DNA of 64,000 nt, taken from NCBI GenBank assembly GCA_951812955.1, contig OX638340.1, forward strand, positions 288,001-352,000, in the 5' to 3' direction. The notes beneath the pieces were generated by a model. The model worked only from the letters and a program-made list of their open reading frames with translations. It did not search any database and was not told the origin of the DNA. Below are positions 1-64,000 of the stretch, in pieces (the first letter of the stretch is position 1; the number at the start of each line of letters is the position of its first letter). The translations under genes and the position numbers were made by a program. The stretch is from an uncultured Gemmatimonadota bacterium. GTDB taxonomy: Bacteria > JAAXHH01.

Positions 1-1497
1 GTTCAGCGTTTCGATGTTGCCTTCGGCAGCCATACTGAAAAGATACTCGTTTCCGGCTCTTCGCGCCAGATCTCCCGTGCAGGACTCGTCATTCCCAAGC
101 ACGGCGAAGTCTATACCGGACCGGTGCATGACCGTGGCGATGGCCCGTGCCGTGTCCCGGGCGCCCGGGTCGAATGCTCCGGCGCAGCCGACCCACAACA
201 GCACGTCGTAGTCCGGATTCTCCGCGACCGTCGGTACCTTGAAATCCAGGGCTTCGGTCCATTCCATGCGGTCTCCGGCCATCTGCCAGGGATTGCCGTT
301 TCGCTCGATTCCGGTAAAGGCGCCTTTCAGTTCATTCGGAAAGGCACTTTCCATCAGCACCTGGTTCTGGCGCATGGAAAGGATGTCGAACATGGGTTCG
401 TTGCCGACGGGGCAGGCTTCGGTACAGGCCCCGCAGGTCGTACACGCCCACAGCGCGCTTTCGCTTATGGCGTAGGTGAGTAGCGGTTCTTCGTCGCCTC
501 CACCCGTCGCCAGGGATTTCATGTGATCGCGGAGGTGGTACCGCTTGTTCACCTCGAGGGCCGCCGGCGACAATTCCTTGCCCGTGGCATAGGCGGGACA
601 GGCGTCCTGGCACCTGTTGCACATGATGCAGGCGAAAGCGTCCGTGATGTGGGTCCGGTTCAGGTCGGTGATCCGGCCGGCACCGAACTGCTCGATGGAT
701 TCGTCTTCGAAATCCAGGGCATCCATCGCGCCGGGACTGTTTCGATCCGGGGACGTCATCAGGTTGAAGGGGCCCATAAACAGGTGGGCATGTTTCGAAT
801 AAGGGAACCAGGGAAGGAAGGCCAGAACAAGGCCGACGGCGATCCACCAGCTGGCATGCAGCCCTGCAGTCTGGAATGAAGGTTCCAGGTCCGCCAAGAG
901 TCCGGCTGCCAGCGCGGCAACAGGCTGCCAGGGGTCCGGTCCGTGTATGGCGATGTCGAAAGAAGCGCCCAGCAGCCGGAAACCGACGTGGCCGAGGATG
1001 AAAAACCCCACGATCAGGGAATCGCGTTTGATACCGTCCACCGCGCCCGGGTGCAATTTAACCTGCGGAGCGACGTCGAGGGTCCTGGACTTCACGATGA
1101 ATCGTCGGATGAGCAGGACAACCATACCTGCCAGCACCGCCGCAGTCATTAGATCGACGAGGAGCCGATATATCCGCCCGGCGGCGTTCTCGCCCGGGAA
1201 AACGAAGCCGGGTACCATGCCTTCCAGCACGTCTATCAGGTTGACTGCCACGTAGAGGATAAACCCCCACGCGATCGCCGTGTGCGCCAGGGAAACGAAA
1301 GGCCGGTTTCGGATCATGTTGTTCTGGCTGACCACTGCCTTGATCCCGGTCATCAACCGGCCGGCAGGTCTGTCCCAGGACAGGCGCCCCTGGCCTCGCG
1401 TAATTATGCGAATCATGCGCCGAAAGGTGACGGATGCCAGGTACAGCGAGACAACTGCGACGATCGCGAAGAGGATTTTTTCGATGGGAGAAAGCAT
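1..1497 (-). CDS. Membrane-bound Fe-S oxidoreductase (HdrD/GlpC-like, two 4Fe-4S motifs plus CCG cysteine-rich domain), ETF-associated. 5' part only, as the gene continues beyond the window start.
   Basis: I translated the minus strand by hand (codon frame p mod 3 = 0) and it is open from ATG at 1497 to position 1. The N-terminus MLSPIEKILFAIVAVVSLYLASVTF... is hydrophobic. It contains CIMCNRCQDACP and CTTCGACTEACP ferredoxin motifs and a CCG-type region (LWVGCAGAFDP...NDESCTGD). It is absent from the ORF track because no stop lies in the window. It sits immediately downstream of etfA. Confidence 0.75.
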   Translation of the reverse strand, partial: MLSPIEKILFAIVAVVSLYLASVTFRRMIRIITRGQGRLSWDRPAGRLMTGIKAVVSQNNMIRNRPFVSLAHTAIAWGFILYVAVNLIDVLEGMVPGFVFPGENAAGRIYRLLVDLMTAAVLAGMVVLLIRRFIVKSRTLDVAPQVKLHPGAVDGIKRDSLIVGFFILGHVGFRLLGASFDIAIHGPDPWQPVAALAAGLLADLEPSFQTAGLHASWWIAVGLVLAFLPWFPYSKHAHLFMGPFNLMTSPDRNSPGAMDALDFEDESIEQFGAGRITDLNRTHITDAFACIMCNRCQDACPAYATGKELSPAALEVNKRYHLRDHMKSLATGGGDEEPLLTYAISESALWACTTCGACTEACPVGNEPMFDILSMRQNQVLMESAFPNELKGAFTGIERNGNPWQMAGDRMEWTEALDFKVPTVAENPDYDVLLWVGCAGAFDPGARDTARAIATVMHRSGIDFAVLGNDESCTGDLARRAGNEYLFSMAAEGNIETLN

Positions 1498-1555
1498 CGG
1501 CGTCCTGCGATCTCGATGTGCCGCCGTGTGAAAACGCGATGCACGGTGTACCGGA

Positions 1556-2542
1556 TTACCGGCCCAGCCGTTTCCTCACTTCTTCCACGATGGCGGGCAG
1601 GTAACTGAACAGGTCGCCGGCGATGCCGTAATGGGCGTACTTGTAGAGCGGCACGTCGGCGTCCTTGTTGATCGCGACGATCACGCGGGCGTTCTTCATG
1701 CCCGCCAGGTGTTGTATCGCGCCGGAGATCCCGCACGCAATGTACAGGTCCGGCTGAACCGTCTTACCGGTCTGGCCGACCTGGTGGACATAGGGAATCC
1801 AACCGGCGTCCACCGCGGCCCGGCTCGCGCCGAGCGCGCCGCCCAGGGCGTCAGCCAGTTCCCGTACGGGCTGAAAGCCCTCCGGTCCGCCCACGCCGCG
1901 GCCGCCGGAGACGATGATGCTGGCTTCGGTCAGGCTGACCTTGCCGTCCGCGGTCTCGACGGACTCCACCCGGGTTGGGATCTCGTCTTCTGCCTGTTCG
2001 GCAGGAATGTCTACGGCTTCCCCGGTCCTGGATTCATCCCCGTAGGCGGGTTGGAATACATTGCGCCGTACCGTGATAATCCGGTGCCCGGTTCCTGTGA
2101 ATTTCACCCTGGAAACCAGGTTGCCCACCAGGGCTGGTCGGACCGCGACCAGCTGGTCTCCCTCGATGTGCAGGTCCGTGCAGTCCGGCGCCAGGCCCGC
2201 ATCGGTGAGGGCGGCGACATAGGCCGTTAGCTCGAGGCCAGCCGTACTTGCCCCCGCCAGGATTACGGAGGGCGGTTCGTTCTCCAGAATCCGCGCCAGC
2301 AGTTTCGCATAGGGCTCTACCCGATAGCGGACCAGGGAAGCGTCTTCCGTGGTATATACGCGGTCCGCGCCGGCTTCAATGGCCTGCCTTGCGATATCGG
2401 CGACCTGGTCGCCGAAAACGACGGCGGTCAGGGATCCGTCGAGATCGCCGGCGACTTTCGACGCGGCAGCCATCGCCTGCCAGGCGATCGGGTCCGCCTG
2501 CCCATCCTCCTGTTCAATCCATACGAGTACGTTGCTTGCCAT
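1556..2542 (-). CDS. etfA: Electron transfer flavoprotein alpha subunit
   Basis: 328 aa with a conserved C-terminal FAD-binding region (...[33 protein letters not shown]...). It follows etfB in the same orientation. Confidence 0.9.
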
Positions 2543-2563
2543 CCGTAATGCTTCCGCCTAGAT

Positions 2564-3355
2564 CTAGATCACTTTTTCTTCAATCAACCGGTCCACGAGA
2601 ATCCTGGCGGCATCTTCGGGACCGCCATCGATCATTTCGACATTCGCTTCCCTGATCGGGGGAAGCTCCGCCTGCCAGGCGACCTTCGAAGCACCGGCAC
2701 CTACAGCGGACGCATCAAGACCGAGATCTTCACATTTCCAAACGGGAATACTGGCCCTGGCCGCCTTTCGTATGCCGATGAGACTCGGGTACCTGGGCTC
2801 GTTGATCTCCTTGACGACGGTGATCAGCGCCGGAAGGCGGCTGGTGACCGTTTCCCGTGCACGCTCCAGCAGGCGTACCGCTGTAATGGTCCGGGCCGAC
2901 GGATCCAGGCTCTTGAGATCCGCCACGTAGGAGACGAGCGGGACGCCGAGCAAGGCCGCGATCTGCACGGCCGTCGCGGCGGTATTGCCGTCTATCGCCG
3001 CCCTTCCGCCCACGATCAGATCGAATGCACCGATCCTGCGGATGGCGGCGACCAGGATGCGCGCCGAAGTGAGGCAGTCGCTGTCCGCCATGACCGGGTC
3101 AGACACAAGAATGGCTTCATCCACCCCCATGGCCAGGGCGGTCTTCAACGCGTCGGCGGCTTCGGGAGGTCCCAGGCAAAGGGCAGTCACCTTGCCGCCG
3201 TGCTCCTCCCGGGTCTGTATGGCCGTTTCCAGGGTATACTCGTCCCAGGGATTGACGATCCGGGGACCGCCCTCGGCGGAGAGTCTCATGCCGTCCATGG
3301 CGGCGGACAACTGGGCCGTATCGGGCGTCTGCTTCACCAGGGCGATGATATTCAA
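2564..3355 (-). CDS. etfB: Electron transfer flavoprotein beta subunit
   Basis: 263 aa with the typical EtfB N-terminus MNIIALVKQTPD. It lies 21 bp upstream of etfA. Confidence 0.9.
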   Translation of the reverse strand: MNIIALVKQTPDTAQLSAAMDGMRLSAEGGPRIVNPWDEYTLETAIQTREEHGGKVTALCLGPPEAADALKTALAMGVDEAILVSDPVMADSDCLTSARILVAAIRRIGAFDLIVGGRAAIDGNTAATAVQIAALLGVPLVSYVADLKSLDPSARTITAVRLLERARETVTSRLPALITVVKEINEPRYPSLIGIRKAARASIPVWKCEDLGLDASAVGAGASKVAWQAELPPIREANVEMIDGGPEDAARILVDRLIEEKVI

Positions 3356-3394
3356 CTAAACGTTACCTCGTCATGACAGTACGGCTGTACCTGG

Positions 3395-4642
3395 TCAGTT
3401 CTGCCAGTAGTCCGGATCGAAGGCGGGCATTTCGCACCGGAGCGGCCGGTCGGTCCGGTTGCCGAACACGTAATCAGCCTGCATGAGCTGGTGTATCTGC
3501 GACGTGCCCTCGTAGATCACGGCGCTCTTGCTGTTGCGCAGATGGCGTTCCACGTCATATTCGTCGGAGTATCCGTAGGCGCCGTGCACCTGTACCGCGT
3601 CGCTGGCCGTGGCGAAGGCCGATTCGGTGCAGTACCACTTGGCCATGCTCGTCTCGCGGGTGTTCCGTACGCCCCGGTTCTTGAGCCAGCCGACCTTGCG
3701 CACCGCCAGTTCGCCCAGGTCTATACGCTGCTTCATCTGGGCGATGAGCTGTTTCACGAGTTGATGGTCGCCGATAGGCTGGCCGAAAGTCTTCCGCTGG
3801 CGGGCGTACGACACGGACGCTTCCAGGCAGTATTTCATCATGCCGACAGCACCCGCGGCGACGGTATAGCGGGCATTGTCCAGGCAGGACATGGCGATTT
3901 TGAATCCTTCTCCTTCTTCTCCAAGCCGATGGGTTTCCGGCACGGGGACCTCGTCCATGTTGATCCAGCCCGTGTTGCTTGCCCGCACCCCCATCTTGCC
4001 CTTTATGGTACCGGTTGTCAGTCCGTCCCAGCCGCGCTCCAACAGGAAAGCAGTGATACCGCGCGTACCCTCTTCCTGGCTGGTTTTAGCGAAAACGAGG
4101 AACCTGTCGGCCACGTCCGATAGTGTGATCCACATTTTCTCGCCGCTGACCAGGTAGGTATCGCCCTTCTTCCGTGCACGGCTGGTCATGGCGGCCACGT
4201 CCGATCCCGCGCCGGGCTCCGTCAGCCCGAAACAGGCTATGTGCTCACCGGTGGCCAGGGCCGGCAGGAACCGTTTTTTCTGTTCCTCCGTGCCCCACTG
4301 AAAGATCGGAAGGGCGTGCAGTCCAAGGTGGACCGCGATCGTCTCCCTTACAGACGAGTCGGCCCATTCGAGCCCCTCAGACAACAGTCCCAGGGAAATA
4401 AAGTCCATGCCGGCCCCGTCGTAACGGACCGGGAGGCAGATGCCCATGAACCCCTGCGCCGCCATCTTGGGAAGCAGGTCGTGGGGAAAGGTACCGTTTC
4501 GGTCGTGTTCCCTGATGGTCGGCAGGATTTCGTTTCGGGCGAAATCATAGACCATCTGCTCGACCATCTTGTGTTCTTCACTCAGTTCGAAATCCATGAG
4601 ACCGTCATTTGGTTTAGTGGGTAGAAACTCCGTTGCGTGCAC
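3395..4642 (-). CDS. Acyl-CoA dehydrogenase (FAD-dependent)
   Basis: 415 aa with the [10 protein letters not shown] motif and ACAD C-terminal helices (...[18 protein letters not shown]...). It is first in the acd-etfB-etfA-FeS gene string. Confidence 0.9.
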
Positions 4643-4690
4643 GGGTATTGCTTGCTGCGGAATTCCGCCGGAACGTCCGGAATCCGGAGC

Positions 4691-5875
4691 TCAGCTGCCA
4701 GCAGCCCCGGCCACTTTGCTGAAGTCTCTTCCGGGCTTTGCAGCCGGCCGGGTTACAGGGATACTTCGCATGACTTCGAGAAACCGATCCACGTCGCCGT
4801 CCGTGTTGTAGAAATGGGTGGAAACGCGGGCTCTTCCCACGCCGCCGTAAGCTCCGAATATCAACACGTTTTGATCCTCCAGGACATGGGTTACCGCATT
4901 CACATCCTCCGCGGTAAAACAGACGTTGCCGGCCCGTTCCTTGGGCGCCCTGGGCGTGATGACTTCCCAGCCCAACTCCGTCAGGCCATCCCATACGCGG
5001 GTACTCAACCGCAGCACGTGGTCCTCGATCCGGTCGATGCCGATGCCCAGCAGGCAGTCGAGGGCGTTATCCAGGATGTATACTCCAATCCAGGTCTCGT
5101 TGCCTGGCGTAAACCTGCTGGCGTCCGCCCGGGGAATGTAAGCTGAGGGATCCTTCCAATCGGGAAGAAAAGCCGGAGTGTGCCAGCCCACAAAGGGAGG
5201 ATTGAGTTCGGGTACCCGTTCCCGGTTCCAGTAGAATATGCCCACGCCATGTACGGCCATGAGCCATTTGTAGCAACTCGACACGACGAAGTCCGCGTAT
5301 TGCGCCTCGATCGGAACGGCTCCCGCGGAGTGGGTAACGTCGAGACAGAGCAGGGCGTTCTTGCGATGCACGAGATCGGACAATTCCGGCAGCGGAAGAC
5401 GCTGGCCCGTGAAGTAACTGACATGACTCACGTTGACCACCCTGGTGTTCTCATCTATTGCTTTGTCAAGATCTTCCAAGTCTGTGCGCCAGTTGTTGTT
5501 TTCAACGATTCGAAGTTCCACGCCCCGGTCCTTCAACAGGGTCCATGGAAGCACGTCCGAGGGAAACTCCACGTCGGCGACCACCACGTTGTCCCCGGGT
5601 TTCCAGTCGAGTGCGTAGACAAGCAGATTGATGCCCTCCGATGTAGAGGTCAGGAAACCAATATCATCGGACGGAACGCCGAAAAGCCGTCCGACCTTCT
5701 CCTTGCATTCCCCGGATACCACTTCCAGACGCCTGCGTCCTTCTTCACCCAGCAGCTTGTCCTCGAAGAAACGGTGGACCGCGTCACCGTGTGTCTTCAG
5801 CATGGGAGACTCGCCGCCGGTGCACAGGTGGGTAATACCCTGGGTTCCAATGAACTCGGATTGATCGATCAACAT
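4691..5875 (-). CDS. Class V aminotransferase / cysteine desulfurase-like PLP enzyme
   Basis: It has a PLP-lysine context SSCYKWLMAVHGVG and aminotransferase class V-like sequence. The ORF track starts at 6052, but the first 59 codons look non-coding (R/G-rich), so I chose the internal ATG at 5875 (MLIDQSEF...). Confidence 0.65.
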   Translation of the reverse strand: MLIDQSEFIGTQGITHLCTGGESPMLKTHGDAVHRFFEDKLLGEEGRRRLEVVSGECKEKVGRLFGVPSDDIGFLTSTSEGINLLVYALDWKPGDNVVVADVEFPSDVLPWTLLKDRGVELRIVENNNWRTDLEDLDKAIDENTRVVNVSHVSYFTGQRLPLPELSDLVHRKNALLCLDVTHSAGAVPIEAQYADFVVSSCYKWLMAVHGVGIFYWNRERVPELNPPFVGWHTPAFLPDWKDPSAYIPRADASRFTPGNETWIGVYILDNALDCLLGIGIDRIEDHVLRLSTRVWDGLTELGWEVITPRAPKERAGNVCFTAEDVNAVTHVLEDQNVLIFGAYGGVGRARVSTHFYNTDGDVDRFLEVMRSIPVTRPAAKPGRDFSKVAGAAGS

Positions 5876-6171
5876 CGGTTTCTCCTGGTGAACTAGGTGC
5901 GGTAATGATGCGTCTGAACCAACATAACAAAATAGGGCGCTACGCCATCGGTGTACAGCAAATTCAACGCCGGTCTTTCCCTGTGTGCCCCATCCCTTGT
6001 CCCGCCGATGGATATTCGATCCGGCCATAAAATCACGGACCCCTGAACTCATGCCCGAAGAGGCATCAGCGGAACTTTCAATAAATCGAACGAGTGCTTA
6101 TTTTAGTTGGTCGCAAATTGCCATGCTCTATATTGTAATCAACCAGATAACTCCTCCCCCGGTTTCGTGCT

Positions 6172-7152
6172 ATGGTTCTTGATTTCCACACCCATTTCTA
6201 TACCTCCGCTTACCTTGACGAGATCGAAAAGGGAGGATACCAGGCGGTGCTGGTCAGGGACACCGACGGTAATCGCCTGCTGAAGCTGGATGGCGACTAC
6301 AGCTTGATCGCGCCTGCACACTTCGATGCCGATCGGGTGATCGAGCACATGGACCGGCATGGCGTGGATCGGCAACTCCTCACTTTTTCCATCCCGGGAC
6401 TGCACGTCGAGGAGCCCGATGCCGGTCGTCGGCTCGCCCGCGTCGTGAACGAGGCCCTTGCCGCGACCGTCGCCCACTACCCCGATCGCTTGTCGGCCCT
6501 GGCGGTCCTTCCCCTGCATGACCCGGCCGCATCGGCCGCCGAACTGTCGCGCTCCATGACCGAGCTGAATCTGCGGGGCGGGCTTCTATTCTCGAACATC
6601 AATGGCAAGTCCCCGGGGGATTCCGAGTTTCACGAACTCTACGCCGTCGCTTCGACGCTGGACGTACCGCTTTTCCTTCACCCTACCAGTCCACCTTCAA
6701 TAAAACCGTTTATGCAGTACAGGCTTACGCCCATTGCGGGATTTCCCTTCGACACCACCCTGGCTGCCGTACAAATGGTACTGAGCGGAACGATGGCGGC
6801 GTTTCCGGAATTGAAGATCGTACTCGGCAACCTGGGAGGGACCGTCCCATTTCTTGCGGGCCGGATCGATCAGGGGTACATTGCCTATCCCGAGGCCAGC
6901 GAGAAGCTGGACCGGCCACCGTCCGCATACCTCAGGAACATGTACTTCGAATCCGCGGGCATGCCCAGCGGCGGGGCGCTTCGCCTGGCGATCGACTTCG
7001 CCGGTGTCGATCGCATCATGTTCGGTTCCGACTTCCCCCAGCAGATCGCCGATGTCGACCTGGGTCTTCGAATCATTGAAGAACAGGGGCTGGATGAAGC
7101 GGACCGGCAGCGTATCGTCGGCCTCAACGCAGCAGGACTTTTGAAGATATAA
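6172..7152 (+). CDS. Amidohydrolase-2 family metal-dependent hydrolase/decarboxylase (ACMSD-like)
   Basis: 326 aa with the N-terminal metal-binding motif DFHTHFY and a conserved C-terminal ...IMFGSDFP... region. Confidence 0.75.
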   Translation: MVLDFHTHFYTSAYLDEIEKGGYQAVLVRDTDGNRLLKLDGDYSLIAPAHFDADRVIEHMDRHGVDRQLLTFSIPGLHVEEPDAGRRLARVVNEALAATVAHYPDRLSALAVLPLHDPAASAAELSRSMTELNLRGGLLFSNINGKSPGDSEFHELYAVASTLDVPLFLHPTSPPSIKPFMQYRLTPIAGFPFDTTLAAVQMVLSGTMAAFPELKIVLGNLGGTVPFLAGRIDQGYIAYPEASEKLDRPPSAYLRNMYFESAGMPSGGALRLAIDFAGVDRIMFGSDFPQQIADVDLGLRIIEEQGLDEADRQRIVGLNAAGLLKI

Positions 7153-7176
7153 GGCTATTCACGGGTAAGATTTAAA

Positions 7177-7236
7177 TACCGTTATGCCAGGCAAAATACC
7201 GTTATGCCAGGCAAAATACCGTATTATCAGGCAAAC
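7177..7236. repeat. 3 x 20-bp tandem direct repeat (ataccgttatgccaggcaaa x2 plus a degenerate third copy ataccgtattatcaggcaaa) in the polA 5' region
   Basis: Read directly from the sequence. It ends about 80 bp upstream of the polA ATG (7318). Confidence 0.85.
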
Positions 7237-7317
7237 AAGCTATAACAACAACGGCCGTGGAAGGTGCGGTTTGCACCCGTCGCGGACCGGTTCCCACGAA
7301 GCCGGAGCTGTGAACCT

Positions 7318-10080
7318 ATGACCGAGTCGCAGAAGACCCTCTTTCTCCTGGATGGCATGGCCCTGGCCTACCGCGGTCATTTCGGCCTGATCCGCAACCC
7401 GAGGATGACCTCGACGGGCATGAACGTTTCCATGGTGTTCGCCATCGCCAATACCATCCTGGGCATTTTGAATAAGAACAAACCCACCCACATCGCCGCG
7501 GTGTTCGACACGCCCGAGCCCACTCATCGGCACGAACAGTATCCCGAGTACAAGGCGCAGCGGGACGCCATGCCCGAGGACCTGAGCATCGCCCTGCCCT
7601 ACCTGTTCCGGTTGATCGAGGGATTCAATATCCCCGTGATCCGCGTGCCCGGCTGGGAGGCCGACGACGTGATCGGCACCCTCGCGAAACAGGCCGACGA
7701 AGCGGGGTATACTACCTTCATGGTCACGCCGGACAAGGACTATGCGCAACTCGTCTCGGAGCAGTCCTTCATCTGCAAGCCCGGGAACACCGGGGACAAC
7801 TTCGAAACCATGGGCGTGGACGACGTGCTGGAGAAATGGGGGATCGAGCGCATCGACCAGGTAATCGACATGCTTGGCCTGATGGGCGACGCCAGCGACA
7901 ATGTGCCCGGCGTACCGGGAGTCGGCGAGAAGACCGCGCAGAAGCTCATCGCACAGTTCGGTTCCGTGGAGAATCTGCTTGATAACACGGAACAGTTGAA
8001 GGGCAAGCAGAAAGAGCGGATCGAGGAAAACCGGGATATTGCCCTGTTATCGAAGAGTCTCGTCACCATCGAACGGAACGTCCCGCTCGAGGTCACGCCG
8101 GATTCGTTCACCGTGAAAGACAGGTGCGATGAAGACCTGAAGAAACTGTTTGTCGAACTGGAGTTCAATACCCTGGGCAAGCGGCTATTCGGCGACGACT
8201 TCTCGGCGGCGCCAAGGTTGACCGTCGCCGGCAGCCAGGAAGACCTGTTCTCCGATGACCAGTTGAAGACGATTGCGGACGTGGAACACGATTACCGGTG
8301 CGTCGATAGCCCCGAATCCCGCGCCGCGCTCATCGAAGCACTGTCCCGTGCCTCTTCTTTCTGCTTCGACATGGAGACGACCAGCCTGGATCCCAAGACC
8401 TGTGAGATCCTCGGCTTTGCCTTCGCGATCGAGCCCCACACCGGATTCTACGTGCCCATGCCGGACGGACGGGAGGATGTACTGCGGGTCGCAGACGAAT
8501 TCCAATTCCTCTTCGACGATACCGGCAAGGAACTCATCGGGCACAACATCAAGTTCGATCTGTCCGTGCTCCGGTGGCACGGGATAACCGTCTCCTGCCG
8601 CATCTTCGACACCATGCTGGCGGCCTACGTGACCGTGCCGGACCTGCGGAGGACCATGGACTATCTGTCGCAGGCCCTCCTGGGCTACACGCCGATCTCC
8701 ATCACCACCCTCATCGGCGAGAAGGGCGAAGAGCAGGGCACGCTCAAGGATGCGCCGCTGGAGAAAGTCGTCGAATACGCGGCGGAAGACGCGGATGTCA
8801 CGCTGCAGCTAGCGGCATTGCTGCGGCCCCGGATCGGCGAGATGAACCAGGATACGGTCTTCACCGACATCGAGTGTCCCCTGGTGCCCGCCCTGGTGGA
8901 AATGGAACACGAAGGCGTGCAGATGGACGTGGGGCAGTTGGAGCACCTTTCCAGTCTGCTGGACGAAGAGATACAGCGGTCCTCGGACCGGATCACCGAA
9001 CTGGCAGGGGAACCCGTCGATTTCAATTCGGCAAAGCAGCTTGGTCACATCCTCTTCGACAAGCTGCAGATCGATCCAAACGCCAAGCGCACAGCCAAGA
9101 CCGGGCAGTATTCGACGGCGGAAGCCGTGCTCCGCAGACTGGCGCCCAAGCACGAAATCGTGGAGCAGATCCTTCATTACCGGATGTGTACCAAGCTCAA
9201 TTCCGTGTACGTGAGCCAACTGCCCCATTCCGTATTCCAGCAAACCGGTCGGGTACATACCTCCTATGAACAGGCCGTGATCGCCACCGGCCGGATCCAG
9301 TCCCACGGACCCAACCTGCAGACCATTCCGGTCCGCACGGAGATGGGCCGCCAGATCCGAAAGGCCTTCGTGCCCCGGGACGACGACTTTTTCCTGATGG
9401 CCGCGGACTATTCCCAGATCGAACTGCGCATCGCGGCCGAACTCAGCCGGGACGAAGGCATGATGGAGACCTTCATTCAGAAAGAGGACATCCACTCCGC
9501 TACGGCCATGAAAATCTATGACGTGGATCCTGACGGGGTGACCGACGAGATGCGCAGGCGCGCCAAGACCGTCAATTTCGGCATCATCTACGGCATCTCC
9601 GCCTTCGGGCTGGCCGAACGCCTCAACATCCCGAGGGGACAGGGCCAGGAATTGATCGACCAGTATTTCGCGAAGTATCCCGGCACGCGCAAGTACATGG
9701 ACGAAACGATCAAATTCGCGGAAGAGAACGGTTTCGTCGAGACCATGACAGGCCGGCGTCGGTACCTGCGTGACATTAATTCACGCAACAACACGACCAA
9801 GCGCGCCGAGGAGCGCGTCGCCATCAACTCCCGCATCCAGGGCACGGCGGCCGATCTGATCAAGCTGGCCATGACCCGGATCCACGAAGAGTTGAAAAAG
9901 CGGGAATGCAGGACCCGCATGCTGCTGCAGGTGCATGATGAACTCGTATTCGACCTGCATAAATCGGAAGAAGAGACCCTGCCCGGGCTGATCGAGGAGT
10001 GCATGCGGGGCGCACTGCCCATGACCGTGCCCATCGAGGTGGAGATCGGGATCGGCGCGAACTGGTTGGAAGCGCACTAG
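7318..10080 (+). CDS. polA: DNA polymerase I
   Basis: It has a 5'-3' exonuclease N-terminus (LFLLDGMALAYRGHF), a 3'-5' exo/Klenow region and polymerase motifs (RRRAKTVNFGIIYG, LLQVHDELVFD). The ORF track begins at GTG 7264, but ATG 7318 with an upstream GGAG is preferred. Confidence 0.95.
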   Translation: MTESQKTLFLLDGMALAYRGHFGLIRNPRMTSTGMNVSMVFAIANTILGILNKNKPTHIAAVFDTPEPTHRHEQYPEYKAQRDAMPEDLSIALPYLFRLIEGFNIPVIRVPGWEADDVIGTLAKQADEAGYTTFMVTPDKDYAQLVSEQSFICKPGNTGDNFETMGVDDVLEKWGIERIDQVIDMLGLMGDASDNVPGVPGVGEKTAQKLIAQFGSVENLLDNTEQLKGKQKERIEENRDIALLSKSLVTIERNVPLEVTPDSFTVKDRCDEDLKKLFVELEFNTLGKRLFGDDFSAAPRLTVAGSQEDLFSDDQLKTIADVEHDYRCVDSPESRAALIEALSRASSFCFDMETTSLDPKTCEILGFAFAIEPHTGFYVPMPDGREDVLRVADEFQFLFDDTGKELIGHNIKFDLSVLRWHGITVSCRIFDTMLAAYVTVPDLRRTMDYLSQALLGYTPISITTLIGEKGEEQGTLKDAPLEKVVEYAAEDADVTLQLAALLRPRIGEMNQDTVFTDIECPLVPALVEMEHEGVQMDVGQLEHLSSLLDEEIQRSSDRITELAGEPVDFNSAKQLGHILFDKLQIDPNAKRTAKTGQYSTAEAVLRRLAPKHEIVEQILHYRMCTKLNSVYVSQLPHSVFQQTGRVHTSYEQAVIATGRIQSHGPNLQTIPVRTEMGRQIRKAFVPRDDDFFLMAADYSQIELRIAAELSRDEGMMETFIQKEDIHSATAMKIYDVDPDGVTDEMRRRAKTVNFGIIYGISAFGLAERLNIPRGQGQELIDQYFAKYPGTRKYMDETIKFAEENGFVETMTGRRRYLRDINSRNNTTKRAEERVAINSRIQGTAADLIKLAMTRIHEELKKRECRTRMLLQVHDELVFDLHKSEEETLPGLIEECMRGALPMTVPIEVEIGIGANWLEAH

Positions 10081-10091
10081 CAAGCCGGCCG

Positions 10092-10185
10092 TAACTGGAA
10101 GATGGACATTGTCTGGAAGATTGATAGTTAACTGGAAGATGGACAGCGATCTGGAGATTCTGATCGCAGGCGGCCTGGAAGACAT
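10092..10185. promoter_or_regulatory. Cluster of five CTGGA(A)GA(T) motifs including a duplicated 17-mer taactggaagatggaca (10092-10108 and 10129-10145). It lies upstream of the Rieske-fusion operon and is a putative regulator-binding array.
   Basis: The direct repeats were read from the sequence between the polA stop (10080) and the ATG at 10222. Confidence 0.4.
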
Positions 10186-10221
10186 CAGCGAAAATCACAC
10201 AAACAGAAAGGCAAGGATTCC

Positions 10222-12012
10222 ATGAGCTCAGGAAACGGCTGGATCCGGGTCGGAACTACGACCGACATAGCGCCCGGGGAATCCCGCGCCGTTAGAATCA
10301 GCGAGGGCCGCAGCGTTGCCCTCTTCAACGTCAACGGCCGGATACATGCTACCGACAACCAATGTCCCCACATGGGGTTTCCACTGACCCGCGGCGTGGT
10401 GAAGGACGGCATCCTGACGTGCGACTGGCATGGCCGCAGTTTCGATCTGGAAGGCGGCGGCTGCTTCAATTACGAATGCGACGACCTGGAGACGTACCCC
10501 GTCGACATTCGAGGAGATGAACTGTGGGTGCAGGCCGGGGACGCCACCTACAAGCGGCGGGACCAGCACCTGCAACTGCTCTGGGAGGGCCTGCTGAGCG
10601 GGGACTCGTGGACGATTTCGAAGGCCACTGCCCTCCTTCTGTCCGGTGGTGTTTCAGAACACGACATCGTGCAGTTGATCTTGCGCCACCTGGGCCGTCA
10701 CGTCGCGTCGGAACGGGACGCGGGCGGCGGCGGCGATGTCGTTTCACTCCTGGTCTCCGGTCTTGAAGTCGGCAAAAGGTTTGACGGAGAAGACCGGCTG
10801 ATGGCGTTGTCGCTGGCCGGCCGCGCAGCGTCGGGTAGGGCGTCGGAAAGGCTCGAGGTCATTACGCTGCCCCCTCCCGTCCGCTGGGATCAGATAGACG
10901 ACTGGGTACGCATGTTTTCCCGAAACATGCAGGATTTCCGTATCGAACGGTGTTTGCACACGGCCTGCGAGAACGGCCACCAGGACCATATCTTCAAACT
11001 GTTGTTCGAGTGTGCGGTGGCGCCGTACTTCCTCGGATTTTCCCGAAACGTGGCCAGCCTGGGTGATCTCGCAAGGGTGGTGGATACCTTCGGATGGGGC
11101 GAGGCGTCCGAACTGGTCTGCAACCTCGGCGCAAAGATGACGGGCCGAGGGCGCGACGAGCCGGAGCGGTTTCACCGGGATGCCGTCCGGCTGCTCACCG
11201 AACTCGCGCCTGAACTGGAATCACATGATTACGAAGGGAACACGCGCACGGAATACGACGAGAACGCCCTCGTGGACGCCCTGTTGAGCGTCGATATCGA
11301 GCGGTCTTTCGAAGCCGTGACACGGGCCCTGCGGGACGGCGTGGCGATCGAGCGTCTTATCACGACCTTCGTGCTGCTCGCCGCCGACCGCATGGCGCGT
11401 ACGCCCGTGAACGTCGACGCGGGGTGGGGACCGCTGTCCACCGAGTTCAACCTGGCGGCTTCCCTGCGACATGTCCACGCATACGGTGGGCCCGCTGCAG
11501 CGGCGAAGGGCCTGTACCATGCGGCCTGGCAGATTTTCGACAACCGATGGATCAATATCCCCGCACGGTCGCTCGACGAACCCCTTCCCGCCCATCGAAC
11601 GGACACACCGGACGCGGCAGCCGCTTCGGATCTCATTGTCCATTCCATCAAGTCGCTGGATATCCACGGGGTGGGCGATCAGGTGGTGGGTTACCTCAAC
11701 AGCGGATTCGACGGGTCGGACCTGCTCAAGGAAGTGGGACGGGCGATCCTGTGGGACGATACCAACATGGAGCTCCTTCCCACACTGCGCGTCGCGTTCA
11801 ACGAATGGGAAGGTTCAGGGGGTGGCGCAGGCGGCGGAGACGCAAGCGGGGGTGGCGCAGGTGGAAAGGGCCATCCGTCCCGGTATCAGCTCCTGGTGGG
11901 ACTGGTGCGCTACGCCACGGATGTGCGATTGAACAAGAACAGCATGGCCTCCATCAACACGGCCATGCGATTTTCTGAAGGCCGGACGACCGTAGAGGTG
12001 TTCGACGAATAA
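10222..12012 (+). CDS. Rieske [2Fe-2S] domain protein fused to a ~470-aa uncharacterised C-terminal domain (paralog A)
   Basis: It has Rieske ligand motifs CPHMG...CDWHG in the first 100 aa. No signal peptide is present. The C-terminal domain has no motif I recognise. It shares long collinear similarity with the next gene. Confidence 0.8.
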   Translation: MSSGNGWIRVGTTTDIAPGESRAVRISEGRSVALFNVNGRIHATDNQCPHMGFPLTRGVVKDGILTCDWHGRSFDLEGGGCFNYECDDLETYPVDIRGDELWVQAGDATYKRRDQHLQLLWEGLLSGDSWTISKATALLLSGGVSEHDIVQLILRHLGRHVASERDAGGGGDVVSLLVSGLEVGKRFDGEDRLMALSLAGRAASGRASERLEVITLPPPVRWDQIDDWVRMFSRNMQDFRIERCLHTACENGHQDHIFKLLFECAVAPYFLGFSRNVASLGDLARVVDTFGWGEASELVCNLGAKMTGRGRDEPERFHRDAVRLLTELAPELESHDYEGNTRTEYDENALVDALLSVDIERSFEAVTRALRDGVAIERLITTFVLLAADRMARTPVNVDAGWGPLSTEFNLAASLRHVHAYGGPAAAAKGLYHAAWQIFDNRWINIPARSLDEPLPAHRTDTPDAAAASDLIVHSIKSLDIHGVGDQVVGYLNSGFDGSDLLKEVGRAILWDDTNMELLPTLRVAFNEWEGSGGGAGGGDASGGGAGGKGHPSRYQLLVGLVRYATDVRLNKNSMASINTAMRFSEGRTTVEVFDE

Positions 12013-12036
12013 CGAACAACGGAGAGGTAACGGAAT

Positions 12037-13788
12037 ATGTCAACGGAACAAAACGGATTCGTACGGGTGGCGGCAACGGACGAAGTGGTGGACGGCAAGC
12101 CCAAGGCCGTCAAGGTGGAGGGAAGGAGCATCGCCCTCTTCAAGCATAACGGGTCGGTATACGCCACGGACAATCAATGTCCGCACATGGGATACCCGCT
12201 CACGAGAGGGCGCGTTCGCAACGGCGTGCTGACCTGCGACTGGCACGGATGGAGTTACGACCTCGGCGGCGGCGGTTGCTTCACCGGCGGGTGCGATGAC
12301 CTGGAGACCTTTCCGGTCGAGGTGCGAAACGGCGACGTGTTCGTGAACGTAAGCGAAGGCGGATCAAAAAGGTCGGACGCACACTTCCTGCTCTTGAAGG
12401 AAGGACTCTATTCAACGGATCAGTGGACCATCTCGAAGGCCGTGGCCATCATGCTGGCCCGGGGCGTGTCCGAGACGGACACGTTGAACCTCATCATCCG
12501 TCACGGCGGCCGTCACGTCGCGACTGAACGGGGCGCCAACGATGGTGGTGGAGAGGTCTCCGATTTCATCAATGGGATCAAGGTGGCCCGACAGTACGAG
12601 AGCGACGACCGGATCATCCCGTTGACCTTTGCCGCCCACGGGCTATCCGGTCGCGCGGGGGACCGGCCGAGCATCCAGCGGCTGCCCGATCCGATCACCT
12701 GGGAGAAAATCGAGGGATGGATCCGGGTGTTCTCCAAAGACAAGCAATGGGAAGGCATCGAGAAGTGCCTGATCACCGCCCGACGGCTGGGTGGACACGA
12801 TGGCGAGATCCTGCCGCTGCTCTACGAATGCGCCGTAGCCCCGCATTTCCTGGGCAATTCGAACAATTTGCTCAACATCGGCTACATCGCGGAAGTACTC
12901 GAGGAATTCGGCTGGGACGAAGCAGAGGAACTGGTCTGCAACCTCTCGGCCAAGATCCTGGGACAGGAGCGGGGACTGCCCGACGAGATCAGGCAGTCGG
13001 CCATCGACCGGTTCATCGCCGACACCGAAACGCTGGATTCCATCGGCGACAGACCATCTGACGGTTCCGACGCAGCCTTCGACGAAGACGCCTTCGCGGA
13101 GGGTCTGGTCAGCGGCGAAATCGGACCGACCTTCGGCGTGGTTACCCAGGCGCTCAAAGACGGCGTTTCTATCGAGCGCATCGTGACGACCATGGTGGTG
13201 CTCGCGGCGGACCGCATGGCGCGCACGCCGGTTAACATGAACCCGGGATGGGGAGGCCTGGTCCGCGAGATGATGATGGCCAGCGCAATCCGAAAGGCTT
13301 TGAGGTACGGTGGGCACCGAGTCGCCGCCCAGGGTCTGTACCACGTCGCCTGGCAATTCTACGGCGACCGGTGGCTGAATATCACCCATCGTCCGTTGTC
13401 CGAGGCGCGCGGAGACTTGCAGCCGGGCAGCGCGGACGAATCCGAAGCTATCGAAGGCGTCCTTTCTTCCATCGAGCAGATCCAGATCAGGGATATCGGA
13501 AGACAGACCCGGGATTACCTGCGGTCGGGGTACTCGGGCGACGCGTTGCTCCGGGAGCTCGGTCTCGTGATCCTCAAGGACGACAACGGCCGGAACATCC
13601 TGTCCACGCTGCGTACGATCTTCGACGAATGGACCTGGTGCGAAGATCACCCTTCGCGCAACCAGTTGCTGGTCGGCCTCGCACGCTGGGCCACCGACGT
13701 ACGCCGCGCCACGGGAAGCCAGTCCGCCGCCGCGACCGCCCTGCGATTCGCCAAGGGCCAGACCGCGGTGGACCTGTACGAGGCGTAA
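12037..13788 (+). CDS. Rieske [2Fe-2S] domain protein fused to an uncharacterised C-terminal domain (paralog B)
   Basis: It has CPHMGYPLTRG...CDWHGWSYDL motifs and is collinear with paralog A (TISKA, ECAVAP.FLG, LLAADRMARTPVN, HPSR.QLLVGL.R.ATDVR blocks). It starts 25 bp after the stop of paralog A. Confidence 0.8.
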   Translation: MSTEQNGFVRVAATDEVVDGKPKAVKVEGRSIALFKHNGSVYATDNQCPHMGYPLTRGRVRNGVLTCDWHGWSYDLGGGGCFTGGCDDLETFPVEVRNGDVFVNVSEGGSKRSDAHFLLLKEGLYSTDQWTISKAVAIMLARGVSETDTLNLIIRHGGRHVATERGANDGGGEVSDFINGIKVARQYESDDRIIPLTFAAHGLSGRAGDRPSIQRLPDPITWEKIEGWIRVFSKDKQWEGIEKCLITARRLGGHDGEILPLLYECAVAPHFLGNSNNLLNIGYIAEVLEEFGWDEAEELVCNLSAKILGQERGLPDEIRQSAIDRFIADTETLDSIGDRPSDGSDAAFDEDAFAEGLVSGEIGPTFGVVTQALKDGVSIERIVTTMVVLAADRMARTPVNMNPGWGGLVREMMMASAIRKALRYGGHRVAAQGLYHVAWQFYGDRWLNITHRPLSEARGDLQPGSADESEAIEGVLSSIEQIQIRDIGRQTRDYLRSGYSGDALLRELGLVILKDDNGRNILSTLRTIFDEWTWCEDHPSRNQLLVGLARWATDVRRATGSQSAAATALRFAKGQTAVDLYEA

Positions 13789-13814
13789 CATGGGTTGAAT
13801 CGGTTGCGAGGTGA

Positions 13815-15122
13815 ATGGGCATGGACACCGATCATTCTGGCAAGCGTCTTTACGAATGCTATCATCAAGACCCCGACGAGGCCGACCGGATTCTGTTCGG
13901 ACGCCGTACTCACCCGGACCGTCGCGGATTCCTTAAGAACGCGGGCCTGGCGGCCATGGGCGTGCTGGTCGGCGCCGCGATACCCTTTCATCGCAACGTC
14001 CCTGCCCATTTCATTCCGGTCGTGCTCGCCGCAGAGAACACCATTCAGGGCAAGGACGGCCTGACTGTCCTCAACGATCGCCCCATGTGCGCGGAAACGC
14101 CGCCACACCTCCTCGACGACGCCATAACACCCACCGCAAGACACTTCGTCCGCAATAACGGATTGATGCCGGAAGACCTGGACGCATCGCGCTGGAAACT
14201 GGCGATCGACGGACTGGTCGACAGTCCGTTGATACTCACCCTCGAGGATCTTGAAGGCCGGTTCGAGGTCGTCACCCGGGCGTTGACCCTGGAATGCGCG
14301 GGAAACGGCCGGGCATTCTTCGACCCGAAGACGAATGGCGAACAGTGGACCTACGGTGCCGTTGCCTGCTCGGAATGGACGGGAGTGCGGTTTTCCGACG
14401 TACTGACGGCCGCCGGAATGAAGCGCGAAGCCGTCTACACCGCGCACTACGGCGCCGATACCCACCTGTCCGGTGTGGAGGCCGGACTTCCCATCTCCCG
14501 CGGCGTACCGATCGAAAAGGCCATGGATGGACACAGCCTCATCGCCTTCGCACAGAACGGGCGGCCGATCCACCCGACGAACGGCGGCCCATTGCGGCTG
14601 ATCATACCGGGATGGCCCGGGTCTTGTTCCCAGAAATGGTTGACCCGCATTGAGATTCGGGACCAGGTACACGACGGACCCAAGATGACCGGCTCGTCCT
14701 ATCGGTTGCCGAGTCGAAGGATCGAACCCGGCGAGGCCGTGGACGAAAAAGACTTCCAAATCATAGAAAGCATGCCGGTAAAGTCGCTCATCACCCACCC
14801 GGCGACGGGGCACAGATCGAATGACAGATCAGTGGAAGTACGGGGACATGCGTGGACGGGTGAGGGACGCGTCACCGCGGTTGATCTTTCGATCGACTTC
14901 GGGTCAACCTGGAAGCGTGCGTCGCTGGAGGAACCGGTCAACGCCTTCGCCTGGCAGAACTGGCGCGCTTCGTTCTCGTTTCCACAGGCGGGGTATTACG
15001 AGGTTTGGGCGAGAGCCACCGACTCTCTGGGCGTCAGCCAGCCCCACGCCATCGCGTGGAATCCGGGTGGCTACCTAAACAACGCCATGCACCGCGTCGC
15101 GGTGTACGTGGAATCTGAATAG
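13815..15122 (+). CDS. Sulfite oxidase-family molybdopterin oxidoreductase (Oxidored_molyb plus Mo-co dimerisation domains) with a Tat signal peptide
   Basis: It has a twin-arginine motif RRGFLKNAGLAAMGVLVGAA and the conserved Mo-ligand cysteine in LTLECAGNGR. It is 435 aa, typical SorA/SO size. It starts 27 bp after paralog B. Confidence 0.8.
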   Translation: MGMDTDHSGKRLYECYHQDPDEADRILFGRRTHPDRRGFLKNAGLAAMGVLVGAAIPFHRNVPAHFIPVVLAAENTIQGKDGLTVLNDRPMCAETPPHLLDDAITPTARHFVRNNGLMPEDLDASRWKLAIDGLVDSPLILTLEDLEGRFEVVTRALTLECAGNGRAFFDPKTNGEQWTYGAVACSEWTGVRFSDVLTAAGMKREAVYTAHYGADTHLSGVEAGLPISRGVPIEKAMDGHSLIAFAQNGRPIHPTNGGPLRLIIPGWPGSCSQKWLTRIEIRDQVHDGPKMTGSSYRLPSRRIEPGEAVDEKDFQIIESMPVKSLITHPATGHRSNDRSVEVRGHAWTGEGRVTAVDLSIDFGSTWKRASLEEPVNAFAWQNWRASFSFPQAGYYEVWARATDSLGVSQPHAIAWNPGGYLNNAMHRVAVYVESE

Positions 15123-15208
15123 ACCTGAACGATTCCTACCAATTCGAAAATGCCTTTGTAGTTACGACTATTCAATAAAGGGATTTGGATAGAAGCATTG
15201 AGTTACTA

Positions 15209-15238
15209 TTGACAATGTATCAATTTTGATACACATTG
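15209..15238 (+). promoter_or_regulatory. Putative promoter/operator of the toxin-antitoxin pair: TTGACA followed by an imperfect inverted repeat caatgtatca-N-tgatacacattg
   Basis: It lies in an AT-rich stretch immediately upstream of ATG 15249. Palindromic operators are typical for HigA/XRE antitoxins. Confidence 0.35.
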
Positions 15239-15248
15239 AAACTACGAC

Positions 15249-15593
15249 ATGCACATATTGCGCGTCGTTTTTTACACGACTAAAACAGGTCGCGAACCGG
15301 TTCGTGACTGGATGGCGTCTCTAACCCGTGACGAAAAGAAGATTGTAGGAGTGGATTTAAAAACAGTCCAGTTCGGCTGGCCTTTGGGCATGCCACAAGT
15401 GCGCAAACTGGATCGTGGGATTTGGGAAGTAAGGTCAGCACTTAAAGGGCGCATAGCACGAGTGCTGTTCACAGTTCAAGGTAACAGCATCGTTTTATTA
15501 CACGGGTTCATCAAGAAGGTTCGTAAGACGCCCTATCAGGATCTACGTCTCGCAAAAACACGATTGGCTACGTTGGGAGATACGTCAGGATGA
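15249..15593 (+). CDS. Type II toxin, RelE/ParE superfamily (gp49-like / HigB-like addiction-module killer protein)
   Basis: 114 aa. It has the motif pattern ...WEVRS..KGRIARVLFTVQGNSIVLLHGFIKK..KTPYQDLRLAKTRL typical of gp49/HigB-like toxins. Local GC is low. It overlaps the next gene by 4 bp. Confidence 0.7.
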   Translation: MHILRVVFYTTKTGREPVRDWMASLTRDEKKIVGVDLKTVQFGWPLGMPQVRKLDRGIWEVRSALKGRIARVLFTVQGNSIVLLHGFIKKVRKTPYQDLRLAKTRLATLGDTSG

Positions 15594-15877
15594 CTTCGGA
15601 TGACCGTCACATTGGAAGCGACTTCGATCTATACCTGAAGGAAGAAGGACTGATTGTAGAAGTTGAAAGAGTCGCGATAAAGCGTGCAGTCGCCTATCAA
15701 GTAGCTCAATTCATGTTGAATCAAGGTCTGAGCAAGACAGAAATGGCCCGGCGCATGCGCACAAGTCGCGCCTCACTGGATCGTCTTCTTGATCCTAACA
15801 ATGGATCTGTCACACTGCAAACCCTGGAACGGGCGGCCGATGCACTGGGACGGCGCTTGCATATCTCGCTGGTTTGA
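15590..15877 (+). CDS. HTH (XRE-family) antitoxin, HigA-like
   Basis: 95 aa with a helix-turn-helix segment (LSKTEMARRMRTSRASLDRLL). It is translationally coupled to the upstream toxin. Confidence 0.65.
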   Translation: MTSDDRHIGSDFDLYLKEEGLIVEVERVAIKRAVAYQVAQFMLNQGLSKTEMARRMRTSRASLDRLLDPNNGSVTLQTLERAADALGRRLHISLV

Positions 15878-15984
15878 ACGTGACCTCGAAGGACTTCTGT
15901 AACGCAGTACTGATCTAGTTCACCATCCTGCGAGTACTCAATGTTGTGATCGTCAAATCACTGTGGACGGTTAGTCTCGCCTAC

Positions 15985-16839
15985 CTACACGCTATCCACC
16001 GCGGGGCGCGGCAGATCGGCCCAATGGCCGGTGGGATCGGATCCCTTGACGATCACGCCTTCCTTGTTCCAGTTCAGTTCGGCGCGGACGGAAGCGGCGC
16101 AGAACCTGAGCGTCAGGCCGCAGCGGCGGCGGTCCGACGTGTTGAGTCCCGATCCGTGCAATAGCAGGTCGCTGTGGAGCGAGATCTCTCCCGCCTCAAG
16201 CTCGATATCTACCTCGGTCCCGAACATCCCCACGTCTTCCACGGTCTGGTTGAGCACGTTGTTCTCGGCTTCCTCGCTCAGGTGGTAGGTCAGGTGCCCG
16301 TGGTGATGGGATCCCGCCACGAAGCGCATGCAGGCGTTGCCCGTGTCCGCATCGTCGATGGCCAGCCAGGCGGTCACCGTTTTCGACGGCGAGAGGGGCC
16401 AGAAACTGGCGTCCTGGTGCCAGTTGACGATCTTGCCGTCACCGGGAAGCTTGCAGAAGAAATGGGCGCCCCAGCCCACGACGTCGTCGCCCAGGAGGTC
16501 GCTGATGTAGGCGACGATCCGTGGCTCGTTCATGATATCGTGGACCATGCCCGATTTCAGGTGGGCCGATATGATGGAGTAATTGTGGTCCCCCCGCGCC
16601 ATGACTTTTTCGATCATGCCGTCGAATTCATTCCGTATGTCGCCGATCTCCCCATCCGAGTAGATCCTGAACGGCTTCAAGTAGCCTTGCTCATTGAACG
16701 TGTCGATCTGCGTGCTAGATAACACGGCCGGATGCTCGTTGCGTACCGGGTGGTACTGCAGGTCGCGGGACATGCGGACCAGGTCTTCCGGGGTAGGCAT
16801 CTGCTTGAAACGGGTGTCCTGCAGGGTCGTCTGCGCCAT
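15985..16839 (-). CDS. Phytanoyl-CoA dioxygenase (PhyH) family Fe(II)/2-oxoglutarate oxygenase
   Basis: 284 aa with the HxD iron motif in WHQDASFWP and a PhyH-like C-terminal region (GSHHHGHL). Confidence 0.8.
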   Translation of the reverse strand: MAQTTLQDTRFKQMPTPEDLVRMSRDLQYHPVRNEHPAVLSSTQIDTFNEQGYLKPFRIYSDGEIGDIRNEFDGMIEKVMARGDHNYSIISAHLKSGMVHDIMNEPRIVAYISDLLGDDVVGWGAHFFCKLPGDGKIVNWHQDASFWPLSPSKTVTAWLAIDDADTGNACMRFVAGSHHHGHLTYHLSEEAENNVLNQTVEDVGMFGTEVDIELEAGEISLHSDLLLHGSGLNTSDRRRCGLTLRFCAASVRAELNWNKEGVIVKGSDPTGHWADLPRPAVDSV

Positions 16840-16878
16840 GGTTTTTCCTCCTGTTGGCCGTTGGCCCGATCGCCGTCT

Positions 16879-18057
16879 TCAGCCCTCGTTTTTTGTCTTC
16901 AGTATGACGTTCTCGGATTCCCTTTCCCATGTTTCGTTGTAGACCAGTGGCCTCGGTCTGCGCGGCGGGTAATCCGGAGGGGGATTATCCGGGTCGTTCA
17001 GCTCCAGGCGGTCGCGGCCCCGGGGCGCTTCGTACCAGTGTTTTTCCCGTTCGGCCGCTTCAATCTCCCTTCGGAGGATGAACTCCGCGTGATCGAAACC
17101 GGAGATCGCCGCGTCCGCCAGAAACACGCGGTGCACCTCGCGGCCGTCCCAGGTTTCCAGGTCCGGCAGGATCACGGGGCCCGTGCAGACCTGAAACTCG
17201 GCGTCTTCTTCGTTAATATTGATCAGATCCACAGGAAACTCAAGGGTAACCTGCATGTTCCGGTCCGCCCGGTCCGCCCGGTCCGCCTGGTCCGCCTGGC
17301 CAGCTTGGACTGTTTGGCTCGCCTGGCCTGCTTGACCCGTTTGACCCGTTTGACCCGCTAGGCCCGGCTGGTCCGGATCATGACAGACAGTCCAGGCGAT
17401 CCTGCCATTCATGAGATCCCGGTTGATCGTCGCGTCCACGACAGCCCGCGCGTCCGTCAGGGTTTCCTCGGAATCATACTGCCTGATATCGATTTCGTGG
17501 GCCTGGAATTGTTTTTCAAGCGGAGTACCCCTGTATTCGGCGGCCTCGTTACTCGGTCTTCGCGATATAGGGATGCTCTGACTTCGGCTAAACGCCATGC
17601 GCCATTCGTCGCTGGGAATCTGAAAGAGGTTTCGGCGGGCGATCGTGTATTCCGTGCGACACGGAGCGCCCAGGTAAATTTCGGTACGGTGTCCCGAGTC
17701 CAGGTCTTCCACGGTACAGGCCGCCTCGAGGTGGAACCGCACCTGGTAGGCCTGTCCCGGCACCCCGACAAAACCGCCCGTATACTTGTAGACCGGATCG
17801 GGTTTCCAGGGCGAGGATTTCCAGTGGAAAGAAGAGCGATGGAAAGCGATCATGGGCCTGGTCTTCGGCTTGGTCTTTGTGGCATTCGCATACCGGGCCA
17901 TCCGGGCTTGAAATGTGCTTCTCTCATTTGTACCGATTTGATGCGGCAATGTCCCAAAATGACCTATTCTACCCATGCAGGCAATACAAAACTGCGTTTC
18001 CGCCCTGCGGACCGCGACCGTGATTTTTGTTGCGAGCGTGGGGTCCGCAGGATACAT
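16879..18057 (-). CDS. Hypothetical protein with a central low-complexity Q/G/A/D/R linker encoded by 9-bp tandem repeats
   Basis: 392-aa ORF. The linker PGLAGQTGQTGQAGQASQTVQAGQADQADRADRADR is encoded by cggtccgcc x4 and ttgacccgt x3 at 17261-17358. It lies 40 bp upstream of the PhyH gene on the same strand. The N-terminal start is uncertain. Confidence 0.5.
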   Translation of the reverse strand: MYPADPTLATKITVAVRRAETQFCIACMGRIGHFGTLPHQIGTNERSTFQARMARYANATKTKPKTRPMIAFHRSSFHWKSSPWKPDPVYKYTGGFVGVPGQAYQVRFHLEAACTVEDLDSGHRTEIYLGAPCRTEYTIARRNLFQIPSDEWRMAFSRSQSIPISRRPSNEAAEYRGTPLEKQFQAHEIDIRQYDSEETLTDARAVVDATINRDLMNGRIAWTVCHDPDQPGLAGQTGQTGQAGQASQTVQAGQADQADRADRADRNMQVTLEFPVDLININEEDAEFQVCTGPVILPDLETWDGREVHRVFLADAAISGFDHAEFILRREIEAAEREKHWYEAPRGRDRLELNDPDNPPPDYPPRRPRPLVYNETWERESENVILKTKNEG

Positions 18058-18080
18058 TGGAAGTACGTTTCAAGAAGCGT

Positions 18081-18140
18081 ATGACGGCGCGCAACTCCGG
18101 AAAATGACGGCGCGCAACTCCGGAAAATGACGGCGCGCAG
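18081..18140. repeat. 2.6 x 23-bp tandem repeat (atgacggcgcgcaactccggaaa) in the aceE leader. Each copy forms a mini-ORF MTARNSGK* whose stop overlaps the next copy's ATG (ATGA).
   Basis: Read directly from the sequence. The aceE start context ggaaATGACGca at 18169-18180 resembles a further degenerate copy. Confidence 0.8.
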
Positions 18141-18172
18141 CCCTATCGTTCACATCGGTCCACGGACTGGAA

Positions 18173-20854
<2,682 letters not shown>

Positions 20855-20858
20855 CCGG

Positions 20859-20893
20859 CGTAACGCGTAACTCCGCGTAACGCGTACTCCGCG
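20859..20893. repeat. Imperfect 17-bp tandem repeat (cgtaacgcgtaactccg / cgtaacgcgtactccg) between the convergent aceE and thioredoxin genes
   Basis: Read directly from the sequence. It contains two ACGCGT palindromes. Confidence 0.6.
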
Positions 20894-20911
20894 TCGGCTG
20901 TTCAGGCGTGA

Positions 20912-21727
20912 TCAGGCGTACAAGGCGTTACTGAAGGCGCGGCGATACTGGCGCGTCGTGGGGTCGCGCTCACCGAGCAAACCGAAAATCGCCACGCAAC
21001 TCCGGCGGGCGCCGTCGTCGTCGTAGGCTCTATTCCTCTCCAGCACTTCGATGAAACGCTGCAGGGCAAGATCATATGCGCCCGACCTGAGGAATTCAAT
21101 GCCCTGGACATAGACCGGCTTGACCGGATCTTCCTCCAGACCTTCCGGCGCGTCGAGGTGAAGGAACAGGCCGGCTATGGTCCGCATGGCCTCCGCCGAG
21201 TCATGAAATTCCGTACCAGGTTCGATCGGTCCCAACAGGTCCAGGCTCCGGCCGGGGTCTTCATTCAGAATAGTGCGTGCCAGGCATACCGCCGCCTGTT
21301 CGTTGTCCGGCTCGGACGACAGGACTTCCTCGAGCAATTCGCGGGCCGCTGCCATATCTCCTTCTCCAAGACGCAGGAGCGCTACCTCCAGTTGTTGCGC
21401 GTGGGGACTCGGCAGCGCCTTTTTGAGCCACTGTTCGATCATGGGCTCCGGCAGTGCGCCCGTGAACTCGTCTCTTACCTCGCCGTCTACGAACATTTTG
21501 ACGTTCGGTATTCCCTGAATCCCGTATTGCCGGGCAATTTCCGTGTGAACTTCGGTGTTTACCTTCACGAGTTCCCACCGGTCCCGGCTGCGTTCGGCGA
21601 TGGATTCGATCACGGGTCCTAGCATCTTGCAGGGCCCGCACCATTCCGCCCAGAAATCGACCAGCACGGGGATCGTGCGGCTTCGTTCCACGACCTCTGT
21701 ATTGAAGTCCGAAACCTCGTAGTTCAT
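20912..21727 (-). CDS. Thioredoxin-domain protein with a C-terminal TPR-like domain (YbbN/CnoX-like chaperedoxin)
   Basis: It has a WCGPC active site near the N-terminus and an approximately 170-aa helical TPR-like C-terminal region. Confidence 0.8.
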   Translation of the reverse strand: MNYEVSDFNTEVVERSRTIPVLVDFWAEWCGPCKMLGPVIESIAERSRDRWELVKVNTEVHTEIARQYGIQGIPNVKMFVDGEVRDEFTGALPEPMIEQWLKKALPSPHAQQLEVALLRLGEGDMAAARELLEEVLSSEPDNEQAAVCLARTILNEDPGRSLDLLGPIEPGTEFHDSAEAMRTIAGLFLHLDAPEGLEEDPVKPVYVQGIEFLRSGAYDLALQRFIEVLERNRAYDDDGARRSCVAIFGLLGERDPTTRQYRRAFSNALYA

Positions 21728-21832
21728 CGCCAGTCCTCACCGGTTCACGGCGCGCTTGGTGACAAGCCGTCTGTTGACATACCTGTTGGCCGGGGTTATC
21801 TTTCGATGCGGTTTACCCGGGTGAACGGACCT

Positions 21833-22528
21833 TCATCCGTCGTCTCCGAAGAGTCTTCGTCGCGTATCGATCACGATATCGGCCATGTTTTCCCACGACG
21901 TGCGGGACGTGTTGAAAACCATGTGGTACAGCGTCGGGTCCGTCCAGTCGCGGTGATAGTTGTGCTGCAAGTACAATGCCCGCTGCCGGTCCTTCTCCTT
22001 GATGAGTTCCGCGGCCCGGTCATGCGCAAGGTTCATCTCGTCCATAATCACGTCGACTCGGTATTCGAATGGCGCGATGAACCGGGTGTGGAAGACGTTA
22101 TTGCTGTCCGACAGGATGCACTGGCTGCCGCGCCCGACGATGATGATATGTTTTCTGTCGGACAGCGAACGGATGGTATCCTGGAGGATCTGGAGGTATT
22201 CTCCCCGATCCAGAAACGTGTTCTTGAGCGAAGTGGGATCCTTCGTTCCTTCGTCGTCCCCCGGTACATAGGGCCAGATGAGCGGCGGATATTCAGGGGA
22301 CAGGGAGTAGACAGTTGTGGGGGTGAACAATTCGCCGAGAAATCGCCTGATGGTCGATTCTCCCACTTCGTCCAACTGCTCGACGACATCTTCCGAAACG
22401 CCCGCGGTATGGGCGATCTCGGCAATGAGTTCCTTGTCCACGCAATCATAGCCGAGGCGGTCCGCGATGATCTTCGCGATGTCCTTCCCGCCGCTGCCGT
22501 ATTCTCTGGCAACCGTTATGATGCTCAT
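21833..22528 (-). CDS. Cytidylate kinase-like family protein (P-loop NTPase)
   Basis: The N-terminus MSIITVAREYGSGGKDIAKIIADRLGY is characteristic of the family. Confidence 0.7.
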   Translation of the reverse strand: MSIITVAREYGSGGKDIAKIIADRLGYDCVDKELIAEIAHTAGVSEDVVEQLDEVGESTIRRFLGELFTPTTVYSLSPEYPPLIWPYVPGDDEGTKDPTSLKNTFLDRGEYLQILQDTIRSLSDRKHIIIVGRGSQCILSDSNNVFHTRFIAPFEYRVDVIMDEMNLAHDRAAELIKEKDRQRALYLQHNYHRDWTDPTLYHMVFNTSRTSWENMADIVIDTRRRLFGDDG

Positions 22529-22593
22529 GATGGACTCCTTAGTTGCGTGCAGCCGTCGAAGGAGGCGAGTAAACCGTTAGAAAGCGCCCCGCC

Positions 22594-23442
22594 ATGCCCC
22601 TTCATGAACCGTTGGACGAGACCGCGGGCTTCCTGGGTTCGCAGGGGTTTGCAACGGCCCGTATCGGGATGATCCTGGGCACTGGATTCGGTGCTTGCGT
22701 CCAGGCAGTCGAACAGAAATCCGTTGTGCCCTACGGTTCTATCCCCCATTTTCCGGAGTCGACCGTCAAGGGCCACGAGGGCAACCTCGTCTTCGGCGCC
22801 ATGGGCGAGGCATCCGTGATTGTGATGCAGGGCCGTATCCACCTGTACGAGGGATACGACGCGAGCCAGATTGCGTATCCCCTCGAGGTGATGCGCCGGT
22901 TCGGCGTCGAGGTTCTGATCGTGACCAATGCCGCCGGTGGACTGAATCCGCGGTACGCGCCGGGGGACCTCATGGTCGTTCGCCAGCATATCCATCCCAT
23001 TGGCCGTCACATGATGGGAAACCTGACTCCAGGAACAGACCGTGATCCCTGTTACGATGAGGATTTGAGGGCATCGCTTCTACAGATTAGTATACAAAGA
23101 AATCGGTCTGTTCAACAGGGAATTTTAGCATGGATGCCAGGACCTTCTTTCGAGACCCGTGCCGAAATCTCTCTGCTGAAAACGCTGGGAGCAGATGCGG
23201 TGACCATGTCTACCGTACCGGAAGTACTGGCAGGCCGGGGGCTTGGTATGCGGACCGCGGCCGTATCGTGCATATCCAATGTCTGGACCGGTCGAACCGG
23301 CGAATCCGCAGACGTCGCCGACGTAGTGTCAACGGTTGAATCGTCGGCCGGCCTCTGTTCGGATCTGCTGGTCCGCCTGATCCGCCAGGTCCACCAGATC
23401 GGTCTGGCCGGTCGGGACCGCAGGGTGACTGGCCAACATTAA
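22594..23442 (+). CDS. Purine nucleoside phosphorylase (PNP-I family)
   Basis: 282 aa with conserved blocks ...GMILGTGFG..., ...VTNAAGGLN..., ...MSTVPEV... Confidence 0.85.
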   Translation: MPLHEPLDETAGFLGSQGFATARIGMILGTGFGACVQAVEQKSVVPYGSIPHFPESTVKGHEGNLVFGAMGEASVIVMQGRIHLYEGYDASQIAYPLEVMRRFGVEVLIVTNAAGGLNPRYAPGDLMVVRQHIHPIGRHMMGNLTPGTDRDPCYDEDLRASLLQISIQRNRSVQQGILAWMPGPSFETRAEISLLKTLGADAVTMSTVPEVLAGRGLGMRTAAVSCISNVWTGRTGESADVADVVSTVESSAGLCSDLLVRLIRQVHQIGLAGRDRRVTGQH

Positions 23443-23483
23443 GACGGTTGTAATTTAACATTTATAACGCAAGCGAGTCGAAT

Positions 23484-24359
23484 ATGGCCTGGTTTGAAAG
23501 AAGACAGCGGGGTTTAAACCCGCAGAAGCGCAAGGAAATCCCGAAGGGGTTATGGGTAAAGTGCGACAAGTGCGACGCCATGCTGTACAAGGCGGAGCTC
23601 GAACGGGACTTCAATGTGTGCACCCAGTGCGGGTTTCATTTCAAGATCGGCCATCAGGCGTATATCTCCCTGATCATGGACACGGACACCTTCGAGGAGA
23701 CCGACACGGATCTGCGCACCGTCGATCCGCTCGAGTTCAAGGAGAAGGAGAACTACCCGGACTACATGAAGCGGTACCAGAAAAGGACGGGCATGAGGGA
23801 GGCCGTGGTGTCGGGCACCGGCCGCATCGACGGAAGGCTCGTATCCCTGTCCATCCACGACGGTTCCTTCCTGGCCGGGAGCATGGGGTCCGTGGTCGGC
23901 GAGAAAGTGACGCGATCCATCAGAAGGTCGCTCGACCTGGAGATACCGCTGCTTGTGGTCGCCACTTCGGGGGGAGCCCGCATGCAGGAAGGCATCCTCT
24001 CCCTCATGCAGATGGCGAAGACTTCCCTCTGGCTGAACCGCCTGTCGGAGGAGAAGATCCCTTTTGTTGTCGTGATTACGAATCCGACCATGGCCGGCGT
24101 GATGGCGAGTTATGCATCGCTGGGAGACTTTACCCTGGCCGAGCCGGGCGCCATGATGGGCTTCGCCGGTGGAAGGGTGATCGAACAGACCATAGGGTCG
24201 AGTCTGCCGGAAGGATTCCAGACCGCCGAGTTTTTCCTGACCAAAGGTTTCGTGGACCAGGTCGTACCCAGGACCAGTTTGCGGGAGAAGCTGGTCACGA
24301 TCCTGGGTTTTTTCCCGGATCGGGAGAAGAAGGAAGCACAGGCAAAAGAAGCGCCTTGA
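23484..24359 (+). CDS. accD: Acetyl-CoA carboxylase carboxyltransferase beta subunit
   Basis: It has an N-terminal zinc ribbon (CDKCDAMLY...CTQCGFH) and a carboxyltransferase domain. Confidence 0.9.
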   Translation: MAWFERRQRGLNPQKRKEIPKGLWVKCDKCDAMLYKAELERDFNVCTQCGFHFKIGHQAYISLIMDTDTFEETDTDLRTVDPLEFKEKENYPDYMKRYQKRTGMREAVVSGTGRIDGRLVSLSIHDGSFLAGSMGSVVGEKVTRSIRRSLDLEIPLLVVATSGGARMQEGILSLMQMAKTSLWLNRLSEEKIPFVVVITNPTMAGVMASYASLGDFTLAEPGAMMGFAGGRVIEQTIGSSLPEGFQTAEFFLTKGFVDQVVPRTSLREKLVTILGFFPDREKKEAQAKEAP

Positions 24360-24480
24360 TGTGCCTGCCGCCAAGCAGGATGGCCCTGCCCTGTCGCCCT
24401 GTCATGAGCGGTACGATGTGGTACCGTCCCTGGACCAGTGCGCCTCTGGCGGGCTCCCAGCCTCAGGCAGCTCGCAGGCG

Positions 24481-25890
24481 CTACGATTCCAGCATGAGCT
24501 TGTTAAGTGAATCTTCGGGGACGACCGGGTAGTCTCCGCTGAAGCAGGCCGTACAATACCCCGTCCCTGACTTGCCGTATTCCTTCGCGATTTTTACCAT
24601 GCCCTCGATGGACAGGTAACCCAGGCTGTCCGCACCCAGGTATGTGCGAATCTCATCCACCCGGGTCTGCGAAGCGATGAGCTCGCCCCGGCTCTGCATG
24701 TCGATCCCGTAATAGCACGGGTGGCGGATGGGAGGACTGCTGATCCGTACGTGTACCTCGGAGGCGCCCGCGCTGCGGATGAGTCTTACCAGCTGATTGA
24801 GCGTCGTGCCCCGCACGATGGAATCGTCCACGAGGACCACCCGCCGGTTTCGCAACACGCCCTGGACCGGGTTGTACTTCAGTCTCACCGTGAACTCCCG
24901 CATGGACTGGTCCGGGTCGATAAATGACCTTCCCACGTAGTGATTCCTGATCAGGCCGATTTCGAACCGGATTCCCGAATGCTCTGAGTAGCCCAGCGCG
25001 GCTGTCGTGGCGGAATCGGGCACGGCGATGACGATATCGGCGTTCACGGGGTGCTCCTCCGCCAGCCGGCGGCCGAAACGCCGGCGGAACTTGTCGCTGT
25101 TTTCCCCGAAAACCTTGCTGTCGGGCCGGGCGAAATAAATGTATTCGAAGATGCAGGAGGCAGGTACCGCGCGATCGAAGGGAAAGTAGGACTGGATTCC
25201 GTTCTCGTCGATGACGACCATTTCTCCCGGGTTCACTTCCCTGACGTACTCCGCGTTCATGATGTCGAAGGCGCAGGTTTCCGAAGCGAGCACGTGGGCA
25301 TCCCCGATGCGTCCCAGGCATAGCGGGCGGAATCCGCGGGGATCCCGGACGCCAATGAGTTGCTTCCCGGACAGGAATACGATGGAATAGGCGCCTTCGA
25401 CGTGGCGTAAGGCGTCGGAGATCATGCCGGGCAGATCGGATTCGTTCGATCGCGCGATGAGATGAAGGACGATCTCGCTGTCGGACGAGGTGCGGAAAAT
25501 CGATCCGGACTCTTCCATCGACAGGTGGAGCGCGCCGGTATTGGTAAAATTACCGTTGTGAGCGGTGGCCAACTGTCCGCGCTTGAAGTTGACCATGAAT
25601 GGCTGTGCGTTGTCTACGTTGGATGTGCCGGTGGTGGAATACCGGTTGTGGCCGATGGCGATATGGCCATCAAGATCGGCCACGCGATCGCCGTGCTCAT
25701 AGGCTTCGCTGACCAGTCCCATGGCGCGGTGAGAATCGATATGTTCGCCGTCGGAGACGGCCATGCCGGAGCTTTCCTGGCCGCGGTGCTGGAGGGCGTA
25801 CAGGCCCAGAAAGGTCAGCTTGGCGGCGGCCGGGTCGCCATAAATGCCGAAGACACCGCACTCCTCGCGAATTTCGTCGTCTTCCCACAT
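24481..25890 (-). CDS. purF: Amidophosphoribosyltransferase
   Basis: It has an N-terminal CGVFGIYG glutamine amidotransferase motif and a PRTase domain. Confidence 0.95.
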   Translation of the reverse strand: MWEDDEIREECGVFGIYGDPAAAKLTFLGLYALQHRGQESSGMAVSDGEHIDSHRAMGLVSEAYEHGDRVADLDGHIAIGHNRYSTTGTSNVDNAQPFMVNFKRGQLATAHNGNFTNTGALHLSMEESGSIFRTSSDSEIVLHLIARSNESDLPGMISDALRHVEGAYSIVFLSGKQLIGVRDPRGFRPLCLGRIGDAHVLASETCAFDIMNAEYVREVNPGEMVVIDENGIQSYFPFDRAVPASCIFEYIYFARPDSKVFGENSDKFRRRFGRRLAEEHPVNADIVIAVPDSATTAALGYSEHSGIRFEIGLIRNHYVGRSFIDPDQSMREFTVRLKYNPVQGVLRNRRVVLVDDSIVRGTTLNQLVRLIRSAGASEVHVRISSPPIRHPCYYGIDMQSRGELIASQTRVDEIRTYLGADSLGYLSIEGMVKIAKEYGKSGTGYCTACFSGDYPVVPEDSLNKLMLES

Positions 25891-26085
25891 TGGCTCGCCC
25901 CGGTTGTGTTTTCAAGAAACCCACCGACATTATACGCGCCGGCCACCACAATGTCCACCGCAATTTCACAGAATCGCCGTACTTTGTAACCGGGCCATTT
26001 TCGTTGACACCGCGGGTAGCGAAACCTACATTGCACGTGGTTGAAATCCACTGAGTAGACCCACTTTTTCAAGGAGAATCAGTCT

Positions 26086-26547
26086 GTGGAACGAACGCTT
26101 GTCCTCATCAAGCCGGATGCCGTGCAGCGCGGGATGATTGGCCTCGTCACCGGACGTTTCGAAAGCAAGGGGCTCAAGGTCGCCGGTCTCAAGATGATGC
26201 AGCTGACCGATGGGATACTGAACGAGCACTACGGGCACCTGTCCGACAAGCCCTTTTTCCCCCGAATCAAGTCCTTCATGCAGGAAACGCCGGTAGTGGC
26301 AATGTGTCTTGAAGGCGTCGATGCCGTGGACGTCGTGCGGGGCCTTTGCGGCGTGACGAACGCGCGGCAGGCCTCCCCGGGCACGATCAGAGGCGATTTC
26401 GGCATGAGCGTGCAGTGCAACCTGGTGCACGCTTCCGATTCCCTGGAGACGGCGCGGGCCGAAGTACCCCGTTTCTTTTCCGACGCCGAGCTGTTCACCT
26501 ACGCGAAGGCGGATGACACTGTCGTCTACGCCGACGATGAGCGGTAG
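26086..26547 (+). CDS. ndk: Nucleoside diphosphate kinase
   Basis: It starts at GTG: MERTLVLIKPDAVQRG... with an active-site His region. AAGGAGA lies 14 nt upstream. Confidence 0.9.
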   Translation: MERTLVLIKPDAVQRGMIGLVTGRFESKGLKVAGLKMMQLTDGILNEHYGHLSDKPFFPRIKSFMQETPVVAMCLEGVDAVDVVRGLCGVTNARQASPGTIRGDFGMSVQCNLVHASDSLETARAEVPRFFSDAELFTYAKADDTVVYADDER

Positions 26548-26568
26548 TCGGCCCCACCCCGGCCAGGC

Positions 26569-28785
26569 ATGGACATTCTCACCGGTACCATCGAACGCAT
26601 CACCTACCAGAGCGAGGAGACCGGCTACACGGTCGCGCGAATGCGCGCCGAACCGGACGCCTGCCGGACTACCGAGAACCTGGCCCGCGCATCCACGCGG
26701 GACGGACTGCTGACCATAACGGGCGAACTTGCGAAAATGGCGCCCGGCGAACGCGTCGAAGTCGCCGGATACTGGGTAACCCACAAGCAGTACGGCAAGC
26801 AGTTCAAGATCGTAGATTCCAAGACGATCCAGCCCACTTCCGCGGACGGCATACGCAAGTACCTGGGTTCGGGGCTCATCAAGGGACTCGGGCCGGCCAA
26901 GGCCGCGATGATCGTCGATCATTTCGGCGAAGACACCCTCACGGTCATCGAAAAGACGCCGAACCGGCTGTCCGAAGTCAAGGGCATCGCGCGGAAGACC
27001 ATCGCCGTAATCAGATCCGGCTGGGAGGAACAGAAGCACATCCAGGAGGTCATGCAGTTTCTGATCGGTCATAACGTCAGCATGGCCTACGCGGTGAAAA
27101 TCTACAAGACCTACGGTAACGAGGCCATCAGGCAAGTCACGGAGAATCCTTACCGCCTGTCCACGGACATCTGGGGCATCGGTTTCAAGACCGCCGACAA
27201 GATCGCCATGAACCTGGGAGTCGATCCCGGAGACCCCGCCCGGGTCCAGGCCGGCATCAGGTATGTCCTGGAGACCCAGGCCGATGACGGTCATGTCTAC
27301 GTGCCCTTCGAAGCGCTCGTGGAGGAGTGCATCGGTTTTCTGGACGTGGATCCCGCCGCCATTCCGACCGGTCTTGAAGCCCTGGTCAAGGCCGAGGTCG
27401 TCCTTCGCGATGACGACCGGGTTTATCTCCAGCCTCTCTATTACGCCGAGCAGGGGATAGCGCGGAATATCGCCCGCCTGGCCGATCATCGGCGCACCCC
27501 GCCGTCCACCGGACGAATCGACGAACACATCGGGCATATAGAAAAGGAACGGGGCATCGTCTTCAACAGGGAACAGCGCGAGGCGATCCACACTTCTGCT
27601 TCTCAGAGCGTCCTGGCGATAACCGGAGGGCCCGGAACCGGCAAGACCACCTGCGTGCAGGGCATTGTCTACCTGTTCACGCGCGTGGGCGGAAAAGTGT
27701 TGCTCGCGGCGCCGACCGGCCGTGCCGCGAAACGGCTGTCCGAAGTGACCGGCGCCGAAGCAAAGACCATCCACCGGCTGCTCGAGTTCAACCCGGGCGT
27801 CATGGAATTCGGCCGCGACCAGGATAACCGGCTGGAAGCCGACCTGGTCATCCTGGACGAGTCCTCCATGGTGGATACGGTCCTGATGAACGCCCTGCTT
27901 CGGGCCGTGAAGACCTCCGCCCGCTTCATCATGGTCGGCGACGTCGACCAGTTGCCTTCGGTGGGCGCGGGCAACGTCCTCCGGGATATGATCGACGCCG
28001 GCCATGTACCAGTGGTCCGACTGACCGAGATCTTTCGCCAGGCCCTGGAAAGCAGCATCGTGATGAATGCGCACCGGGTAAACCGGGGCGAAATGCCCGA
28101 CACGAAGAACAGGAACGAGGGCGATTTCTTTTTCATCAACGAACCCGACCCGTCGGCCGGCGCGGATCGGATCGCCGAACTGTGCACGGATCGCCTGCCC
28201 CGAAGCTACGGACTCGATCCCTTCAACGATATCCAGGTGATCACCCCCATGTACCGCGGGGATATCGGCGTGGATCAACTCAACCTGAAGCTGCAGCAGG
28301 TGCTGAATCCGTCGGGGTCCTCCCTGCAGCGGGGCGACCGGGAACTGCGCGAAGGCGACAAGGTCCTGCAGACGCGGAACAATTACGGGAAAATGACCTT
28401 CAACGGCGATATCGGCCGCATCAGGCAGATCGACCCGGATGCCCAGACCGTGGACATCTCCTTCCAAGATACCGTCCGGTACGACTATGGCGAACTGGAC
28501 GAACTGATCCTGGCTTACGCCATCAGCGTCCACAAAAGCCAGGGATCCGAGTATCCGGCCATCATCCTGCCGCTCTACAGCACCCACTACATCATGCTGC
28601 AGCGAAACCTGCTGTATACCGCGCTGACCCGGGCCAGGGCGCTGGCCGTCATCATCGGGACGCCCAAGGCCCTTGCCATCGCGGTGAAGAACAACCAGGT
28701 CGTCGAGCGCTACACGGGTCTCCGGGAAGCGCTGGGCGCATCGATTGGCGACCGGACCGGGGTCCTTCCGGACCTTTCGCCATGA
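26569..28785 (+). CDS. recD2: RecD2-like SF1 ATP-dependent DNA helicase
   Basis: 738 aa with Walker A GGPGTGKTT and helicase motifs, plus an N-terminal extension typical of RecD2. Confidence 0.85.
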   Translation: MDILTGTIERITYQSEETGYTVARMRAEPDACRTTENLARASTRDGLLTITGELAKMAPGERVEVAGYWVTHKQYGKQFKIVDSKTIQPTSADGIRKYLGSGLIKGLGPAKAAMIVDHFGEDTLTVIEKTPNRLSEVKGIARKTIAVIRSGWEEQKHIQEVMQFLIGHNVSMAYAVKIYKTYGNEAIRQVTENPYRLSTDIWGIGFKTADKIAMNLGVDPGDPARVQAGIRYVLETQADDGHVYVPFEALVEECIGFLDVDPAAIPTGLEALVKAEVVLRDDDRVYLQPLYYAEQGIARNIARLADHRRTPPSTGRIDEHIGHIEKERGIVFNREQREAIHTSASQSVLAITGGPGTGKTTCVQGIVYLFTRVGGKVLLAAPTGRAAKRLSEVTGAEAKTIHRLLEFNPGVMEFGRDQDNRLEADLVILDESSMVDTVLMNALLRAVKTSARFIMVGDVDQLPSVGAGNVLRDMIDAGHVPVVRLTEIFRQALESSIVMNAHRVNRGEMPDTKNRNEGDFFFINEPDPSAGADRIAELCTDRLPRSYGLDPFNDIQVITPMYRGDIGVDQLNLKLQQVLNPSGSSLQRGDRELREGDKVLQTRNNYGKMTFNGDIGRIRQIDPDAQTVDISFQDTVRYDYGELDELILAYAISVHKSQGSEYPAIILPLYSTHYIMLQRNLLYTALTRARALAVIIGTPKALAIAVKNNQVVERYTGLREALGASIGDRTGVLPDLSP

Positions 28786-28968
28786 GATTCGGGAAAGGAA
28801 ATACACCTTGACAGTGATAAGTGGGGTCCTATCTTGTCTGACTTGGTATCCGACCATGCATGACCCTACGAGTTTTAAATAGATAACTGCCAATGCATAT
28901 AATTAGTATCTAGTTGGCGTACAGGGTGTTACAGGAATCAACCGCTGTATCCCTTCAGGGGGTGTCCG

Positions 28969-30993
28969 GTGTCGGTGCGTGAAGAGGAAATGAAGGAAGA
29001 CAGTCCGGAACAGTATCGGAATGCCGATACCGCGTTGTTCGGAGAATCGGACGAACCCTACCTTTCAGGATTCAACCTGAAGACGATCTGGGCGTGCCTG
29101 TTCGTCGGTTTCGTCATGTTGCCGGGATCGATCTACCTGAGCCTGGTGACGGGCGGGCAGACTGGCGCGGCGGACTGGGTTACCGTCATCCTGTTCCTCG
29201 AGATCGCCAAACGGTCCCTCGTCAAGATGACCCGGCAGGAAATCATGATCCTGTACTGGGCCGCGGCCGGACTGGCCGCCGCGGGGAACGCGATGAACAC
29301 CGGCATCACCGGCGGTCCCTTCGCCCACCTGATCTGGGAGCAGTACTACCTGCAGTCTCCGGAAGCCACGGGCATCGCCACGCTGATCCCCACCTGGGTC
29401 GTCCCGACGCTGGATTCCGGGGCGCTGGCGAGCCGGACGTTCTTCCACATGGACTGGTTCGTGCCCGTCCTCGTCCTCACCGCGGTGACCGTCCTCTTCG
29501 CGGTCAATTCCTATTCGATGGGGTACATCCTCTTCCGGGTTACCAACGACGTGGAGAGGCTGACCTTCCCCCTGGCGAGGGTGCACGCGGGCGGCGCAAC
29601 GGCGCTGGCCGAGACTTCGCAGAACAAGGAGGGCTGGCGATGGCGGGCATTCAGCATCGGATCCGTAATCGGGGTGTCCTGGGGACTCCTGTACGTGATG
29701 ATACCCATCCTGTCCAGCACGTTCCTGGTCACGCCCATCACCATATTGCCCATCCCCTTCATCGATTTCACCACCAGTCTCAAGGAAGTGTTGCCCGCGA
29801 CCATGGTGGGCATCGGGACCGATCTCGGCACCCTCGTCGCGGGATTCGTCCTGCCCTTCTGGGTCGTGATCGGCACCTTCGTGTCGTCGGCCGTAATCGC
29901 TTTCGTCGCCAATCCCCTGCTCTATCACAACGGCATCCTGACCACCTGGGAACCCGGGATGTCGCTCATTCCGACCCAGATATCCAACAACATCGATTTC
30001 TGGCTCAGCTTCACCATCGGCGCTTCCCTCGTCATCGGCATCGTGGGATTCACGGCGACCATCCGGGCCATTCTGAAATCCAACCGGGAGAAGCGTAACG
30101 ATTCCGACGGGGACACGGGGGTGCGTCCGACGCCGGAGGGCCGGGGCGACCTGCCGATCTGGCTCGTATTCATCTTCTGGTTCATCAGCACGACGGGATT
30201 CGTGGTCATACTCTACTTTCTGATCCCCGACTTTCCGTGGTGGATCAGCGCCATCTTCGGATACCTCTGGTCGCCGGTGTTTTCCTATATCGGGGCCCGG
30301 ATGATCGGCATCACCGGCTCACCCTACGGTTCCTCCTTCCCCTTCGTCAAGGAAGCATCCTTCCTGCTGTCCGGCTACAAGGGGGTCGCCGTGTGGTTCG
30401 CGCCGATACCCATCTTCGAACACGGAAAGGTGGCGGAAACCTTCAAGCAGCTGGATCTCACCAAGACGACCTTCGGCAGCGTGGTCAAGTTAACCGCGGT
30501 GACCACCATCCTGATGTTCGTTTGCAGCTTCATCTTCTACTCGCTCGTGTGGAAACTTAATCCGATCCCGTCGGCAGCCTATCCCTTTGTGCAGAAGATG
30601 TGGCCCCTCAACGCGGCCATGCGGACCATCTGGGTGAAGTCCACCCTGCCCGGCGGCATCACGTTCATCTTCGATATCATCAAGATCGAGTACATCATCG
30701 CCGGTCTGGGCGTAACGGGCGGGCTGTTCGGTCTGCTCACGCTCGTGGGCGCCTCGCCGCTTTTCTTCTACGGCCTGGTTGGCGGCCTGGCCATGCCGCT
30801 CTGGCAGACCCTGCCGACCTTCTTCGGCGCCATCCTTGGGCGCTACTACTTCTCCAAGCGCTTCGGCGAAGAGAATTGGATGGCCTATGTGCCCATTGTT
30901 CTGGCCGGCTACGGGGCCGGCATCGGACTCATAGGCATGATCGCCATCGCCATCGCGCTGATATCCAAGGCGATTTCGCAAATCGTGTACTGA
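28969..30993 (+). CDS. Polytopic membrane protein, OPT-family oligopeptide transporter-like
   Basis: 674 aa with more than 14 predicted hydrophobic segments. The size and architecture are compatible with the OPT family. No motif was confirmed. Confidence 0.45.
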   Translation: MSVREEEMKEDSPEQYRNADTALFGESDEPYLSGFNLKTIWACLFVGFVMLPGSIYLSLVTGGQTGAADWVTVILFLEIAKRSLVKMTRQEIMILYWAAAGLAAAGNAMNTGITGGPFAHLIWEQYYLQSPEATGIATLIPTWVVPTLDSGALASRTFFHMDWFVPVLVLTAVTVLFAVNSYSMGYILFRVTNDVERLTFPLARVHAGGATALAETSQNKEGWRWRAFSIGSVIGVSWGLLYVMIPILSSTFLVTPITILPIPFIDFTTSLKEVLPATMVGIGTDLGTLVAGFVLPFWVVIGTFVSSAVIAFVANPLLYHNGILTTWEPGMSLIPTQISNNIDFWLSFTIGASLVIGIVGFTATIRAILKSNREKRNDSDGDTGVRPTPEGRGDLPIWLVFIFWFISTTGFVVILYFLIPDFPWWISAIFGYLWSPVFSYIGARMIGITGSPYGSSFPFVKEASFLLSGYKGVAVWFAPIPIFEHGKVAETFKQLDLTKTTFGSVVKLTAVTTILMFVCSFIFYSLVWKLNPIPSAAYPFVQKMWPLNAAMRTIWVKSTLPGGITFIFDIIKIEYIIAGLGVTGGLFGLLTLVGASPLFFYGLVGGLAMPLWQTLPTFFGAILGRYYFSKRFGEENWMAYVPIVLAGYGAGIGLIGMIAIAIALISKAISQIVY

Positions 30994-31111
30994 GTAAATC
31001 CGGAACCGTTCGAGGATACTGCAGATTCGGGTCGGTTGGTGGCGCAACGCCACTGGTACCTTCCGTTGCGCGGTGTCTCTTATCGAGTGCATCGGTGCGC
31101 AGAGTCAATGC

Positions 31112-32062
31112 CTAGTGGTATTCTCGCAACGGTTCAATCGATTCGGCCACGCGGGCGGCTATGTCTCGCGGCACCCGCGGATTGAATGGACCGCCCTCGC
31201 CCGCCTCCACGTCTTCCCATCCCCCGATAATCATCGCCTCGATTACCGCGGAATAGTTATACTGCCGGCTATTCATGAACCGCAGATGTTCGAGGCCTGA
31301 TATGCAGGCTTCCACGCGGGCCGATTCCGCGAAGTCGTCCCGGCGCTGGGCGTTGTTGATTTCATCCGCCGCGCGGGCCGCGACGATGGCGATGCCGGAG
31401 GTGTGGCCCCTGGCGCCCATTTCGGCGGCCCGGGTGCTCCGGTCGCCGATCCCCCACATGACGATGCCGTCATCGCCGATGCCTTCGATAAGCGGAGCGA
31501 CCTCTTCCTCGCTCGTACCCACCTTCACGCCGACGATGTATTGGCAGTCATTGACGAGCCGGACGATCGGATTCACGTAGTCCGCCGAACGCATGTACAG
31601 CAGGAAGCGGGCGCCACAATCTGTGCCCAGCCCCTCGGCGAAAGCCATGTAATCCTCGTAGGTCGCTTCGTGATCGGCAACGCCGGTCAGTGGCATGATG
31701 AGGTAAACTTCCGGCGGACGGGGCAGGGCCGATTGCCTGCGCACGAGTTCCTCGGCCTGGGAAAGGGGATTCGGTACGATACCCGACATCAGGAACCCGT
31801 CGTCTCCCATCTCCTCGCTGGTCGCAGCGATGACCCGGATCTGGTCCTCGAAGGAAAAGTGGTGGATCAGGCTCGTGCCCGCAATCCCGATCACGCGCTT
31901 CCGGTTTCCGTCCAGATAGTTGTTGTCCATCAGGTACCGGACGTTCTTCCGGTGGCCGTCCAGGTCGATAGCGCCGCCGCGGAAAGGCACGACGGGTATG
32001 GCGGTTACGGAATTCAGCGTGTCGTACAGTGCTTCTGTATGCATTGATCGGTATCCTTTCAT
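31112..32062 (-). CDS. DapA/N-acetylneuraminate lyase family (class I aldolase)-like protein
   Basis: Weak family resemblance (GIAGTS..., GVKVGTSEEE). The start may instead be at MHTEALYD (32044). Confidence 0.4.
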   Translation of the reverse strand: MKGYRSMHTEALYDTLNSVTAIPVVPFRGGAIDLDGHRKNVRYLMDNNYLDGNRKRVIGIAGTSLIHHFSFEDQIRVIAATSEEMGDDGFLMSGIVPNPLSQAEELVRRQSALPRPPEVYLIMPLTGVADHEATYEDYMAFAEGLGTDCGARFLLYMRSADYVNPIVRLVNDCQYIVGVKVGTSEEEVAPLIEGIGDDGIVMWGIGDRSTRAAEMGARGHTSGIAIVAARAADEINNAQRRDDFAESARVEACISGLEHLRFMNSRQYNYSAVIEAMIIGGWEDVEAGEGGPFNPRVPRDIAARVAESIEPLREYH

Positions 32063-32122
32063 CTGGCGGCTGCGGATCAGCCAGACATCGGGTCGACTCG
32101 GTGAGTCTCCAGGCCACCGGCC

Positions 32123-33079
32123 TCAGGGGCTGTACACGGTGGACTGGTTATACGGAATGATCAGGGGTTCCGGTCCGCTTTCCGGCAGATGGGATGCCCA
32201 TTCCCGGGGATCGTAGTCACGGGCGACGAAACAGGCGTAATGGGCGGGCACGGCAGTTTTCAGTTCAATGGAAACGGCGATGCGGGCCGATCCGTCGAAG
32301 AAGGGGAACTCGCCCTCGTTCGGGTGATTGGTCAGAAACCCGATCTGCGGACGCAGGTCCCGCACCGGTGCGAGCAGGGATTCGTGGTTGCCGAACGTAT
32401 TGACCGGGTCGCCGGAGATGTACACGCGGACCGGTCCCATTTCGACGACGTAGCCCAGGTGCTGTACATCTGGCGGGGAGATGCCGTCATCGGGAAGGCC
32501 GCCAGGTGGTTTAGCCCATACCGTGTGCGCCTTCGACGATCCCATTTCCGCGGTGTCCCCCGCCGTGACGACCGTCATGCTCCCGCTGTCGAATCCCGCT
32601 TCCTTGAGCGCGTTTATGCTCTCGATCGGACCCACGAAACGTACATCCGGAAAGGCGGCCGACAAGCGCTCAAGCGATTCCACGCAGGTGTGATCGCCGT
32701 GGTTGTGGGTCAGGAGCACATAGTCGGTCTTCAGCGTCCCCTCGTCCAGGGGCGGACCGGTGTGGACGAAGCGGTCCGCAGGCCGTTCACGGGGGTAGTA
32801 GGGATCGACCTGAATTACCGTGCCGTCCGGATGCTTCAGTCCGAAAGAGCTTTGTCCGAACCAGTGTAGGCCCACGCTACCGTCGGGCACGTGCAGGTCT
32901 TCGAAGGGATGCATGCGGTTATGTCCTTTCCCAGGTGTTCTGTGAAATCCATTCGCCAGGTGCATGAAGGGCACGGAGAACTTAGCGTCCAGGCCATTGC
33001 GTGTCAAGCAGGGTAGGGGCCACGCAAGAGTTGTCCGAGCGGTAGGATTCGGCGAGGGTCCGCCAGGGCTCCTGGTCAT
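32123..33079 (-). CDS. MBL-fold metallo-hydrolase
   Basis: It has the LLTHNHGDH motif. The true start is probably internal (MHPFEDL...). Confidence 0.7.
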   Translation of the reverse strand: MTRSPGGPSPNPTARTTLAWPLPCLTRNGLDAKFSVPFMHLANGFHRTPGKGHNRMHPFEDLHVPDGSVGLHWFGQSSFGLKHPDGTVIQVDPYYPRERPADRFVHTGPPLDEGTLKTDYVLLTHNHGDHTCVESLERLSAAFPDVRFVGPIESINALKEAGFDSGSMTVVTAGDTAEMGSSKAHTVWAKPPGGLPDDGISPPDVQHLGYVVEMGPVRVYISGDPVNTFGNHESLLAPVRDLRPQIGFLTNHPNEGEFPFFDGSARIAVSIELKTAVPAHYACFVARDYDPREWASHLPESGPEPLIIPYNQSTVYSP

Positions 33080-33136
33080 GGACTCGTCGTGATTTGCCTT
33101 GCTCCGGCCAGGGGGCCAACTTAGACTGAACGGACC

Positions 33137-33796
33137 ATGCTGCTATCTCGTTTTTTCAAGAAAAAAGGACGGGGTGCGGGCCCTGTTTCCCCCCAGGATC
33201 GGATGATCGAGGAGCAGATCGTCGGGCGCGGCATCGACGAACCCCGGCTGATCGAGGCCGTGCGCGCCGTGCCGCGGCATCGGTTCATTCCCGAGGCGTT
33301 CAGGTCACACGCCTACGAAGACTGTGCCGTGTCTCTCGACCTGGGACAGACCGTGTCCCAACCCTATATCGTGGGACTGATGACCCGGCTGCTCGATGCG
33401 AAAGAATCGGACCGGATCCTGGAGATCGGCACGGGATCGGGCTACCAGACGGCGATCCTGGCCCGGCTCGCCCGATCCGTATACACGGTGGAACGGCTTG
33501 CCGTCCTGGGCTGGCGGGCGCGGGAGACGCTGGAATCCCTGGGGTACGACAACATCCATTACCGGATCGGAGACGGCCATGGGGGTTGGCCCGCGGAAGC
33601 GCCCTTCGACGGAATCATGGTGACGGCGGCGCCTAGGGTCCTGCCCGATGCACTGTTTCGCCAATTGAAATCCGGAGGGCGGATGGTCATCCCCATCGGG
33701 GAGGAACTGTACACCGTAACGCGATCGGGGGAAGAGACAATCAAGGTACACCATGGCGGCGTGCGGTTCGTGCCCATGGTGGAGGATGGGGCGTAG
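33137..33796 (+). CDS. pcm: Protein-L-isoaspartate O-methyltransferase
   Basis: It has the SAM-binding LEIGTGSGYQTAILA motif and overall Pcm similarity. Confidence 0.9.
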   Translation: MLLSRFFKKKGRGAGPVSPQDRMIEEQIVGRGIDEPRLIEAVRAVPRHRFIPEAFRSHAYEDCAVSLDLGQTVSQPYIVGLMTRLLDAKESDRILEIGTGSGYQTAILARLARSVYTVERLAVLGWRARETLESLGYDNIHYRIGDGHGGWPAEAPFDGIMVTAAPRVLPDALFRQLKSGGRMVIPIGEELYTVTRSGEETIKVHHGGVRFVPMVEDGA

Positions 33797-33841
33797 CGGT
33801 TTACTACTGCGATCAGACGACGCCCAGGTTTACTAATATAA

Positions 33842-34849
33842 TCAGGCAACCCCCAACACCTCGCGCGCGGCCTGCGTGGTTTCCCGTACCTGGTCCAGGG
33901 TCCCCATCCCGAACATAGAGGCCGAGACGCCGATCTCATCGAATACGTACTCGAAGGCCTTGTGTCCCAGGTAGCGGCCGCCGGCCATCGGCTTGATGGC
34001 GATGACGGGCTTGGTGGACTGCCTGATGGCGTCGATGGCTACCTCGCGGGTCGGGAACATGAAGGTGCCGGGGGCATTTACGGTGGTCAGGTAGCCGTCG
34101 ACGGGGATGTTCTCGGCCTCGAGCAACGGCAGGGTGACCCCGGCGTGGTGAACGCTCGTGATCACGGTGTCGAACCTTTCCCTCAAAAAGCCGAGGTACT
34201 CCCGGATCAGATCGAAGCGCCCGGTCATCGCGAGCAGGTCGATCTCGGCGCCCGGGTCGGCGACGAGTATATCGCACCCGGCGAAGAAGCCCAGGTATTG
34301 CTCCAGGATTCCATAATCGATCTCGAAACGGGCGGCGTCCGCTTCCGTGTACGGCGGCACGGTCTCCGGCGTGACGATGCCTTCAAAGGTGTCCCCCAGG
34401 TTGTAGCGGATGATGTCGTCGCGGCTGAAGTGGTCACGGAAGGCCTGGCCGGCCAGGCCTTCGTTACGGCCGTAGAAGGTCGAATGGGCGCGATCCGAAT
34501 AGGAGACGATTTCGCCGTCCAGCGTGACCGGGATCAGGATATACGCCACGATGCCCAGTTGCGTGGCGGTCTGTTGCTCGGTTTCCCAGATGGCCTGCAG
34601 ATGCAGCCGGTCGAGTTTGGGCAGCATGTGATCCACCTGGATGGCCGTGATGCCGCCTTCCTCGACGGCGTATCTAAGCACGTCGGCCACCGATTGTACG
34701 CGGCTGAAGGAGCGGAAATTCGCCGCATCCCGCGCCTTGTCCTGGTAGGAACAGCCATCATAGGGATGGATGCCCATGATCAGGCGGGGGACCTCGGCCT
34801 GGCCGATTCGTGTCGTGGGTACGCCGCAGCCTTCCAGATATGTCTTCAT
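33842..34849 (-). CDS. Hypothetical protein (335 aa), function unknown
   Basis: Long ORF with non-biased composition. It is divergent from the SMP-30 gene. I recognise no motif. Confidence 0.5.
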   Translation of the reverse strand: MKTYLEGCGVPTTRIGQAEVPRLIMGIHPYDGCSYQDKARDAANFRSFSRVQSVADVLRYAVEEGGITAIQVDHMLPKLDRLHLQAIWETEQQTATQLGIVAYILIPVTLDGEIVSYSDRAHSTFYGRNEGLAGQAFRDHFSRDDIIRYNLGDTFEGIVTPETVPPYTEADAARFEIDYGILEQYLGFFAGCDILVADPGAEIDLLAMTGRFDLIREYLGFLRERFDTVITSVHHAGVTLPLLEAENIPVDGYLTTVNAPGTFMFPTREVAIDAIRQSTKPVIAIKPMAGGRYLGHKAFEYVFDEIGVSASMFGMGTLDQVRETTQAAREVLGVA

Positions 34850-34965
34850 TGCATCCCGGTCCCGGACTCAGTGATTCATTCCATAGAAACCGAACGTAAC
34901 TACAGACCTAATACTGCTTTGTATATAACTCTTCAGGTTTGGATAATATACACCTTTGAATACCT

Positions 34966-35011
34966 GGTATGCAAGTCCCGGCCGTCTTGGAATACAAGTC
35001 CCGGCCGTCTT
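34966..35011. repeat. 2 x 23-bp tandem direct repeat (ggtatgcaagtcccggccgtctt / ggaatacaagtcccggccgtctt) in the divergent intergenic region
   Basis: Read directly from the sequence. It lies about 170 bp upstream of ATG 35181. Confidence 0.75.
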
Positions 35012-35180
35012 GCCACACACGTTCCCGGAATCCCGTGCCGGCCCCATCGGATTTCCCCCATGTCCCGCCTTGACCCTTGACATCTTTTGGTATATATACT
35101 TGCAATCCCGTCGATACGTCCTTCCCCGGCGGTACCGCACGCGTACATTTCTGTTCTCTGGCAGGTCGATTTCTGCCTTC

Positions 35181-36119
35181 ATGACCGATCAACCGGAGTA
35201 TGCCATGTTGGCGACCATTGAAAAGATTGCAGAAGTAGATGCGATGGTGGGCGAGGGGCCCGTCTGGGATCCGGACAGCGGGACGCTGATGTGGACCGAC
35301 ATCCGGACCGGCAGGTTCTTCTCGTATGACCCGGCGACGAATCAGAACCGCCAGGTGCACGACGGCTTCAACGTCGGCGGGTTCGCCTTCAACGAATACG
35401 GCGGCCTTGTGGCCTGCATCTGGGACGGCGTCGTACTATGGAACTCCGACGAGGACTGGGTGCGCATTTTCGACGAGACCCATGAAGGAGAACCGTTGTG
35501 CTTCAATGACGTGACGGCCGACCCCGGCGGCCGGATGTTCGCTGGCTCCCTGATCGACGGCGGTCTGGGTAAACTGTACCGCTTCGATCCGGACGGCGGG
35601 GTGGAAGTCATCGAGGAGGGGATCGGGTGCAGCAACGGCATGGGTTACTCGCCGGACGAATCCATCATGTACTACACCGATTCGGCCGTGCGGACGATCT
35701 ACGCCTATAACTACGATCGGGCGACCGGCTCGGTCTCCAACCGGCGGGATTTCGTCAAGCTGCCCGATACGGCGGGTGTGCCGGACGGGATGACCGTCGA
35801 TTCTGAAGGTTACGTCTGGACGGCGGTCTGGTTCGACGGATGCATTATCCGGTTCGACCCGGACGGCGTGGAGGAGCGTCGCATCGCGCTACCGGCTATA
35901 CAGACTTCGAGCGTCATGTTCGGAGGTCCGGATCTGACTGACATCTACGTCACGACCGCCGGGATCGAAGTGGTACCCGGCTCGCCCCTCGACCCCAAGG
36001 ACTACGATTGGGAGGCATACGGACAGGGTTACCGCGGCGGCGGCCTGTTCCGCGTACGGCAGGACATTCAAGGCAAGCCCGAATACAAAGCCCGTTTTCC
36101 GTGGCCTGATAAATCATGA
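35181..36119 (+). CDS. SMP-30/gluconolactonase/LRE family protein
   Basis: It has beta-propeller lactonase-like sequence (...GEGPVWDPDSGTLMWTDI...). The ORF-track start at 34956 runs through the AT-rich repeat region, so ATG 35181 (MTDQPEY) is preferred. Confidence 0.8.
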   Translation: MTDQPEYAMLATIEKIAEVDAMVGEGPVWDPDSGTLMWTDIRTGRFFSYDPATNQNRQVHDGFNVGGFAFNEYGGLVACIWDGVVLWNSDEDWVRIFDETHEGEPLCFNDVTADPGGRMFAGSLIDGGLGKLYRFDPDGGVEVIEEGIGCSNGMGYSPDESIMYYTDSAVRTIYAYNYDRATGSVSNRRDFVKLPDTAGVPDGMTVDSEGYVWTAVWFDGCIIRFDPDGVEERRIALPAIQTSSVMFGGPDLTDIYVTTAGIEVVPGSPLDPKDYDWEAYGQGYRGGGLFRVRQDIQGKPEYKARFPWPDKS

Positions 36120-36131
36120 CAGGAGGAATGA

Positions 36132-37676
36132 ATGGCCTTCGACGTCGTCATTCGCGGCGGTGAGGTGATCGATGGTACAGGGAAGACCGGCCGGTACCGG
36201 GCGGACGTGGGACTGCGGGACGGCCGCGTGGAGGGGATCGGAGACCTGGCGAATGTCGAGGCCGCCCGGACCATCGACGCCGGGGGCCACATCGTCTGCC
36301 CCGGCTTTATCGACGTCCACGTACACTCCGAGAATTCCCTGCTTGGCGGCCGCGACCAGATGGGCGGTCTCCGTCAGGGCGTGACGACCCACTTGCTCGC
36401 GCCGGATGGATTCGGCTGGGCGGGTTTGGCTCCCGAGGATGCCCTGCCCCTATGGCACTACACGCAGTTTGCCTACGGCGAGCCTTTGGAACCGGTCAAT
36501 TGGCCCACCATCGAATCCTACCTGGACCTCTTTCCCGGCCGCTCGCCGGCCAACGTGTATCCGCAGGTTCCGCACTGCGCCGTCCGCGTCAAGGCCATGG
36601 GCTGGGATCCCGGGCCTCCGAGTCCGGACCAGTTGAGAGTCATGGAAACCGAGACCCGTGCGTGGATGGAAGCCGGCGCCGGATGCCTCTGCCTGGGACT
36701 GGACTACCAGCCCAGCGCCAACGCGCCTTTCGAGGAACTGGTGGCGCTGTGCAAGGTGGCCCTGGAATACGACGGGATCTACGCCGCACACCTGAGGTAC
36801 CAGATCCTGGGAAGGGACCGGGCCTGGCAGGAGATCATCGACCTGAATCGCGCAAGCGGCATACCCGTTCATGTATCCCACGAACGCGTCGACGGCATGA
36901 CGGGTCCGATCCTTGAACAGGCGATGAAGGACGGTGTGGACATCACCTTCGAGTCCTATCTCTACCCGGCCGGCATGACGCATATCACGATGCAACTGCC
37001 CATGTGGATCCAGACGGGCAGTCCGGATGAAGTCCTCGAAAAAATGCGCCAGCCGGATACCCGCCGCGAGGCGCTCGAATATCTGAAATCGACGAACCTG
37101 GCTGACAGGCAGTACATCGGATATACGCGATCCGGCAAGTTCGCGGGGATGACCCTGGGCGAGGCCGCGCGGAGCGTGAACAAGTCCAACGAGGAGTTTG
37201 CCTACGACCTTGTGCTCGATGAAGACGGAATACAGACGTTCATCATGTTCTGGCCGGTTCCACAGGAGGAAGTCGACACCGTGTTGAACCGGACGGCGCC
37301 CCATCCCCTCATGATGGTCGCCAGCGACGGCGTCTATGATTGTACCCATCCCCATCCCCGGGGGCAGGGATGTTTCGCCCAGATGCTCAGGAAATTCGTA
37401 AGGGAGCGCGATCTGCTCTCCCTTGAAGAAGCCGTATACAAGATGAGCGGCTTCCCGGCGGAACGTTACCGGTTGAAAGACCGGGGCGTGTTGCGCGAAG
37501 GCGCTCCGGCGGACGTGGTCGTCTTCGATCCTCAGACCGTGGCCGACCGGGCTACCTTTGAAGCGCCGATTCAACCTCCCGACGGCATTCCCCATGTTTT
37601 CGTCAACGGCATTCCGGTTATCGAAGACCACGAGCCCACGAAGCACCGTCCGGGCCAGGTCCTGCGCAGAGGATAG
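36132..37676 (+). CDS. D-aminoacylase (N-acyl-D-amino-acid deacylase) family amidohydrolase
   Basis: 514 aa with HVH metal motif (GFIDVHVHSE) and the family's typical N-terminus FDVVIRGGEVIDGTG. Confidence 0.85.
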   Translation: MAFDVVIRGGEVIDGTGKTGRYRADVGLRDGRVEGIGDLANVEAARTIDAGGHIVCPGFIDVHVHSENSLLGGRDQMGGLRQGVTTHLLAPDGFGWAGLAPEDALPLWHYTQFAYGEPLEPVNWPTIESYLDLFPGRSPANVYPQVPHCAVRVKAMGWDPGPPSPDQLRVMETETRAWMEAGAGCLCLGLDYQPSANAPFEELVALCKVALEYDGIYAAHLRYQILGRDRAWQEIIDLNRASGIPVHVSHERVDGMTGPILEQAMKDGVDITFESYLYPAGMTHITMQLPMWIQTGSPDEVLEKMRQPDTRREALEYLKSTNLADRQYIGYTRSGKFAGMTLGEAARSVNKSNEEFAYDLVLDEDGIQTFIMFWPVPQEEVDTVLNRTAPHPLMMVASDGVYDCTHPHPRGQGCFAQMLRKFVRERDLLSLEEAVYKMSGFPAERYRLKDRGVLREGAPADVVVFDPQTVADRATFEAPIQPPDGIPHVFVNGIPVIEDHEPTKHRPGQVLRRG

Positions 37677-37697
37677 GAAGGGAAGAGTTTCAACTAC

Positions 37698-39500
37698 ATG
37701 GATTGGGATCTGGCTTCATACTTTCCTGCTTTTGACGGACCGGAGATGCGCCGATTCAAGGCCGACCTGAAGGCCGACCTGGATGCTTTGCAGTCCGAAG
37801 CATCGGACACGGCGGTACTGGACTCCGGTAACCAGGAAGCGTGGGAGCGTATTGTCCTCTCCTTCGAAAGTGCCGTCACCCGGTTGAGGCACCTGGGTTC
37901 CTATGTCTCCTGTATAAACTCCGCCGACGCGAACAACGAAGATTTCGCCGCCGAGGAAGGCGCGTTGAGCCTGCTGGACGCACGGATGTCGAAGGTTCAC
38001 GTCGAACTGCAGCGGGGGTTCGAGTCTTCTTCAGACGAGGATTTCGAAACTTTCGTTACCCGTCCCGCGCTCCGCGACGCCCGGTACCGTATCTCGCGTA
38101 TACGGGAGCAATCCCGGCATACCATGTCCACGGAAAAAGAACACCTGGCATCGGACCTGGGCGTAGACGGTATCGAGGCCTGGGGCCGTCTATACGACCG
38201 GATATCGGGCAAGCTGACCTTCGAGATGGCTTATCCGGACGGCCGGCGGGAAGAGATTCCCATGTCGCAGCGACGGGCCCTCATGGAACACCCCGACCGG
38301 CGGGTTCGCCGCGCCGCCTTCGAGGGGGGCAACGAGGCCTGGGCGTCTGTCGAAACCGTGCCGGCAGCCGCGTTGAACGCCATCGGGGGCACGCGGTTGA
38401 CGCTGTACCGCCATCGAGGCATGGACCACTATCTCGACCGGGCCCTCTTCCAGGCGGCGATCTCACGGGAGACGCTGGAAGCCATGTTTGAAGCCGTTTT
38501 CGCTGAGATCGACATCGCCCGGAACATCCTGGCGTTCAAGGCGAGCCTCATGGGCGGCGAAAATTTGGGCTGGTACGATATCTCGGCGCCCCTGACTGTA
38601 CCGCACCAGGACGAACCTTCCTGGGATGACGCCACGGCCCTGGTGCATCGGGCCTTTGCGGCCGGGTATCCGGCCCTGGCGGACTATACGGCCGAGGCTT
38701 ACGAGAAAAAATGGATCGACTGGTCGCCACTACCGGGCAAGCGCCCCGGAGCCTTCTGCACCGGATCTCCCCTTACGAAAGAGTCCCGGGTCTACATGAC
38801 CTACAACGACAACATGGGCGACGTGCTGACCCTCGCCCACGAGCTGGGACACGCCTTTCATGGCCATTTGATGCGTTCGGAACGTACGCTGAACCGCGCC
38901 TATCCGATGACCCTCGCCGAATCGGCTTCCACCTTCGGCGAGATGCTGCTCATGCGCGGGTTGCTGGATGAGCCAGGGGTCGGCGCGGAGACCAGGGCAT
39001 TTCTGCTCAACCTGGAGGCCAGCGACGGGGCCACCTACCTGCTGGACATTCCCGTGAGATTCGAGTTTGAGAAAGCGTTTCATGATGAAAGGCCGAACGG
39101 CGAAGTCGCTGTCGGACGGTTGAAGGAACTGATGGTCGACACACAGCGCCGCGTACTGGGGGACGTACTGGATCCCGCGGGCGCCGATCCCTATTTCTGG
39201 GCGTCCAAACTCCATTTTTACATCACGGATACCACGTTTTACAATTTTCCCTATACCTTCGGCTTCCTGCTCAGCCGGGGTCTCTTCGCCCAATACGAGC
39301 AGGAAGGCCCGGATTTTCTACCGAGATACGAACAATACCTGAAACTGACTGGTAGCGACACGGCCGAAAACGTGGTCCAGCGAACCGTTGGGATCGACCT
39401 CACCGAACCTGGGTTCTGGTCCGACGCCATACGCAGCCTGGAGGGCGTTCTGGATCAGCTCAAGGCCAGTGTGGCTGATAGCCGGGCCGTGTTGAACTAG
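37698..39500 (+). CDS. pepF: M3 family oligoendopeptidase F
   Basis: 600 aa with the HELGHAFH zincin motif. Confidence 0.85.
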   Translation: MDWDLASYFPAFDGPEMRRFKADLKADLDALQSEASDTAVLDSGNQEAWERIVLSFESAVTRLRHLGSYVSCINSADANNEDFAAEEGALSLLDARMSKVHVELQRGFESSSDEDFETFVTRPALRDARYRISRIREQSRHTMSTEKEHLASDLGVDGIEAWGRLYDRISGKLTFEMAYPDGRREEIPMSQRRALMEHPDRRVRRAAFEGGNEAWASVETVPAAALNAIGGTRLTLYRHRGMDHYLDRALFQAAISRETLEAMFEAVFAEIDIARNILAFKASLMGGENLGWYDISAPLTVPHQDEPSWDDATALVHRAFAAGYPALADYTAEAYEKKWIDWSPLPGKRPGAFCTGSPLTKESRVYMTYNDNMGDVLTLAHELGHAFHGHLMRSERTLNRAYPMTLAESASTFGEMLLMRGLLDEPGVGAETRAFLLNLEASDGATYLLDIPVRFEFEKAFHDERPNGEVAVGRLKELMVDTQRRVLGDVLDPAGADPYFWASKLHFYITDTTFYNFPYTFGFLLSRGLFAQYEQEGPDFLPRYEQYLKLTGSDTAENVVQRTVGIDLTEPGFWSDAIRSLEGVLDQLKASVADSRAVLN

Positions 39501-39551
39501 CAGGATCGCCGAATAAAAAGGACCGAGCAGGAAAGAAAGGACCGGTAGTGT

Positions 39552-40304
39552 ATGACGAAGGTGATCGCGGGGGCACGCAACCGTTTCCACGGCGTGGAAG
39601 TTGGTTCCGAAGACCTGCCCGATACACCGGATGGATTCAGGGAGCGCCTGGACCATTCGATCCGGGAGTGGAAGGCGGAGGATCTCCAGGTTGCCTGGTT
39701 CAAGGTTCCACTTTCCCGGGCCTTCCTCATTCCCCCACTGGTGGACGCGGGCGGAGTATTCCATCATAGTACCACCGACTACCTGATGCTGACGCTCCGC
39801 CTGGCCGAAGGCGCCTTCGTGCCGCTGTACGCTACCCATTACATCGGCGCGGGCGGCGTGGTGATCAACGAGAAGGACGAACTGCTCGTGGTCTGCGAAC
39901 GGTTTCGCGGGGGACGGGCGCCGTATTACAAGCTGCCCGGAGGCGCGCTACAGCCGGAGGAACACCTGGCCGAGGGCGTGGTCCGGGAAGTATTCGAGGA
40001 AACGGGCGTGCCGACCAGTTTCGACGGCCTGGTCTGCTTCCGGCACTGGCATGGCTACCGGTACGACAAGTCGGACATCTATTTCGTCTGCCGGTTGAAG
40101 CCGCTGCACCAGATCATCAAAATGCAGGCCACGGAGATCGAAGAGTGTTTCTGGATGCCCGTGGATACTTATATGGGATCTGAAAACGTCAGCCAGTTCA
40201 ACAAGCTCATCGTCAAGGCCGCGGTGGAAAACGAAGGCCTGAAGGAAACATGGGTCGACGGATACGGCGACCCGGACCGGTACGAGTTTTTCATGCCGGA
40301 GTAG
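39552..40304 (+). CDS. NUDIX hydrolase with an N-terminal accessory domain
   Basis: It has the Nudix box GGALQPEEHLAEGVVREVFEETGV. Confidence 0.8.
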   Translation: MTKVIAGARNRFHGVEVGSEDLPDTPDGFRERLDHSIREWKAEDLQVAWFKVPLSRAFLIPPLVDAGGVFHHSTTDYLMLTLRLAEGAFVPLYATHYIGAGGVVINEKDELLVVCERFRGGRAPYYKLPGGALQPEEHLAEGVVREVFEETGVPTSFDGLVCFRHWHGYRYDKSDIYFVCRLKPLHQIIKMQATEIEECFWMPVDTYMGSENVSQFNKLIVKAAVENEGLKETWVDGYGDPDRYEFFMPE

Positions 40305-40376
40305 TTCCGCGGTTTTTGGACCGATTCTAACTGAGGGAATGTCAACCGGTCAACTTATCTCAACGAGGACCAACCC

Positions 40377-41783
40377 ATGGCTAAATCACGCCGGCGAAGG
40401 AAGAAGCGTCCCAATATCGTATTGCTGGGCGTGGATTCCCTTCTGGCCGATCACATGAGCTGTTACGGATACCATCGGCACACAACGCCCCATATCGACC
40501 GGTTCGCCGAGGGCGGCGCGCTGTTCGAGAAGACGTACAGCGCCCATATCCCCACGACAAGCGCCTATGCCTCCATGCTGACCGGCCTGGACGCCTTTGG
40601 CACCCAGGTAGTAGCCCTGCGTCACAAGGGCGGACTCCGGGAGGACGTGCAGACGCTGCCCGAGATCCTGCGGGAGCACGGATATGCGTCCACCTGCGTG
40701 GGTTTTGGGGGAAACCCGTCCTCGCGAGGTTTCGACAAGTACATCGAGTATCCGAGCTGGGGCAGCTGGAACGAGGGGCGCAGTCCCAAGGCGCAGAATC
40801 TGAACGACGTGGCGATTCCGGAGCTGGACCGGCTGGCCAAACGGCGCGGACCTTTCTTCCTTTTTCTGCGCCACATGGATCCTCATGCGCCGTACCTGCC
40901 GCCGGAACCCTACGAACGCATGTTCTATCACGGCGACGAGTGCGATCCGAAAAACAAGTCCATGGATCCCGTCAAGGCGTTCAAACCCTTCTGTGATTTC
41001 TTCGCCGCGTGGATGCCGCCCGACATCACCGACAAAGACTACGTCATAGCCCAGTACGACGGCGCCGTCGCGTACATGGACGCCTGTATCCAGACCATCT
41101 TCAACGCCCTGGAAGCCCACGGTATCATGGACGAAACGATCGTGATCCTCAACGGGGACCACGGCGAGACCCTTTACGACCACGAATGCTGGTTCGATCA
41201 CCACGGACTCTACGATGTGACGCTCCACGTGCCGCTCATCATCCGGTATCCTGGCAGGATCCCCGGGGGTAGCCGCATCAGCGGGTACAACCAGCACAAG
41301 GATCTCGTACCCACCATCATGGATTTGGCCGAAATCGATGCGGAGATCGACTACGACGGGGACAGCCTGATGGCGCTGGTCGACGGCACGGTTTCCTCCT
41401 TCGACAGCGAGTTCTATATCACCGAGTGCACGTGGATGCGCAAGCACGGCTGGCGGACGCCGCAGTGGAAGCTGATGGTCGCCCTCGAGCCGGATTTCCA
41501 CTTCAAGCCGCCGGTCGAGCTGTACAACCTGGTGGAGGACCCGGACGAGAACCGGAACCTGGCCGATGAGCTGCCGGAAGTGGTCAACCTGCTCAAGCGG
41601 CGGATGAACAACTGGATACGGAAACGGGTGAAAGAGACCGGAAAGCGTAATCCCATGCTTACCCAGGGGGACTGGCATGGGCACGAGGGCGTGGGTGCCT
41701 TCAAGACATCGCAGCAGGCCTACGACACGATGCACATCGGCGACCCCAATCAGGCCGCCAGTCTGCAGGCGCGCAGCAGGTAG
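40377..41783 (+). CDS. Sulfatase-fold (alkaline phosphatase superfamily) hydrolase lacking the CxPxR formylglycine motif
   Basis: It has a sulfatase-like N-terminus (PNIVLLGVDSL...TPHIDRFAEGG) and an NGDHGE block. At the nucleophile position it has PTTSAY instead of CTPSR. Confidence 0.7.
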   Translation: MAKSRRRRKKRPNIVLLGVDSLLADHMSCYGYHRHTTPHIDRFAEGGALFEKTYSAHIPTTSAYASMLTGLDAFGTQVVALRHKGGLREDVQTLPEILREHGYASTCVGFGGNPSSRGFDKYIEYPSWGSWNEGRSPKAQNLNDVAIPELDRLAKRRGPFFLFLRHMDPHAPYLPPEPYERMFYHGDECDPKNKSMDPVKAFKPFCDFFAAWMPPDITDKDYVIAQYDGAVAYMDACIQTIFNALEAHGIMDETIVILNGDHGETLYDHECWFDHHGLYDVTLHVPLIIRYPGRIPGGSRISGYNQHKDLVPTIMDLAEIDAEIDYDGDSLMALVDGTVSSFDSEFYITECTWMRKHGWRTPQWKLMVALEPDFHFKPPVELYNLVEDPDENRNLADELPEVVNLLKRRMNNWIRKRVKETGKRNPMLTQGDWHGHEGVGAFKTSQQAYDTMHIGDPNQAASLQARSR

Positions 41784-41838
41784 AGCGCACCGCGCCTCGC
41801 GCAGCAGGTATAGCGCACCGCGCACCGCGCCTCGCGCA
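41771..41838. repeat. ~30-bp tandem duplication spanning the stop codon of the sulfatase-like gene (gcgcagcaggtagagcgcaccgcgcctcgc / gcagcaggtatagcgcaccgcgcaccgcgcctcgcgca)
   Basis: Read directly from the sequence. Confidence 0.6.
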
Positions 41839-41953
41839 CCGAAGTCGAAACCTGGTGTTTAAAACCCGGCTGTTTAATCTGCACAAGTAACGGTAAACTA
41901 CAGTTTAACGCGCGTAAGACGAACACGGAATACCCGCAAAGGAGTGTTAGAAG

Positions 41954-42949
41954 ATGGGTCTGAATATCGCGGTGGTAGGTATGGGCGGCATAGGAAACAA
42001 CCATGCCCGGAACTACCAGGCACATGAAGCGTGCAAGGTCGTGGCCGTTTGCGACGCCCTGAAGGACAAGGCCGATCAGGCAGCGCAGGACTATGGCTGC
42101 AAGGCGTTCTACAGCGTCGGCGACCTGCTGAACAGCGGACTGAAGGTGGACGTGGCCAGCGTCTGCACCGCTGGCGTGGAGAACGGCGGGGATCACTACG
42201 AACCGACGATGGAACTGCTCGGTGGCGGCATCGCCGTGCTGGGCGAGAAGCCCATATCCAACGAGATCCCGAAGGCCAGGGAGATGGTCGCGCTGGCGCG
42301 GGATCGGGGCCTTCGCTACGGGATCAACCTGAACCACCGCTTCACGCCTGCCGCGCTGCGTGCGAAGGAGTGGGTCGAGGCAGACAGACTGGGCGAACTG
42401 AATATCATCAATATGACGATGTGGATCAACAACCCCAACGAGAGTTCGCCTCATTTCCACATGCGCGCGCTCCATCCCCATTCTATCGACGTGATGCGCT
42501 ATTTCTGCGGCGACGTGGAAAAGGTCCAGGCCTTCTTCAAGAAGGGCAGGGGCCGGAAGATCTGGTCCAACGTACAGGTAAACATGCTGTTCGAAAGCGG
42601 TGTTGTGGGTCACCTGACGGGAAGCTACGACGCCGGGGGCAGTTATGGACTGGAGACCTGTGAGGTCGTGGGCTCCGACGCACGTTTCGTCATACGCGAA
42701 GCCTGCGAGCAGCTGGAGTTCTATCCGCGACACTCCCGGGAAGTAGAAACTTTTCAATACCTGGGCGGTATGATGGGATTCTCCGAGACTTTCGGTTCGC
42801 GGATATCGCGCTGGATCGAACAGAACCTGGAAGGCACGGCGCCTGAGGAGATCGACGCCAAAGCCGAGGATGCCTTGCGCGCCCAGTTGATTATTGAGAG
42901 TGCCATTGAATCCTGGGATACCAATACCGTGGTGACGGTACAATACTAA
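41954..42949 (+). CDS. Gfo/Idh/MocA family NAD(P)-dependent oxidoreductase
   Basis: It has the N-terminal Rossmann motif IAVVGMGGIGNNHARN and a GEKP motif. Confidence 0.85.
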   Translation: MGLNIAVVGMGGIGNNHARNYQAHEACKVVAVCDALKDKADQAAQDYGCKAFYSVGDLLNSGLKVDVASVCTAGVENGGDHYEPTMELLGGGIAVLGEKPISNEIPKAREMVALARDRGLRYGINLNHRFTPAALRAKEWVEADRLGELNIINMTMWINNPNESSPHFHMRALHPHSIDVMRYFCGDVEKVQAFFKKGRGRKIWSNVQVNMLFESGVVGHLTGSYDAGGSYGLETCEVVGSDARFVIREACEQLEFYPRHSREVETFQYLGGMMGFSETFGSRISRWIEQNLEGTAPEEIDAKAEDALRAQLIIESAIESWDTNTVVTVQY

Positions 42950-43063
42950 TGCCGTGGTGACGGTACCATACTTAACGAGAAACCGGACCATACCGCCCGT
43001 TCCGGTTATCGAGGGTCAGCCCGTTGCCCGTTCCAATGCGTGAAAAACACTAAAGGAGAGACC

Positions 43064-43861
43064 ATGAAACTCGGCGCCAACTCGGTACTGTTCGGTGGAT
43101 ACGACATGAAAACGGCTTTTAAATACATGGCCATGGCCGGGTATGATGGCATCGAAGTGTCTGCGATCAGCGGCATGAGCGAGCATCTCGTCCTGGCGGA
43201 CTGGCGGGCCATCGCGCCGGAGATACGACGGCTTTCGAAAGAGTATGACCTTGAACTGTTAGCCATGGAGCAGCCGTCTCAGGATGAGGACATCATGGAA
43301 GCCGCATTCCAGGCCGCGGCCGAGACGGGCATCCCGATCATCAACTGCGGACCCGGTGGAACTTCAGGCGACGAGGATAGCCTGCAGTCGTCCATTGACT
43401 CCCTTGGCCGGCTGGCGGACAGGGCGGAGACCTACGGTGTTACGCTCTGCGTCAAGGCCCACGTGGGCGCCAGTATTTTCGATACGCCAACGACGCTGCG
43501 GGCCATGGAAGCCATCTCCTCGCCTGCGTTCGGAATCGACATGGATCCGTCCCATATCCACCGCGCCGACGAGAACCCCGTGGAGGCCATCAAGGCGGTG
43601 CTTCCTCGCGTTCGGCACGTTCACATCCGCGACTGCAAGGGGCGTCAATCCGGTCCCGGCGCGCCGGAGGACCAGGCCAACGGCCGCGGCGATATCGACC
43701 TGGTTGGCTATGTGCGGGCCTTGCACGAAGGCGGGTTCGACGGGCCACTGAACCTCGAGGTCATCGGGGCAAAAGAGTATTCGCTCGAGCAGTGCTGCGT
43801 CATCGCCGCAGAGACCCGGGGACACATGCAGGCGTGCCTGCAGGCGTGCGGGGCAAGGTAA
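43064..43861 (+). CDS. Sugar phosphate isomerase/epimerase (xylose-isomerase-like TIM barrel)
   Basis: It has a TIM-barrel AP-endonuclease-2-like sequence. The start was chosen at MKLGANSVLFG. Confidence 0.7.
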   Translation: MKLGANSVLFGGYDMKTAFKYMAMAGYDGIEVSAISGMSEHLVLADWRAIAPEIRRLSKEYDLELLAMEQPSQDEDIMEAAFQAAAETGIPIINCGPGGTSGDEDSLQSSIDSLGRLADRAETYGVTLCVKAHVGASIFDTPTTLRAMEAISSPAFGIDMDPSHIHRADENPVEAIKAVLPRVRHVHIRDCKGRQSGPGAPEDQANGRGDIDLVGYVRALHEGGFDGPLNLEVIGAKEYSLEQCCVIAAETRGHMQACLQACGAR

Positions 43862-43890
43862 CGCAGACCACTATTCCGGAAAGGCGCAAC

Positions 43891-44994
43891 ATGAAAATCA
43901 CGAAGCTGGAGACGTTCCTGGTCAAACCCAGGTGGCTCTTTCTCAAGATACACACCGACGAGGGTCTGATAGGACTGGGCGAACCCATCCTGGAGGGTCG
44001 GGCGAAGACCTGCGCACAGGCCGTGGCGGAACTTGAGCCGTACCTGGTCGGGAAAGACCCTACGCGGGTGGTCCACCACTGGCAGGCCATGTACCGCCAC
44101 GCCTTCTACCGGGGTGGCCCGATCCTGACCAGCGCGCTCAGTGGGGTGGAGCAGGCGCTGTGGGACCTCGCAGGAAAGGCCCTGGGCGTGCCGGTCTACA
44201 AGCTGCTGGGCGGTCCCACGCGGGACCGGATCCGGCTATACAAGGGTGGCGGCGATCCAGCGACCATAAAAGACTGGATCGCCAAGGGTTTTACCTGCTT
44301 CAAGACCGGTCCGTACAAGGAACGCCCGTCCCGGATCATAGAAAACAAGGCGTTTATCGACACGGCAGCCGATCATTTCGCGCGATTACGGGAAGTCGCC
44401 GGTCCGGAAATCGACCTCGCCATCGACTTCCACGGCGCGATCAGCCCCCAGACGGCCAAGGTACTCATCAAGGAGCTCGAACCCTACCAGCCTTTCTTCG
44501 TGGAAGAGCCCGTCCAGTGCCAGAACGTCGACGTACTGGCCGAAATCGCACGCGGTACTCATCTGCCGATCGCCACGGGTGAACGCGTCTTCACCAAGTG
44601 GGGGTTCCGGGAGATATTGGAGAAGCAGGCCGCGTCCATTCTGCAGCCGGACCTGTGCCACGCGGGGGGCATCTTCGAAGTTAGACTGATCGCGGGCATG
44701 GCGGAGGCCTACTACGGTGGCATCGCGCCGCACAATCCCCTGGGGCCCATTTCTCTGGCAGCCTGCCTGCAATTGGACGCCTCGATCCCCAATTTCGTCG
44801 CCCAGGAGCACACCACGCTGGGCGAGGGATACCTGAAAAAGCCCTTTGTCTTCAGGGATGGATTCGTGGAACTGCCCACGGAACCGGGGCTCGGGATCGA
44901 ACTGGACGACGATGCCATGGAGGACAAGATCGACCACGACTGGCGGAACGGAGAGAGTTACCTGGCCGACGACGGATCCGTGGTGGACTGGTAG
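43891..44994 (+). CDS. Enolase-superfamily dehydratase, D-galactonate/D-mannonate dehydratase (DgoD/ManD) subgroup
   Basis: The N-terminus MKITKLETFLVKPRWLFLKIHTDEGLIGLGEP closely matches the DgoD N-terminus. The ORF-track start at 43792 is an upstream extension. Confidence 0.85.
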   Translation: MKITKLETFLVKPRWLFLKIHTDEGLIGLGEPILEGRAKTCAQAVAELEPYLVGKDPTRVVHHWQAMYRHAFYRGGPILTSALSGVEQALWDLAGKALGVPVYKLLGGPTRDRIRLYKGGGDPATIKDWIAKGFTCFKTGPYKERPSRIIENKAFIDTAADHFARLREVAGPEIDLAIDFHGAISPQTAKVLIKELEPYQPFFVEEPVQCQNVDVLAEIARGTHLPIATGERVFTKWGFREILEKQAASILQPDLCHAGGIFEVRLIAGMAEAYYGGIAPHNPLGPISLAACLQLDASIPNFVAQEHTTLGEGYLKKPFVFRDGFVELPTEPGLGIELDDDAMEDKIDHDWRNGESYLADDGSVVDW

Positions 44995-45758
44995 AGGGAG
45001 CGAACAAGCCGGAAACCATCAGCTATGGCTGCCAGCGGGTCGGGAAGTCCGGGGTTCATTTCCAGGCTCACCGGACCGTCGTACCGGATTTTGACGAGGG
45101 CAGCCAGCGTATCCGTCAGTATAGCCTCGGAGAGTACACCGTCGAGCAGGGCCCAGTGGAGATCGGACGCGCCGTCGTTGTCGTCGAGATGGAAGTAGCC
45201 CAGTCGGTCACCCGCCTTTTCAACCGCTTCGGCGGGATCTTCCTGCGAAATCTGTGCGTGCCCGATGTCGAACAGCAAGTACAGGTTGTCGTTCCCCAGT
45301 TTCGCGATGAACCCAAGGGTGTCGCGCACCGTCGGCAGGGCCTTACCCGGAAAATGCTCGATGCACAGTTTGATGCCGTATCCTGCGGCGATGCCGGCGA
45401 GTTCGGCCACGGACTCCCCGTACCTGTTCAGCGACTCACCACCATCATTCTCTCCGGGCAGCAGGTAGGCCCTTCGGATGCCGGTCTCATGGGCATATTC
45501 AAGGGCTCGCATGGTATACTCAACGGCCGCGTCGCGGGCGTCGGCATCAGCCGCGTCCAGCGCCGCGCCTTCCGGCATGCCGAAACCCGTCGCCATGCAC
45601 GTGGGCGTGAGCTCGAGTTCGGAGATCAGGCGGCAGGATTCGGCGGATCTGAAATCAAAGGGGCGATGGTCGATATGGCGCAGACCCGTCGAGGCAATCG
45701 CATTCAACACGTCCGCTTCCGATCCCCCTAGTGCCCAGGTGCAGCATGAAATCGTCAT
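44958..45758 (-). CDS. Sugar phosphate isomerase/epimerase (xylose-isomerase-like TIM barrel)
   Basis: 266 aa TIM-barrel family. It overlaps convergently with the dehydratase 3' end. Confidence 0.7.
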   Translation of the reverse strand: MTISCCTWALGGSEADVLNAIASTGLRHIDHRPFDFRSAESCRLISELELTPTCMATGFGMPEGAALDAADADARDAAVEYTMRALEYAHETGIRRAYLLPGENDGGESLNRYGESVAELAGIAAGYGIKLCIEHFPGKALPTVRDTLGFIAKLGNDNLYLLFDIGHAQISQEDPAEAVEKAGDRLGYFHLDDNDGASDLHWALLDGVLSEAILTDTLAALVKIRYDGPVSLEMNPGLPDPLAAIADGFRLVRSLYQSTTDPSSAR

Positions 45759-46537
45759 GACCCGTCCAGGGCCTTGCGCATCTCGTCGCCCTCACGACCC
45801 CAGTAACCGTGCAAAATATGCACGTCCGTGCCGATGCAGAAGTGACGCACGCCCAGATCCAGGTAGTACCGGGCATCGTCCGCGGTATTGATTTCCGCAC
45901 GGGGGTTTCTGCCCGCGGCCAGAGACTTTTCGAGTACCACGCGTTCGACGCTTTTCACTGCTTCTCTCTGACCGATCTTGCCCACGTTGACGGAATAGTC
46001 GGCCGGCCCCCACTGGATCATGTCGATCCCGTCTATTTCGAGGATTTCGTCGAGGTGGTCCACCGCGGGTCCTTTTTCGATCATCACCGCCACGACGATC
46101 TCATCCAGGGCGTTAACGTAATCCTGGCCGCCGCCGTACCCCATGTAGGAGAACCGACGGGTCGCCACACCATAGGTTCCCCGGGAATCGGGCGTATCCG
46201 GCCGTGCGATTTCCACGCAGGCACGGAATTCGTCCGGGGTCCGGCAGTCGGCGAAGAGCACGCTCTGAAATCCGGAACCGATGGCTCTTTGTGCGAGGAA
46301 CCCCCGCGGCTCCTGGTCGACTTTAATCATCATACCGAGATCGTGCAATTCCGCGGCGCGGCCGAGGTTGTCCAGGTCGTGGAGATCGTAGGGACCGTAC
46401 TCTCCCACGAATTCGACGTAATCGTACCGGCCGGTGTGTCCCACGAGTTCGACCACGGAGGGCCACACCGTATGTATATGGGTGGCCAGGGAGGGCTGCC
46501 CATCGTTCAGAATGCTCCTGAGCCTGTTCGGTCGCAT
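45755..46537 (-). CDS. HpcH/HpaI family 2-keto-3-deoxy-acid aldolase
   Basis: 260 aa with family blocks (...VAVMIEKGPAV..., ...IQWGPADYS...). Confidence 0.85.
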   Translation of the reverse strand: MRPNRLRSILNDGQPSLATHIHTVWPSVVELVGHTGRYDYVEFVGEYGPYDLHDLDNLGRAAELHDLGMMIKVDQEPRGFLAQRAIGSGFQSVLFADCRTPDEFRACVEIARPDTPDSRGTYGVATRRFSYMGYGGGQDYVNALDEIVVAVMIEKGPAVDHLDEILEIDGIDMIQWGPADYSVNVGKIGQREAVKSVERVVLEKSLAAGRNPRAEINTADDARYYLDLGVRHFCIGTDVHILHGYWGREGDEMRKALDGS

Positions 46538-46600
46538 TGGTTTCTCTAGCCTTTCCGTTTTTCGGGTTGTCGATACCAGGTTTACACAAACCAGGCATGT

Positions 46601-47164
46601 CTATGCTTTTTTCGACTTCAGTGCTTCGAAGGCCGCTATAGCCTCGCCCGCCCATTCGATATGCATCTGGATCATGGAAATCTCCCGTTGCAGTGAAAGG
46701 GCGTAATGCAGAGAAGACTCGGTCCGCGCTCTGGTTTCCGATTTGAGGATGCTGAAATAAGTCTTGGCCTTACGACGAAAGTCCGTAAGAAACCGAAGGG
46801 TTTCCGGGTCGCTTGCGGTTTCTTCCATGAACCGGAACCTGAGCATCAACTCGGAAAGGTTGTCCCTGATATCAGATACGGCGAGCCGCTTGAGCAGCCA
46901 CGCGTGAAGCGTCTTCTTGCCTTTCTCGGTCAGGTGGAATACTTCTCTCGGCTTCAGCCGTGAGCGGTGGAAGATCTCGCTGTCGATAAACCCGTTTTTT
47001 TTCAGTAACTGAAGCGCGGGGTAGATTGAACCCGGGCTGCTGCTGAAGTTTCCCAGGGACGTCGTCTCCATCTCCATGCGGACGTCGTAGCCCGATCGGG
47101 GTAGCTGATTCAGCAACCCCAGCAGGACATATCCGAGTAGGGTGGGTGAGTACTGTCTGGCCAT
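46601..47164 (-). CDS. PadR family transcriptional regulator
   Basis: It has an N-terminal winged-helix segment (LLGYVLLGLLNQLPRSGYDV...GSIYPALQLLKKNGFI). Confidence 0.8.
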   Translation of the reverse strand: MARQYSPTLLGYVLLGLLNQLPRSGYDVRMEMETTSLGNFSSSPGSIYPALQLLKKNGFIDSEIFHRSRLKPREVFHLTEKGKKTLHAWLLKRLAVSDIRDNLSELMLRFRFMEETASDPETLRFLTDFRRKAKTYFSILKSETRARTESSLHYALSLQREISMIQMHIEWAGEAIAAFEALKSKKA

Positions 47165-47359
47165 AGTGTAATATGGAAAGAAATAGTACGAACCGTTCTA
47201 TATAAATATACAAAGATAGCACATATTCGCCAAGCACAAAAAGTCCGGCCGGCAGAAACGAGCGACTTGGATCCCAATTCTGCAGGGATCCGATTTGCGT
47301 AATTCCAGTATTTCGGCTGTAATGACAGGGTCTGGTGCTACTTGCTTGTTACGTGCTTA

Positions 47360-48181
47360 CTACGGGTCATCCGTGGTCTGCTGCTGTCGCCAGACCTCGA
47401 ACTCGGCCGTCATTTCGGGAGTCCACTCGCGGTCGATCTCGCCAGGCGTGTAGTGGCCCTCCCGTAGTTGCTGGTGACCCCAGGCGTCCCGCATCCTGGT
47501 TTCTTCCGATTCGACGACGACTTGTTCCGCCAGGTGCGGCGGAATGAAAATGACCCCTTCCCGCGTACCTAATACGATATCGCCTGGTACACAGGTGGCC
47601 TCGAGTCCGATACGCACGGGTACATTTATGCCGAGCAGGGTTACGTCCGCGATGGCCGTGGGATCGACGCCGCGGATGTAGGAGACCATGGGTATCTCGT
47701 ATAGCCTCTGCAGGTCCCGGATTCCTCCGTCGATGACCATGCCGTTGCCGGTCTTGGCATAGATGGAATTACCGAGGTTGTCGCCTGCAAAGGTTCCGAA
47801 CTTGACCTTGCCGAACAGGTCGATGACGATCACGTCGTTGGGTTCGAGCGTATCGATCACCCAGGAGTTCTGGCCGCCAATGCAGCCATGTTTCGCCCCT
47901 TCGGCCTGAATAGCCGTTTCCAGGTCGGGCCGGGTAGGCACGTAGACGCCGGTTACCGCGCGGCCGACCAGGGTACGGTCCGGATGGAGGATCTGCCAGT
48001 CTCCTGCGAACTGGTGGTTGTATCCCTTCCCTCCGATGACGCCCCAGGCTTCCTCGATGGTCACCTTCTTCATCCGCTCAAGAATGCCGTCGGGTACGAC
48101 GGGGCGTCCGTCCGGACCCCGTTCGCCGTCCCACTGCGTGGTGACGGCTCGCGTGAACTCCGGACTGTTCAGACCGATCAT
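47360..48181 (-). CDS. RraA-like family protein (RraA / 4-hydroxy-4-methyl-2-oxoglutarate aldolase fold)
   Basis: 273 aa with RraA-like central blocks (GDIVLGTREGVIFIP). Confidence 0.75.
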   Translation of the reverse strand: MIGLNSPEFTRAVTTQWDGERGPDGRPVVPDGILERMKKVTIEEAWGVIGGKGYNHQFAGDWQILHPDRTLVGRAVTGVYVPTRPDLETAIQAEGAKHGCIGGQNSWVIDTLEPNDVIVIDLFGKVKFGTFAGDNLGNSIYAKTGNGMVIDGGIRDLQRLYEIPMVSYIRGVDPTAIADVTLLGINVPVRIGLEATCVPGDIVLGTREGVIFIPPHLAEQVVVESEETRMRDAWGHQQLREGHYTPGEIDREWTPEMTAEFEVWRQQQTTDDP

Positions 48182-48247
48182 GTATGGCTCCTGTCTCCCT
48201 GGAGGTCGTCGGGTATATGGGCCGTACCACCCTGAATCGCGGTTTCG

Positions 48248-49072
48248 TCAGTTAGAAGTTCTGGCTCCCAGGGTTTTCAGGTCGATAAATGGCATGGATT
48301 GGCCAATGACCTGCGGGAAGTGACCGTCCCATTTCTCGATCGCCCGCAGTTGCAGCAGGGTCGGAGTAATCGTGGCACGCTGCAAACGCTGGGACTCGGC
48401 CTCCGCCTCGGCAGATGCGATTTTCTGCTCGGCTTCAATACGGATCCGCTCAAGGTCACGCTGGGCCTTAAGGGCCTGCTGCTCGGCCATCTGCTTGGCT
48501 TCGATCGCCGTGTTGAAGTTGTTGGAGAAAGCAAAATCGACAATGTTGAACTCGTCCACGATCATGTTGAAGTTCAGGAGCCGTTGCGTGAGGGAAGCCT
48601 TGATCTCATCCTTGACGACCTCGCGGCGCGTAATCAGTTCCTCCGCGGTGTACTGTGCGGACACCGCTTTGACGGCCTCCTGGACAGCGGGATCGATAAC
48701 ACGCTCCTTGAAGAAAATGCCGATTTCCTGGTAGACCGTATTAACCTGACCCGGATCTACGTGGTAGTTCAACGCGATGGTGGACGAAACCGTCTGCAGG
48801 TCCTTGGTAGAGGCCGTGGCGGCGGTCTCCGCCTTCTTGATCTTGACGTCGACAGGAATCACGTCTTCGATAAAGGGCGTCTTGAATCTTATTCCTTCGT
48901 CGAGGATCCGTTCCTGCACGCCACCGATCTTGCTGAATACTACCCCGCGCTCGCCGGCGCCGATCACGGCGTAAGAATTGTACAGCACCAACAGTACGAA
49001 GATACCGATGGCGATCTTCAGATAGGGGATGTTGCTGCCGGGAAGCTGCTCCCGGATATCGTAGTCAGACAT
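48248..49072 (-). CDS. SPFH/Band-7 (prohibitin-like) membrane protein
   Basis: It has an N-terminal TM segment, an SPFH domain and a C-terminal coiled coil (AEQQALKAQRDLERIRIEAEQ). Confidence 0.85.
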   Translation of the reverse strand: MSDYDIREQLPGSNIPYLKIAIGIFVLLVLYNSYAVIGAGERGVVFSKIGGVQERILDEGIRFKTPFIEDVIPVDVKIKKAETAATASTKDLQTVSSTIALNYHVDPGQVNTVYQEIGIFFKERVIDPAVQEAVKAVSAQYTAEELITRREVVKDEIKASLTQRLLNFNMIVDEFNIVDFAFSNNFNTAIEAKQMAEQQALKAQRDLERIRIEAEQKIASAEAEAESQRLQRATITPTLLQLRAIEKWDGHFPQVIGQSMPFIDLKTLGARTSN

Positions 49073-49125
49073 TTCTACTCCTCCTTAAACTTGATGGAAT
49101 AACGAGATGACTCGTTGAAGTGGTT

Positions 49126-50154
49126 TCAGGCGTTTATCTGAATCAACACTTTCAGGGAATCCCGGGCGGCGGCGGTGACCTCCATGCCCCGCCGCGTCTC
49201 CGACAATGGAAAGCGGTGGGTAACGACCTGGTCGGAAGTCACCACACCTGCTTCGATCAGGTCCAGCGCCATGCGGGTGTCGTGCGGACCGCAGGAATAG
49301 CTGCACACGATCGATACATCTTTAAAGTACAGGTCATAGGGCTTGAAGGCAAGCACATCCTCCTCGGGTGAAGACATGAATAGCAGGACGATTCCTCCTT
49401 TGCCCACGCAAGTCAGGCCGGTCTGCATCGCGGGGATGCTCCCCGGGCCGACGATGACCGCGTCGGCCATGACGCCGTCCGTAATTTCATGCACCGACTC
49501 GGCCAGATCATGCTCACGCACATCCACTGTGTGGTCCATGCCGAGTTCGAGCGCTTTATTCAGCCGATAGGGTACCCTGTCGGCGCCGATGACGGTCTTT
49601 GCCCCGTAGTGTCGGGCCACGATCCCGTTCAACATTCCCATGAGGCCCAGTCCGATGACGAGTACGATGTCGCCAGGGCGGATGCGGGCGCGTTCGATCG
49701 CCTTCACGGAACAGGCCACGGGCTCGATCAGGGCTCCGTCGTCGAAGGATACCGGGTCCGGCAGAACCAGGGTGTCATAGCGGAGATTGATCTCCGGGAC
49801 CCGGACGTACTCGGCCGCGCCGCCGGGGTCGAGCCGGGTTTCCTTCCAGGTGGCGCACATGGTGAAATTGCCGCGGCGGCAATGCCGGCACCTGTAGCAG
49901 GGCGCATGGTGGTGAATGAACACCCTGTCTCCCACGGACAGCCCTACCACCTCGTCGCCCAGTGCTTCGATGACACCGGTCGGTTCGTGTCCAATGACGA
50001 TGGGCGCCTTCCGCCGGATGTACCAGGGCGTTACGTCTCCGCTGCAGATTCCGCAACTGTGCATCTTCACCAGGGCGTCCCGCTCCGTGATGGCCGGCGT
50101 GTCCATTTCCTCGATACGGATATCGTCGATATCGTAGATTTTGGCGGCTTTCAT
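49126..50154 (-). CDS. Zinc-dependent alcohol dehydrogenase (MDR family)
   Basis: It has GHEPTG and structural-zinc cysteines (CYRCRHCRRGNFTMC) and a Rossmann motif VIGLGLMG. Confidence 0.85.
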   Translation of the reverse strand: MKAAKIYDIDDIRIEEMDTPAITERDALVKMHSCGICSGDVTPWYIRRKAPIVIGHEPTGVIEALGDEVVGLSVGDRVFIHHHAPCYRCRHCRRGNFTMCATWKETRLDPGGAAEYVRVPEINLRYDTLVLPDPVSFDDGALIEPVACSVKAIERARIRPGDIVLVIGLGLMGMLNGIVARHYGAKTVIGADRVPYRLNKALELGMDHTVDVREHDLAESVHEITDGVMADAVIVGPGSIPAMQTGLTCVGKGGIVLLFMSSPEEDVLAFKPYDLYFKDVSIVCSYSCGPHDTRMALDLIEAGVVTSDQVVTHRFPLSETRRGMEVTAAARDSLKVLIQINA

Positions 50155-50172
50155 GGGCGGCGCCCCCGGGGA

Positions 50173-51201
50173 TCAGGGAATGATCGCGAACTTCATCGTA
50201 TTACTCCCCAGGAAGTTCCGAAAGGCCTCCGGCACCTCTTCCAGCGTACGATCGCCGGTGATCAGGGGCGTGACGTCGAGTCGTCCGTCCGCGAGGAGTT
50301 GGTAGGATCTGCGGACTGCTTCCGGGGTATAGTGAAAAACGCCCTTCAGGGTGATCTGGTCGTAATGTAGCCTGGTGGTGTCATAGGTAACCGTCGTGCC
50401 GCCGGGGCACCCTCCGAAAAGGACGACGCAGCCGCCCCTGCCGACCATGGTGACAGCTTCTTCCCAGACGGCCGGCAGCCCGGTGCACTCGAAGACGACA
50501 GGCGATCCGTGGCCCCCTGTGGCTTCCAGCACTGCTTCGGTGGCATGCTCCCTTTCACTGTTGATGACGAGGTCCGCCCCGACCTTCCTTGCCGTCTCGA
50601 GACGGTAGTCGTGACGCCCCGAGACGATTACCTGCTTCACGCCCATTTCCTTCAGCACCATGACGTGCAACAACCCGATGGCGCCGGCACCGATGACGAC
50701 CGCTGAGTCAGAAGTTGCATCGGGCGCCTGCCCTATGCCGTAGACCACGCAGGACAGCGGCTCCAGCATGGCTGCCTCGCGATAGTCCAGTCCATCGGGC
50801 TTGGGATACATGTTCGCGTCGACGACCGTGGCCGGAACCCGCAGGAATTCGGCGTACGCGCCCAGGGCCATCGTCTCTGTCAGATGCGGACACAGGTTCT
50901 GAAGCGATCTGTCGCAGTAGAAACACTCCCCGCAAGGCGCCGTATGTACAGACATCACGGGTTGCCCGACGGAAAATTGCTCCACCCTGTTACCTTTGTC
51001 GGCAATCACCCCCGAAAACTCGTGGCCGAACAGCGTCGGGGGCGGCATGAGGTGGTGCCCTCGCCGGTATGCCTTCAGATCGGTACCGCAGGTCAAAGCG
51101 GACTTGACCGCCACGACCACGTCGTCCGGCCCCGCGACGGGCATGTCGACGTCGTCGCGGGTTTCTATCCGTCCGGGTTCAACTAGCACACATGCACGCA
51201 T
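50173..51201 (-). CDS. Zinc-dependent alcohol dehydrogenase (MDR family, sorbitol/threonine-DH-like)
   Basis: It has GHEFSG, CGECFYCDRSLQNLC and VIGAGAIG motifs. It lies in tandem with the preceding ADH. Confidence 0.85.
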   Translation of the reverse strand: MRACVLVEPGRIETRDDVDMPVAGPDDVVVAVKSALTCGTDLKAYRRGHHLMPPPTLFGHEFSGVIADKGNRVEQFSVGQPVMSVHTAPCGECFYCDRSLQNLCPHLTETMALGAYAEFLRVPATVVDANMYPKPDGLDYREAAMLEPLSCVVYGIGQAPDATSDSAVVIGAGAIGLLHVMVLKEMGVKQVIVSGRHDYRLETARKVGADLVINSEREHATEAVLEATGGHGSPVVFECTGLPAVWEEAVTMVGRGGCVVLFGGCPGGTTVTYDTTRLHYDQITLKGVFHYTPEAVRRSYQLLADGRLDVTPLITGDRTLEEVPEAFRNFLGSNTMKFAIIP

Positions 51202-51409
51202 AGGTATTTATCCGTAACTGCCGGTACGATCGCCCTGAACGGAAACTCCTTACCATATAAGACGAATAGACCACGATCCGGGTTTCACGGACGCCTATTA
51301 TACGTCCTGGGCGAAGTAAGCGCAAGGACAGGCGATCCACGCATATCAAAAAGGAATTCCAGGGGTGAATTGTGTTGACACCTCTCCAAACGCCCGGTAT
51401 CGTTTTTCC

Positions 51410-52501
51410 ATGCTCATATTTGACGGCGACTATCCCATGGCGTATGGGGGCGTCGAACTCAACCGGGATCTTACGCTTTCGCTGGCTAAAGTACGCGCTG
51501 CTGACGATAACCCGGGCAACATCGCTTTCGCCTGCCTGCCAGAGATGCGCCGCGGCCGGGTAGCGGCCGCCCTGATGAAATTCACGGTGCGGCGCAAACG
51601 CGAGCACAGTATATTGCCCGGTCTCCGGGGTACCGCGGCGGTCCACGGCGCCGCCCGAGGCCAACTGGCATACTACCACGTCCTCGAGGAAGAGGGTGAA
51701 GGTGTCGTACTCACTGACGGGGAGTCTCTTGCAAAGCACATAGACTCATGGGACAAGGCGGACGTCACCGAAGGACTGCCTGTGGGGTTTGTCCTCGGCA
51801 TGGAAGGCGCCGATCCCATCCTCTCGCCCGGCCAGGTGCATGAATGGTTCGAGATGGGTGTCCGCGTGGTGAGCCTGACCCATTACGGCCCGAGCACTTA
51901 CGCCCACGGCACGGGTTCCGAGGGCGGCCTGCTTCCTCCCGCAAAAGACCTGCTGAGAGAGATGAGTGCCTGCGGCATGTTGCTCGATCTCACCCACATA
52001 TCGGACGAGAGTTTTTTTGAAGCGGTGGATTTGTATGACGGTCCGGTCCTGGCCAGTCACCAGAACTGCCGCGCTGTCGTCCCCGGCCAGCGCCAGTTCT
52101 CCGACGAACAACTCCGGATCGTCATTGAACGGGACGGCGTCATCGGCGCGTCCATGGACACCTGGATGCTCTGTCCGTGGTATACCCTCGACTGGTCGAA
52201 CACCGGGGGATACAACCGCCGGGACTATTACCGTCGCGAGGACATTACCCTTTCCCACGTGGCAGATCATATCGATCACGTGTGCCAGTTGGCCGGAACG
52301 GCCGATCATGCGGCGATCGGTGGCGACACCGACGGACAGGGCGGTATCGAAGGCGCGCCGTCCGAAGTCGATTCCATCGCTGATTACCAGTTGGTGGTCC
52401 CCATCCTCGAAGGGCGTGGATATGCCAGGGATGACATCGAGAAGATCATGTACGGAAACTGGGTTCGATTTTATACGGAACACCTGCCGAAGAACGACTG
52501 A
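51410..52501 (+). CDS. M19-family (renal-type) dipeptidase
   Basis: It has M19 blocks (DLTHISDESF, ASHQNCRA). The start was chosen at MLIFDGD. The ORF-track GTG at 51365 is possible. Confidence 0.75.
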   Translation: MLIFDGDYPMAYGGVELNRDLTLSLAKVRAADDNPGNIAFACLPEMRRGRVAAALMKFTVRRKREHSILPGLRGTAAVHGAARGQLAYYHVLEEEGEGVVLTDGESLAKHIDSWDKADVTEGLPVGFVLGMEGADPILSPGQVHEWFEMGVRVVSLTHYGPSTYAHGTGSEGGLLPPAKDLLREMSACGMLLDLTHISDESFFEAVDLYDGPVLASHQNCRAVVPGQRQFSDEQLRIVIERDGVIGASMDTWMLCPWYTLDWSNTGGYNRRDYYRREDITLSHVADHIDHVCQLAGTADHAAIGGDTDGQGGIEGAPSEVDSIADYQLVVPILEGRGYARDDIEKIMYGNWVRFYTEHLPKND

Positions 52502-52548
52502 TGGACACCTGCAACGGAACAGCAAACGGAACTCTCCGAGGTTTCATC

Positions 52549-54261
52549 ATGCAATGCCTGAATCGTACATGCCTGAATCGTACACGCTACGCCCTGATTG
52601 TCCTGCCCCTCCTTTTCTTTAGTGGATGCGGCGGCGAAGACAACATCCCGCAGTCCGGCAACCAGACATGGGTTAATTCCATCGGCCGCCAGCTTCCGGT
52701 GGACGCGGCCCCGCCGGACCGGCAGCAGTTCCGGTACATGTTCCGCGAACCTTCCACGCTGGATATAAGCGTGGCGGCTTACGAGGCCGATGGCACGTAC
52801 TTCGCCTTCGAACGCCTGGTGCTGCTGGACGAGAACAACGAACTGGTGCCCGCGGCGGCGGACCGGTGGGAAGCATCGGACGATGGACGTACGTGGACCT
52901 TCCACCTCCGTGAAGGGGCTCGGTGGAGCGACGGCAGGGCGGTCACGGCCCACGATTTCGAGTACTCTTTCCGACGCATGCTGGATCCGGCCAGCGGGAA
53001 CATCTACGCCTTCCTCTATTACGTGATCAAGAACGGCCGGGCCTTCAACCAGGGTGATCTGACCGACGTGGAACAGGTAGGCATACGCGCGGTGGACGAA
53101 CTCACCTTTGAGATCGAGACCGAGGGCCCCTGTCCATACCTGCCTTATATCGTCTCCTTCATCACTTCTTCGCCCGTTCCGCGGTGGCAGGTGGAGAAGT
53201 TCGGCGCAAAATGGACCGAACCGGAACACTGCGTGTCCAATTTCACCTACAGGCTGGCGGAATGGAATACGGGTTCCGACATGACGTTTGCGCTGGATCC
53301 GTACTACAACGGCCCGCACAAGGCGTATCTGGAGGAAATCATCGTCAAGTTCGTCGGGGCCCAGCGGCCGGGAACCCTGCCCTATGAGAATGGTGAGATC
53401 GACGCCTATCGCCTGGATCCCATCGACTACGAACGGGTGCGCAGGGACGAACGACTCGTGCGTGAAGTCCACAGGATGTCCGAGTTCACCACCTGGTATC
53501 TATTCTTTCAGACCCGGCAACCTCCCTTCGACGATGCGCGCGTGAGGCGGGCTATTGCCCATGCCATCGACCGGCAGTCTCTAAGCAGCACGGTGCTGAA
53601 TGATCTGGCCATACCCGCGTACTCCATGTTGCCTCCCGGTTTTCCGGGGTATTCGGCGGAACAATTCAGGGCGTCCCAGACCTACGATCCGCAGGAGGCG
53701 AAGCGGTTGATGGCGGAAGCCGGCTATCCGGACGGAAGGGGTTTCCCCCGTACGGAATTCTGGTTGCGGGTGGCCGATACGAGCATCAATCGTATCGCCG
53801 GAGAAGCGGTACAGGCCATGCTCATGGAGACGCTGGGTATCGAACTGGAAATCAAGTACCAGCAACGCAAGTTGTTCAACGACAACATGTTTCAGTGGCA
53901 GATCCCCATGGGCATGCTTGTATTCGTCTACGATTACCCGGATCCGTCCAACATGCTCGGTCTCCTCTGGCGATCCCAGCCCAGGGGATATGCCCGCCAC
54001 GACTGGCTGCACGCGGAATTCGACGACCTGCTCGACCGGGCCAATACCCATATGGCCCCCGAGGTCCGCTACGACCTGTACGCGCGGGCAGAACGCATCC
54101 TGGCGGAGGAGGCGGGTGCCGTGTTTTTATTCCATCCGGTGATCACCGAGCTTAGAAAACCCTATCTCCGGGGTGTAAAACAGGACCGGGACGGCCGCGT
54201 GGTGCCGATTATTTCCATTCAGACCGTCAATTTCACGGAGATGTACATCGCCCGCGATTGA
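52549..54261 (+). CDS. ABC transporter substrate-binding lipoprotein, family 5 (peptide/nickel type)
   Basis: It has a signal peptide with a lipobox (LLFFSGCGG) and an SBP_bac_5-like body. An alternative start at 52501 overlaps the dipeptidase stop. Confidence 0.8.
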   Translation: MQCLNRTCLNRTRYALIVLPLLFFSGCGGEDNIPQSGNQTWVNSIGRQLPVDAAPPDRQQFRYMFREPSTLDISVAAYEADGTYFAFERLVLLDENNELVPAAADRWEASDDGRTWTFHLREGARWSDGRAVTAHDFEYSFRRMLDPASGNIYAFLYYVIKNGRAFNQGDLTDVEQVGIRAVDELTFEIETEGPCPYLPYIVSFITSSPVPRWQVEKFGAKWTEPEHCVSNFTYRLAEWNTGSDMTFALDPYYNGPHKAYLEEIIVKFVGAQRPGTLPYENGEIDAYRLDPIDYERVRRDERLVREVHRMSEFTTWYLFFQTRQPPFDDARVRRAIAHAIDRQSLSSTVLNDLAIPAYSMLPPGFPGYSAEQFRASQTYDPQEAKRLMAEAGYPDGRGFPRTEFWLRVADTSINRIAGEAVQAMLMETLGIELEIKYQQRKLFNDNMFQWQIPMGMLVFVYDYPDPSNMLGLLWRSQPRGYARHDWLHAEFDDLLDRANTHMAPEVRYDLYARAERILAEEAGAVFLFHPVITELRKPYLRGVKQDRDGRVVPIISIQTVNFTEMYIARD

Positions 54262-54355
54262 TTCGACGCCAGATGCATGGAATCAATCAACGTATTGCAT
54301 ATCGCCCGCGATTTATTCGCTTTGGCCATCCCCACCTTGACCATCCGATCTCCCC

Positions 54356-55612
54356 ATGGACAAGACCGACGTACTGATCATTGGGGGCGGCGCCGTAGGC
54401 GTCTGCGCCGCGTACTACCTGCGTGAGGCGGGATACGGGGTCACCCTCGTGGAACGCGGGAAGATCGGATCCGGCGCTTCCCACGGCAACATGGGACTCA
54501 TCGTACCCAGCCACAGCGTGCCGCTCGCAGCACCGGGCGTGCCGGTGCGGGGCCTGAAGTGGATGTTCAACCCGGACAGCCCCTTCTACATCAAGCCGCG
54601 GCTGGACCCGTCGCTGATCCGCTGGCTCTGGGAATTCTGGAAGGCCAGCAGCGAAGGCCGGATGCGCAGGGCCATTCCGCTGATCCGGGACATGAGCCTG
54701 CAAAGCCTTTCGCTATTCGATGAACTGGACGGTCTGGACGGCGTGGATTTCGACTATCACCAGCGGGGCGTCCTGGCCGTGTATCGAACGAAGGAAGGCC
54801 TGGCGGAAGGGGAAGAGGAACGGCAACTCCTCTCTTCGTACGGGCTCGAAATCGACGAGCTTACATCCGATGGGGTGGCAGAGGCGCTTCCGGGGTTGGA
54901 ACTGAATGCGCTGGGCGGCCTGCACTTCAGGCAGGATGCCCACTTGACGCCCGGAAAGTTCGTGCGTTCATTGGCGGATCATGCGGTGCGGCGCGGCGTG
55001 ATCGTGCGCACCGGGTCAGAAGTGACGGGGTTCACGAAAGATAAGGGGCGCATCGCGGCTGTTCATACGACGCAGGGGGACATCGCGGCGGGAGAGGTTG
55101 TGCTCACGGCGGGTTCCTGGTCGCCCGCCCTCGGAATAGTCGCCGGAATCTCGCTGCCGATCCAGCCAGCCAAGGGGTACAGCGTTACGATGCGCCGGCC
55201 TGCGGAGTGGCCGGAACTTCCCATTATGCTCGCGGAATCCCGAGTAGCCGTCACGCCCATGGGCGACACGCTGCGTATCGGAGGCACCCTGGAACTGGCT
55301 GGCATGGACCTTTCCATCAACCGCCGACGCGTAGCCGCGATTCTCCATGCCTTGCCCAGGTACCTGCCGTCTTTCGACATCGATGCCCTTGAGATCGTCG
55401 AAACCTGGTGCGGACTGCGTCCCTGCACGCCCGATGGCCTGCCCTTCCTGGGCCGGGCTCCCGGCGTTCCCAATCTGATCGTGGCCGCCGGCCATGCCAT
55501 GATCGGGGTGTCCCTGGGGCCGGTGACCGGTAAACTGGTGAGTCAGATTGTGGCCGAGGATCCGCCCGGTATCGATATCGATCTCCTCGCGGTAGACCGA
55601 TTCGCCCGCTGA
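54356..55612 (+). CDS. FAD-dependent oxidoreductase, D-amino acid dehydrogenase (DadA)-like
   Basis: It has an N-terminal FAD motif VLIIGGGAVGVCAAYYL and DAO-family architecture. Confidence 0.8.
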   Translation: MDKTDVLIIGGGAVGVCAAYYLREAGYGVTLVERGKIGSGASHGNMGLIVPSHSVPLAAPGVPVRGLKWMFNPDSPFYIKPRLDPSLIRWLWEFWKASSEGRMRRAIPLIRDMSLQSLSLFDELDGLDGVDFDYHQRGVLAVYRTKEGLAEGEEERQLLSSYGLEIDELTSDGVAEALPGLELNALGGLHFRQDAHLTPGKFVRSLADHAVRRGVIVRTGSEVTGFTKDKGRIAAVHTTQGDIAAGEVVLTAGSWSPALGIVAGISLPIQPAKGYSVTMRRPAEWPELPIMLAESRVAVTPMGDTLRIGGTLELAGMDLSINRRRVAAILHALPRYLPSFDIDALEIVETWCGLRPCTPDGLPFLGRAPGVPNLIVAAGHAMIGVSLGPVTGKLVSQIVAEDPPGIDIDLLAVDRFAR

Positions 55613-56962
55613 GTGAATATGCGCCCTGCGAAAGCTACAGCCACCACGACCGCCCATCCCTTCTCAAATAGACCCCACGCCACACTCATTCGGCTAACTT
55701 TTCCCGTTCTGCTCTCGCTGATCGCGGAACCGCTTACCGGCCTCGTGGACACCGCCTTCATCAAGCAACTCGGCGCGGAGTCCCTCGCCGCCCTCGGCGT
55801 CGGCGCCGTCGCGCTATCTGGCCTCTTCTGGGTCTTTAACTTTCTCGGTATCAGCACCCAGACGGAAGTGGCCCAGGCCGAGGGCGACAACGACAGGAAC
55901 CGGTCCGTTTCCATGAGCAGCCTGGCCCTCTGCATGAGCATGGCTTTCGGACTGCTGATCATCGTCTTCGGCGTTCCGCTTACGTCGTATCTCGCGACGC
56001 TACTGGGCGCTGCCGGCGCAATACACGACGGGGCCGTGGACTACATCTGGTGGCGGTGGTTCGGTGCGCCGGCCATCCTGATCACGCTGACGGCCAGCGG
56101 AGCCTTGCGGGGACTTCAGGATATGCGCTCGCCGCTCTGGATCGCCCTGGGCATCAACGGCATCAATATCGTGCTCGATCCCATGCTCATATTCGGTGCG
56201 GGACCTGTGCCCGCGCTGGGGATCACCGGAGCGGCAGTAGCCAGCGTCATCGCCTATTGGATCGGCGCCGCCTGGTCGCTCTGGATCATAAAACGCAAGC
56301 TTGGCTGGTCCCTGCCGGCTGATTTCAGCGCGGTTGGCCGACTGATGCGCACGGGCACCGATCTTTTCATACGCACCGGCGTACTGAACCTGTTTCTCCT
56401 CCTGACGACCCGCGAAGCCACGCACGGCGGCGCAGACGTCGGGGCCGCACACCAGGCGATCAGGCAGGTCTGGATGTTCGGCACGTTCGTACTGGACGCG
56501 CTGGCCGTCACGGGACAGAGCCTGGTCGGTTACTTTCTCGGCGGCGAACGGATCAGAAGCGCCAGGAAAGTGGCCCGAATCGTCTGCCTGTGGAGCGTAT
56601 GGTCCGGATGCCTGCTTGGGTTCGTTCTCTGGCTGGGAAGCGGGTTCGTGGTCGATCTGCTCGTGCCTCCCAGCGCCGCTCCCTATTTCCATTCGGCCTG
56701 GATCGTCGCCATCGCCGTACAACCGCTCAACGCCCTGGCCTTCGCCACCGATGGATTGCACTGGGGATCGGGGGACTACCGGTACCTGAGAAACGCGGTG
56801 ATCCTGGCGACCGGCGCCGGCGCGGCCGGACTGCTGGCCGGCCCCCACTCCCTGGACTGGATCTGGATAATGACGGCGGTCTGGATCAGCGTCCGCGCCA
56901 CGCTGGGGGTGATACGGATCTGGCCCGGGGTGGGGAACAGTCCGTTTCGGGTGGAGGACTAA
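55613..56962 (+). CDS. MATE family efflux transporter
   Basis: 449 aa with 12 predicted TM helices and MATE-like organisation. Confidence 0.8.
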   Translation: MNMRPAKATATTTAHPFSNRPHATLIRLTFPVLLSLIAEPLTGLVDTAFIKQLGAESLAALGVGAVALSGLFWVFNFLGISTQTEVAQAEGDNDRNRSVSMSSLALCMSMAFGLLIIVFGVPLTSYLATLLGAAGAIHDGAVDYIWWRWFGAPAILITLTASGALRGLQDMRSPLWIALGINGINIVLDPMLIFGAGPVPALGITGAAVASVIAYWIGAAWSLWIIKRKLGWSLPADFSAVGRLMRTGTDLFIRTGVLNLFLLLTTREATHGGADVGAAHQAIRQVWMFGTFVLDALAVTGQSLVGYFLGGERIRSARKVARIVCLWSVWSGCLLGFVLWLGSGFVVDLLVPPSAAPYFHSAWIVAIAVQPLNALAFATDGLHWGSGDYRYLRNAVILATGAGAAGLLAGPHSLDWIWIMTAVWISVRATLGVIRIWPGVGNSPFRVED

Positions 56963-57361
56963 TTATGCCTGCCAAACTATTGATTGTACGACTTCGGCTA
57001 AGTCCTTGTCGAAGGTTTTAACGTCACTGACACCTCGACGTTGGCAACTCGCCAAGTGGCAGAGGTCTCTCGCTTTAAGTTTGGGATACTGAAAGTGAAG
57101 TTGGTGGGCAAGATACACGTCTCCACCCTCAAACGGCCAGACTACAATTCCCCGATCCGAAATGAATTCTACCGCTTCCCCGAAAGTTGGCAGTCGATTT
57201 GTGGCAAGGTACACATGCAACAGTTCCTGCAAAACTTCTGTGGAAGTACATAACTGATTGGGTTTGCGGACGGACGCACGAAAGAACTCCCGTGCTTGCT
57301 CTCTCCGTGGATGCTCCTTGCCGACCGCATACATGAAAACGTTGGTGTCGACAAAGATCAT
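56963..57361 (-). CDS. vapC: PIN-domain ribonuclease toxin (VapC-like)
   Basis: 132 aa with a PIN acidic-residue pattern starting MIFVDTNVFMYAV. Its start overlaps the stop of the upstream gene (ATGA). It lies in a lower-GC segment. Confidence 0.85.
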   Translation of the reverse strand: MIFVDTNVFMYAVGKEHPRREQAREFFRASVRKPNQLCTSTEVLQELLHVYLATNRLPTFGEAVEFISDRGIVVWPFEGGDVYLAHQLHFQYPKLKARDLCHLASCQRRGVSDVKTFDKDLAEVVQSIVWQA

Positions 57362-58344
57362 GTATTCGTGGTTCCGCTTCCTTTCGACTGCTTGATGACT
57401 TCAAGTTGCTCTTCCCAATCAGGTTCCGATTTGGGACCAGGGAGGTCGTCGCACTTGTCAAAAAAGGTATCCAGTTCAGCCAATTTCTCGATGGCTTCCT
57501 TCTCTGATAGAATGTAGTTCTTTCTTTGGGTATGGAGTTCCTTGAGCCATATCTCGAATTCGTCGTGGCGGTCCCGTCGTTTTCGGTCGAAAAACCCGTC
57601 AGTATTCCTTATCTCGTTAAAAAGGGTGTACGCTATGCCCGCGATACTCGCGAGATAGTAGTACTCCTGGCCTTCATAGATGGAAATCGGGTATTCTGTT
57701 CCTTTCATCGCGTACCGTTCAAAGTTTATGCCGATCGCAATATCGTGTCGTCTCTCGTCTTCGCTTGAGGCATTTCCGAATACTTCGGCCAACCAAGTGT
57801 TTTCCGGGTATGCACCCAATATGTCTTCTTCTTCGGATTGGTTCTCGTATGGGATGACGACGCAACGTTCGAATTCAAGGCTGTTTTTCCTAGCGTCTAT
57901 GAGCAACTTCTGGATGTTATGGCCATAGTTCCCTTTGAGATCAATCGGCAATATCCTCTCGTCCTTGAAGAGCATGTATGCCTTGAGACCCAACTCAACA
58001 CCGTGTAGGAAGTTATATACCGTCGATTGATGAGTTTCCGGAAATAACAGATCGAATGATTTCTTCCAGTCGCGAGATAGTTCATTGCGCGCTATCCGTA
58101 CGAACTCCTTTCCATGTTCGAAAAACTCCCTATGGCCGAACCACTGCTCACCGATGGGCGTATGAGTGAACTGGGATTCGTTCTTCTTGTCATTACGAAT
58201 ATGTAGATTAATGAGTTCACGGGCTTCATCCCGGTCCAACGATTTGCGTTTTCCGGTACCGTCTTGTTGATAGAATCGGCCTTCCGTGTCACGTACTACC
58301 GTTATGTTTGGTGATGTATTGAAATGGTACTGTTTTAGTTTCAT
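57358..58344 (-). CDS. Uncharacterised 328-aa protein in the antitoxin position of the VapC operon. It may carry a C-terminal antitoxin-like domain fused to an unknown N-terminal domain.
   Basis: Continuous ORF with visibly lower GC than the flanks. Its stop overlaps the vapC start. I recognise no motif apart from a weak K-x4-H (KGNYGH) element. Confidence 0.6.
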   Translation of the reverse strand: MKLKQYHFNTSPNITVVRDTEGRFYQQDGTGKRKSLDRDEARELINLHIRNDKKNESQFTHTPIGEQWFGHREFFEHGKEFVRIARNELSRDWKKSFDLLFPETHQSTVYNFLHGVELGLKAYMLFKDERILPIDLKGNYGHNIQKLLIDARKNSLEFERCVVIPYENQSEEEDILGAYPENTWLAEVFGNASSEDERRHDIAIGINFERYAMKGTEYPISIYEGQEYYYLASIAGIAYTLFNEIRNTDGFFDRKRRDRHDEFEIWLKELHTQRKNYILSEKEAIEKLAELDTFFDKCDDLPGPKSEPDWEEQLEVIKQSKGSGTTNT

Positions 58345-58522
58345 TTGGCGATGTCCTTCTAAATGCTCTCCTTTGATGAATTGGCCGTACTATTGACTAT
58401 GCATTGAAATTCGCAGAATACAGGGTAGCCGTCAAACGGAATTTGATCATTACATTCTGGATTCATGATTACTGTTTGTGAGCGTGGACTGTACGCGTGA
58501 TTATGACATCTGAGTTCTCTGC

Positions 58523-58840
58523 TCAGTCGAACTGGTCCAGGAGTTCCTCGATAGGTTCTTTGCCAGGCCATGCGCCTGCAAGTTCAATAGGATCGAGATT
58601 TCGTGCGTGCTCCGCTTTGTCCGACAACAGATCATGCGGTTGTTGAGTTTCTACGGATGGTATTACCTCGAATGCGCCTTCCTTTACCAGTCGACGGCTG
58701 ATACGGCGAACTTCGATCAGTCTCGCCTGACCGTTGGGCCTGAAATGTACCATCCCTTCGACAGTGACCTGCTTACCCCATAGAAAACGCCGGGCCTCAA
58801 TTTTCAAAGGCTCGGCGCATATCCTTCCCGAAGCGAGCAA
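58523..58840 (-). CDS. Small hypothetical protein (105 aa)
   Basis: ORF that begins 42 bp downstream of the 583-aa gene on the same strand. Coding status is uncertain. Confidence 0.3.
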   Translation of the reverse strand: MLASGRICAEPLKIEARRFLWGKQVTVEGMVHFRPNGQARLIEVRRISRRLVKEGAFEVIPSVETQQPHDLLSDKAEHARNLDPIELAGAWPGKEPIEELLDQFD

Positions 58841-58882
58841 GCGGGCAAGTTCGCTTGTAATGACCGCGCTTGAACCAGTGAT

Positions 58883-60634
58883 TCAGCTCCACGGAAACTC
58901 GAAGGTCGGCCGGTTCACGTACCGTTCCATGGCGATCTCTATCCGAACCCCAGAACCGGGCGCGAGCAGAAGTTTGAGATAGTCGCCGGTCACTTCCACG
59001 GTCCCCCCATTCCCTTCCGCTGCGTCGCGACCGACTGTAAACGATTTCAACGTGTGCTCCCGATAGGCGCCGCCCTGGATGACGACCTCCGAGGGCTCCA
59101 CGGGATTTACATTGACCAGGGTTACTGCCGATTCCGTATCGCCGACCGTATCCACAAGGGCCGCCACGTCCTGTGGAAGGCCTGGCCGGCGCTCCACGGG
59201 ATCGAAATACCGGAACATGCAGTGAACCGCCTGGGCGCGCTTCGGGGCGGGACCGCCCATGGTCTGCTGAAAGAGTGTGCCCGGAGTCGCCGGGTTGACG
59301 GCATTCGTGTTGTCTGACAGGCGCGTGTCCGGCGTCATGGTATCGTTGCGTATCCATTCCACTTTTTCGCGGACGGACGCCAGGTCGGCGTGCAACGCCT
59401 CCTCGGGGTAATTGGGGTTTTCGCCGCTCAGGTAACTCATCCACGCATCATCCGGGCAGCGCGCCCGGGCCTCCTCCGACATCGACCAGTACCAGGTCTC
59501 CATCGTGCCGACACGGTAGGGGTTCGGTGTGTAGTTGTACCATCCGTCGTCCCCGAACTTGTTCGGGTACTGCATCTGGCCGTCCACTACCCGTCCGTTT
59601 TCGTTGATGAGGTCGATCATCTCGCTCCACGGCGCCGCGTAGGAGCGGTCCCCGGTCAGCAGCAGCGCGTGACTGAAGCCCGACAGGCCCAGTTGGATCG
59701 TGTCGCGGTGCACGATCCGGCCGTCCTGGGGCGCGACGGTCGTGAATCCCCATCCATAACACCCGCCGTACCACTTGCCGTCGCAGGCGCCGCCGATGGT
59801 GCCGTCCAGTCCGATATTGGTGGGGATGATGCCGCCGTTCGCCCGGGTGCGTTCGACCCACGAGTCCACATATTCCAGGATCCATTCCCGGTATTTGTCC
59901 TCGCCCGTCAGCGCGTAGGCATTGAAGGCCAGTCCCGTCGCGAGCATGTTGGAGGGATGGTCGCCTATCACGTCGGTATAGTCTTTGAAATGGCCCAGCA
60001 TTTCCTCGAAGTTGCGCTCGCCGTGGGCCAGGACGAAGCGGCCCTCCTCGATGGGATCGCCCGCCCAGTCGATGGGCTCGGCCTTGCGCAGCATGGGGCC
60101 TCGGCTCCCGTTGAACAGGCTGCGGATGATCCGGTGTTCCGGGTCGTAGTTACGCGCCCCGGGATCCTCGTCCATGTAGAAACCGGACCACTGCCGCACC
60201 CGCCGCTCGAATTCCTCCGCGCCCGGGTCACAGAGACCGAGGTCGCCGAAGACCGACATGCTCTCGCCGTTGTGAAGCCAGTCGAACATGACGGGGAATT
60301 CCTTGTAGTACATCCCGTCCCGGCAGAAGGGCACGTCCACTGTCTTCGCCTCGGTGTACTGGAGGATGTGGCCGTCCTGCGCCTGGTTGCTCATGTCGAG
60401 CAGGTTCTCCGGACCGCCCATCATGTACAGAACAGGCCATCCGGTCAGGTTTTCGATGGCGTCGTCAGGACCGTCGTCGCCGCCCCAGCGGGGCACGCAG
60501 CGCATGTAACCCCGCTCGTCGAAGTAACGGTCGTAGAAGTATTCGCAGGCCCGCGCCTGGGCTTTAAGGGACTCCTTCTGCAGGAGGGCCCAGGATGGGG
60601 GTGGCATCGGTGTGGTGATGGTCAGGGTGGTCAT
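58883..60634 (-). CDS. Hypothetical aromatic-rich protein (583 aa), possibly glycoside-hydrolase-like
   Basis: Long ORF with normal high GC. It is rich in W/Y/G/D, as in carbohydrate-active enzymes. I cannot assign a family. An AT-rich putative promoter region lies upstream (60635-60760). Confidence 0.55.
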   Translation of the reverse strand: MTTLTITTPMPPPSWALLQKESLKAQARACEYFYDRYFDERGYMRCVPRWGGDDGPDDAIENLTGWPVLYMMGGPENLLDMSNQAQDGHILQYTEAKTVDVPFCRDGMYYKEFPVMFDWLHNGESMSVFGDLGLCDPGAEEFERRVRQWSGFYMDEDPGARNYDPEHRIIRSLFNGSRGPMLRKAEPIDWAGDPIEEGRFVLAHGERNFEEMLGHFKDYTDVIGDHPSNMLATGLAFNAYALTGEDKYREWILEYVDSWVERTRANGGIIPTNIGLDGTIGGACDGKWYGGCYGWGFTTVAPQDGRIVHRDTIQLGLSGFSHALLLTGDRSYAAPWSEMIDLINENGRVVDGQMQYPNKFGDDGWYNYTPNPYRVGTMETWYWSMSEEARARCPDDAWMSYLSGENPNYPEEALHADLASVREKVEWIRNDTMTPDTRLSDNTNAVNPATPGTLFQQTMGGPAPKRAQAVHCMFRYFDPVERRPGLPQDVAALVDTVGDTESAVTLVNVNPVEPSEVVIQGGAYREHTLKSFTVGRDAAEGNGGTVEVTGDYLKLLLAPGSGVRIEIAMERYVNRPTFEFPWS

Positions 60635-60902
60635 GGGACAGACTAATTCAGCTGCTAGGAAGTCTTTGATATTGGATCTTGCTAATGCTCAATTGCCGTG
60701 GTATTCAGGACTGCGTCTGTATGACTTAGTCTCATATAGACTATACAAAAAGTCAAGTATTGAAGGAGTTTCCTTATCGCCAACTTCGTTCAGGAAAGCA
60801 TACCTTCACGACTAAGCGGACTAACATAGAAGCCGGCGGTGATGCGATGCGTGAGCATTTGATATTGCGACGGAGGTCATGGAGGGCATTGCATGGAATA
60901 AA

Positions 60903-60929
60903 AACGGCACCCTCCAGGGGATTGCCGTT
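60903..60929 (-). terminator. Putative Rho-independent terminator for the Sel1-repeat gene (stem aacggca/tgccgtt followed by a U-run on the minus strand)
   Basis: The hairpin AAACGGCACCCTCCAGGGGATTGCCGTTT is followed on the minus strand by TTTTTATT. It lies about 90 bp downstream of the stop at 61020. Confidence 0.5.
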
Positions 60930-61019
60930 TGTATTGCGTCACGTGAACTTCAATGGTCCGGCGATGGCAGTGAGTCAAGCCATCGGGTTAATAAAATCGA
61001 TCTGGCATTTTGCTCTTTC

Positions 61020-62861
61020 TCACTTCTTCCGTTTACTCCTCCCCGTATTCACGGAACGGTTTGGTGAACCGGAGTTGCGACCGGACGATGACGTTCGACC
61101 GCTCTTGCGGACGTTTGGTGTACTACGAGGTTGCTGCCTGACCTTCGGGGTACTTCGCGATTGCCGTCCTACACTCGGCGTGCTTCGCGGTTTCTTCCGG
61201 GCGTTCTGGTCCGAGGTCCGGTTGACGCGAGCAGTATCCTGCCTGCTGCGCCCCGAGTTGGCATTCACGTTCGAGGCCTGCCGGCTTCGGTTCGGATTCC
61301 TGTTTGATTTCGAAACCTGCTTGTCACGGTTCGGATTGGGATTTGGTTTATTCGTCCGAACCACACTGGGTCTCTTGACTCGGTTCGGTTGCTTCCGTTC
61401 GGTACGATCCGGTTTTTGCCTCACACTCTGCCAAGGCGGATCGAATCGACTGTTGGGACCCTTGCCCTTGTTGGACGAATCAACCGAAAGGTTTCGAAAC
61501 GGCCTGCCCACGCGAACTGGATGCTGACGTAAGCCTCGAGAGTGACTGGCTCCACGCCGGACTTTCCCGGGCCTGCGATCCACGACGGTTACGTTGCGTC
61601 CCCATCGTCTTCTCGGATGGGGCCACGGGTTGTATCGCACGAACAACCAAGGACGTACGGAACGCCAATAGACGCCCACTGGGCAACGCCAGGGTATGTA
61701 CACGCTTCCCGGCCATAGTATGGGGTCGCACCACCCGGGCCAATGGCCCGAAAACAGTCCTGGATGAACGACCACGGTAGTTCTGCGGTCAATCTCCGTC
61801 ATGCCCTCTTCGACCGTTTCAGCTTCCTCGCTTGCTTCTACTTCGTCCACTACGGTCGAATCATTTGCATCGTACTGGCCAGCATTCGCGGTTGAATCCA
61901 AGGCATCCGCATTCATCCCGGCAGGATTCGTCGCATATGCCGAATCCCTGGACTCAGCTGCCAATTTGAACCACCTTGCCGCCTCTTCAAAGTTCTGTGC
62001 AACACCCAGTCCCTCGGCGTACATGTTGCCCAGGGCGTACTGGGCGTCGGCCAGTCCCTGTTCGGCCGCCAGCCGGTACCACATCGCGGCTTCGGTGTAG
62101 TTCTGCGCTACCCCCTGTCCCGCTGCGACGAAGGATCCCAGGTCGGCGGACGATTTTCCAGGTTCCTGTTCCGCAGCCATCGCGTACAGGGAACCCAGGT
62201 TGAATTGCGCCACTGCAAGGCCCTGATCCGCGGCTAAGCGATACCACCGGGCTGCTTCCGAGTAGCTCTGGAGCACTCCCTCGCCTTCAGCAAACAAGGA
62301 ACCCAGGAGGTTCTGCGCATCGCCGAGGCCCTGTTCGGCAGCCGCGAGATACCATCGGGCAGCTTCCGCGAAGCTCTGTGGCACGCCATGACCCGTGGCA
62401 TACATGGAACCCAGGACAAATTGGGCGTCGGCCAGTTCCTGTTCGGCCGCTTTACGGTACCACTTTACAGCTTCAACCTCGTTCCGGGGCACGCCGAAAC
62501 CGTAGTTATGCATGAATCCGTAGTTCATCTGCGCAACGGCATGGCCCTGTTCGGCTGCGGCACGACAGGTGGGCACCAGCGCGGATGCTTCATCAGGTGT
62601 CAAATAGCCCAACGACTCGGACCGCGAGAAATCCTCCATGCATGAGGCGAGCAAAGGATCCGCACCGCCCTGTACAGTCTGAACCGATTGATCGAACGGC
62701 GCGGTCTGAATGGTCTGTACAGGCTCGTCGGACTGTACAGGCTCGTCGGACTGTACAGGCTGAACGTCCTGAGCAGACAGGGCGAAAACACGATTTGGAA
62801 ATATCGCACCACACAACAATAGTGGCAGAATAGTCCCAATCAGTGGCAATTTAGCCCCCAT
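61020..62861 (-). CDS. Secreted Sel1/TPR-like repeat protein with an acidic linker, a W/P-rich segment and a very basic repetitive C-terminal tail
   Basis: It has a signal peptide MGAKLPLIGTILPLLLCGAIFPNRVFALSA. It has at least seven Sel1-like repeats (AEQG.A.AQ..LG.MY..G.GV). It has an internal 18-bp tandem repeat (62715-62768, VQSDEP x2). The tail is encoded by ~30-bp tandem repeats at 61111-61200. Confidence 0.7.
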   Translation of the reverse strand: MGAKLPLIGTILPLLLCGAIFPNRVFALSAQDVQPVQSDEPVQSDEPVQTIQTAPFDQSVQTVQGGADPLLASCMEDFSRSESLGYLTPDEASALVPTCRAAAEQGHAVAQMNYGFMHNYGFGVPRNEVEAVKWYRKAAEQELADAQFVLGSMYATGHGVPQSFAEAARWYLAAAEQGLGDAQNLLGSLFAEGEGVLQSYSEAARWYRLAADQGLAVAQFNLGSLYAMAAEQEPGKSSADLGSFVAAGQGVAQNYTEAAMWYRLAAEQGLADAQYALGNMYAEGLGVAQNFEEAARWFKLAAESRDSAYATNPAGMNADALDSTANAGQYDANDSTVVDEVEASEEAETVEEGMTEIDRRTTVVVHPGLFSGHWPGWCDPILWPGSVYIPWRCPVGVYWRSVRPWLFVRYNPWPHPRRRWGRNVTVVDRRPGKVRRGASHSRGLRQHPVRVGRPFRNLSVDSSNKGKGPNSRFDPPWQSVRQKPDRTERKQPNRVKRPSVVRTNKPNPNPNRDKQVSKSNRNPNRSRQASNVNANSGRSRQDTARVNRTSDQNARKKPRSTPSVGRQSRSTPKVRQQPRSTPNVRKSGRTSSSGRNSGSPNRSVNTGRSKRKK

Positions 62862-63192
62862 GGTTGCACCTCCTGATGGTAGGCGAAAAGACAGCTCTTG
62901 CGTGTCGAATTCAGCATCCGCATTTGGATTCGGATGGCAAGCCATGATTTTAGTGAGTAAGAAAGGTCCTGTTTACTACGTACACCTGATTATACGCTAG
63001 GGTTCCTTGTGCGGTTCCCTATAGATTTGATTCTGTATCGTTTCGGAAAGTCACGATACCGCGAGGGGATACTGCGATACAGTATAGGATCATTCGGGTT
63101 TGGAAATCCAGGTTTGTTTGATTCCAATAAGATGAATTGGCGAATTCGTTAGATTGTATTTCGGTTGGCTGGATGGCAACACTCGATAGCTC

Positions 63193-63221
63193 TTGACACA
63201 ACGATCCAGGGCGTGGATAAT
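63193..63221 (+). promoter_or_regulatory. Sigma70-like promoter TTGACA-N17-GATAAT upstream of the terminal aldolase gene
   Basis: Near-consensus hexamers with 17-bp spacing lie about 80 bp upstream of ATG 63300 in an AT-rich intergenic region. Confidence 0.45.
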
Positions 63222-63299
63222 CTTCTGGATTCATTCACTTGCTAACCGTTGTTATTCCTCAATCTATCAAGTTACCGAACCGTTCCGAAAGGATCCGGC

Positions 63300-64000
63300 A
63301 TGCGAAAGAGTAAGGTCCTCACCAAGCTTCGTTCCTCCGGCTTCGTCCGGATGGCAGGCCTTGGCCACTATCTGCCGTTTTATATACGCTATGCCGCCCA
63401 TTTCAAGTACGATGGCTTGTGGTTCGACCTGGAACACCGGGCGATGGATTCCCGGGAGGTCCAGTCGATACTTGCCATGTGCAGGCAGCACGACATCGAC
63501 TGCATGGTGCGCCCGCCGACCCTTGAAAGGACCCGCCTGTACAGATACCTGGAAGACGGTGCCACGGGCTTCATGATTCCCTTCATGTCCACGGCGGAAA
63601 TTGCCCGCCATGTCGTAGACTGCACGAAGTTTCCGCCCCTGGGGAACAGGGGTATCGATGGCGCCGGAATCGATGGTGACTTCGGCATCGATGTGTGGAA
63701 AGAGGGGACGACCTACTACGAAGATGCGAACCGGGAGACGTTCATCGTAGGCCAGATCGAAACCGTGGAAGGTTTGCGCAACGTGGACGCCATCGCGGCG
63801 GTGGAGGGCATTGACGTGGTTTTCATCGGCCCCGCCGACCTGACGCACCGCCTGGAGACCGATCCCAACGTCAACTGGACGCTGGACGATGCCATATCTC
63901 GCGTATCTGACGCGGCCGAAAGGCATGGCAAGGCCTGGGGTATCACTGCCGGTACTCCGGAACAGGTGGCGAATTACCGTGGTCTGGGCGCGAGCCTTGT
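63300..64000 (+). CDS. HpcH/HpaI family aldolase (partial, runs off the window end)
   Basis: Hand translation gives MRKSKVLTKLRSSGFVRMAGLGHYLP...FIVGQIETVEGLRNVDAIAAVEGIDVVFIGPADL... No stop lies in the window, so it is absent from the ORF track. Confidence 0.75.
   Translation, partial: MRKSKVLTKLRSSGFVRMAGLGHYLPFYIRYAAHFKYDGLWFDLEHRAMDSREVQSILAMCRQHDIDCMVRPPTLERTRLYRYLEDGATGFMIPFMSTAEIARHVVDCTKFPPLGNRGIDGAGIDGDFGIDVWKEGTTYYEDANRETFIVGQIETVEGLRNVDAIAAVEGIDVVFIGPADLTHRLETDPNVNWTLDDAISRVSDAAERHGKAWGITAGTPEQVANYRGLGASL

Follow-up and report, generated by a model that had tools for sequence, protein, structure and literature searches.

Slipped-strand mispairing and VNTR behaviour have been described for bacterial intergenic repeats (PMC3287509), with mean periods of 58-81 bp in the intergenic VNTRs of Wolbachia and, for the numerous variable tandem repeats of Ehrlichia ruminantium, a mean period of 139 bp, a mean of 4.8 copies and a coverage of 6.3% of bases (PMC3287509). 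In a eukaryote, Schizosaccharomyces pombe, microhomology-mediated tandem duplications (MTDs) involve 5-8-bp microhomology and inserts of 55-92 bp, and out-of-frame events are depleted in genes (PMC8639346).

The stretch of DNA analysed here (the window, 64 kb) carries short arrays resembling the minisatellite/VNTR loci of MLVA typing: 1) they are head-to-tail units of at least 10 bp, mostly intergenic; 2) close strains differ by whole units; 3) copies are homogenised within an array; and 4) slipped-strand mispairing, to which VNTR loci are attributed, is likewise proposed as their cause. Unlike the VNTRs of Wolbachia and E. ruminantium, the arrays are only 31-72 bp long, with 2-3 copies and periods of 15-29 bp, and several include the stop codon of a gene; their coverage, 0.7% of the window, also differs from the 6.3% of E. 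ruminantium. With the MTDs of S. pombe they share short duplications in tandem that include an incomplete additional copy, reversible gain and loss, fixation in natural isolates and genes that tolerate mainly inserts divisible by three; unlike in MTDs, the partial copies here range from 0 to 13 bp, and the comparison draws on ancestral single-copy alleles inspected at a few arrays, with weak microhomology at the one upstream of the SMP-30 gene (34965). A one-step microhomology event is insufficient for every array, because partial third copies of 9-13 bp exceed typical microhomology. Our best reading is that these are young tandem duplications of an ordinary, already known type, gained and lost in spacers and permissive linkers of an uncultured, sponge-associated bacterium, and that they form neither a regulatory nor a mobile system.

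Array census and reading frame

With Tandem Repeats Finder (TRF), 14 arrays scoring at least 50 were found in the window, compared with about 0.3 in a shuffled window (0.2-0.4 over 150 shuffles), and arrays scoring 30-49 were at chance level, at about 10 per shuffle. All six intergenic arrays listed in the original prediction are present. The arrays are given below, called with TRF unless stated, with the strand for those inside genes.

7174-7235, polA leader array, 20 bp x 3.1, in the spacer that follows the amidohydrolase stop (7152) and precedes the polA start (7318)
10092-10155, Rieske leader array, 19 bp x 3.3, imperfect (75% identity), after the polA stop (10080) and before the first Rieske gene (10222)
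11818-11859, plus strand, in-frame array of a Rieske-domain protein, 15 bp x 2.8
17260-17366, minus strand, in-frame arrays of 9 bp (and 18 bp) in a hypothetical protein (16879 to about 17859, minus strand)
18081-18139, aceE leader array, 23 bp x 2.6, perfect, in the divergent spacer upstream of aceE (start 18173)
20618-20671, plus strand, weak in-frame similarity within aceE, 24 bp x 2.2, 74%
20858-20894, aceE 3' array, 17 bp x 2.2, between the convergent aceE and thioredoxin genes
24452-24480, degenerate array of about 17 bp, about 2 copies, immediately next to the stop codon of purF (24481-24483, minus strand); its score in the window is under the TRF cut-off
33798-33855, diverged array, 29 bp x 2, 75%, between the PCMT stop (33796) and a convergent 335-aa gene
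34965-35012, SMP-30 upstream array, 23 bp x 2.1, in the spacer from which the 335-aa gene (start 34849, minus strand) and an SMP-30/gluconolactonase gene diverge
41770-41877, sulfatase-stop array, 28 bp x 2.2 (41770-41841), with a 7-bp sub-repeat and a 14-bp x 2.1 array (41848-41877) downstream of the 28-bp units
42918-42972, GFO/IDH/MocA oxidoreductase stop array, 25 bp x 2.2
52554-52584, plus strand, perfect in-frame array of an SBP_bac_5 protein, 15 bp x 2.1 (TRF, Pfam)
62715-62761, minus strand, perfect in-frame array of a Sel1-repeat protein, 18 bp x 2.6 (TRF, Pfam)

Some units differ from those first described. The exact 17-mer TAACTGGAAGATGGACA, reported as a twofold repeat in the Rieske leader, does occur twice there, but the array is really 19 bp x 3.3 with a degenerate middle copy; the sulfatase-stop repeat was found with a unit of 28 bp rather than about 30; and in-frame 9- and 18-bp repeats ascribed to two genes both lie in one (17260-17366). 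Further in-frame arrays are at 11818 (15 bp) and 20618 (24 bp), and arrays of the same kind beyond the earlier list at 33798-33855, 42918-42972, 52554-52584 and 62715-62761, plus the degenerate one at 24452-24480. With up to 20% mismatch allowed, no array unit has dispersed copies in the window, in agreement with the proposal that the repeat families are mutually unrelated; Rfam gave no match at the arrays, and their DNA showed no significant secondary structure.

The non-coding share of the window is 8.6%, yet it holds 8 of the 14 arrays (p=6e-6), these being intergenic or spacer-crossing and made of 2-3 copies of a 17-29-bp unit. None of the eight periods (20, 19, 23, 17, 29, 23, 28 and 25 bp) is divisible by 3, and all six in-gene periods (15, 9, 9/18, 24, 15 and 18 bp) are multiples of 3 (p=0.0014); the arrays are under a coding-frame filter. 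Within genes, the 11818 array gives the first Rieske-domain protein a Gly-rich linker, GGGAGGGDASGGGAGG, and those at 17260 encode a (G/D)Q(A/T)/DRA linker. The array at 52554 reads CLNRT CLNRT in the N-terminal signal-peptide region of the solute-binding protein, and the one at 62715 reads VQSDEP VQSDEP VQ in a linker following the signal peptide of the Sel1-repeat protein; the three orthologues found (63-67% identity) are not alike in the length or the sequence of this linker.

Whole-unit differences among relatives

Relatives for comparison (L numbers below) came from public metagenomes and share 97-85% nucleotide identity with the window; among named sources, sponge metagenomes of Aplysina and Petrosia are the closest, and the MAGs carry the NCBI label Gemmatimonadota. 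The arrays vary from strain to strain by whole units, as the original idea of local slippage duplication predicts: relative to 95-97% relatives, units were gained or lost at five arrays (18081, 23 bp; 34965, 23 bp; 17307, 9 bp; 24452, about 17 bp; 41770, 14+26 bp), and 7 of about 12 indels of at least 5 bp between the window and L081/L094 are repeat changes. In L081 the 24452 array has 3.1 copies (TRF score 83), with a 16-bp insertion relative to the window, and the 17260 linker, absent from L086/L089, is 3 aa (9 bp) longer. The 11818 array is identical in L081/L082, and the 20618 similarity, of the same length across L081-L085, probably did not arise by recent duplication. Roughly half the arrays are altered at 3-5% divergence; between the window and L160, at 2.7% divergence, three arrays are unchanged, with just 2 gaps in 13.8 kb.

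Such differences raise the question of contingency (phase-variation) loci, in which rapid, reversible change in copy number would turn nearby genes on or off, or modulate them, within a population, and contingency-like variability had indeed been named as something to test for. Like the simple-sequence contingency loci of host-adapted bacteria, the arrays are tandem repeats near or in genes with strain-variable copy number, and two of the in-frame arrays, those of the Sel1 and solute-binding proteins, belong to products of secreted or surface type. Classical contingency tracts, however, have 1-8-bp units in many copies, as against units of 15-29 bp in just 2-3 copies here; frame switching is impossible because all in-gene periods are multiples of 3; and the rate of change, by a rough estimate, is tens of times the per-site substitution rate, where many orders of magnitude would be expected. 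Three arrays, being static at 2.7% divergence, are not contingency-like, and we consider this reading very unlikely.

The arrays are also lineage-specific. Six are absent from relatives with flanking proteins 85-92% identical. In these relatives the genes overlap, abut or are separated by far shorter spacers: across the window and its relatives, the spacer upstream of polA goes from 165 to 112 to 0 bp, that downstream of polA from 141 to 34 bp (relatives L086/L087/L088/L090) and that downstream of aceE from 57 to 23 to 0 bp. Relatives bear other arrays, including a perfect 18 bp x 6.1 array in L093 where the window genes overlap, a 13-bp array in L097/L103, and, again in L093, an unrelated 16-bp x 2.6 array at the sulfatase junction and a 38-bp x 3.1 array just downstream of the GFO gene in place of the 42918 array. 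Different arrays arise independently at the same junctions, and because relatives bear different arrays at the same or other junctions, the tendency to duplicate appears to be a trait of the lineage and not of the site. Perfect arrays in the window (18081; copies 1-2 of 7174), set against diverged copies in relatives, point to turnover and homogenisation.

An artefact of assembly or sequencing is an extremely unlikely explanation for the arrays, or even for just the extra copies that only the window has. The additional unit at 18081 and second copy at 34965 were seen in the window assembly only, and L085, a short-read scaffold, is interrupted by Ns at precisely the position of the 20858 array. 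Several arrays, however, recur in independent assemblies (20858 in L081-L084, where it is identical; 41770 and 42918 in L091/L094; 7174 and 10092 in L160-L163) and so are not artefacts of one assembly; at least seven are found across different samples and technologies. In addition, relatives have their own arrays of the same type, and the in-gene frame filter is a biological, not a technical, signature.

Arrays upstream of genes

Four arrays (polA 7174, Rieske 10092, aceE 18081 and SMP-30 34965) precede genes, have periods of 19-23 bp and could be direct-repeat binding arrays for transcription factors; expression would then be tuned by the number of units and by their spacing of about 20-23 bp, or two helical turns. 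In the polA leader, copies 1-2 are identical (the first 2.5 copies being perfect) and copy 3 has diverged, and three copies are also present in L160 (97% nt) and L161-163 (95%). The first 9 nt of the unit, AAATACCGT, are invariant in 9/9 copies across window-like strains (at least 95% identity), with positions 10-19 varying, at p of about 0.08 after correcting for the post hoc choice of the run. Fixed copy number and this invariant core are a hint that the polA array may be constrained. The aceE array in L081-L084 has exactly one 23-bp unit fewer, the remaining 1.6 copies having diverged, and there are about 4 diverged copies in L086 (about 90% nt) and none in L088/L089; it thus persists out to the L086 lineage, in three lineages in all, with varying copy number. 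From these sequence patterns, the polA and aceE leader arrays may have a regulatory role.

As an account of the four arrays together, we nevertheless judge regulator binding to be unlikely. They are absent where flanking proteins are 85-91% identical: the polA site has a degenerate trace in L086, no repeat in L088 and, because polA and the upstream gene overlap, no leader whatsoever in L090, and the Rieske array (3.3 copies likewise in L160 and L161) is one 19-bp unit shorter in L086 (about 88%) and missing from L087/L088/L090. The 34965 array, which lies upstream of the real SMP-30 start because the Pfam SGL domain begins at residue 98 of the long ORF, is a duplication exclusive to the window, with a single copy in L094 (95% nt) and L095 and an indel of exactly 23 bp. 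Moreover, polA array divergence (about 12%) outpaces the genome average (about 5%), no unit recurs at other spacers of the window, no regulator gene adjoins any array, and a scan for sigma-70-type promoters was negative in or near three arrays. Half of the intergenic arrays are at 3' ends or on stop codons rather than promoters, which also speaks against the suggestion that some had been co-opted as regulator arrays.

Gene 3' ends and the origin of the arrays

Three arrays contain the last codons and stop codon of a gene (33798, 41770 and 42918). Copy 2 at 33798 holds those of the 335-aa gene (stop 33842-33844), and copy 1 is a relic of that gene end; copy 1 at 41770 includes those of the sulfatase (TAG, 41781-41783), in a repeat that is 14+26 bp longer in L091 and L094; and the 42918 array spans those of the oxidoreductase (TAA, 42947-42949), with a 5-bp deletion of copy 2 in L091/L094. 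The 20858 array, composed of GCGTAAC heptamers, begins 4 nt past the aceE stop; L086, with a 23-nt spacer, lacks it, and both stop codons abut (TGATCA) in L088.

The 33798 array is absent from L095 (18-nt spacer), and L094 (95%) carries a 5.3-kb insertion exactly at this site. Together with variable islands nearby, in the window and in relatives, this insertion would fit mobile-DNA footprints, that is, target-site duplications, att-site remnants or decayed miniature elements. The insert, however, is a single 1721-aa DEAD+UvrD helicase gene without integrase or transposase and is not flanked by copies of the 29-mer; no unit is dispersed in the window, terminal inverted repeats and hairpins were not found, and fractional third copies with whole-unit gain and loss are ill-suited to target-site duplications. 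A mobile origin is thus highly improbable.

We think it likely that the arrays are slippage-type tandem duplications in birth and decay, filtered by selection and minisatellite/VNTR-like. We infer slippage as the mechanism: one mutational process would create local tandem duplications of 9-40 bp when replication slips, or switches template, between short direct repeats lying close together, followed by gain, loss and homogenisation of units and, afterwards, decay by point mutation. Selection would determine which events survive, purging out-of-frame duplications within genes and leaving those in intergenic spacers, at gene 3' ends and, as in-frame units, in low-complexity protein linkers. At 3' ends the upstream copy would preserve the ORF and its stop; arrays containing stop codons are predicted by blind duplication followed by selection, whereas operator sites do not predict them. 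The arrays would lengthen spacers that compact relatives have shorter or not at all.

The density of arrays, thought unusual for a bacterial chromosome, is about 10 times the published E. coli value and about 9 times that of more distant marine relatives, but only about twice that of a panel of 80 loci from diverse phyla, where 9 of 53 long loci equal or exceed the window. Judging from samples of about 20 kb from a few genomes, the species-level lineage of the window probably has a raised duplication rate or weaker purging. Shaped by duplication, unit turnover, decay and selection, the arrays behave as low-copy minisatellite/VNTR loci, and most of them are presumably neutral or nearly so.

Arrays in the window, their positions and frames

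Tandem Repeats Finder (TRF) returned 14 non-overlapping arrays with a score of at least 50 in the window, as against 0.2-0.4 expected from the shuffled window, and arrays scoring 30-49 were at the level of chance. Eight of these are intergenic, within a spacer or running across it, with periods of 20, 19, 23, 17, 29, 23, 28 and 25 bp; their head-to-tail units of more than ~10 bp, in 2.0-3.3 copies, are those of minisatellites or variable-number tandem repeats (VNTRs). The other six are within genes, with periods of 15, 9, 9/18, 24, 15 and 18 bp. All six arrays listed in the original prediction were found in place by TRF and by a check of the sequence, although the Rieske-leader repeat, described as a 17-mer in two copies, is in fact an imperfect 19-bp array of 3.3 copies, and the unit at the sulfatase stop codon is 28 bp rather than ~30 bp. 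Four like arrays, named here as elsewhere by their start positions in the window (33798, 42918, 52554 and 62715), had been overlooked; a degenerate array is also present at 24452-24480.

The periods of the in-gene arrays are all multiples of three (6/6, p=0.0014) vs. none of the intergenic ones (0/8). Non-coding DNA makes up only ~8.6% of the window, yet it holds 8 of the 14 arrays (p=6e-6). At 33798, 41770 and 42918, the array takes in a gene's final codons together with its stop codon, and another four arrays begin no more than 22 nt from a stop codon. This pattern of position and frame fits a duplication process that is blind to position, followed by selection against damage to the reading frame.

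The window is densely coding, with a G+C content of 55-62%. Pfam confirmed the gene names in the original prediction (amidohydrolase, polA, two Rieske-domain proteins, molybdopterin oxidoreductase, the pyruvate dehydrogenase E1 gene aceE, thioredoxin, SMP-30/gluconolactonase, sulfatase and GFO/IDH/MocA oxidoreductase). A tRNA/tmRNA search of the window found no genes, and a search of the whole window with Rfam at gathering thresholds gave no matches: none of the arrays is a known leader RNA.

Copy number in a graded series of relatives

Relatives were reached via exact-protein look-ups and homologue searches of public metagenome assemblies, yielding a graded series. The polA proteins of this clade bear the NCBI label 'Gemmatimonadetes/Gemmatimonadota bacterium'; two sponges, Aplysina aerophoba and Petrosia ficiformis, were the sources of L094 (MKWU01) and L095 (LXNJ01), respectively (PMC5099237), and marine metagenome records are among the more distant relatives. 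An aceE search of one genome per species had a best match of only 71%, and these loci make up the background panel.

Relatives (L-numbers, loci from public assemblies) and their identity to the window
L160: 97.3% nucleotide
L081-L085: ~97% nucleotide
L161-L163, L091, L094: ~95% nucleotide
L093: ~90% nucleotide
L086: ~88-90% nucleotide
L087, L088/L089: 82-88% nucleotide
L090: polA protein 88% identical
L096-L158: 60-86% protein

Arrays compared, by start position
7174, polA leader: window 3.1 copies; L160 and L161-L163, 3 copies; L086, degenerate trace; L088, no repeat; L090, genes overlap, no spacer
10092, Rieske leader: window 3.3 copies; L160 and L161, 3.3; L086, 2.3 (19-bp unit); L087/L088/L090, none
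17260-17366, in-frame (G/D)Q(A/T) linker: three more residues (9 bp) in L081; absent in L086/L089
18081, aceE leader: window 2.6 perfect copies; L081-L084, 1.6 diverged copies, exactly one 23-bp unit fewer; L086, ~4 diverged copies; L088/L089, none
20858, aceE 3' end: window 2.2 copies; L081-L084, same; L086, absent (23-nt spacer); L088, convergent stop codons abut (TGATCA)
24452, accD-purF spacer: window ~2 degenerate copies; L081, 3.1 copies (~17-bp unit)
33798, PCMT 3' end: window 2 diverged copies; L094, 5.3-kb insertion of one gene here; L095, none (18-nt spacer)
34965, upstream of SMP-30: window 2 copies of 23 bp; L094 and L095, 1 copy each
41770, sulfatase stop: window 2.2 copies; L091/L094, same repeat longer by 14+26 bp; L093, at this junction, an unrelated 16-bp array of 2.6 copies
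42918, GFO stop: window 2.2 copies; L091/L094, copy 2 with a 5-bp deletion; L093, just downstream of the stop, a different 38-bp array of 3.1 copies

Copy number changed by whole units among related strains at 18081, 34965, 10092, 17260, 24452 and 41770, as it does in VNTRs, and was constant among relatives of at least 95% identity at 7174, 10092, 11818 and 20858, which at that range do not behave as such. In-frame arrays vary much as the intergenic ones do. The 18-bp array of the Sel1 protein, the three orthologues of which are all distant (63-67%), can be compared only as a variable linker, and this linker differs among them. Between the window and L081/L094 there are ~12 indels of at least 5 bp, 7 of them repeat changes. 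Against L160, which aligns over 13.8 kb with only two gaps at 2.7% divergence, all three shared arrays have equal copy number; where divergence is 3-5%, around half of the arrays differ. By a rough estimate, an array changes at tens of times the rate of a single nucleotide site, far below that of contingency tracts. The perfect copies in the window at 18081 and in copies 1-2 of 7174, vs. the diverged copies of relatives, point to occasional homogenisation by gain or loss of units.

The 'local slippage duplication' of the original prediction is backed by these whole-unit differences between strains and by the unrelatedness of the unit families. From the whole-unit indels, together with pre-existing imperfect direct repeats in the aceE leader of L081, we infer that the arrays may have originated by slipped-strand mispairing. 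As to the short identical boundary sequence that marks microhomology-mediated tandem duplication, partial extra copies span 0-13 bp (TRF); in the single-copy allele at 34965 (L094/L095), taken as ancestral, the unit is bounded by only a 3/4 match (CAGG/CTGG).

Other variable sites were seen in the same comparison. Between the Rieske/molybdopterin-oxidoreductase genes and the PhyH gene, window 15100-15985 is a variable islet, holding a Gp49/HigB-like toxin (15249-15593) and an HTH antitoxin (15590-15877), with an inverted repeat ahead of the pair at ~15205-15240. A 229-bp deletion takes out most of the toxin in L081; L087 and L090 have a D12-class methyltransferase and a SacI-like restriction enzyme, with Fic as well in L087; L160 has GmrSD, two unknown genes and Fic; and L088 has the equivalent region of the same islet. 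The molybdopterin oxidoreductase (13815-15122), a single 435-aa ORF in the window, was called as 271 aa plus 88 aa in L081-L083 and L161, suggesting a pseudogene or frameshift in these 95-97% relatives. In the basic C-terminal tail of the Sel1 protein (window 61020-61250, minus strand), RQQPRSTP(S/N)V-type peptide repeats vary in number from one to another of the three orthologues, and insertions reach ~28 residues. Relatives also carry arrays at sites that have none in the window, most clearly at L093:12133-12242 (~window 45755), where a perfect 18-bp array of 6.1 copies, called as a 48-aa ORF, fills a 145-bp gap between the AP_endonuc_2 and HpcH/HpaI genes; in the window this gene pair has a 4-bp overlap. 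In L085, a 98% relative on a short-read scaffold, a run of N falls exactly within the 17-bp array that follows aceE (~window 20890); assemblers evidently stumble on such repeats, and repeat counts from short-read MAGs may be too low.

Regulatory, contingency and mobile-element readings

As to the proposal that some arrays were co-opted for regulator binding, those in the polA and aceE leaders might be regulatory sites, with the polA leader keeping a stable three copies and an invariant 9-mer core, AAATACCGT, within the clade of at least 95% identity, and the aceE-leader array persisting in three lineages. However, 1) slightly more distant relatives are without the arrays (L087/L088/L090 for the polA and Rieske leaders, L088/L089 for the aceE leader); 2) no unit recurs elsewhere in the 64-kb window at up to 20% mismatch; 3) the neighbouring genes encode enzymes, with no regulator gene beside the arrays; 4) the polA array diverges faster than the genome average. 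The proposed co-option is not supported. Conservation at orthologous promoters, as in operators or iterons, was seen only for the polA array in the clade of at least 95% identity. Consensus scans found no promoter-like sites in three leader-array regions, and terminator-like sites there only at chance level; a TTGACC-17-TATATA element seen by eye downstream of the 34965 array fails the scan rule and is not used as evidence. A motif shared across families (e.g., AATACCGT in 7174 and 42918, or ATCAGGCAA in 7174 and 33798) was likewise rejected, shared 7-9-mers being at or below the estimated chance level.

Contingency-like variability, also raised in the original prediction, does not accord with units of 15-29 bp in 2-3 copies in place of long tracts of 1-8 bp, the sole 9-bp arrays being in-frame. 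Switching is disfavored by in-gene periods that are all multiples of three and by the location of most intergenic arrays at 3' ends or stop codons, and three arrays have the same copy number at 2.7% divergence. The arrays are most probably low-copy VNTRs and not phase-variation switches.

Single-strand DNA folding of eight arrays gave z-scores from -1.8 to +1.8, nothing unusual, leaving hairpin-driven slippage or structured elements unsupported. Remnants of REP, MITE or target-site duplications are not supported: the window has no dispersed copies, folding is unremarkable and there is no recombinase in the insertion that L094 carries at 33798. A mobile-element origin of the 33798 array was rejected, this insertion having neither a recombinase nor flanking copies of the 29-mer. 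The insertion itself (L094:11037-16202, ~window 33797-33841) is 5.3 kb long, between the convergent PCMT and 335-aa genes, and consists of one 1721-aa ORF in which a DEAD/Helicase_C module is fused to a UvrD-type helicase; it may be a defence gene.

Repeat density and meaning of the arrays

Arrays per 10 kb (TRF match 2, mismatch 5, indel 7; overlapping rows merged), with those of score at least 80 in brackets
Window: 2.2 (0.94)
Panel of 80 loci (1.38 Mb), many phyla: 1.1 (0.21)
L160, L161: 2.2
L081: 1.9
L093: 3.3
L087: 1.8
L086, L088, L090: 0-0.4
63 more distant marine relatives: 0.34 (0.08)

The window exceeds the panel in all arrays (Poisson p=0.014) and in those scoring at least 80 (p=0.003), and has at least 1.0 non-coding array per kb of non-coding DNA vs. 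0.21. Genomes vary a great deal, though: among the 53 panel loci of at least 15 kb, 9 match or exceed it overall, 5 in non-coding arrays and 3 in high-scoring ones. Under published TRF parameters (2/7/7) with rows left unmerged, the window has 1.88 rows per 10 kb, the 80-locus panel 0.86, eight loci of close relatives 1.12 and the more distant marine relatives 0.20; reported values are 0.19 for E. coli K-12, 0.5-0.7 for Wolbachia and 1.33 for Ehrlichia ruminantium (PMC3287509 Table 4), the last having the highest tandem-repeat content reported for a bacterium by then (PMC3287509). The 'unusual density' of the original prediction holds as a high count but not as an outlier: in the 64-kb window and the loci of its relatives, high count density is common to the clade of at least 95% identity and within the range of other uncultured bacteria, and by bases in arrays the window is modest (0.7% vs. 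6.3% in E. ruminantium). L007, L011, L012 and L014 (panel loci of Acidobacteriota/Vicinamibacterales and Ignavibacteria), as repeat-rich as the window or richer, make up most of the densest background loci; their repeats differ in kind, many having periods of 7, 14 or 21 bp (heptamers in up to 11 copies), with many of these intergenic.

The best-supported account is birth and decay of short tandem duplications: direct repeats lying close together would give rise to these through slippage or template switching, selection for intact reading frames would filter them, and the surviving arrays would then act as low-copy VNTRs. This account agrees with published work on bacterial intergenic repeats attributed to slipped-strand mispairing (PMC3287509) and, in the divisible-by-three bias in genes, with microhomology-mediated tandem duplication (PMC8639346). 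Shorter or absent spacers in several distant relatives, together with the duplicated gene termini, suggest that such events add new intergenic DNA. A bolder and rather doubtful extension is that 15-40-bp duplications, heritably more frequent or less efficiently purged in this sponge-associated, species-level lineage labelled Gemmatimonadota, build 50-170-bp spacers de novo from gene termini where the genes of compact marine relatives abut or overlap, as a main route to non-coding DNA after the move to life with a host, a minority (the polA and aceE leaders) being captured as regulatory sites.

As it stands, the feature is a fresh instance of an already known kind, ordinary low-copy minisatellites, and of little importance. 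The arrays can nonetheless be used as VNTR-type strain markers for an uncultured sponge-associated lineage, and the graded relatives give an unusually clear view of short tandem duplications making and lengthening intergenic spacers, and of reading-frame selection shaping the set that persists. A lineage-specific raised rate, if borne out by whole genomes, would allow a search for the causal repair or replication gene.

What the first reader, a model, noticed from the sequence alone, without database searches (positions are those of the whole stretch)
10222..15122. Three-gene operon: two paralogous Rieske-domain fusion proteins plus a Tat-exported sulfite-oxidase-family molybdoenzyme. This is the candidate undescribed redox system.
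Seen: three co-directional genes are separated by only 25 and 27 bp. Genes 1 and 2 (596 and 583 aa) are clear paralogs. Each has an N-terminal Rieske [2Fe-2S] domain (CPHMG...CDWHG) fused to a ~450-aa domain. In that domain I find neither the Rieske non-heme oxygenase catalytic His/Asp motif nor a Rossmann motif. Neither has a signal peptide. Gene 3 has a twin-arginine signal (RRGFLKNAG...) and the sulfite-oxidase Mo-ligand cysteine block (ECAGNGR). Established: known SO-family enzymes pair with cytochrome c (SorB), heme b (YedZ/MsrQ) or internal heme/FAD domains. Rieske partners are classic for the unrelated DMSO-reductase family arsenite oxidase, not for the SO family. Inference: this may be a new electron-transfer module. 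The signal-less Rieske fusions could feed or accept electrons from a periplasmic Mo enzyme, or hitch-hike on its Tat signal. The tandem duplication suggests a heteromeric pair. Substrate and direction are unknown.
Basis: partly seen in the sequence, partly recalled or inferred. Interest (0 to 1): 0.85.

Follow-up and report, generated by a model that had tools for sequence, protein, structure and literature searches.

The report
Conserved Rieske-fusion gene pair, unrelated sulfite dehydrogenase
The two Rieske iron-sulfur fusion genes are a real, widely conserved and uncharacterised pair whose large helical domain resembles a recently found class of iron oxygenases, but the neighbouring molybdenum enzyme is an ordinary sulfite dehydrogenase that sits beside them only in this one lineage.

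Summary
Three co-directional genes lie at 10222-15122, and genes 1 and 2 are 46%-identical paralogs, each a Rieske [2Fe-2S] domain plus a ~480-aa domain with no Pfam, NCBIfam or PDB sequence match. Gene 3 is a Tat-signal sulfite-oxidase-family enzyme.

The three-gene redox-module reading fails its own refutation test. In 80 genome loci the A-then-B pair is essentially universal (75/80; the rest are contig ends or partial genes). The Mo enzyme is nearby only in the window's own sponge-symbiont clade (18/21 loci). There it is often displaced 1.2-5 kb by mobile or defence genes, is absent in two genomes, and is frameshifted with its Mo-ligand Cys lost in the closest relative. It is absent in 0/51 loci elsewhere. 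Two of its orthologues in other bacteria sit next to a small c-type cytochrome, the classical partner.

My best guess, inferred and not shown, is a cytoplasmic heteromeric Rieske-fed oxygenase of a new architecture, with unknown substrate.

The parts
10222..12012 (+). Gene A (596 aa): Rieske-fusion paralog A. It is the first gene of the conserved A-B pair.
   Evidence: ORF. 46% identical to B. A-type orthologues at 52-59% identity lie upstream of B in 75/80 loci.
10240..10536 (+). Gene A Rieske [2Fe-2S] domain (about residues 7-105), ligands C48/H50/C67/H70, plus a conserved extra Cys pair C81/C86.
   Evidence: Pfam PF00355 E 1e-16. Ligands and C81/C86 are >=95% conserved in 33 non-redundant A and 28 non-redundant B sequences.
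10552..12009 (+). Gene A all-alpha domain (residues 111-596) with no sequence family. It includes a Gly-rich insert at about residues 531-550.
12037..13788 (+). Gene B (583 aa): Rieske-fusion paralog B, the second gene of the pair.
   Evidence: ORF. 833 homologues, many full-length at about 65% identity, in Poribacteria, Acidobacteriota and MAGs labelled Latescibacterota or Gemmatimonadota.
12058..12351 (+). Gene B Rieske [2Fe-2S] domain (about residues 8-105), ferredoxin type.
   Evidence: Pfam PF00355 E 2e-20. The best PDB sequence and fold matches are dioxygenase-system Rieske ferredoxins.
12367..13785 (+). Gene B all-alpha domain (residues 111-583), 22 predicted helices. Residues conserved in both paralogs include H116, K134, H156, E242, C244, C265, D392, R393, W405, E411, H436, W439, R445, W446 and H538. 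R541 is kept in most of the clade-1 sequences I tabulated.
13815..15122 (+). Gene 3 (435 aa): a Tat-exported SorA/SorT-like sulfite dehydrogenase catalytic subunit. It is a lineage-specific neighbour and not part of the conserved pair.
   Evidence: Pfam and NCBIfam. 2blf SorA E 5e-48, with the Cys ligand block aligned. Co-occurrence statistics. Pseudogene-like state in L005. Orthologues paired with cytochrome c elsewhere.

Best explanation
The locus holds two independent things.

(1) Genes A and B are an ancient, self-contained two-gene module. Each encodes a cytoplasmic protein with an N-terminal low-potential, ferredoxin-type Rieske [2Fe-2S] domain fused to a ~480-aa all-alpha domain. The fold of that domain matches only the BTG13/PaD (DUF4243) class of atypical non-heme-iron, O2-activating ring-cleaving dioxygenases. 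I infer that A and B assemble into a hetero-oligomer. In it, the Rieske cluster, reduced by a donor encoded elsewhere, would pass single electrons to a metal or substrate site in the alpha domain, possibly across the subunit interface as in classical Rieske oxygenases as I recall them. That would make it an oxygenase or oxidoreductase of a new architecture acting on an unknown small molecule.

(2) Gene 3 is an ordinary periplasmic sulfite dehydrogenase that uses a c-type cytochrome encoded elsewhere in this lineage. It lies next to the pair through lineage-specific synteny, although it may still be co-transcribed with the pair in this genome.

Shown: domain content, paralogy, pair conservation, lack of SO co-conservation, and fold similarity. 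Inferred: heteromer formation, electron flow, a metal site, and oxygenase chemistry.
For: Pair conservation and independence from SO:
- A lies upstream of B in 75/80 genome loci (3 have no flank, 2 have a partial A).
- SO is found in 18/21 loci of the window's clade and in 0/51 loci outside it. Eight of the clade loci have 1.2-5 kb of unrelated, partly mobile or defence-type genes inserted between B and SO.
- In L005 the SO gene is frameshifted and has Cys->Tyr at the Mo ligand. Its DNA identity to the window is 91.9%, against 98.4% and 97.4% for A and B.
- SO orthologues elsewhere have an adjacent CGACH cytochrome c and no Rieske pair.
- Neighbours of the pair in five or more context types share no theme.

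Fold:
- PaD is described as having 22 helices (PMC11371914), and the model also has 22.

Possible metal site:
- Four His (H116, H156, H436, H538) plus K134 are >=95% conserved in both paralogs.
- An H538-P-x-R541 motif resembles PaD's H394-x-x-K397 (PMC11371914).

Heteromer:
- Both paralogs keep all Rieske ligands and all conserved polar residues.
- There are reciprocal paralog-specific charge differences, such as A R316 versus B E317 and A R240 versus B E239.

Rieske type:
- The best matches are ferredoxins of multicomponent oxygenases.
Against: - No sequence-level link to DUF4243 was found: no PF14027 hit at E <= 10 in any of 30 family members, and no 7y3w or 8z4q hit in two PDB profile searches.
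- I could not superpose coordinates, so the ligand mapping is untested. The i+3 position after H538 is Arg rather than Lys, so a carboxy-lysine site at that position seems unlikely.
- The four His are not conserved across the wider superfamily, where only E242, R393 and W405 are universal.
- No reductase or other electron donor is encoded near the pair in any lineage.
- Distant family members are fused to an ECF sigma factor or a nucleotide cyclase, which points to sensing.
- Co-transcription of gene 3 with A and B in this particular genome cannot be excluded, because the gap is 26 nt with no terminator-like site.
Confidence: 0.45

Rival explanations
1. A, B and the SO-family enzyme form one three-gene redox system, in which the Rieske fusions donate electrons to, or accept them from, the periplasmic Mo enzyme, or are co-exported on its Tat signal.
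For: In this window the three genes are co-directional with 24 and 26 nt gaps, have ribosome-binding-site-like sequences, and have no terminator-like site between them. No CxxCH cytochrome is encoded anywhere in the 64 kb window, and no homologue of the orthologues' cytochrome c is found nearby.
Against: SO is absent next to the pair in 0/51 non-clade loci. Within the clade it is displaced by inserts of 1.2-5 kb in 8 loci, missing in 2, and pseudogene-like in the closest relative. A and B have no signal peptide in any lineage, and most lineages have no SO gene near the pair to hitch-hike on. SO orthologues pair with cytochrome c. Tight spacing is a feature of this region: polA ends only about 20-35 nt before gene A in relatives.
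Confidence: 0.06
2. A and B are not enzymes but redox or small-molecule sensors. The Rieske cluster would report redox or O2 status, and the alpha domain would transmit it to partner proteins.
For: Distant superfamily members (about 21-25% identity) carry the same Rieske plus alpha module fused to an ECF sigma factor (P0220: Sigma70_r2/r4) or to a class III nucleotide cyclase (P0224: Guanylate_cyc). One distant member lies next to two-component genes. No electron donor gene is linked. The superfamily-wide invariant residues (E242, R393, W405) do not look like a metal site.
Against: The fusions are single cases in a different clade that lacks the C81/C86 pair and the His residues of the A/B clade. 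A/B has no output domain and no linked regulator in 80 loci. The very high conservation (about 65% identity across phyla, with dozens of invariant polar residues) and an obligate paralog pair are more typical of an enzyme.
Confidence: 0.2
3. There is a loose functional link through sulfur metabolism. A/B would be an oxygenase that releases sulfite from an organosulfur compound, and in this lineage the neighbouring SO enzyme would detoxify that sulfite.
For: Sulfur- or molybdenum-related genes recur near the pair in separate lineages: an SO enzyme here; ATP-sulfurylase plus a ModABC-like transporter in one Poribacteria group; and a gene that looks to me like a formylglycine-generating (sulfatase-maturing) enzyme in another.
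Against: Each association is confined to one closely related group, so it reflects synteny and not independent recurrence. The Acidobacteriota and other contexts show no sulfur genes. SO is lost or decayed while A/B is retained. Sulfite made in the cytoplasm would also need an exporter, and I noted none among the recurrent neighbours.
Confidence: 0.12
4. The BTG13-like similarity is convergent helical packing. In that case the alpha domain would be a non-catalytic scaffold, for example an Fe-S or metal handling or storage protein, with the Rieske domain as its only cofactor site.
Against: BTG13 and PaD are the only targets among 48,164 chains that align over about 300 residues, and the result was reproduced with both paralogs. 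The dense conservation of His, Cys, Glu, Arg and Trp within the domain suggests a binding or active site.
Confidence: 0.15

Closest known systems
BTG13 / GedK / PaD family (DUF4243, Pfam PF14027): atypical non-heme-iron hydroquinone and anthraquinone ring-cleaving dioxygenases with a 4-His-1-carboxylysine iron site (PDB 7Y3W, 8Z4Q; PMC12173810, PMC11371914)
   Different: There is no detectable sequence relationship. The Rieske fusion is not mentioned in any paper I could search. The position after the last His is Arg, not Lys. The His set is not conserved across the wider superfamily. The A/B proteins occur as an obligate paralog pair. The members named in the two papers I read come mostly from fungal natural-product pathways, and as dioxygenases they should need no external electron donor (my understanding).
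Rieske non-heme iron oxygenases (alpha subunits such as naphthalene, carbazole and phthalate dioxygenases, KshA, SxtT)
   Same: They share an N-terminal Rieske [2Fe-2S] domain of the same low-potential type, followed by a larger C-terminal domain. Their oligomers move electrons from the Rieske centre of one subunit to the active site of the neighbour (established knowledge as I recall it), which is the model I borrow.
   Different: The C-terminal domain here is all-alpha, whereas the classical catalytic domain is a mixed alpha/beta fold with a 2-His-1-carboxylate iron site (as I recall it). No Rieske-oxygenase catalytic-domain family is hit. Equivalog models match only the Rieske part, far below their cut-offs.
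Rieske ferredoxins of multicomponent oxygenases (BphF/BphA3, T4moC, NDO ferredoxin, CarAc) and NirD
   Different: Those are free-standing proteins of about 100-110 aa. Here the domain is covalently fused to a 480-aa domain and carries an extra conserved CxxxxC pair, C81/C86.
SorAB and SorT-SorU sulfite dehydrogenases (for gene 3)
   Same: Gene 3 has Oxidored_molyb plus Mo-co_dimer domains, a Tat signal, and the Cys ligand block. The FVR Arg and YR(I/L)P Tyr also align with SorA 2blf. Orthologues at 71% identity have a small secreted CxxCH cytochrome immediately downstream.
   Different: Gene 3 scores below the NCBIfam equivalog cut-offs (SorA 231 vs 600; SoxC 220 vs 420; SorT 198 vs 570). No cytochrome c gene is adjacent, or anywhere in the 64 kb window, in this lineage.
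Arsenite oxidase AioAB
   Same: A Rieske protein is encoded next to a molybdoenzyme gene.

Membership tests
Rieske [2Fe-2S] domain (PF00355) | CxH...CxxH cluster ligands and the Rieske beta-fold | tested here: met
High-potential Rieske proteins (bc1/b6f, AioB type) | A second Cys pair forming a disulfide next to the cluster, and a membrane anchor or Tat signal (features as I recall them) | tested here: not met
   The boxes read CPHMG(Y/F) and CDWHG(W/R), with no second Cys. The N-terminus begins at the first Rieske strand. AioB and b6f matches are weak.
Rieske non-heme iron oxygenase alpha subunit | A C-terminal ring-hydroxylating catalytic domain with a 2-His-1-carboxylate iron site | tested here: not met
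   No catalytic-domain family was hit at E <= 1 or E <= 10 in 30 relatives. NCBIfam oxygenase equivalogs match only the Rieske part. The modelled domain is all-alpha.
BTG13/PaD family (DUF4243, PF14027) | The all-alpha fold of BTG13 and PaD | tested here: met
BTG13/PaD family (DUF4243, PF14027) | Sequence membership (a match to the family profile) | tested here: not met
   No PF14027 hit at E <= 10 in any of 30 superfamily members. Profile searches against PDB sequences do not recover 7y3w or 8z4q.
BTG13/PaD family (DUF4243, PF14027) | The 4-His-1-carboxylysine iron site (PaD H63, H166, H317, H394, K397) | tested here: inconclusive
   Four His (116, 156, 436, 538) and K134 are >=95% conserved in both paralogs. 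The i+3 residue after H538 is Arg. The His residues are not conserved in distant clades.
Sulfite-oxidase family, SorA/SorT type (gene 3) | Oxidored_molyb and Mo-co_dimer domains, the Mo-ligand Cys, and a Tat signal | tested here: met
   ECAGNGR aligns with QCSGNSR of SorA 2blf, and TIGR01409 scores 18.1 against a cut-off of 16.7.
Sulfite-oxidase family, SorA/SorT type (gene 3) | Curated equivalog score (SorA, SorT or SoxC) | tested here: not met
   SorA 231 against a cut-off of 600; SoxC 220 against 420; SorT 198 against 570. Gene 3 is therefore a family member but not a named equivalog.
Sulfite-oxidase family, SorA/SorT type (gene 3) | An adjacent c-type cytochrome electron acceptor | tested here: not met
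   None is present in the window or in the clade loci. One is present 30 nt downstream of the 71%-identity orthologues in L089 and L090.
   SO is found in 0/51 non-clade loci. Within the clade there are 8 displaced, 2 absent and 1 pseudogene-like case.
Conserved A-B gene pair | Both paralogs present, in the same order and strand, across lineages | tested here: met
   75/80 loci; the exceptions are contig ends or a partial A gene. The pair also holds in L001, L002 and L004.
Physical A-B heteromer | A stable complex of the two proteins | not testable with these tools
   No multimer prediction or experiment was available. The heteromer is inferred only from obligate co-occurrence and reciprocal paralog-specific residues.

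The most novel reading that the evidence does not exclude
A and B form a heteromeric enzyme that founds a new class of Rieske-dependent oxygenases. A ferredoxin-type Rieske cluster would be covalently fused to a BTG13-like all-alpha metal domain in place of the classical Rieske-oxygenase catalytic domain. That would convert a fold known only from cofactor-independent ring-cleaving dioxygenases into an externally reduced mono-oxygenase or oxidoreductase, widespread in sponge symbionts (Poribacteria and MAGs labelled Latescibacterota or Gemmatimonadota) and in soil Acidobacteriota.
Probability: 0.3. Interest if true: 0.8.

Novelty: new variant of a known kind. Interest (0 to 1): 0.55.

Why it matters
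As far as I know, Rieske oxygenases have been defined by one catalytic-domain fold. The BTG13/DUF4243 enzymes were recognised only in 2022-2024, in the papers I read, as a separate class of iron dioxygenases from natural-product pathways.

A conserved bacterial pair that joins a Rieske centre to a BTG13-like domain would link these two fields. It would suggest new O2-dependent chemistry in abundant but uncultured sponge symbionts and soil bacteria. It would also give about 300 species-level genomes a testable annotation in place of 'Rieske (2Fe-2S) protein'.

The negative result matters too. It removes a tempting but wrong inference of a Rieske partner for a sulfite-oxidase-family enzyme, and it shows that tight gene spacing in this compact region is not evidence of a functional operon.

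Tried and rejected
- Sequence searches of the alpha domain found no family. I tried Pfam, NCBIfam and PDB phmmer, plus profiles built from the whole superfamily and from its C-terminal half. The only weak signal was RFC domain III at E about 0.85, which I dismissed as a local helical resemblance.
- Foldseek against the PDB with the full-length model listed only Rieske hits in its top 50.
- The AFDB library was unavailable.
- I looked for BTG13 and PaD sequences so I could run hhalign and map the ligands, but no supplements were held. Model coordinates are not exposed, so no superposition or distance check was possible.
- I looked for a conserved partner of the pair (a reductase, cytochrome or Mo enzyme) in 80 genome loci, 4 metagenome loci and 4 distant-clade contexts, and found none.
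- PhyH as a conserved partner of the pair: rejected. The Poribacteria PhyH is unrelated to the window's, and the window's PhyH type recurs with SO instead.
- The 17-nt triple repeat upstream of gene A as a conserved regulatory site: rejected. It is present only in the window and its 99% relative.
- Other ORFs of similar size in the window as extra paralogs: rejected. 52501-54261 is an SBP_bac_5 protein, and 58883-60634 shows no Rieske domain.
- Literature searches linking Rieske with DUF4243, BTG13, GedK, Poribacteria or sulfite oxidase found nothing relevant.


Full report
**Observation**

The window contains three co-directional ORFs at 10222-12012 (596 aa, 'A'), 12037-13788 (583 aa, 'B') and 13815-15122 (435 aa, 'SO').
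- The gaps between them are 24 and 26 nt. Each has a ribosome-binding-site-like sequence, and no terminator-like site lies between the genes.
- A and B align over their full length at 46% identity.
- Each has a Pfam Rieske domain at about residues 7-105, with CPHMG...CDWHG. The remaining ~480 residues match nothing in Pfam, NCBIfam or PDB sequences.
- Gene 3 has Oxidored_molyb and Mo-co_dimer domains, a twin-arginine signal above the curated cut-off, and the ECAGNGR Cys block. Its closest solved relative is SorA (2blf, E 5e-48), with the Mo-ligand Cys aligned, along with the FVR Arg and YR(I/L)P Tyr that I recall as SorA active-site residues.

**Source organism**

The exact proteins occur on a 3.8 Mb contig. 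The nearest public genomes are sponge-associated MAGs labelled Gemmatimonadota or Latescibacterota.

**Is it a conserved three-gene system?**

I fetched 80 species-level genome loci encoding a relative of B (out of 294 found) plus four metagenome loci. I mapped all window genes onto them and clustered all neighbouring ORFs.

The A-B pair:
- The A-then-B arrangement is present in 75 of 80 loci. Three exceptions end within about 600 nt upstream of B, and two have only a partial A gene.
- A orthologues are 52-59% identical to A, and B orthologues are 58-66% identical to B, whereas A and B are only 46% identical to each other. The duplication therefore predates the spread through Poribacteria, Acidobacteriota and the window's clade.
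- The pair is not always contiguous. In 15 loci more than 1 kb (up to 6 kb) separates A and B, typically filled with ankyrin-repeat genes in Poribacteria.

The SO gene, by contrast, accompanies the pair only in the window's own clade (loci whose B is at least 85% identical), where the whole neighbourhood is syntenic: amidohydrolase-polA-A-B-SO-toxin/antitoxin-PhyH-orf392-E1.
- SO is present in 18 of 21 clade loci.
- Only 10 of those lie within 200 nt of B.
- Eight have 1.2-5 kb inserted at the B-SO junction. By my reading of the sequences, the inserts encode Sel1-repeat proteins, a Fic protein, a DUF262-like protein, a DNA methylase plus a restriction-like gene, and an IS256-type transposase.
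- L019 and L022 have no SO gene within 10 kb.
- In L005, the closest genome, the SO gene is frameshifted after about residue 222, and its Mo-ligand Cys is replaced by Tyr. Its DNA identity to the window is 91.9% with gaps, against 98.4% for A, 97.4% for B, 97.4% for PhyH and 98.0% for E1.

None of the 51 loci outside the clade that have enough flank has an SO-family gene within about 10 kb.

The reverse test agrees. Gene 3 belongs to a very large family.
- Its 71%-identity orthologues in other bacteria (L089, L090) have no Rieske pair. Instead they have a small secreted protein with a CGACH heme-c motif 30 nt downstream. That is the classical SorAB / SorT-SorU arrangement.
- Another orthologue (L091/L092) sits next to DapF and a PhyH that is 38% identical to the window's PhyH.

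Tight spacing is also not informative here, because in relatives polA ends only about 20-35 nt before gene A.

The SO enzyme is a lineage-specific neighbour. It is most simply a periplasmic sulfite dehydrogenase whose cytochrome partner is encoded elsewhere in this lineage, since there is no CxxCH ORF in the 64 kb window and no homologue of the L089/L090 cytochrome nearby.

**What is the pair?**

*Partners and names*
- No conserved partner emerges in any context.
  - One Poribacteria group has a ModABC-like transporter, an unrelated PhyH and ATP-sulfurylase upstream, with two small lipoprotein-like genes downstream.
  - Another has ankyrin, WD40-like and MORN-like repeat genes by my reading.
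  - Another has genes that look like a formylglycine-generating enzyme and a glycosyltransferase.
  - Acidobacteriota have transketolase-like, alpha/beta-hydrolase-like and peptidase-like genes.
- Public names are only 'Rieske (2Fe-2S) protein' or 'nitrite reductase/ring-hydroxylating ferredoxin subunit'.

*Family size*
- An exhaustive HMMER search with the alpha domain finds only 232 cluster representatives at 50% identity.
- They fall into the A/B clade, two distant Rieske-fused clades (18-28% identity) and one Rieske-less clade.

*Rieske type*
- The Rieske domain is of the low-potential ferredoxin/oxygenase type. It has no second Cys pair, and its best matches are BphF, T4moC, the NDO ferredoxin and NirD.
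- It carries an extra conserved CxxxxC pair (C81/C86) in a loop of low model confidence.

**Structure**
- An AlphaFold2 model of B (pLDDT 86, pTM 0.84) shows the Rieske beta domain followed by a 22-helix all-alpha domain.
- BTG13, GedK and PaD (DUF4243) are atypical non-heme-iron dioxygenases with an all-alpha fold (22 helices in PaD) and an iron bound by four His and a carboxylated Lys (PaD H63, H166, H317, H394, K397) (PMC12173810, PMC11371914).

**Membership versus resemblance**
- At the fold level the resemblance is specific and reproducible.
- At the sequence level there is no link: no PF14027 hit at E <= 10 in 30 members, and no 7y3w or 8z4q hit in profile searches.
- In the A/B clade, exactly four His (116, 156, 436, 538) plus K134 are at least 95% conserved in both paralogs. 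They sit among many conserved Arg, Trp, Glu, Asp and Cys residues.
- An H538-P-x-R541 motif echoes PaD's H394-x-x-K397.
- The spacings H160...C265...H436...H538 become similar to PaD's ligand spacings once the two variable, low-confidence loops (about 337-349 and 444-467) are discounted. This is arithmetic on positions, not a superposition, so I treat it only as a lead.
- Against a conserved BTG13-type site: Arg replaces the Lys, and across the wider superfamily only E242, R393 and W405 are universal.
- The pair is therefore not a member of DUF4243 by sequence. Whether it works like one remains open.

**Mechanism proposed (inferred)**

A and B form a cytoplasmic hetero-oligomer.
- Both keep all Rieske ligands and all conserved polar residues.
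- They differ at reciprocal charged positions (for example A R316 versus B E317, and A R240 versus B E239), which fits a complementary interface.
- By analogy with classical Rieske oxygenases, as I recall them, electrons from a donor encoded elsewhere would reduce the Rieske cluster. They would then pass, perhaps across the subunit interface, to a metal or substrate site in the BTG13-like domain, supporting O2-dependent oxidation of an unknown small molecule.

Confidence, by step:
- About 0.85-0.9 that the SO gene is not an integral part of the system.
- About 0.7 that A and B act together.
- About 0.3-0.35 that they are an oxygenase with a second metal site.

**Rivals**
- **A sensing role.** This is suggested by distant relatives in which the same module is fused to an ECF sigma factor (P0220) or a nucleotide cyclase (P0224). 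Those are single cases in a clade lacking the C81/C86 and His features.
- **A loose sulfur link.** This rests on SO here, ATP-sulfurylase and a Mod-like transporter in one Poribacteria group, and a formylglycine-generating-enzyme-like gene in another. Each association is confined to one related group.
- **Convergent helical packing.** This cannot be excluded at 7-9% identity.

**Novelty and score**

What remains is a genuinely uncharacterised, conserved two-gene family with an architecture (a Rieske domain fused to a BTG13-like all-alpha domain) that appears in no paper I could search. I class it as a new variant of a known kind, namely Rieske-dependent redox enzymes. Interest is moderate at 0.55. 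It would rise to about 0.8 if a second metal site and oxygenase activity were shown.

Noticed in passing
L005:11779-13074 (orthologue of window 13815-15122): In the closest relative genome (OY762445.1) the SO gene is frameshifted after about residue 222, and the Mo-ligand Cys is replaced by Tyr (LEYAGNGR). It is 91.9% identical at the DNA level, while the flanking A, B, PhyH and E1 genes are 97-98% identical. This is either a decaying pseudogene or partly an assembly error.
   Followed up: partly
L007, L011, L012, L013, L014, L017, L023 and L049, between B and SO (about locus positions 11750-16300): The B-SO junction is an insertion hotspot in the window's clade. By my reading of the sequences, the inserts encode Sel1-repeat proteins, a Fic-domain protein, a DUF262-like protein, a DNA methylase plus a restriction-like gene, and an IS256-family transposase.
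   Followed up: partly
L089:7326-7709 and L090:7326-7676: A small secreted protein with a CGACH heme-c motif lies 30 nt downstream of the 71%-identity orthologues of gene 3. It is probably the SorB/SorU-like electron acceptor. No homologue occurs in the window or its clade loci.
   Followed up: yes
window 15985-16839 (-) and L092:8359-9117: A PhyH-family dioxygenase lies near the SO gene both here and in an unrelated genome (38% identity). The PhyH next to the Rieske pair in Poribacteria is a different subfamily. This is a possible SO-PhyH association, and I did not explore it further.
   Followed up: partly
window 10092-10145: Three direct copies of a 17-nt motif (TAACTGGAAGATGGACA; spacing 18-19 nt) lie between polA and gene A. 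They are present only in the window and its 99% relative L005, and absent in other clade members, where polA nearly abuts gene A.
   Followed up: yes
P0220, P0224, P0190, P0200 (distant relatives, not in the window): The Rieske plus alpha module occurs fused to an ECF sigma factor (P0220) and to a Guanylate_cyc domain (P0224). Rieske-less versions of the alpha domain occur fused to WD40 repeats (P0190) or a 3-keto-disaccharide-hydrolase-like domain (P0200).
   Followed up: partly
L062, L065, L068-L071, L076, L080, L083 and others, between A and B: In one Poribacteria group, ankyrin-repeat genes of about 420 aa and about 188 aa are inserted between A and B. The pair stays co-directional but is no longer contiguous.
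   Followed up: partly
window 10462-10479 and 12277-12294 (residues 81-86 of A and B): An extra conserved Cys pair (GGGCFxxxCDD) sits in a low-confidence loop of the Rieske domain. It is conserved in the A/B clade and in one distant clade that also keeps His at the H160 position, and it is absent from the clade containing the sensor fusions. It could be a second metal or disulfide site at the domain interface.
   Followed up: partly
window 11812-11871 (A residues about 531-550): A Gly-rich low-complexity insert (GSGGGAGGGDASGGGAGGKG) lies just before the conserved HPxR motif. It is specific to paralog A of this clade and has very low model confidence.
   Followed up: no
window 16879-18057 (-): A 392-aa ORF with no Pfam match contains a short GQTGQ/ADQAD-type low-complexity repeat. 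It is conserved next to PhyH throughout the clade, and the repeat length varies between genomes.
   Followed up: no
window 15249-15877: A Gp49 (HigB-like) toxin and an HTH antitoxin pair lie between SO and PhyH. The pair is present in only some clade members.
   Followed up: partly
window 26026-28893 (-), 28969-30993 (+), 58883-60634 (-), 40386-41825 (-), 23552-24532 (+): Several long ORFs (326-955 aa) have no Pfam match at E <= 1e-4. Some may not be real genes.
   Followed up: no

What the first reader, a model, noticed from the sequence alone, without database searches (positions are those of the whole stretch)
56963..58344. Low-GC island: a VapC (PIN) toxin whose overlapping upstream partner is a 328-aa protein of unknown function rather than a small VapB
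Seen: the region is visibly AT-richer than its flanks (roughly 45-50% against over 60% by eye). The PIN gene start and the upstream gene stop share ATGA, the translational-coupling signature of toxin-antitoxin operons. The upstream ORF is 328 aa, four times the usual VapB size. I recognise no motif apart from a weak K-x4-H element. It ends in a charged, helical tail. Inference: this may be a fused sensor/antitoxin, or a two-gene defence module (PIN effector plus a large regulatory or sensing partner) acquired horizontally.
Basis: partly seen in the sequence, partly recalled or inferred. Interest (0 to 1): 0.7.

Follow-up and report, generated by a model that had tools for sequence, protein, structure and literature searches.

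The report
VapC toxin with HEPN-fused antitoxin
This is a toxin-antitoxin gene pair in which the small DNA-binding antitoxin that normally accompanies a VapC (PIN) RNase has been replaced by a 328-residue chimera, made of an HEPN-fold domain joined to the toxin-binding end of a VapB antitoxin; this is a new variant of a well-known kind of system, so far seen only in a narrow group of uncultured bacteria.

Summary
On the minus strand, a 328-aa ORF (57358..58344) and a 132-aa PIN/VapC gene (56963..57361) share ATGA. They lie in the only stretch of the window with GC below 0.52 (0.47 against a window mean of 0.60).

The 328-aa protein matches no Pfam, NCBIfam, PADLOC or PDB sequence profile. It resolves into three parts:
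- Residues 1-55 are a small beta-sheet-plus-helix domain with no clear relatives.
- Residues 247-328 are homologous (hhalign 99%, E 6e-18) to a large family of 91-aa ribbon-helix-helix VapB-like antitoxins, minus their DNA-reading beta-strand. In the five loci from two members that I checked, the genes of these small antitoxins overlap PIN genes 57-59% identical to this one.

Among 19 related loci, an intact PIN occurs only next to copies that keep the C-terminal tail (8 of 12 with the tail, 0 of 7 without). Both genes are under purifying selection (Ka/Ks 0.12-0.30).

Best reading: a VapBC-type module with a chimeric HEPN::VapB antitoxin. The role of the HEPN part (scaffold, sensor or second RNase) is open. 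I rate it a new variant of a known kind, of moderate interest.

The parts
57358..58344 (-). Gene for the 328-aa chimeric antitoxin candidate (N-terminal domain + HEPN-fold core + VapB-derived C-terminal part).
   Evidence: ORF. 39 homologue clusters, none named or with Pfam domains. Ka/Ks 0.14-0.27 against seven orthologues. AF2 model pLDDT 71.5, pTM 0.71.
58354..58360 (-). Shine-Dalgarno-like AGAAGGA, 9 nt before the ATG of the 328-aa gene.
   Evidence: Read directly from the sequence. No sigma-70-like promoter was found upstream by the consensus scan.
58180..58344 (-). Residues 1-55: small domain of four beta-strands and one helix, function unknown.
57607..58152 (-). Residues ~65-246: HEPN-fold helical core, with a ~30-residue low-confidence loop (about 154-183).
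57982..57996 (-). E117-x3-K121 (LHGVELGLKAY), invariant in the whole family and in distant single-domain relatives. It corresponds to the E-x3-[KR] motif of HEPN domains.
   Evidence: Alignments A1 and A3. Motif definition from PMC3710099 section 6.
57919..57936 (-). K137-G-N-Y-G-H142: a degenerate Rx4-6H motif, with His invariant and Arg replaced by Lys.
   Evidence: Alignments. Spacing is 4, 5, 6 or 11 residues in tail-bearing members and 3-6 in tail-less ones. Distant relatives mostly have R-x3-6-H, a few K.
57361..57606 (-). Residues 247-328: region homologous to RHH-type VapB-like antitoxins from their first helix to the C-terminus. The DNA-reading beta-strand is missing.
   Evidence: hhalign of A1 against A5: probability 99%, E 5.6e-18, 80 columns, window residues 247-328 against VapB residues 12-91. 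Profile search hits P0051-P0071 match only this part.
57361..57477 (-). Residues 290-328: putative VapC-binding tail, DTFFDKCDDLPGPKSEPDWEEQLEVIKQSKGSGTTNT.
   Evidence: tblastn gives 58% identity over 45 aa to the C-terminus of a 91-aa antitoxin next to a PIN gene (E 1e-11). F, C, D, G, P, E, P and W are invariant across both families. Low pLDDT when modelled alone. Presence of the tail tracks presence of PIN.
57358..57361 (-). ATGA overlap of the antitoxin stop and the toxin start (translational coupling).
   Evidence: Sequence. Conserved in L001 and L004-L008. The small VapB-PIN pairs also overlap by 4 nt (L020 ATGA, L023 TTGA).
56963..57361 (-). vapC: 132-aa PIN-domain RNase toxin.
   Evidence: Pfam PIN E 3e-18. 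D5, E42, D98 and D117 invariant. Ka/Ks 0.12-0.30. 57-59% identical to PINs paired with 91-aa RHH antitoxins.
56950..58750 (.). Low-GC island (about 0.43-0.52) containing the pair and most of an upstream 105-aa ORF.
   Evidence: The orthologous modules are also 0.47-0.49 GC in loci of 0.57-0.62.

Best explanation
This is a type II, VapBC-like toxin-antitoxin module whose antitoxin is a chimera.

The toxin is an ordinary, apparently active PIN-domain RNase (VapC).

The antitoxin gene encodes three parts: a small N-terminal beta/alpha domain (residues 1-55), an HEPN-fold domain (about 65-246), and the C-terminal four-fifths of an RHH-type VapB antitoxin (247-328). That last part comprises the two RHH helices, a linker and the acidic toxin-binding tail. 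It lacks the N-terminal beta-strand that reads DNA.

Inferred mechanism:
- The two genes are co-translated through the ATGA overlap.
- The tail, disordered on its own, folds onto VapC and blocks its active site, as VapB tails do. The conserved S-[RK] near the end (Lys in this protein) may reach into the acidic pocket.
- The HEPN domain replaces the RHH dimer as the oligomerisation and control module. Release of VapC would then depend on what happens to the HEPN part (proteolysis, ligand or partner binding), not on the usual DNA-coupled autoregulation.
- In the PIN-linked clade the HEPN site is probably not a canonical RNase. The Arg is replaced by Lys, and the K-to-H spacing is 11 in about half of the tail-bearing members. 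Its invariant E, K and H argue that some binding or catalytic function is kept.

Shown: the gene arrangement, the PIN identity, the HEPN-like fold and motifs, the homology of the tail to VapB-like antitoxins of related PINs, the co-occurrence of tail and PIN, and purifying selection.

Inferred: neutralisation through the tail, loss of DNA binding, and the role of the HEPN domain.
For: PIN identity and intact acidic residues.

ATGA coupling is conserved in six orthologous loci; the small VapB-PIN pairs overlap by 4 nt in the same way.

The exhaustive profile search found small 67-139 aa proteins that match only profile positions ~250-328. A word-indexed search found at least 1315 such proteins, mostly 91 aa, one named 'antitoxin' by NCBI. 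Their N-termini give only weak RHH hits. In L020-L025 (the five loci fetched for two members) they are followed by a PIN gene with a 4-nt overlap, and that PIN is 57-59% identical to the window PIN. For a third member, P0137, no PIN was found downstream.

hhalign of the 328-aa family against the small family gives 99% probability, E 5.6e-18, over window residues 247-328.

Tally of tail against PIN (counting near-identical loci once):
- Tail present, PIN intact: 8 loci (window, L001, L004-L008, L030).
- Tail present, PIN lost: 4 (L002, L003, L033, L028/29).
- Tail absent, PIN intact: 0.
- Tail absent, no PIN: 7 (L009, L010, L034, L016/17, L018, L019, L032).
Sources.

The pair also occurs together in a second genomic context (L030).

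The tail has low pLDDT when modelled alone, as expected for a segment that folds on binding. Ka/Ks is 0.12-0.30 for both genes.
Against: - No experiment and no model of the complex: binding of the tail to this PIN is inferred from homology and co-occurrence only.
- The co-occurrence counts are not phylogenetically independent, because most loci belong to one lineage.
- The homology across the RHH helices (247-280) is weaker than across the tail, and this segment is also present in tail-less homologues. The direction of evolution (fusion followed by tail loss, or the reverse) is not settled.
- In L008 the PIN is intact while the upstream gene has an in-frame TAG at codon 36. This needs either a restart at an internal start or an assembly error.
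- Four loci keep the tail without a PIN, so the big protein can persist without the toxin.
Confidence: 0.68

Rival explanations
1. This is a two-RNase module. The HEPN domain is itself an active or activatable RNase, so the upstream protein is both the antitoxin of VapC and a second toxin or effector. The two nucleases hold each other in check in a complex and are released together, for example during phage infection, as an abortive-infection device.
For: - E117, K121, D135 and H142 are invariant, and a basic residue (K137 here, Arg in two members) is always kept. E, K and H are also kept in distant relatives that have R-x3-6-H.
- PMC3710099 notes HEPN families that keep the His but lack the Arg of the motif and may still be RNases.
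- Tail-less homologues lie in defence neighbourhoods typical of HEPN effectors: directly after hsdR-hsdM-hsdS (L032), next to Mrr_cat and AAA_14 genes, and near a 1268-aa SIR2_2 protein.
- The site in this lineage also carries a Schlafen/AlbA_2 gene in some genomes.
Against: - The Arg of the motif is Lys in every PIN-linked member, and the K-to-H spacing is 11 in about half of them, outside the 4-6 range of known HEPN RNases.
- Tail-less copies stand alone without an obvious antitoxin, so the protein is not constitutively toxic.
- No PADLOC model matches either protein.
- There is no activity data.
Confidence: 0.2
2. The 328-aa protein has a primary function of its own, as an HEPN-family protein of restriction-modification or defence islands. 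The VapB tail and VapC gene are merely an addiction cassette that fused to it by accident. They stabilise the locus but take no part in what the HEPN protein does.
For: - The protein persists intact without PIN in L002, L003 and L033.
- Tail-less homologues of 42-50% identity exist in other lineages without any PIN.
- The module decays often, as chromosomal TA loci do.
Against: - The tail is under the same purifying selection as the rest of the ORF, and its motif is conserved over Ks up to 1.5.
- The fused arrangement moves as a unit into a second context (L030).
- An antitoxin surviving the loss of its toxin is the expected order of decay, so it does not argue for independence.
Confidence: 0.09
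3. The pair is a decaying, non-functional remnant of a horizontally acquired island, and the long ORF is a chance or degenerate reading frame.
For: - Low GC.
- Several orthologous loci are truncated, frameshifted or internally deleted: L002, L008, L010, L028/29 and L034.
Against: - There are 39 homologue clusters with 31 invariant columns.
- Ka/Ks is 0.14-0.27 over the whole frame and 0.12-0.30 for PIN.
- The catalytic residues of the PIN are intact.
- The model is confident for most of the chain.
Confidence: 0.03

Closest known systems
VapBC type II toxin-antitoxin systems with ribbon-helix-helix VapB (the PIN-RHH pairs of Makarova et al. 2009, PMC2701414). The nearest relatives are an unnamed family of 91-aa antitoxins ending in FF..CD.L.GP..EPDWEEHL.VI..SR.G, which has no Pfam model.
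   Same: - The toxin is a PIN 57-59% identical to theirs.
- The antitoxin gene lies upstream with a 4-nt overlap.
- The last ~80 residues of the antitoxin are homologous (hhalign 99%), including the C-terminal motif down to the final SGTTNT.
Sources.
   Different: - The antitoxin is 328 aa instead of 91.
- The N-terminal beta-strand that forms the DNA-reading sheet of an RHH dimer is replaced by 246 residues (a small beta/alpha domain plus an HEPN-fold domain).
- No DNA-binding domain is recognisable, so the usual autoregulation by the antitoxin is doubtful.
- The module has low GC, whereas the small pairs examined match their hosts' GC.
HEPN superfamily (Anantharaman et al. 2013, PMC3710099), including MNT-HEPN toxin-antitoxin systems and the HEPN proteins embedded in restriction-modification operons.
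   Same: - An upstream E-x3-K motif and a conserved His in an [RK]-x-H motif.
- Tail-less relatives sit next to type I restriction-modification, Mrr and SIR2 genes.
   Different: - No MNT partner.
- The HEPN gene is in the antitoxin position, not the toxin position.
- The Arg of the motif is Lys, and the spacing reaches 11.
- No significant sequence match to any Pfam HEPN model.
- Makarova et al. 2009 reported that HEPN-MNT pairs do not mix with other toxin-antitoxin partners apart from some fusions. A HEPN protein acting as partner of a PIN toxin is not in the papers I could read.
Modular or 'hyperpromiscuous' antitoxins: domain swapping between the regulatory domain and the toxin-neutralising segment (NetFlax network, Ernits et al. 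2023, PMC10440598). Also the RHH-HEPN fusions noted in Pyrobaculum (PMC2701414).
   Same: - A toxin-binding segment is combined with an unrelated N-terminal domain.
- PIN toxins are known to pair with many antitoxin types (RHH, AbrB, PHD, Xre, PanA, ImmA-like).
   Different: The added domain here belongs to a nuclease/toxin superfamily rather than being a DNA-binding, protease or PanA domain, and the fusion removes the DNA-reading element. In the archaeal RHH-HEPN fusions no PIN partner is described.
Eukaryotic Swt1 (a PIN domain fused to a dyad of HEPN domains; table in PMC3710099).
   Same: PIN and HEPN domains are combined in one functional unit.
   Different: Swt1 is a single eukaryotic polypeptide involved in RNA surveillance with inactive HEPN domains. 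It has no VapB-like tail and no toxin-antitoxin logic. The resemblance is one of domain content only.

Membership tests
PIN-domain VapC toxin | Match to the PIN domain model above the curated threshold | tested here: met
   PF01850, E 3e-18, 67 bits against a cut-off of 23.6. The narrower NCBIfam subfamily TIGR00028 is below its cut-off (32.9 against 73.6), so it is a general VapC-type PIN, not a member of that subfamily.
PIN-domain VapC toxin | Conserved acidic active-site residues | tested here: met
   D5, E42, D98 and D117 are invariant in nine aligned homologues.
PIN-domain VapC toxin | Toxicity or RNase activity, neutralised by the upstream gene product | not testable with these tools
   Needs expression and neutralisation assays.
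RHH-type VapB antitoxin (91-aa family ending in CD.L.GP..EPDW) | C-terminal toxin-binding segment homologous to the family | tested here: met
   hhalign 99%, E 5.6e-18 over residues 247-328. tblastn 58% identity over 45 aa, E 1e-11. Eight invariant columns are shared.
RHH-type VapB antitoxin (91-aa family ending in CD.L.GP..EPDW) | Gene directly upstream of, and overlapping, a cognate PIN gene | tested here: met
   ATGA overlap in the window and six orthologous loci. The small-antitoxin loci L020-L025 have the same 4-nt overlap.
RHH-type VapB antitoxin (91-aa family ending in CD.L.GP..EPDW) | Complete N-terminal ribbon-helix-helix DNA-binding domain, including the beta-strand; small size (about 70-140 aa) | tested here: not met
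   The alignment starts at VapB residue 12, after the MARVQLVIPD strand. The protein is 328 aa, and residues 1-246 are unrelated domains. It is therefore a derivative of the family, not a member.
HEPN superfamily | Four-helix up-and-down bundle fold of HEPN domains | tested here: met
   [not shown]
HEPN superfamily | Rx4-6H motif | tested here: inconclusive
   H142 is invariant, but the Arg is Lys in all PIN-linked members. Spacing is 4-6 in about half and 11 in the rest. Distant single-domain relatives mostly have R-x3-6-H, a few K. PMC3710099 describes HEPN families that keep only part of the motif.
HEPN superfamily | Upstream conserved acidic residue in an E-x3-[KR] motif | tested here: met
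   E117-x3-K121 is invariant in A1 and A3. Motif definition.
HEPN superfamily | Significant sequence match to a described HEPN family | tested here: not met
   No Pfam, NCBIfam or PDB sequence hit. One of 17 relatives hits PF05168, at E 0.068.
MNT-HEPN toxin-antitoxin system | Adjacent minimal nucleotidyltransferase (MNT) gene acting as antitoxin | tested here: not met
   The neighbours are PIN, MatE, a 105-aa ORF and a 583-aa protein. There is no nucleotidyltransferase.
Catalogued anti-phage defence systems (PADLOC-DB 2.0) | Match of either protein to a defence-system model | tested here: not met
   No hits at E up to 1 for the 328-aa protein, the PIN or the 105-aa ORF.

The most novel reading that the evidence does not exclude
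The upstream protein is at once the antitoxin of VapC and a latent HEPN nuclease or sensor. The module would then be a mutually inhibiting pair of RNases from two unrelated superfamilies, born when a defence-island HEPN protein captured the toxin-binding end of a VapB. A trigger acting on the HEPN domain would free VapC, and possibly activate HEPN, giving a dual-RNase abortive response without DNA-level autoregulation.
Probability: 0.2. Interest if true: 0.75.

Novelty: new variant of a known kind. Interest (0 to 1): 0.55.

Why it matters
Antitoxins are known to be modular, but the swapped-in domains described so far are DNA-binding, protease or dedicated antitoxin domains. Here the DNA-reading element of a VapB is replaced by a domain of the HEPN superfamily, which normally supplies toxins and defence RNases.

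If the tail does neutralise VapC, three things follow:
- It gives a natural example of how a toxin-binding peptide can be grafted onto an unrelated protein, putting a PIN RNase under new control.
- It gives a compact system for asking what an HEPN domain does when it is not the toxin.
- It defines an HEPN-like family with no Pfam model (single-domain forms, about 300-aa forms in restriction-modification and defence neighbourhoods, and PIN-linked forms), and a large family of 91-aa VapB-like antitoxins that also has no Pfam model.

The distribution is narrow: about 40 clusters, all from uncultured metagenome-assembled genomes. Nothing has been tested experimentally, which limits the immediate impact.

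Tried and rejected
- Sequence-profile searches of the 328-aa protein gave nothing significant: Pfam, NCBIfam, PADLOC, PHROGs, and PDB by profile. The best PDB hit was GCN2 at E 0.055, which I take as chance.
- A profile of the HEPN core plus distant relatives found nothing in the PDB, and only one weak PF05168 hit in Pfam.
- Foldseek against the PDB gave no significant match. The AlphaFold-database library was unavailable.
- The window PIN has no PDB relative by phmmer at E up to 0.01, so no solved complex could serve as a template for the tail-PIN interface.
- Hidden small VapB in another frame: the minus-strand alternative-frame ORFs lying inside the big gene are 48-66 aa and end well before the PIN start, and a 110-aa ORF (57129..57461) crosses the junction out of frame. 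The only internal Met near the VapB-like part (M213) is not conserved. Rejected.
- Promoter, terminator and repeat scans of 56700-59000 found nothing above the shuffled expectation and no meaningful repeats. Rfam found nothing.
- The exact-sequence look-up of the window protein's own contig failed; context came from related loci instead.
- The natural 108-aa variant P0043 (N-terminal domain joined to the tail) looked like a minimal antitoxin. It lies at the same site without any PIN, so it is a deletion remnant and says nothing about function.
Full report
**1. What is in the sequence**

On the minus strand there are two ORFs: 57358..58344 (328 aa) and 56963..57361 (132 aa). The sequence reads AATAC-ATGA-TCTTT, so the stop of the first and the start of the second share ATGA at 57358-57361. 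AGAAGGA lies 9 nt before the first ATG.

GC falls to 0.43-0.52 between about 56900 and 58700, against about 0.61-0.67 on both sides. The two genes together are 0.473 GC, against a window mean of 0.597 (sd 0.028 for windows of the same size). This is the only such stretch below 0.52 in the 64 kb.

The downstream protein is a PIN domain (PF01850, E 3e-18). D5, E42, D98 and D117 are invariant in nine homologues.

**2. The 328-aa protein is a real, conserved gene without a family name**

It matches no model in Pfam, NCBIfam, PADLOC or PHROGs and no PDB sequence.

A search of 5.8 billion proteins found 39 clusters at 42-100% identity. None has a Pfam domain or any name other than 'hypothetical protein'. 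The alignment has 31 invariant columns.

Against seven orthologues, Ka/Ks is 0.14-0.27 in the annotated frame; for the PIN gene it is 0.12-0.30. I found no candidate for a hidden small antitoxin in another frame: the minus-strand ORFs inside the gene are 48-66 aa and end well before the PIN start.

**3. Anatomy**

An AlphaFold2 model built on the family alignment (pLDDT 71.5, pTM 0.71) shows three regions:
- Four beta-strands and a helix (residues 1-53).
- A helical core (71-277) with a low-confidence loop (about 154-183).
- Two low-confidence terminal helices (281-299 and 310-319).

- ST0689, AF0298, further MNT-associated HEPN toxins, HI0074 and AbiV follow.

Anantharaman et al. 2013 define the HEPN signature as Rx4-6H plus an upstream E-x3-[KR] (PMC3710099, section 6). 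The family has E117-x3-K121 and H142 invariant, and K137-x4-H142 where the Arg would be.

Proteins of 150-260 aa from Bryobacterales and Vicinamibacterales MAGs, and others in the protein library, match only this core. They carry the same NFLHGxELxLKAYL helix followed by L-R-x3-6-H. These look like the single-domain form.

In the PIN-linked members the basic residue is always Lys. Its distance to the His is 4, 5 or 6 in about half and 11 in the rest. This argues against a canonical HEPN RNase site there, although the invariant E, K and H imply a conserved function.

*C-terminal part: the key result.* An exhaustive profile search of 1.84 billion representative proteins returned a set of small proteins (67-139 aa) that match only profile positions about 250-328. 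Their sequences begin MARVQLVIPDxDRDRFVxQARREGMTLSAWLR, which looks like a ribbon-helix-helix. Support for this is only weak: sub-threshold hits to RHH_1, RHH_5, NikA-like and DUF6290, and MazE7 at E 0.31. They end FFxxCDxLxGPxxEPDWEEHLxVIxxSRxxGxxxT, in two cases with the same final SGTTNT or SGTTGT as the window protein.

A further search found at least 1315 such proteins, nearly all 91 aa. One is named 'antitoxin' by NCBI.

In the five loci fetched for two of them (L020-L025), the gene is followed, with a 4-nt overlap, by a 128-130 aa PIN gene. That PIN is 57-59% identical to the window PIN. The antitoxin C-terminus is 58% identical to the window tail over 45 residues (tblastn E 1e-11). For a third small protein, P0137, no PIN was called or found downstream.

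Profile-profile comparison of the two families gives 99% probability, E 5.6e-18. It aligns window residues 247-328 with antitoxin residues 12-91: everything except the N-terminal beta-strand.

The 328-aa protein is therefore a chimera: a new N-terminal domain, an HEPN-fold domain, and a VapB without its DNA-reading strand.

**4. Comparative genomics**

The genome collection gave 15 loci, and exact look-ups gave more.

*Synteny.* In at least 13 loci the module sits at the same place, between a 583-aa gene and a convergent MatE gene. The flanking genes are 75-97% identical to the window. The big protein is 63-91% identical and the PIN 67-76%. So the module is old in this lineage and evolves faster than its surroundings.

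*GC.* The module is 0.47-0.49 GC in all of these loci, against 0.57-0.62 for the loci as a whole. The small RHH-VapBC relatives match their hosts' GC.

*Mobility.* The site is variable. Some genomes carry a Schlafen/AlbA_2 gene, a Sel1-like gene or other cargo there. The intact pair also occurs in a different context, after Rieske, Sel1 and Fic-like genes (L030, PIN 66% identical). A tail-less copy is in a Foliamicus (gammaproteobacterial) MAG (L009). So it moves as a unit as well.

*States of the module* (near-identical loci counted once):

| State | Loci |
|---|---|
| Tail and intact PIN | window, L001, L004-L008, L030 (8) |
| Tail, PIN truncated or deleted | L002, L003, L033, and the 108-aa deletion variant in L028/29 (4) |
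| No tail, no PIN | L009, L010, L034, L016/17, L018, L019, L032 (7) |
| No tail, intact PIN | none |

Sources.

This is the pattern expected if the tail is what keeps the PIN harmless, though the loci are not independent samples.

*One awkward case.* L008 has an intact PIN, but the upstream gene has TAG at codon 36 and a stop five codons early. A restart at an internal start would still give the HEPN domain and the tail.

*Tail-less homologues.* Homologues of about 295 aa lie directly after a type I hsdR-hsdM-hsdS operon, next to Mrr_cat and AAA_14 genes, and near a 1268-aa SIR2_2 gene. These are the surroundings typical of HEPN proteins according to PMC3710099.

**5. How it most likely works**

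*Shown:*
- The architecture of the pair.
- The homology of the tail to VapB-like antitoxins.
- The link between tail and PIN across loci.
- Purifying selection on both genes.
- An apparently active PIN site.

*Inferred from what is established for VapBC systems:*
- The two proteins are made together through the coupled ATGA.
- The tail, disordered on its own (pLDDT below 50 for most of 297-328), folds over VapC and blocks the active site.
- The conserved S-[RK] near the end (Lys in this protein) may reach the acidic pocket.
- Because the RHH strand is gone and no other DNA-binding domain is visible, classical autoregulation by the antitoxin is probably lost.
- The HEPN domain, a fold that usually dimerises, would then supply oligomerisation and whatever controls release of the toxin.

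I put this reading at about 0.68.

*Main rival (0.2).* The HEPN part is still a nuclease, so the module is a pair of mutually restrained RNases. The conserved E, K and H and the defence-type neighbourhoods of relatives favour this. The Lys-for-Arg change and the variable spacing count against it.

*Other rivals.* The tail and PIN may be only an addiction cassette attached to a protein with an unrelated job (0.09). The locus may be a dead remnant (0.03); the Ka/Ks values argue against that.

**6. Comparison with what is known**

It works like a VapBC system. It is not a member of the RHH-VapB family in the strict sense, because the RHH domain is incomplete and the protein is far larger.

It has the HEPN fold and half of the HEPN signature, but no significant sequence match to any described HEPN family. 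It is not an MNT-HEPN system.

Three papers bear on novelty:
- Makarova et al. 2009 found HEPN only with MNT, apart from some fusions, including RHH-HEPN fusions in Pyrobaculum.
- The NetFlax survey lists many antitoxin types for PIN toxins, but no HEPN-containing one in the text I read.
- A 'double-ribonuclease' toxin-antitoxin system described in Acidovorax is presented in the passages I read as combining type II and type V features; those passages mention HEPN only in discussing the HEPN-MNT system.

Full-text searches combining HEPN with VapB/VapC, PIN, antitoxin or sponge symbionts found no description of this arrangement. The library does not cover subscription journals, so absence there is not proof.

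**7. Verdict**

This is a new variant of a known kind of system, found in a narrow set of uncultured bacteria. Several MAG names and source labels suggest marine sponge microbiomes, which I did not verify.

Interest is moderate (0.55). The chimera is unusual and experimentally tractable. But antitoxin modularity is an established principle, and the function of the added domains is unknown.

Noticed in passing
window 58523..58840 (-): A 105-aa ORF lies inside the low-GC stretch, 178 nt upstream of the 328-aa gene on the same strand. It has 8 homologue clusters (55-95% identity, 109-175 aa, no Pfam domain and no name). These lie directly upstream of big-protein homologues in L010, L028/29, L033 and L034, but are absent from L001-L008. 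It gives only a weak DUF5818 hit (E 0.013). Function is unknown; it could be an occasional third gene of the island.
   Followed up: partly
window 56963-58883 and loci L001-L010, L028, L033, L034: The interval between the 583-aa gene (DUF8034 in the precomputed annotation of L033 and L034) and the convergent MatE gene is a variable hotspot in this lineage. Besides the module it carries a 434-aa Schlafen/AlbA_2 protein (L010, L028, L033), a Sel1-like 248-aa protein (L001), or unknown 363-aa and 464-aa genes.
   Followed up: partly
L032:1-4897; L017:3247-4906; L018:2925-8882: Tail-less homologues of the 328-aa protein sit in defence-type neighbourhoods. One is 62 nt after a complete type I hsdR-hsdM-hsdS operon. 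One is next to an Mrr_cat nuclease and an AAA_14/DUF4143 gene. One is overlapped by an unknown 359-aa upstream gene and lies near a 1268-aa SIR2_2 protein.
   Followed up: no
L034:4128-5275: At the syntenic site, a 293-aa copy truncated just before the tail is followed not by a PIN but by an 80-aa protein that looks like a ribbon-helix-helix antitoxin (LLAAVREIAREEGRHFQAVLEDAMREYIE).
   Followed up: no
proteins P0070, P0079, P0146 (139 aa): P0070, a member of the small VapB-like family, carries a duplicated FFR.CD.L motif: a tandem repeat of the start of the toxin-binding segment. P0079 and P0146 have the same 139-aa length, but I did not read their sequences.
   Followed up: no
L015:5236-6501; L011:5911-7576; L013:4953-6543: Distant single-domain relatives of the HEPN core lie next to mobile or toxin-antitoxin genes: a HicA/HicB-like pair (L015), a resolvase-like recombinase (L011) and an IS1595-like transposase (L013). 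I judged these from the ORF translations only.
   Followed up: no
window 60500-61500 and 62750-63350: Two further low-GC patches (0.46-0.51 and 0.44-0.47). The first contains an ORF (60760..61527, +) with repetitive FGVLRGC-like text and a strong AT skew (-0.49 at 61100-61400).
   Followed up: no
L008:4250-5245: In this MAG the orthologue of the 328-aa gene has an in-frame TAG at codon 36 and a stop five codons before the normal end, while the overlapping PIN gene is intact. This is either an assembly error, a restart at an internal start codon, or a toxin kept in check by a truncated antitoxin.
   Followed up: partly
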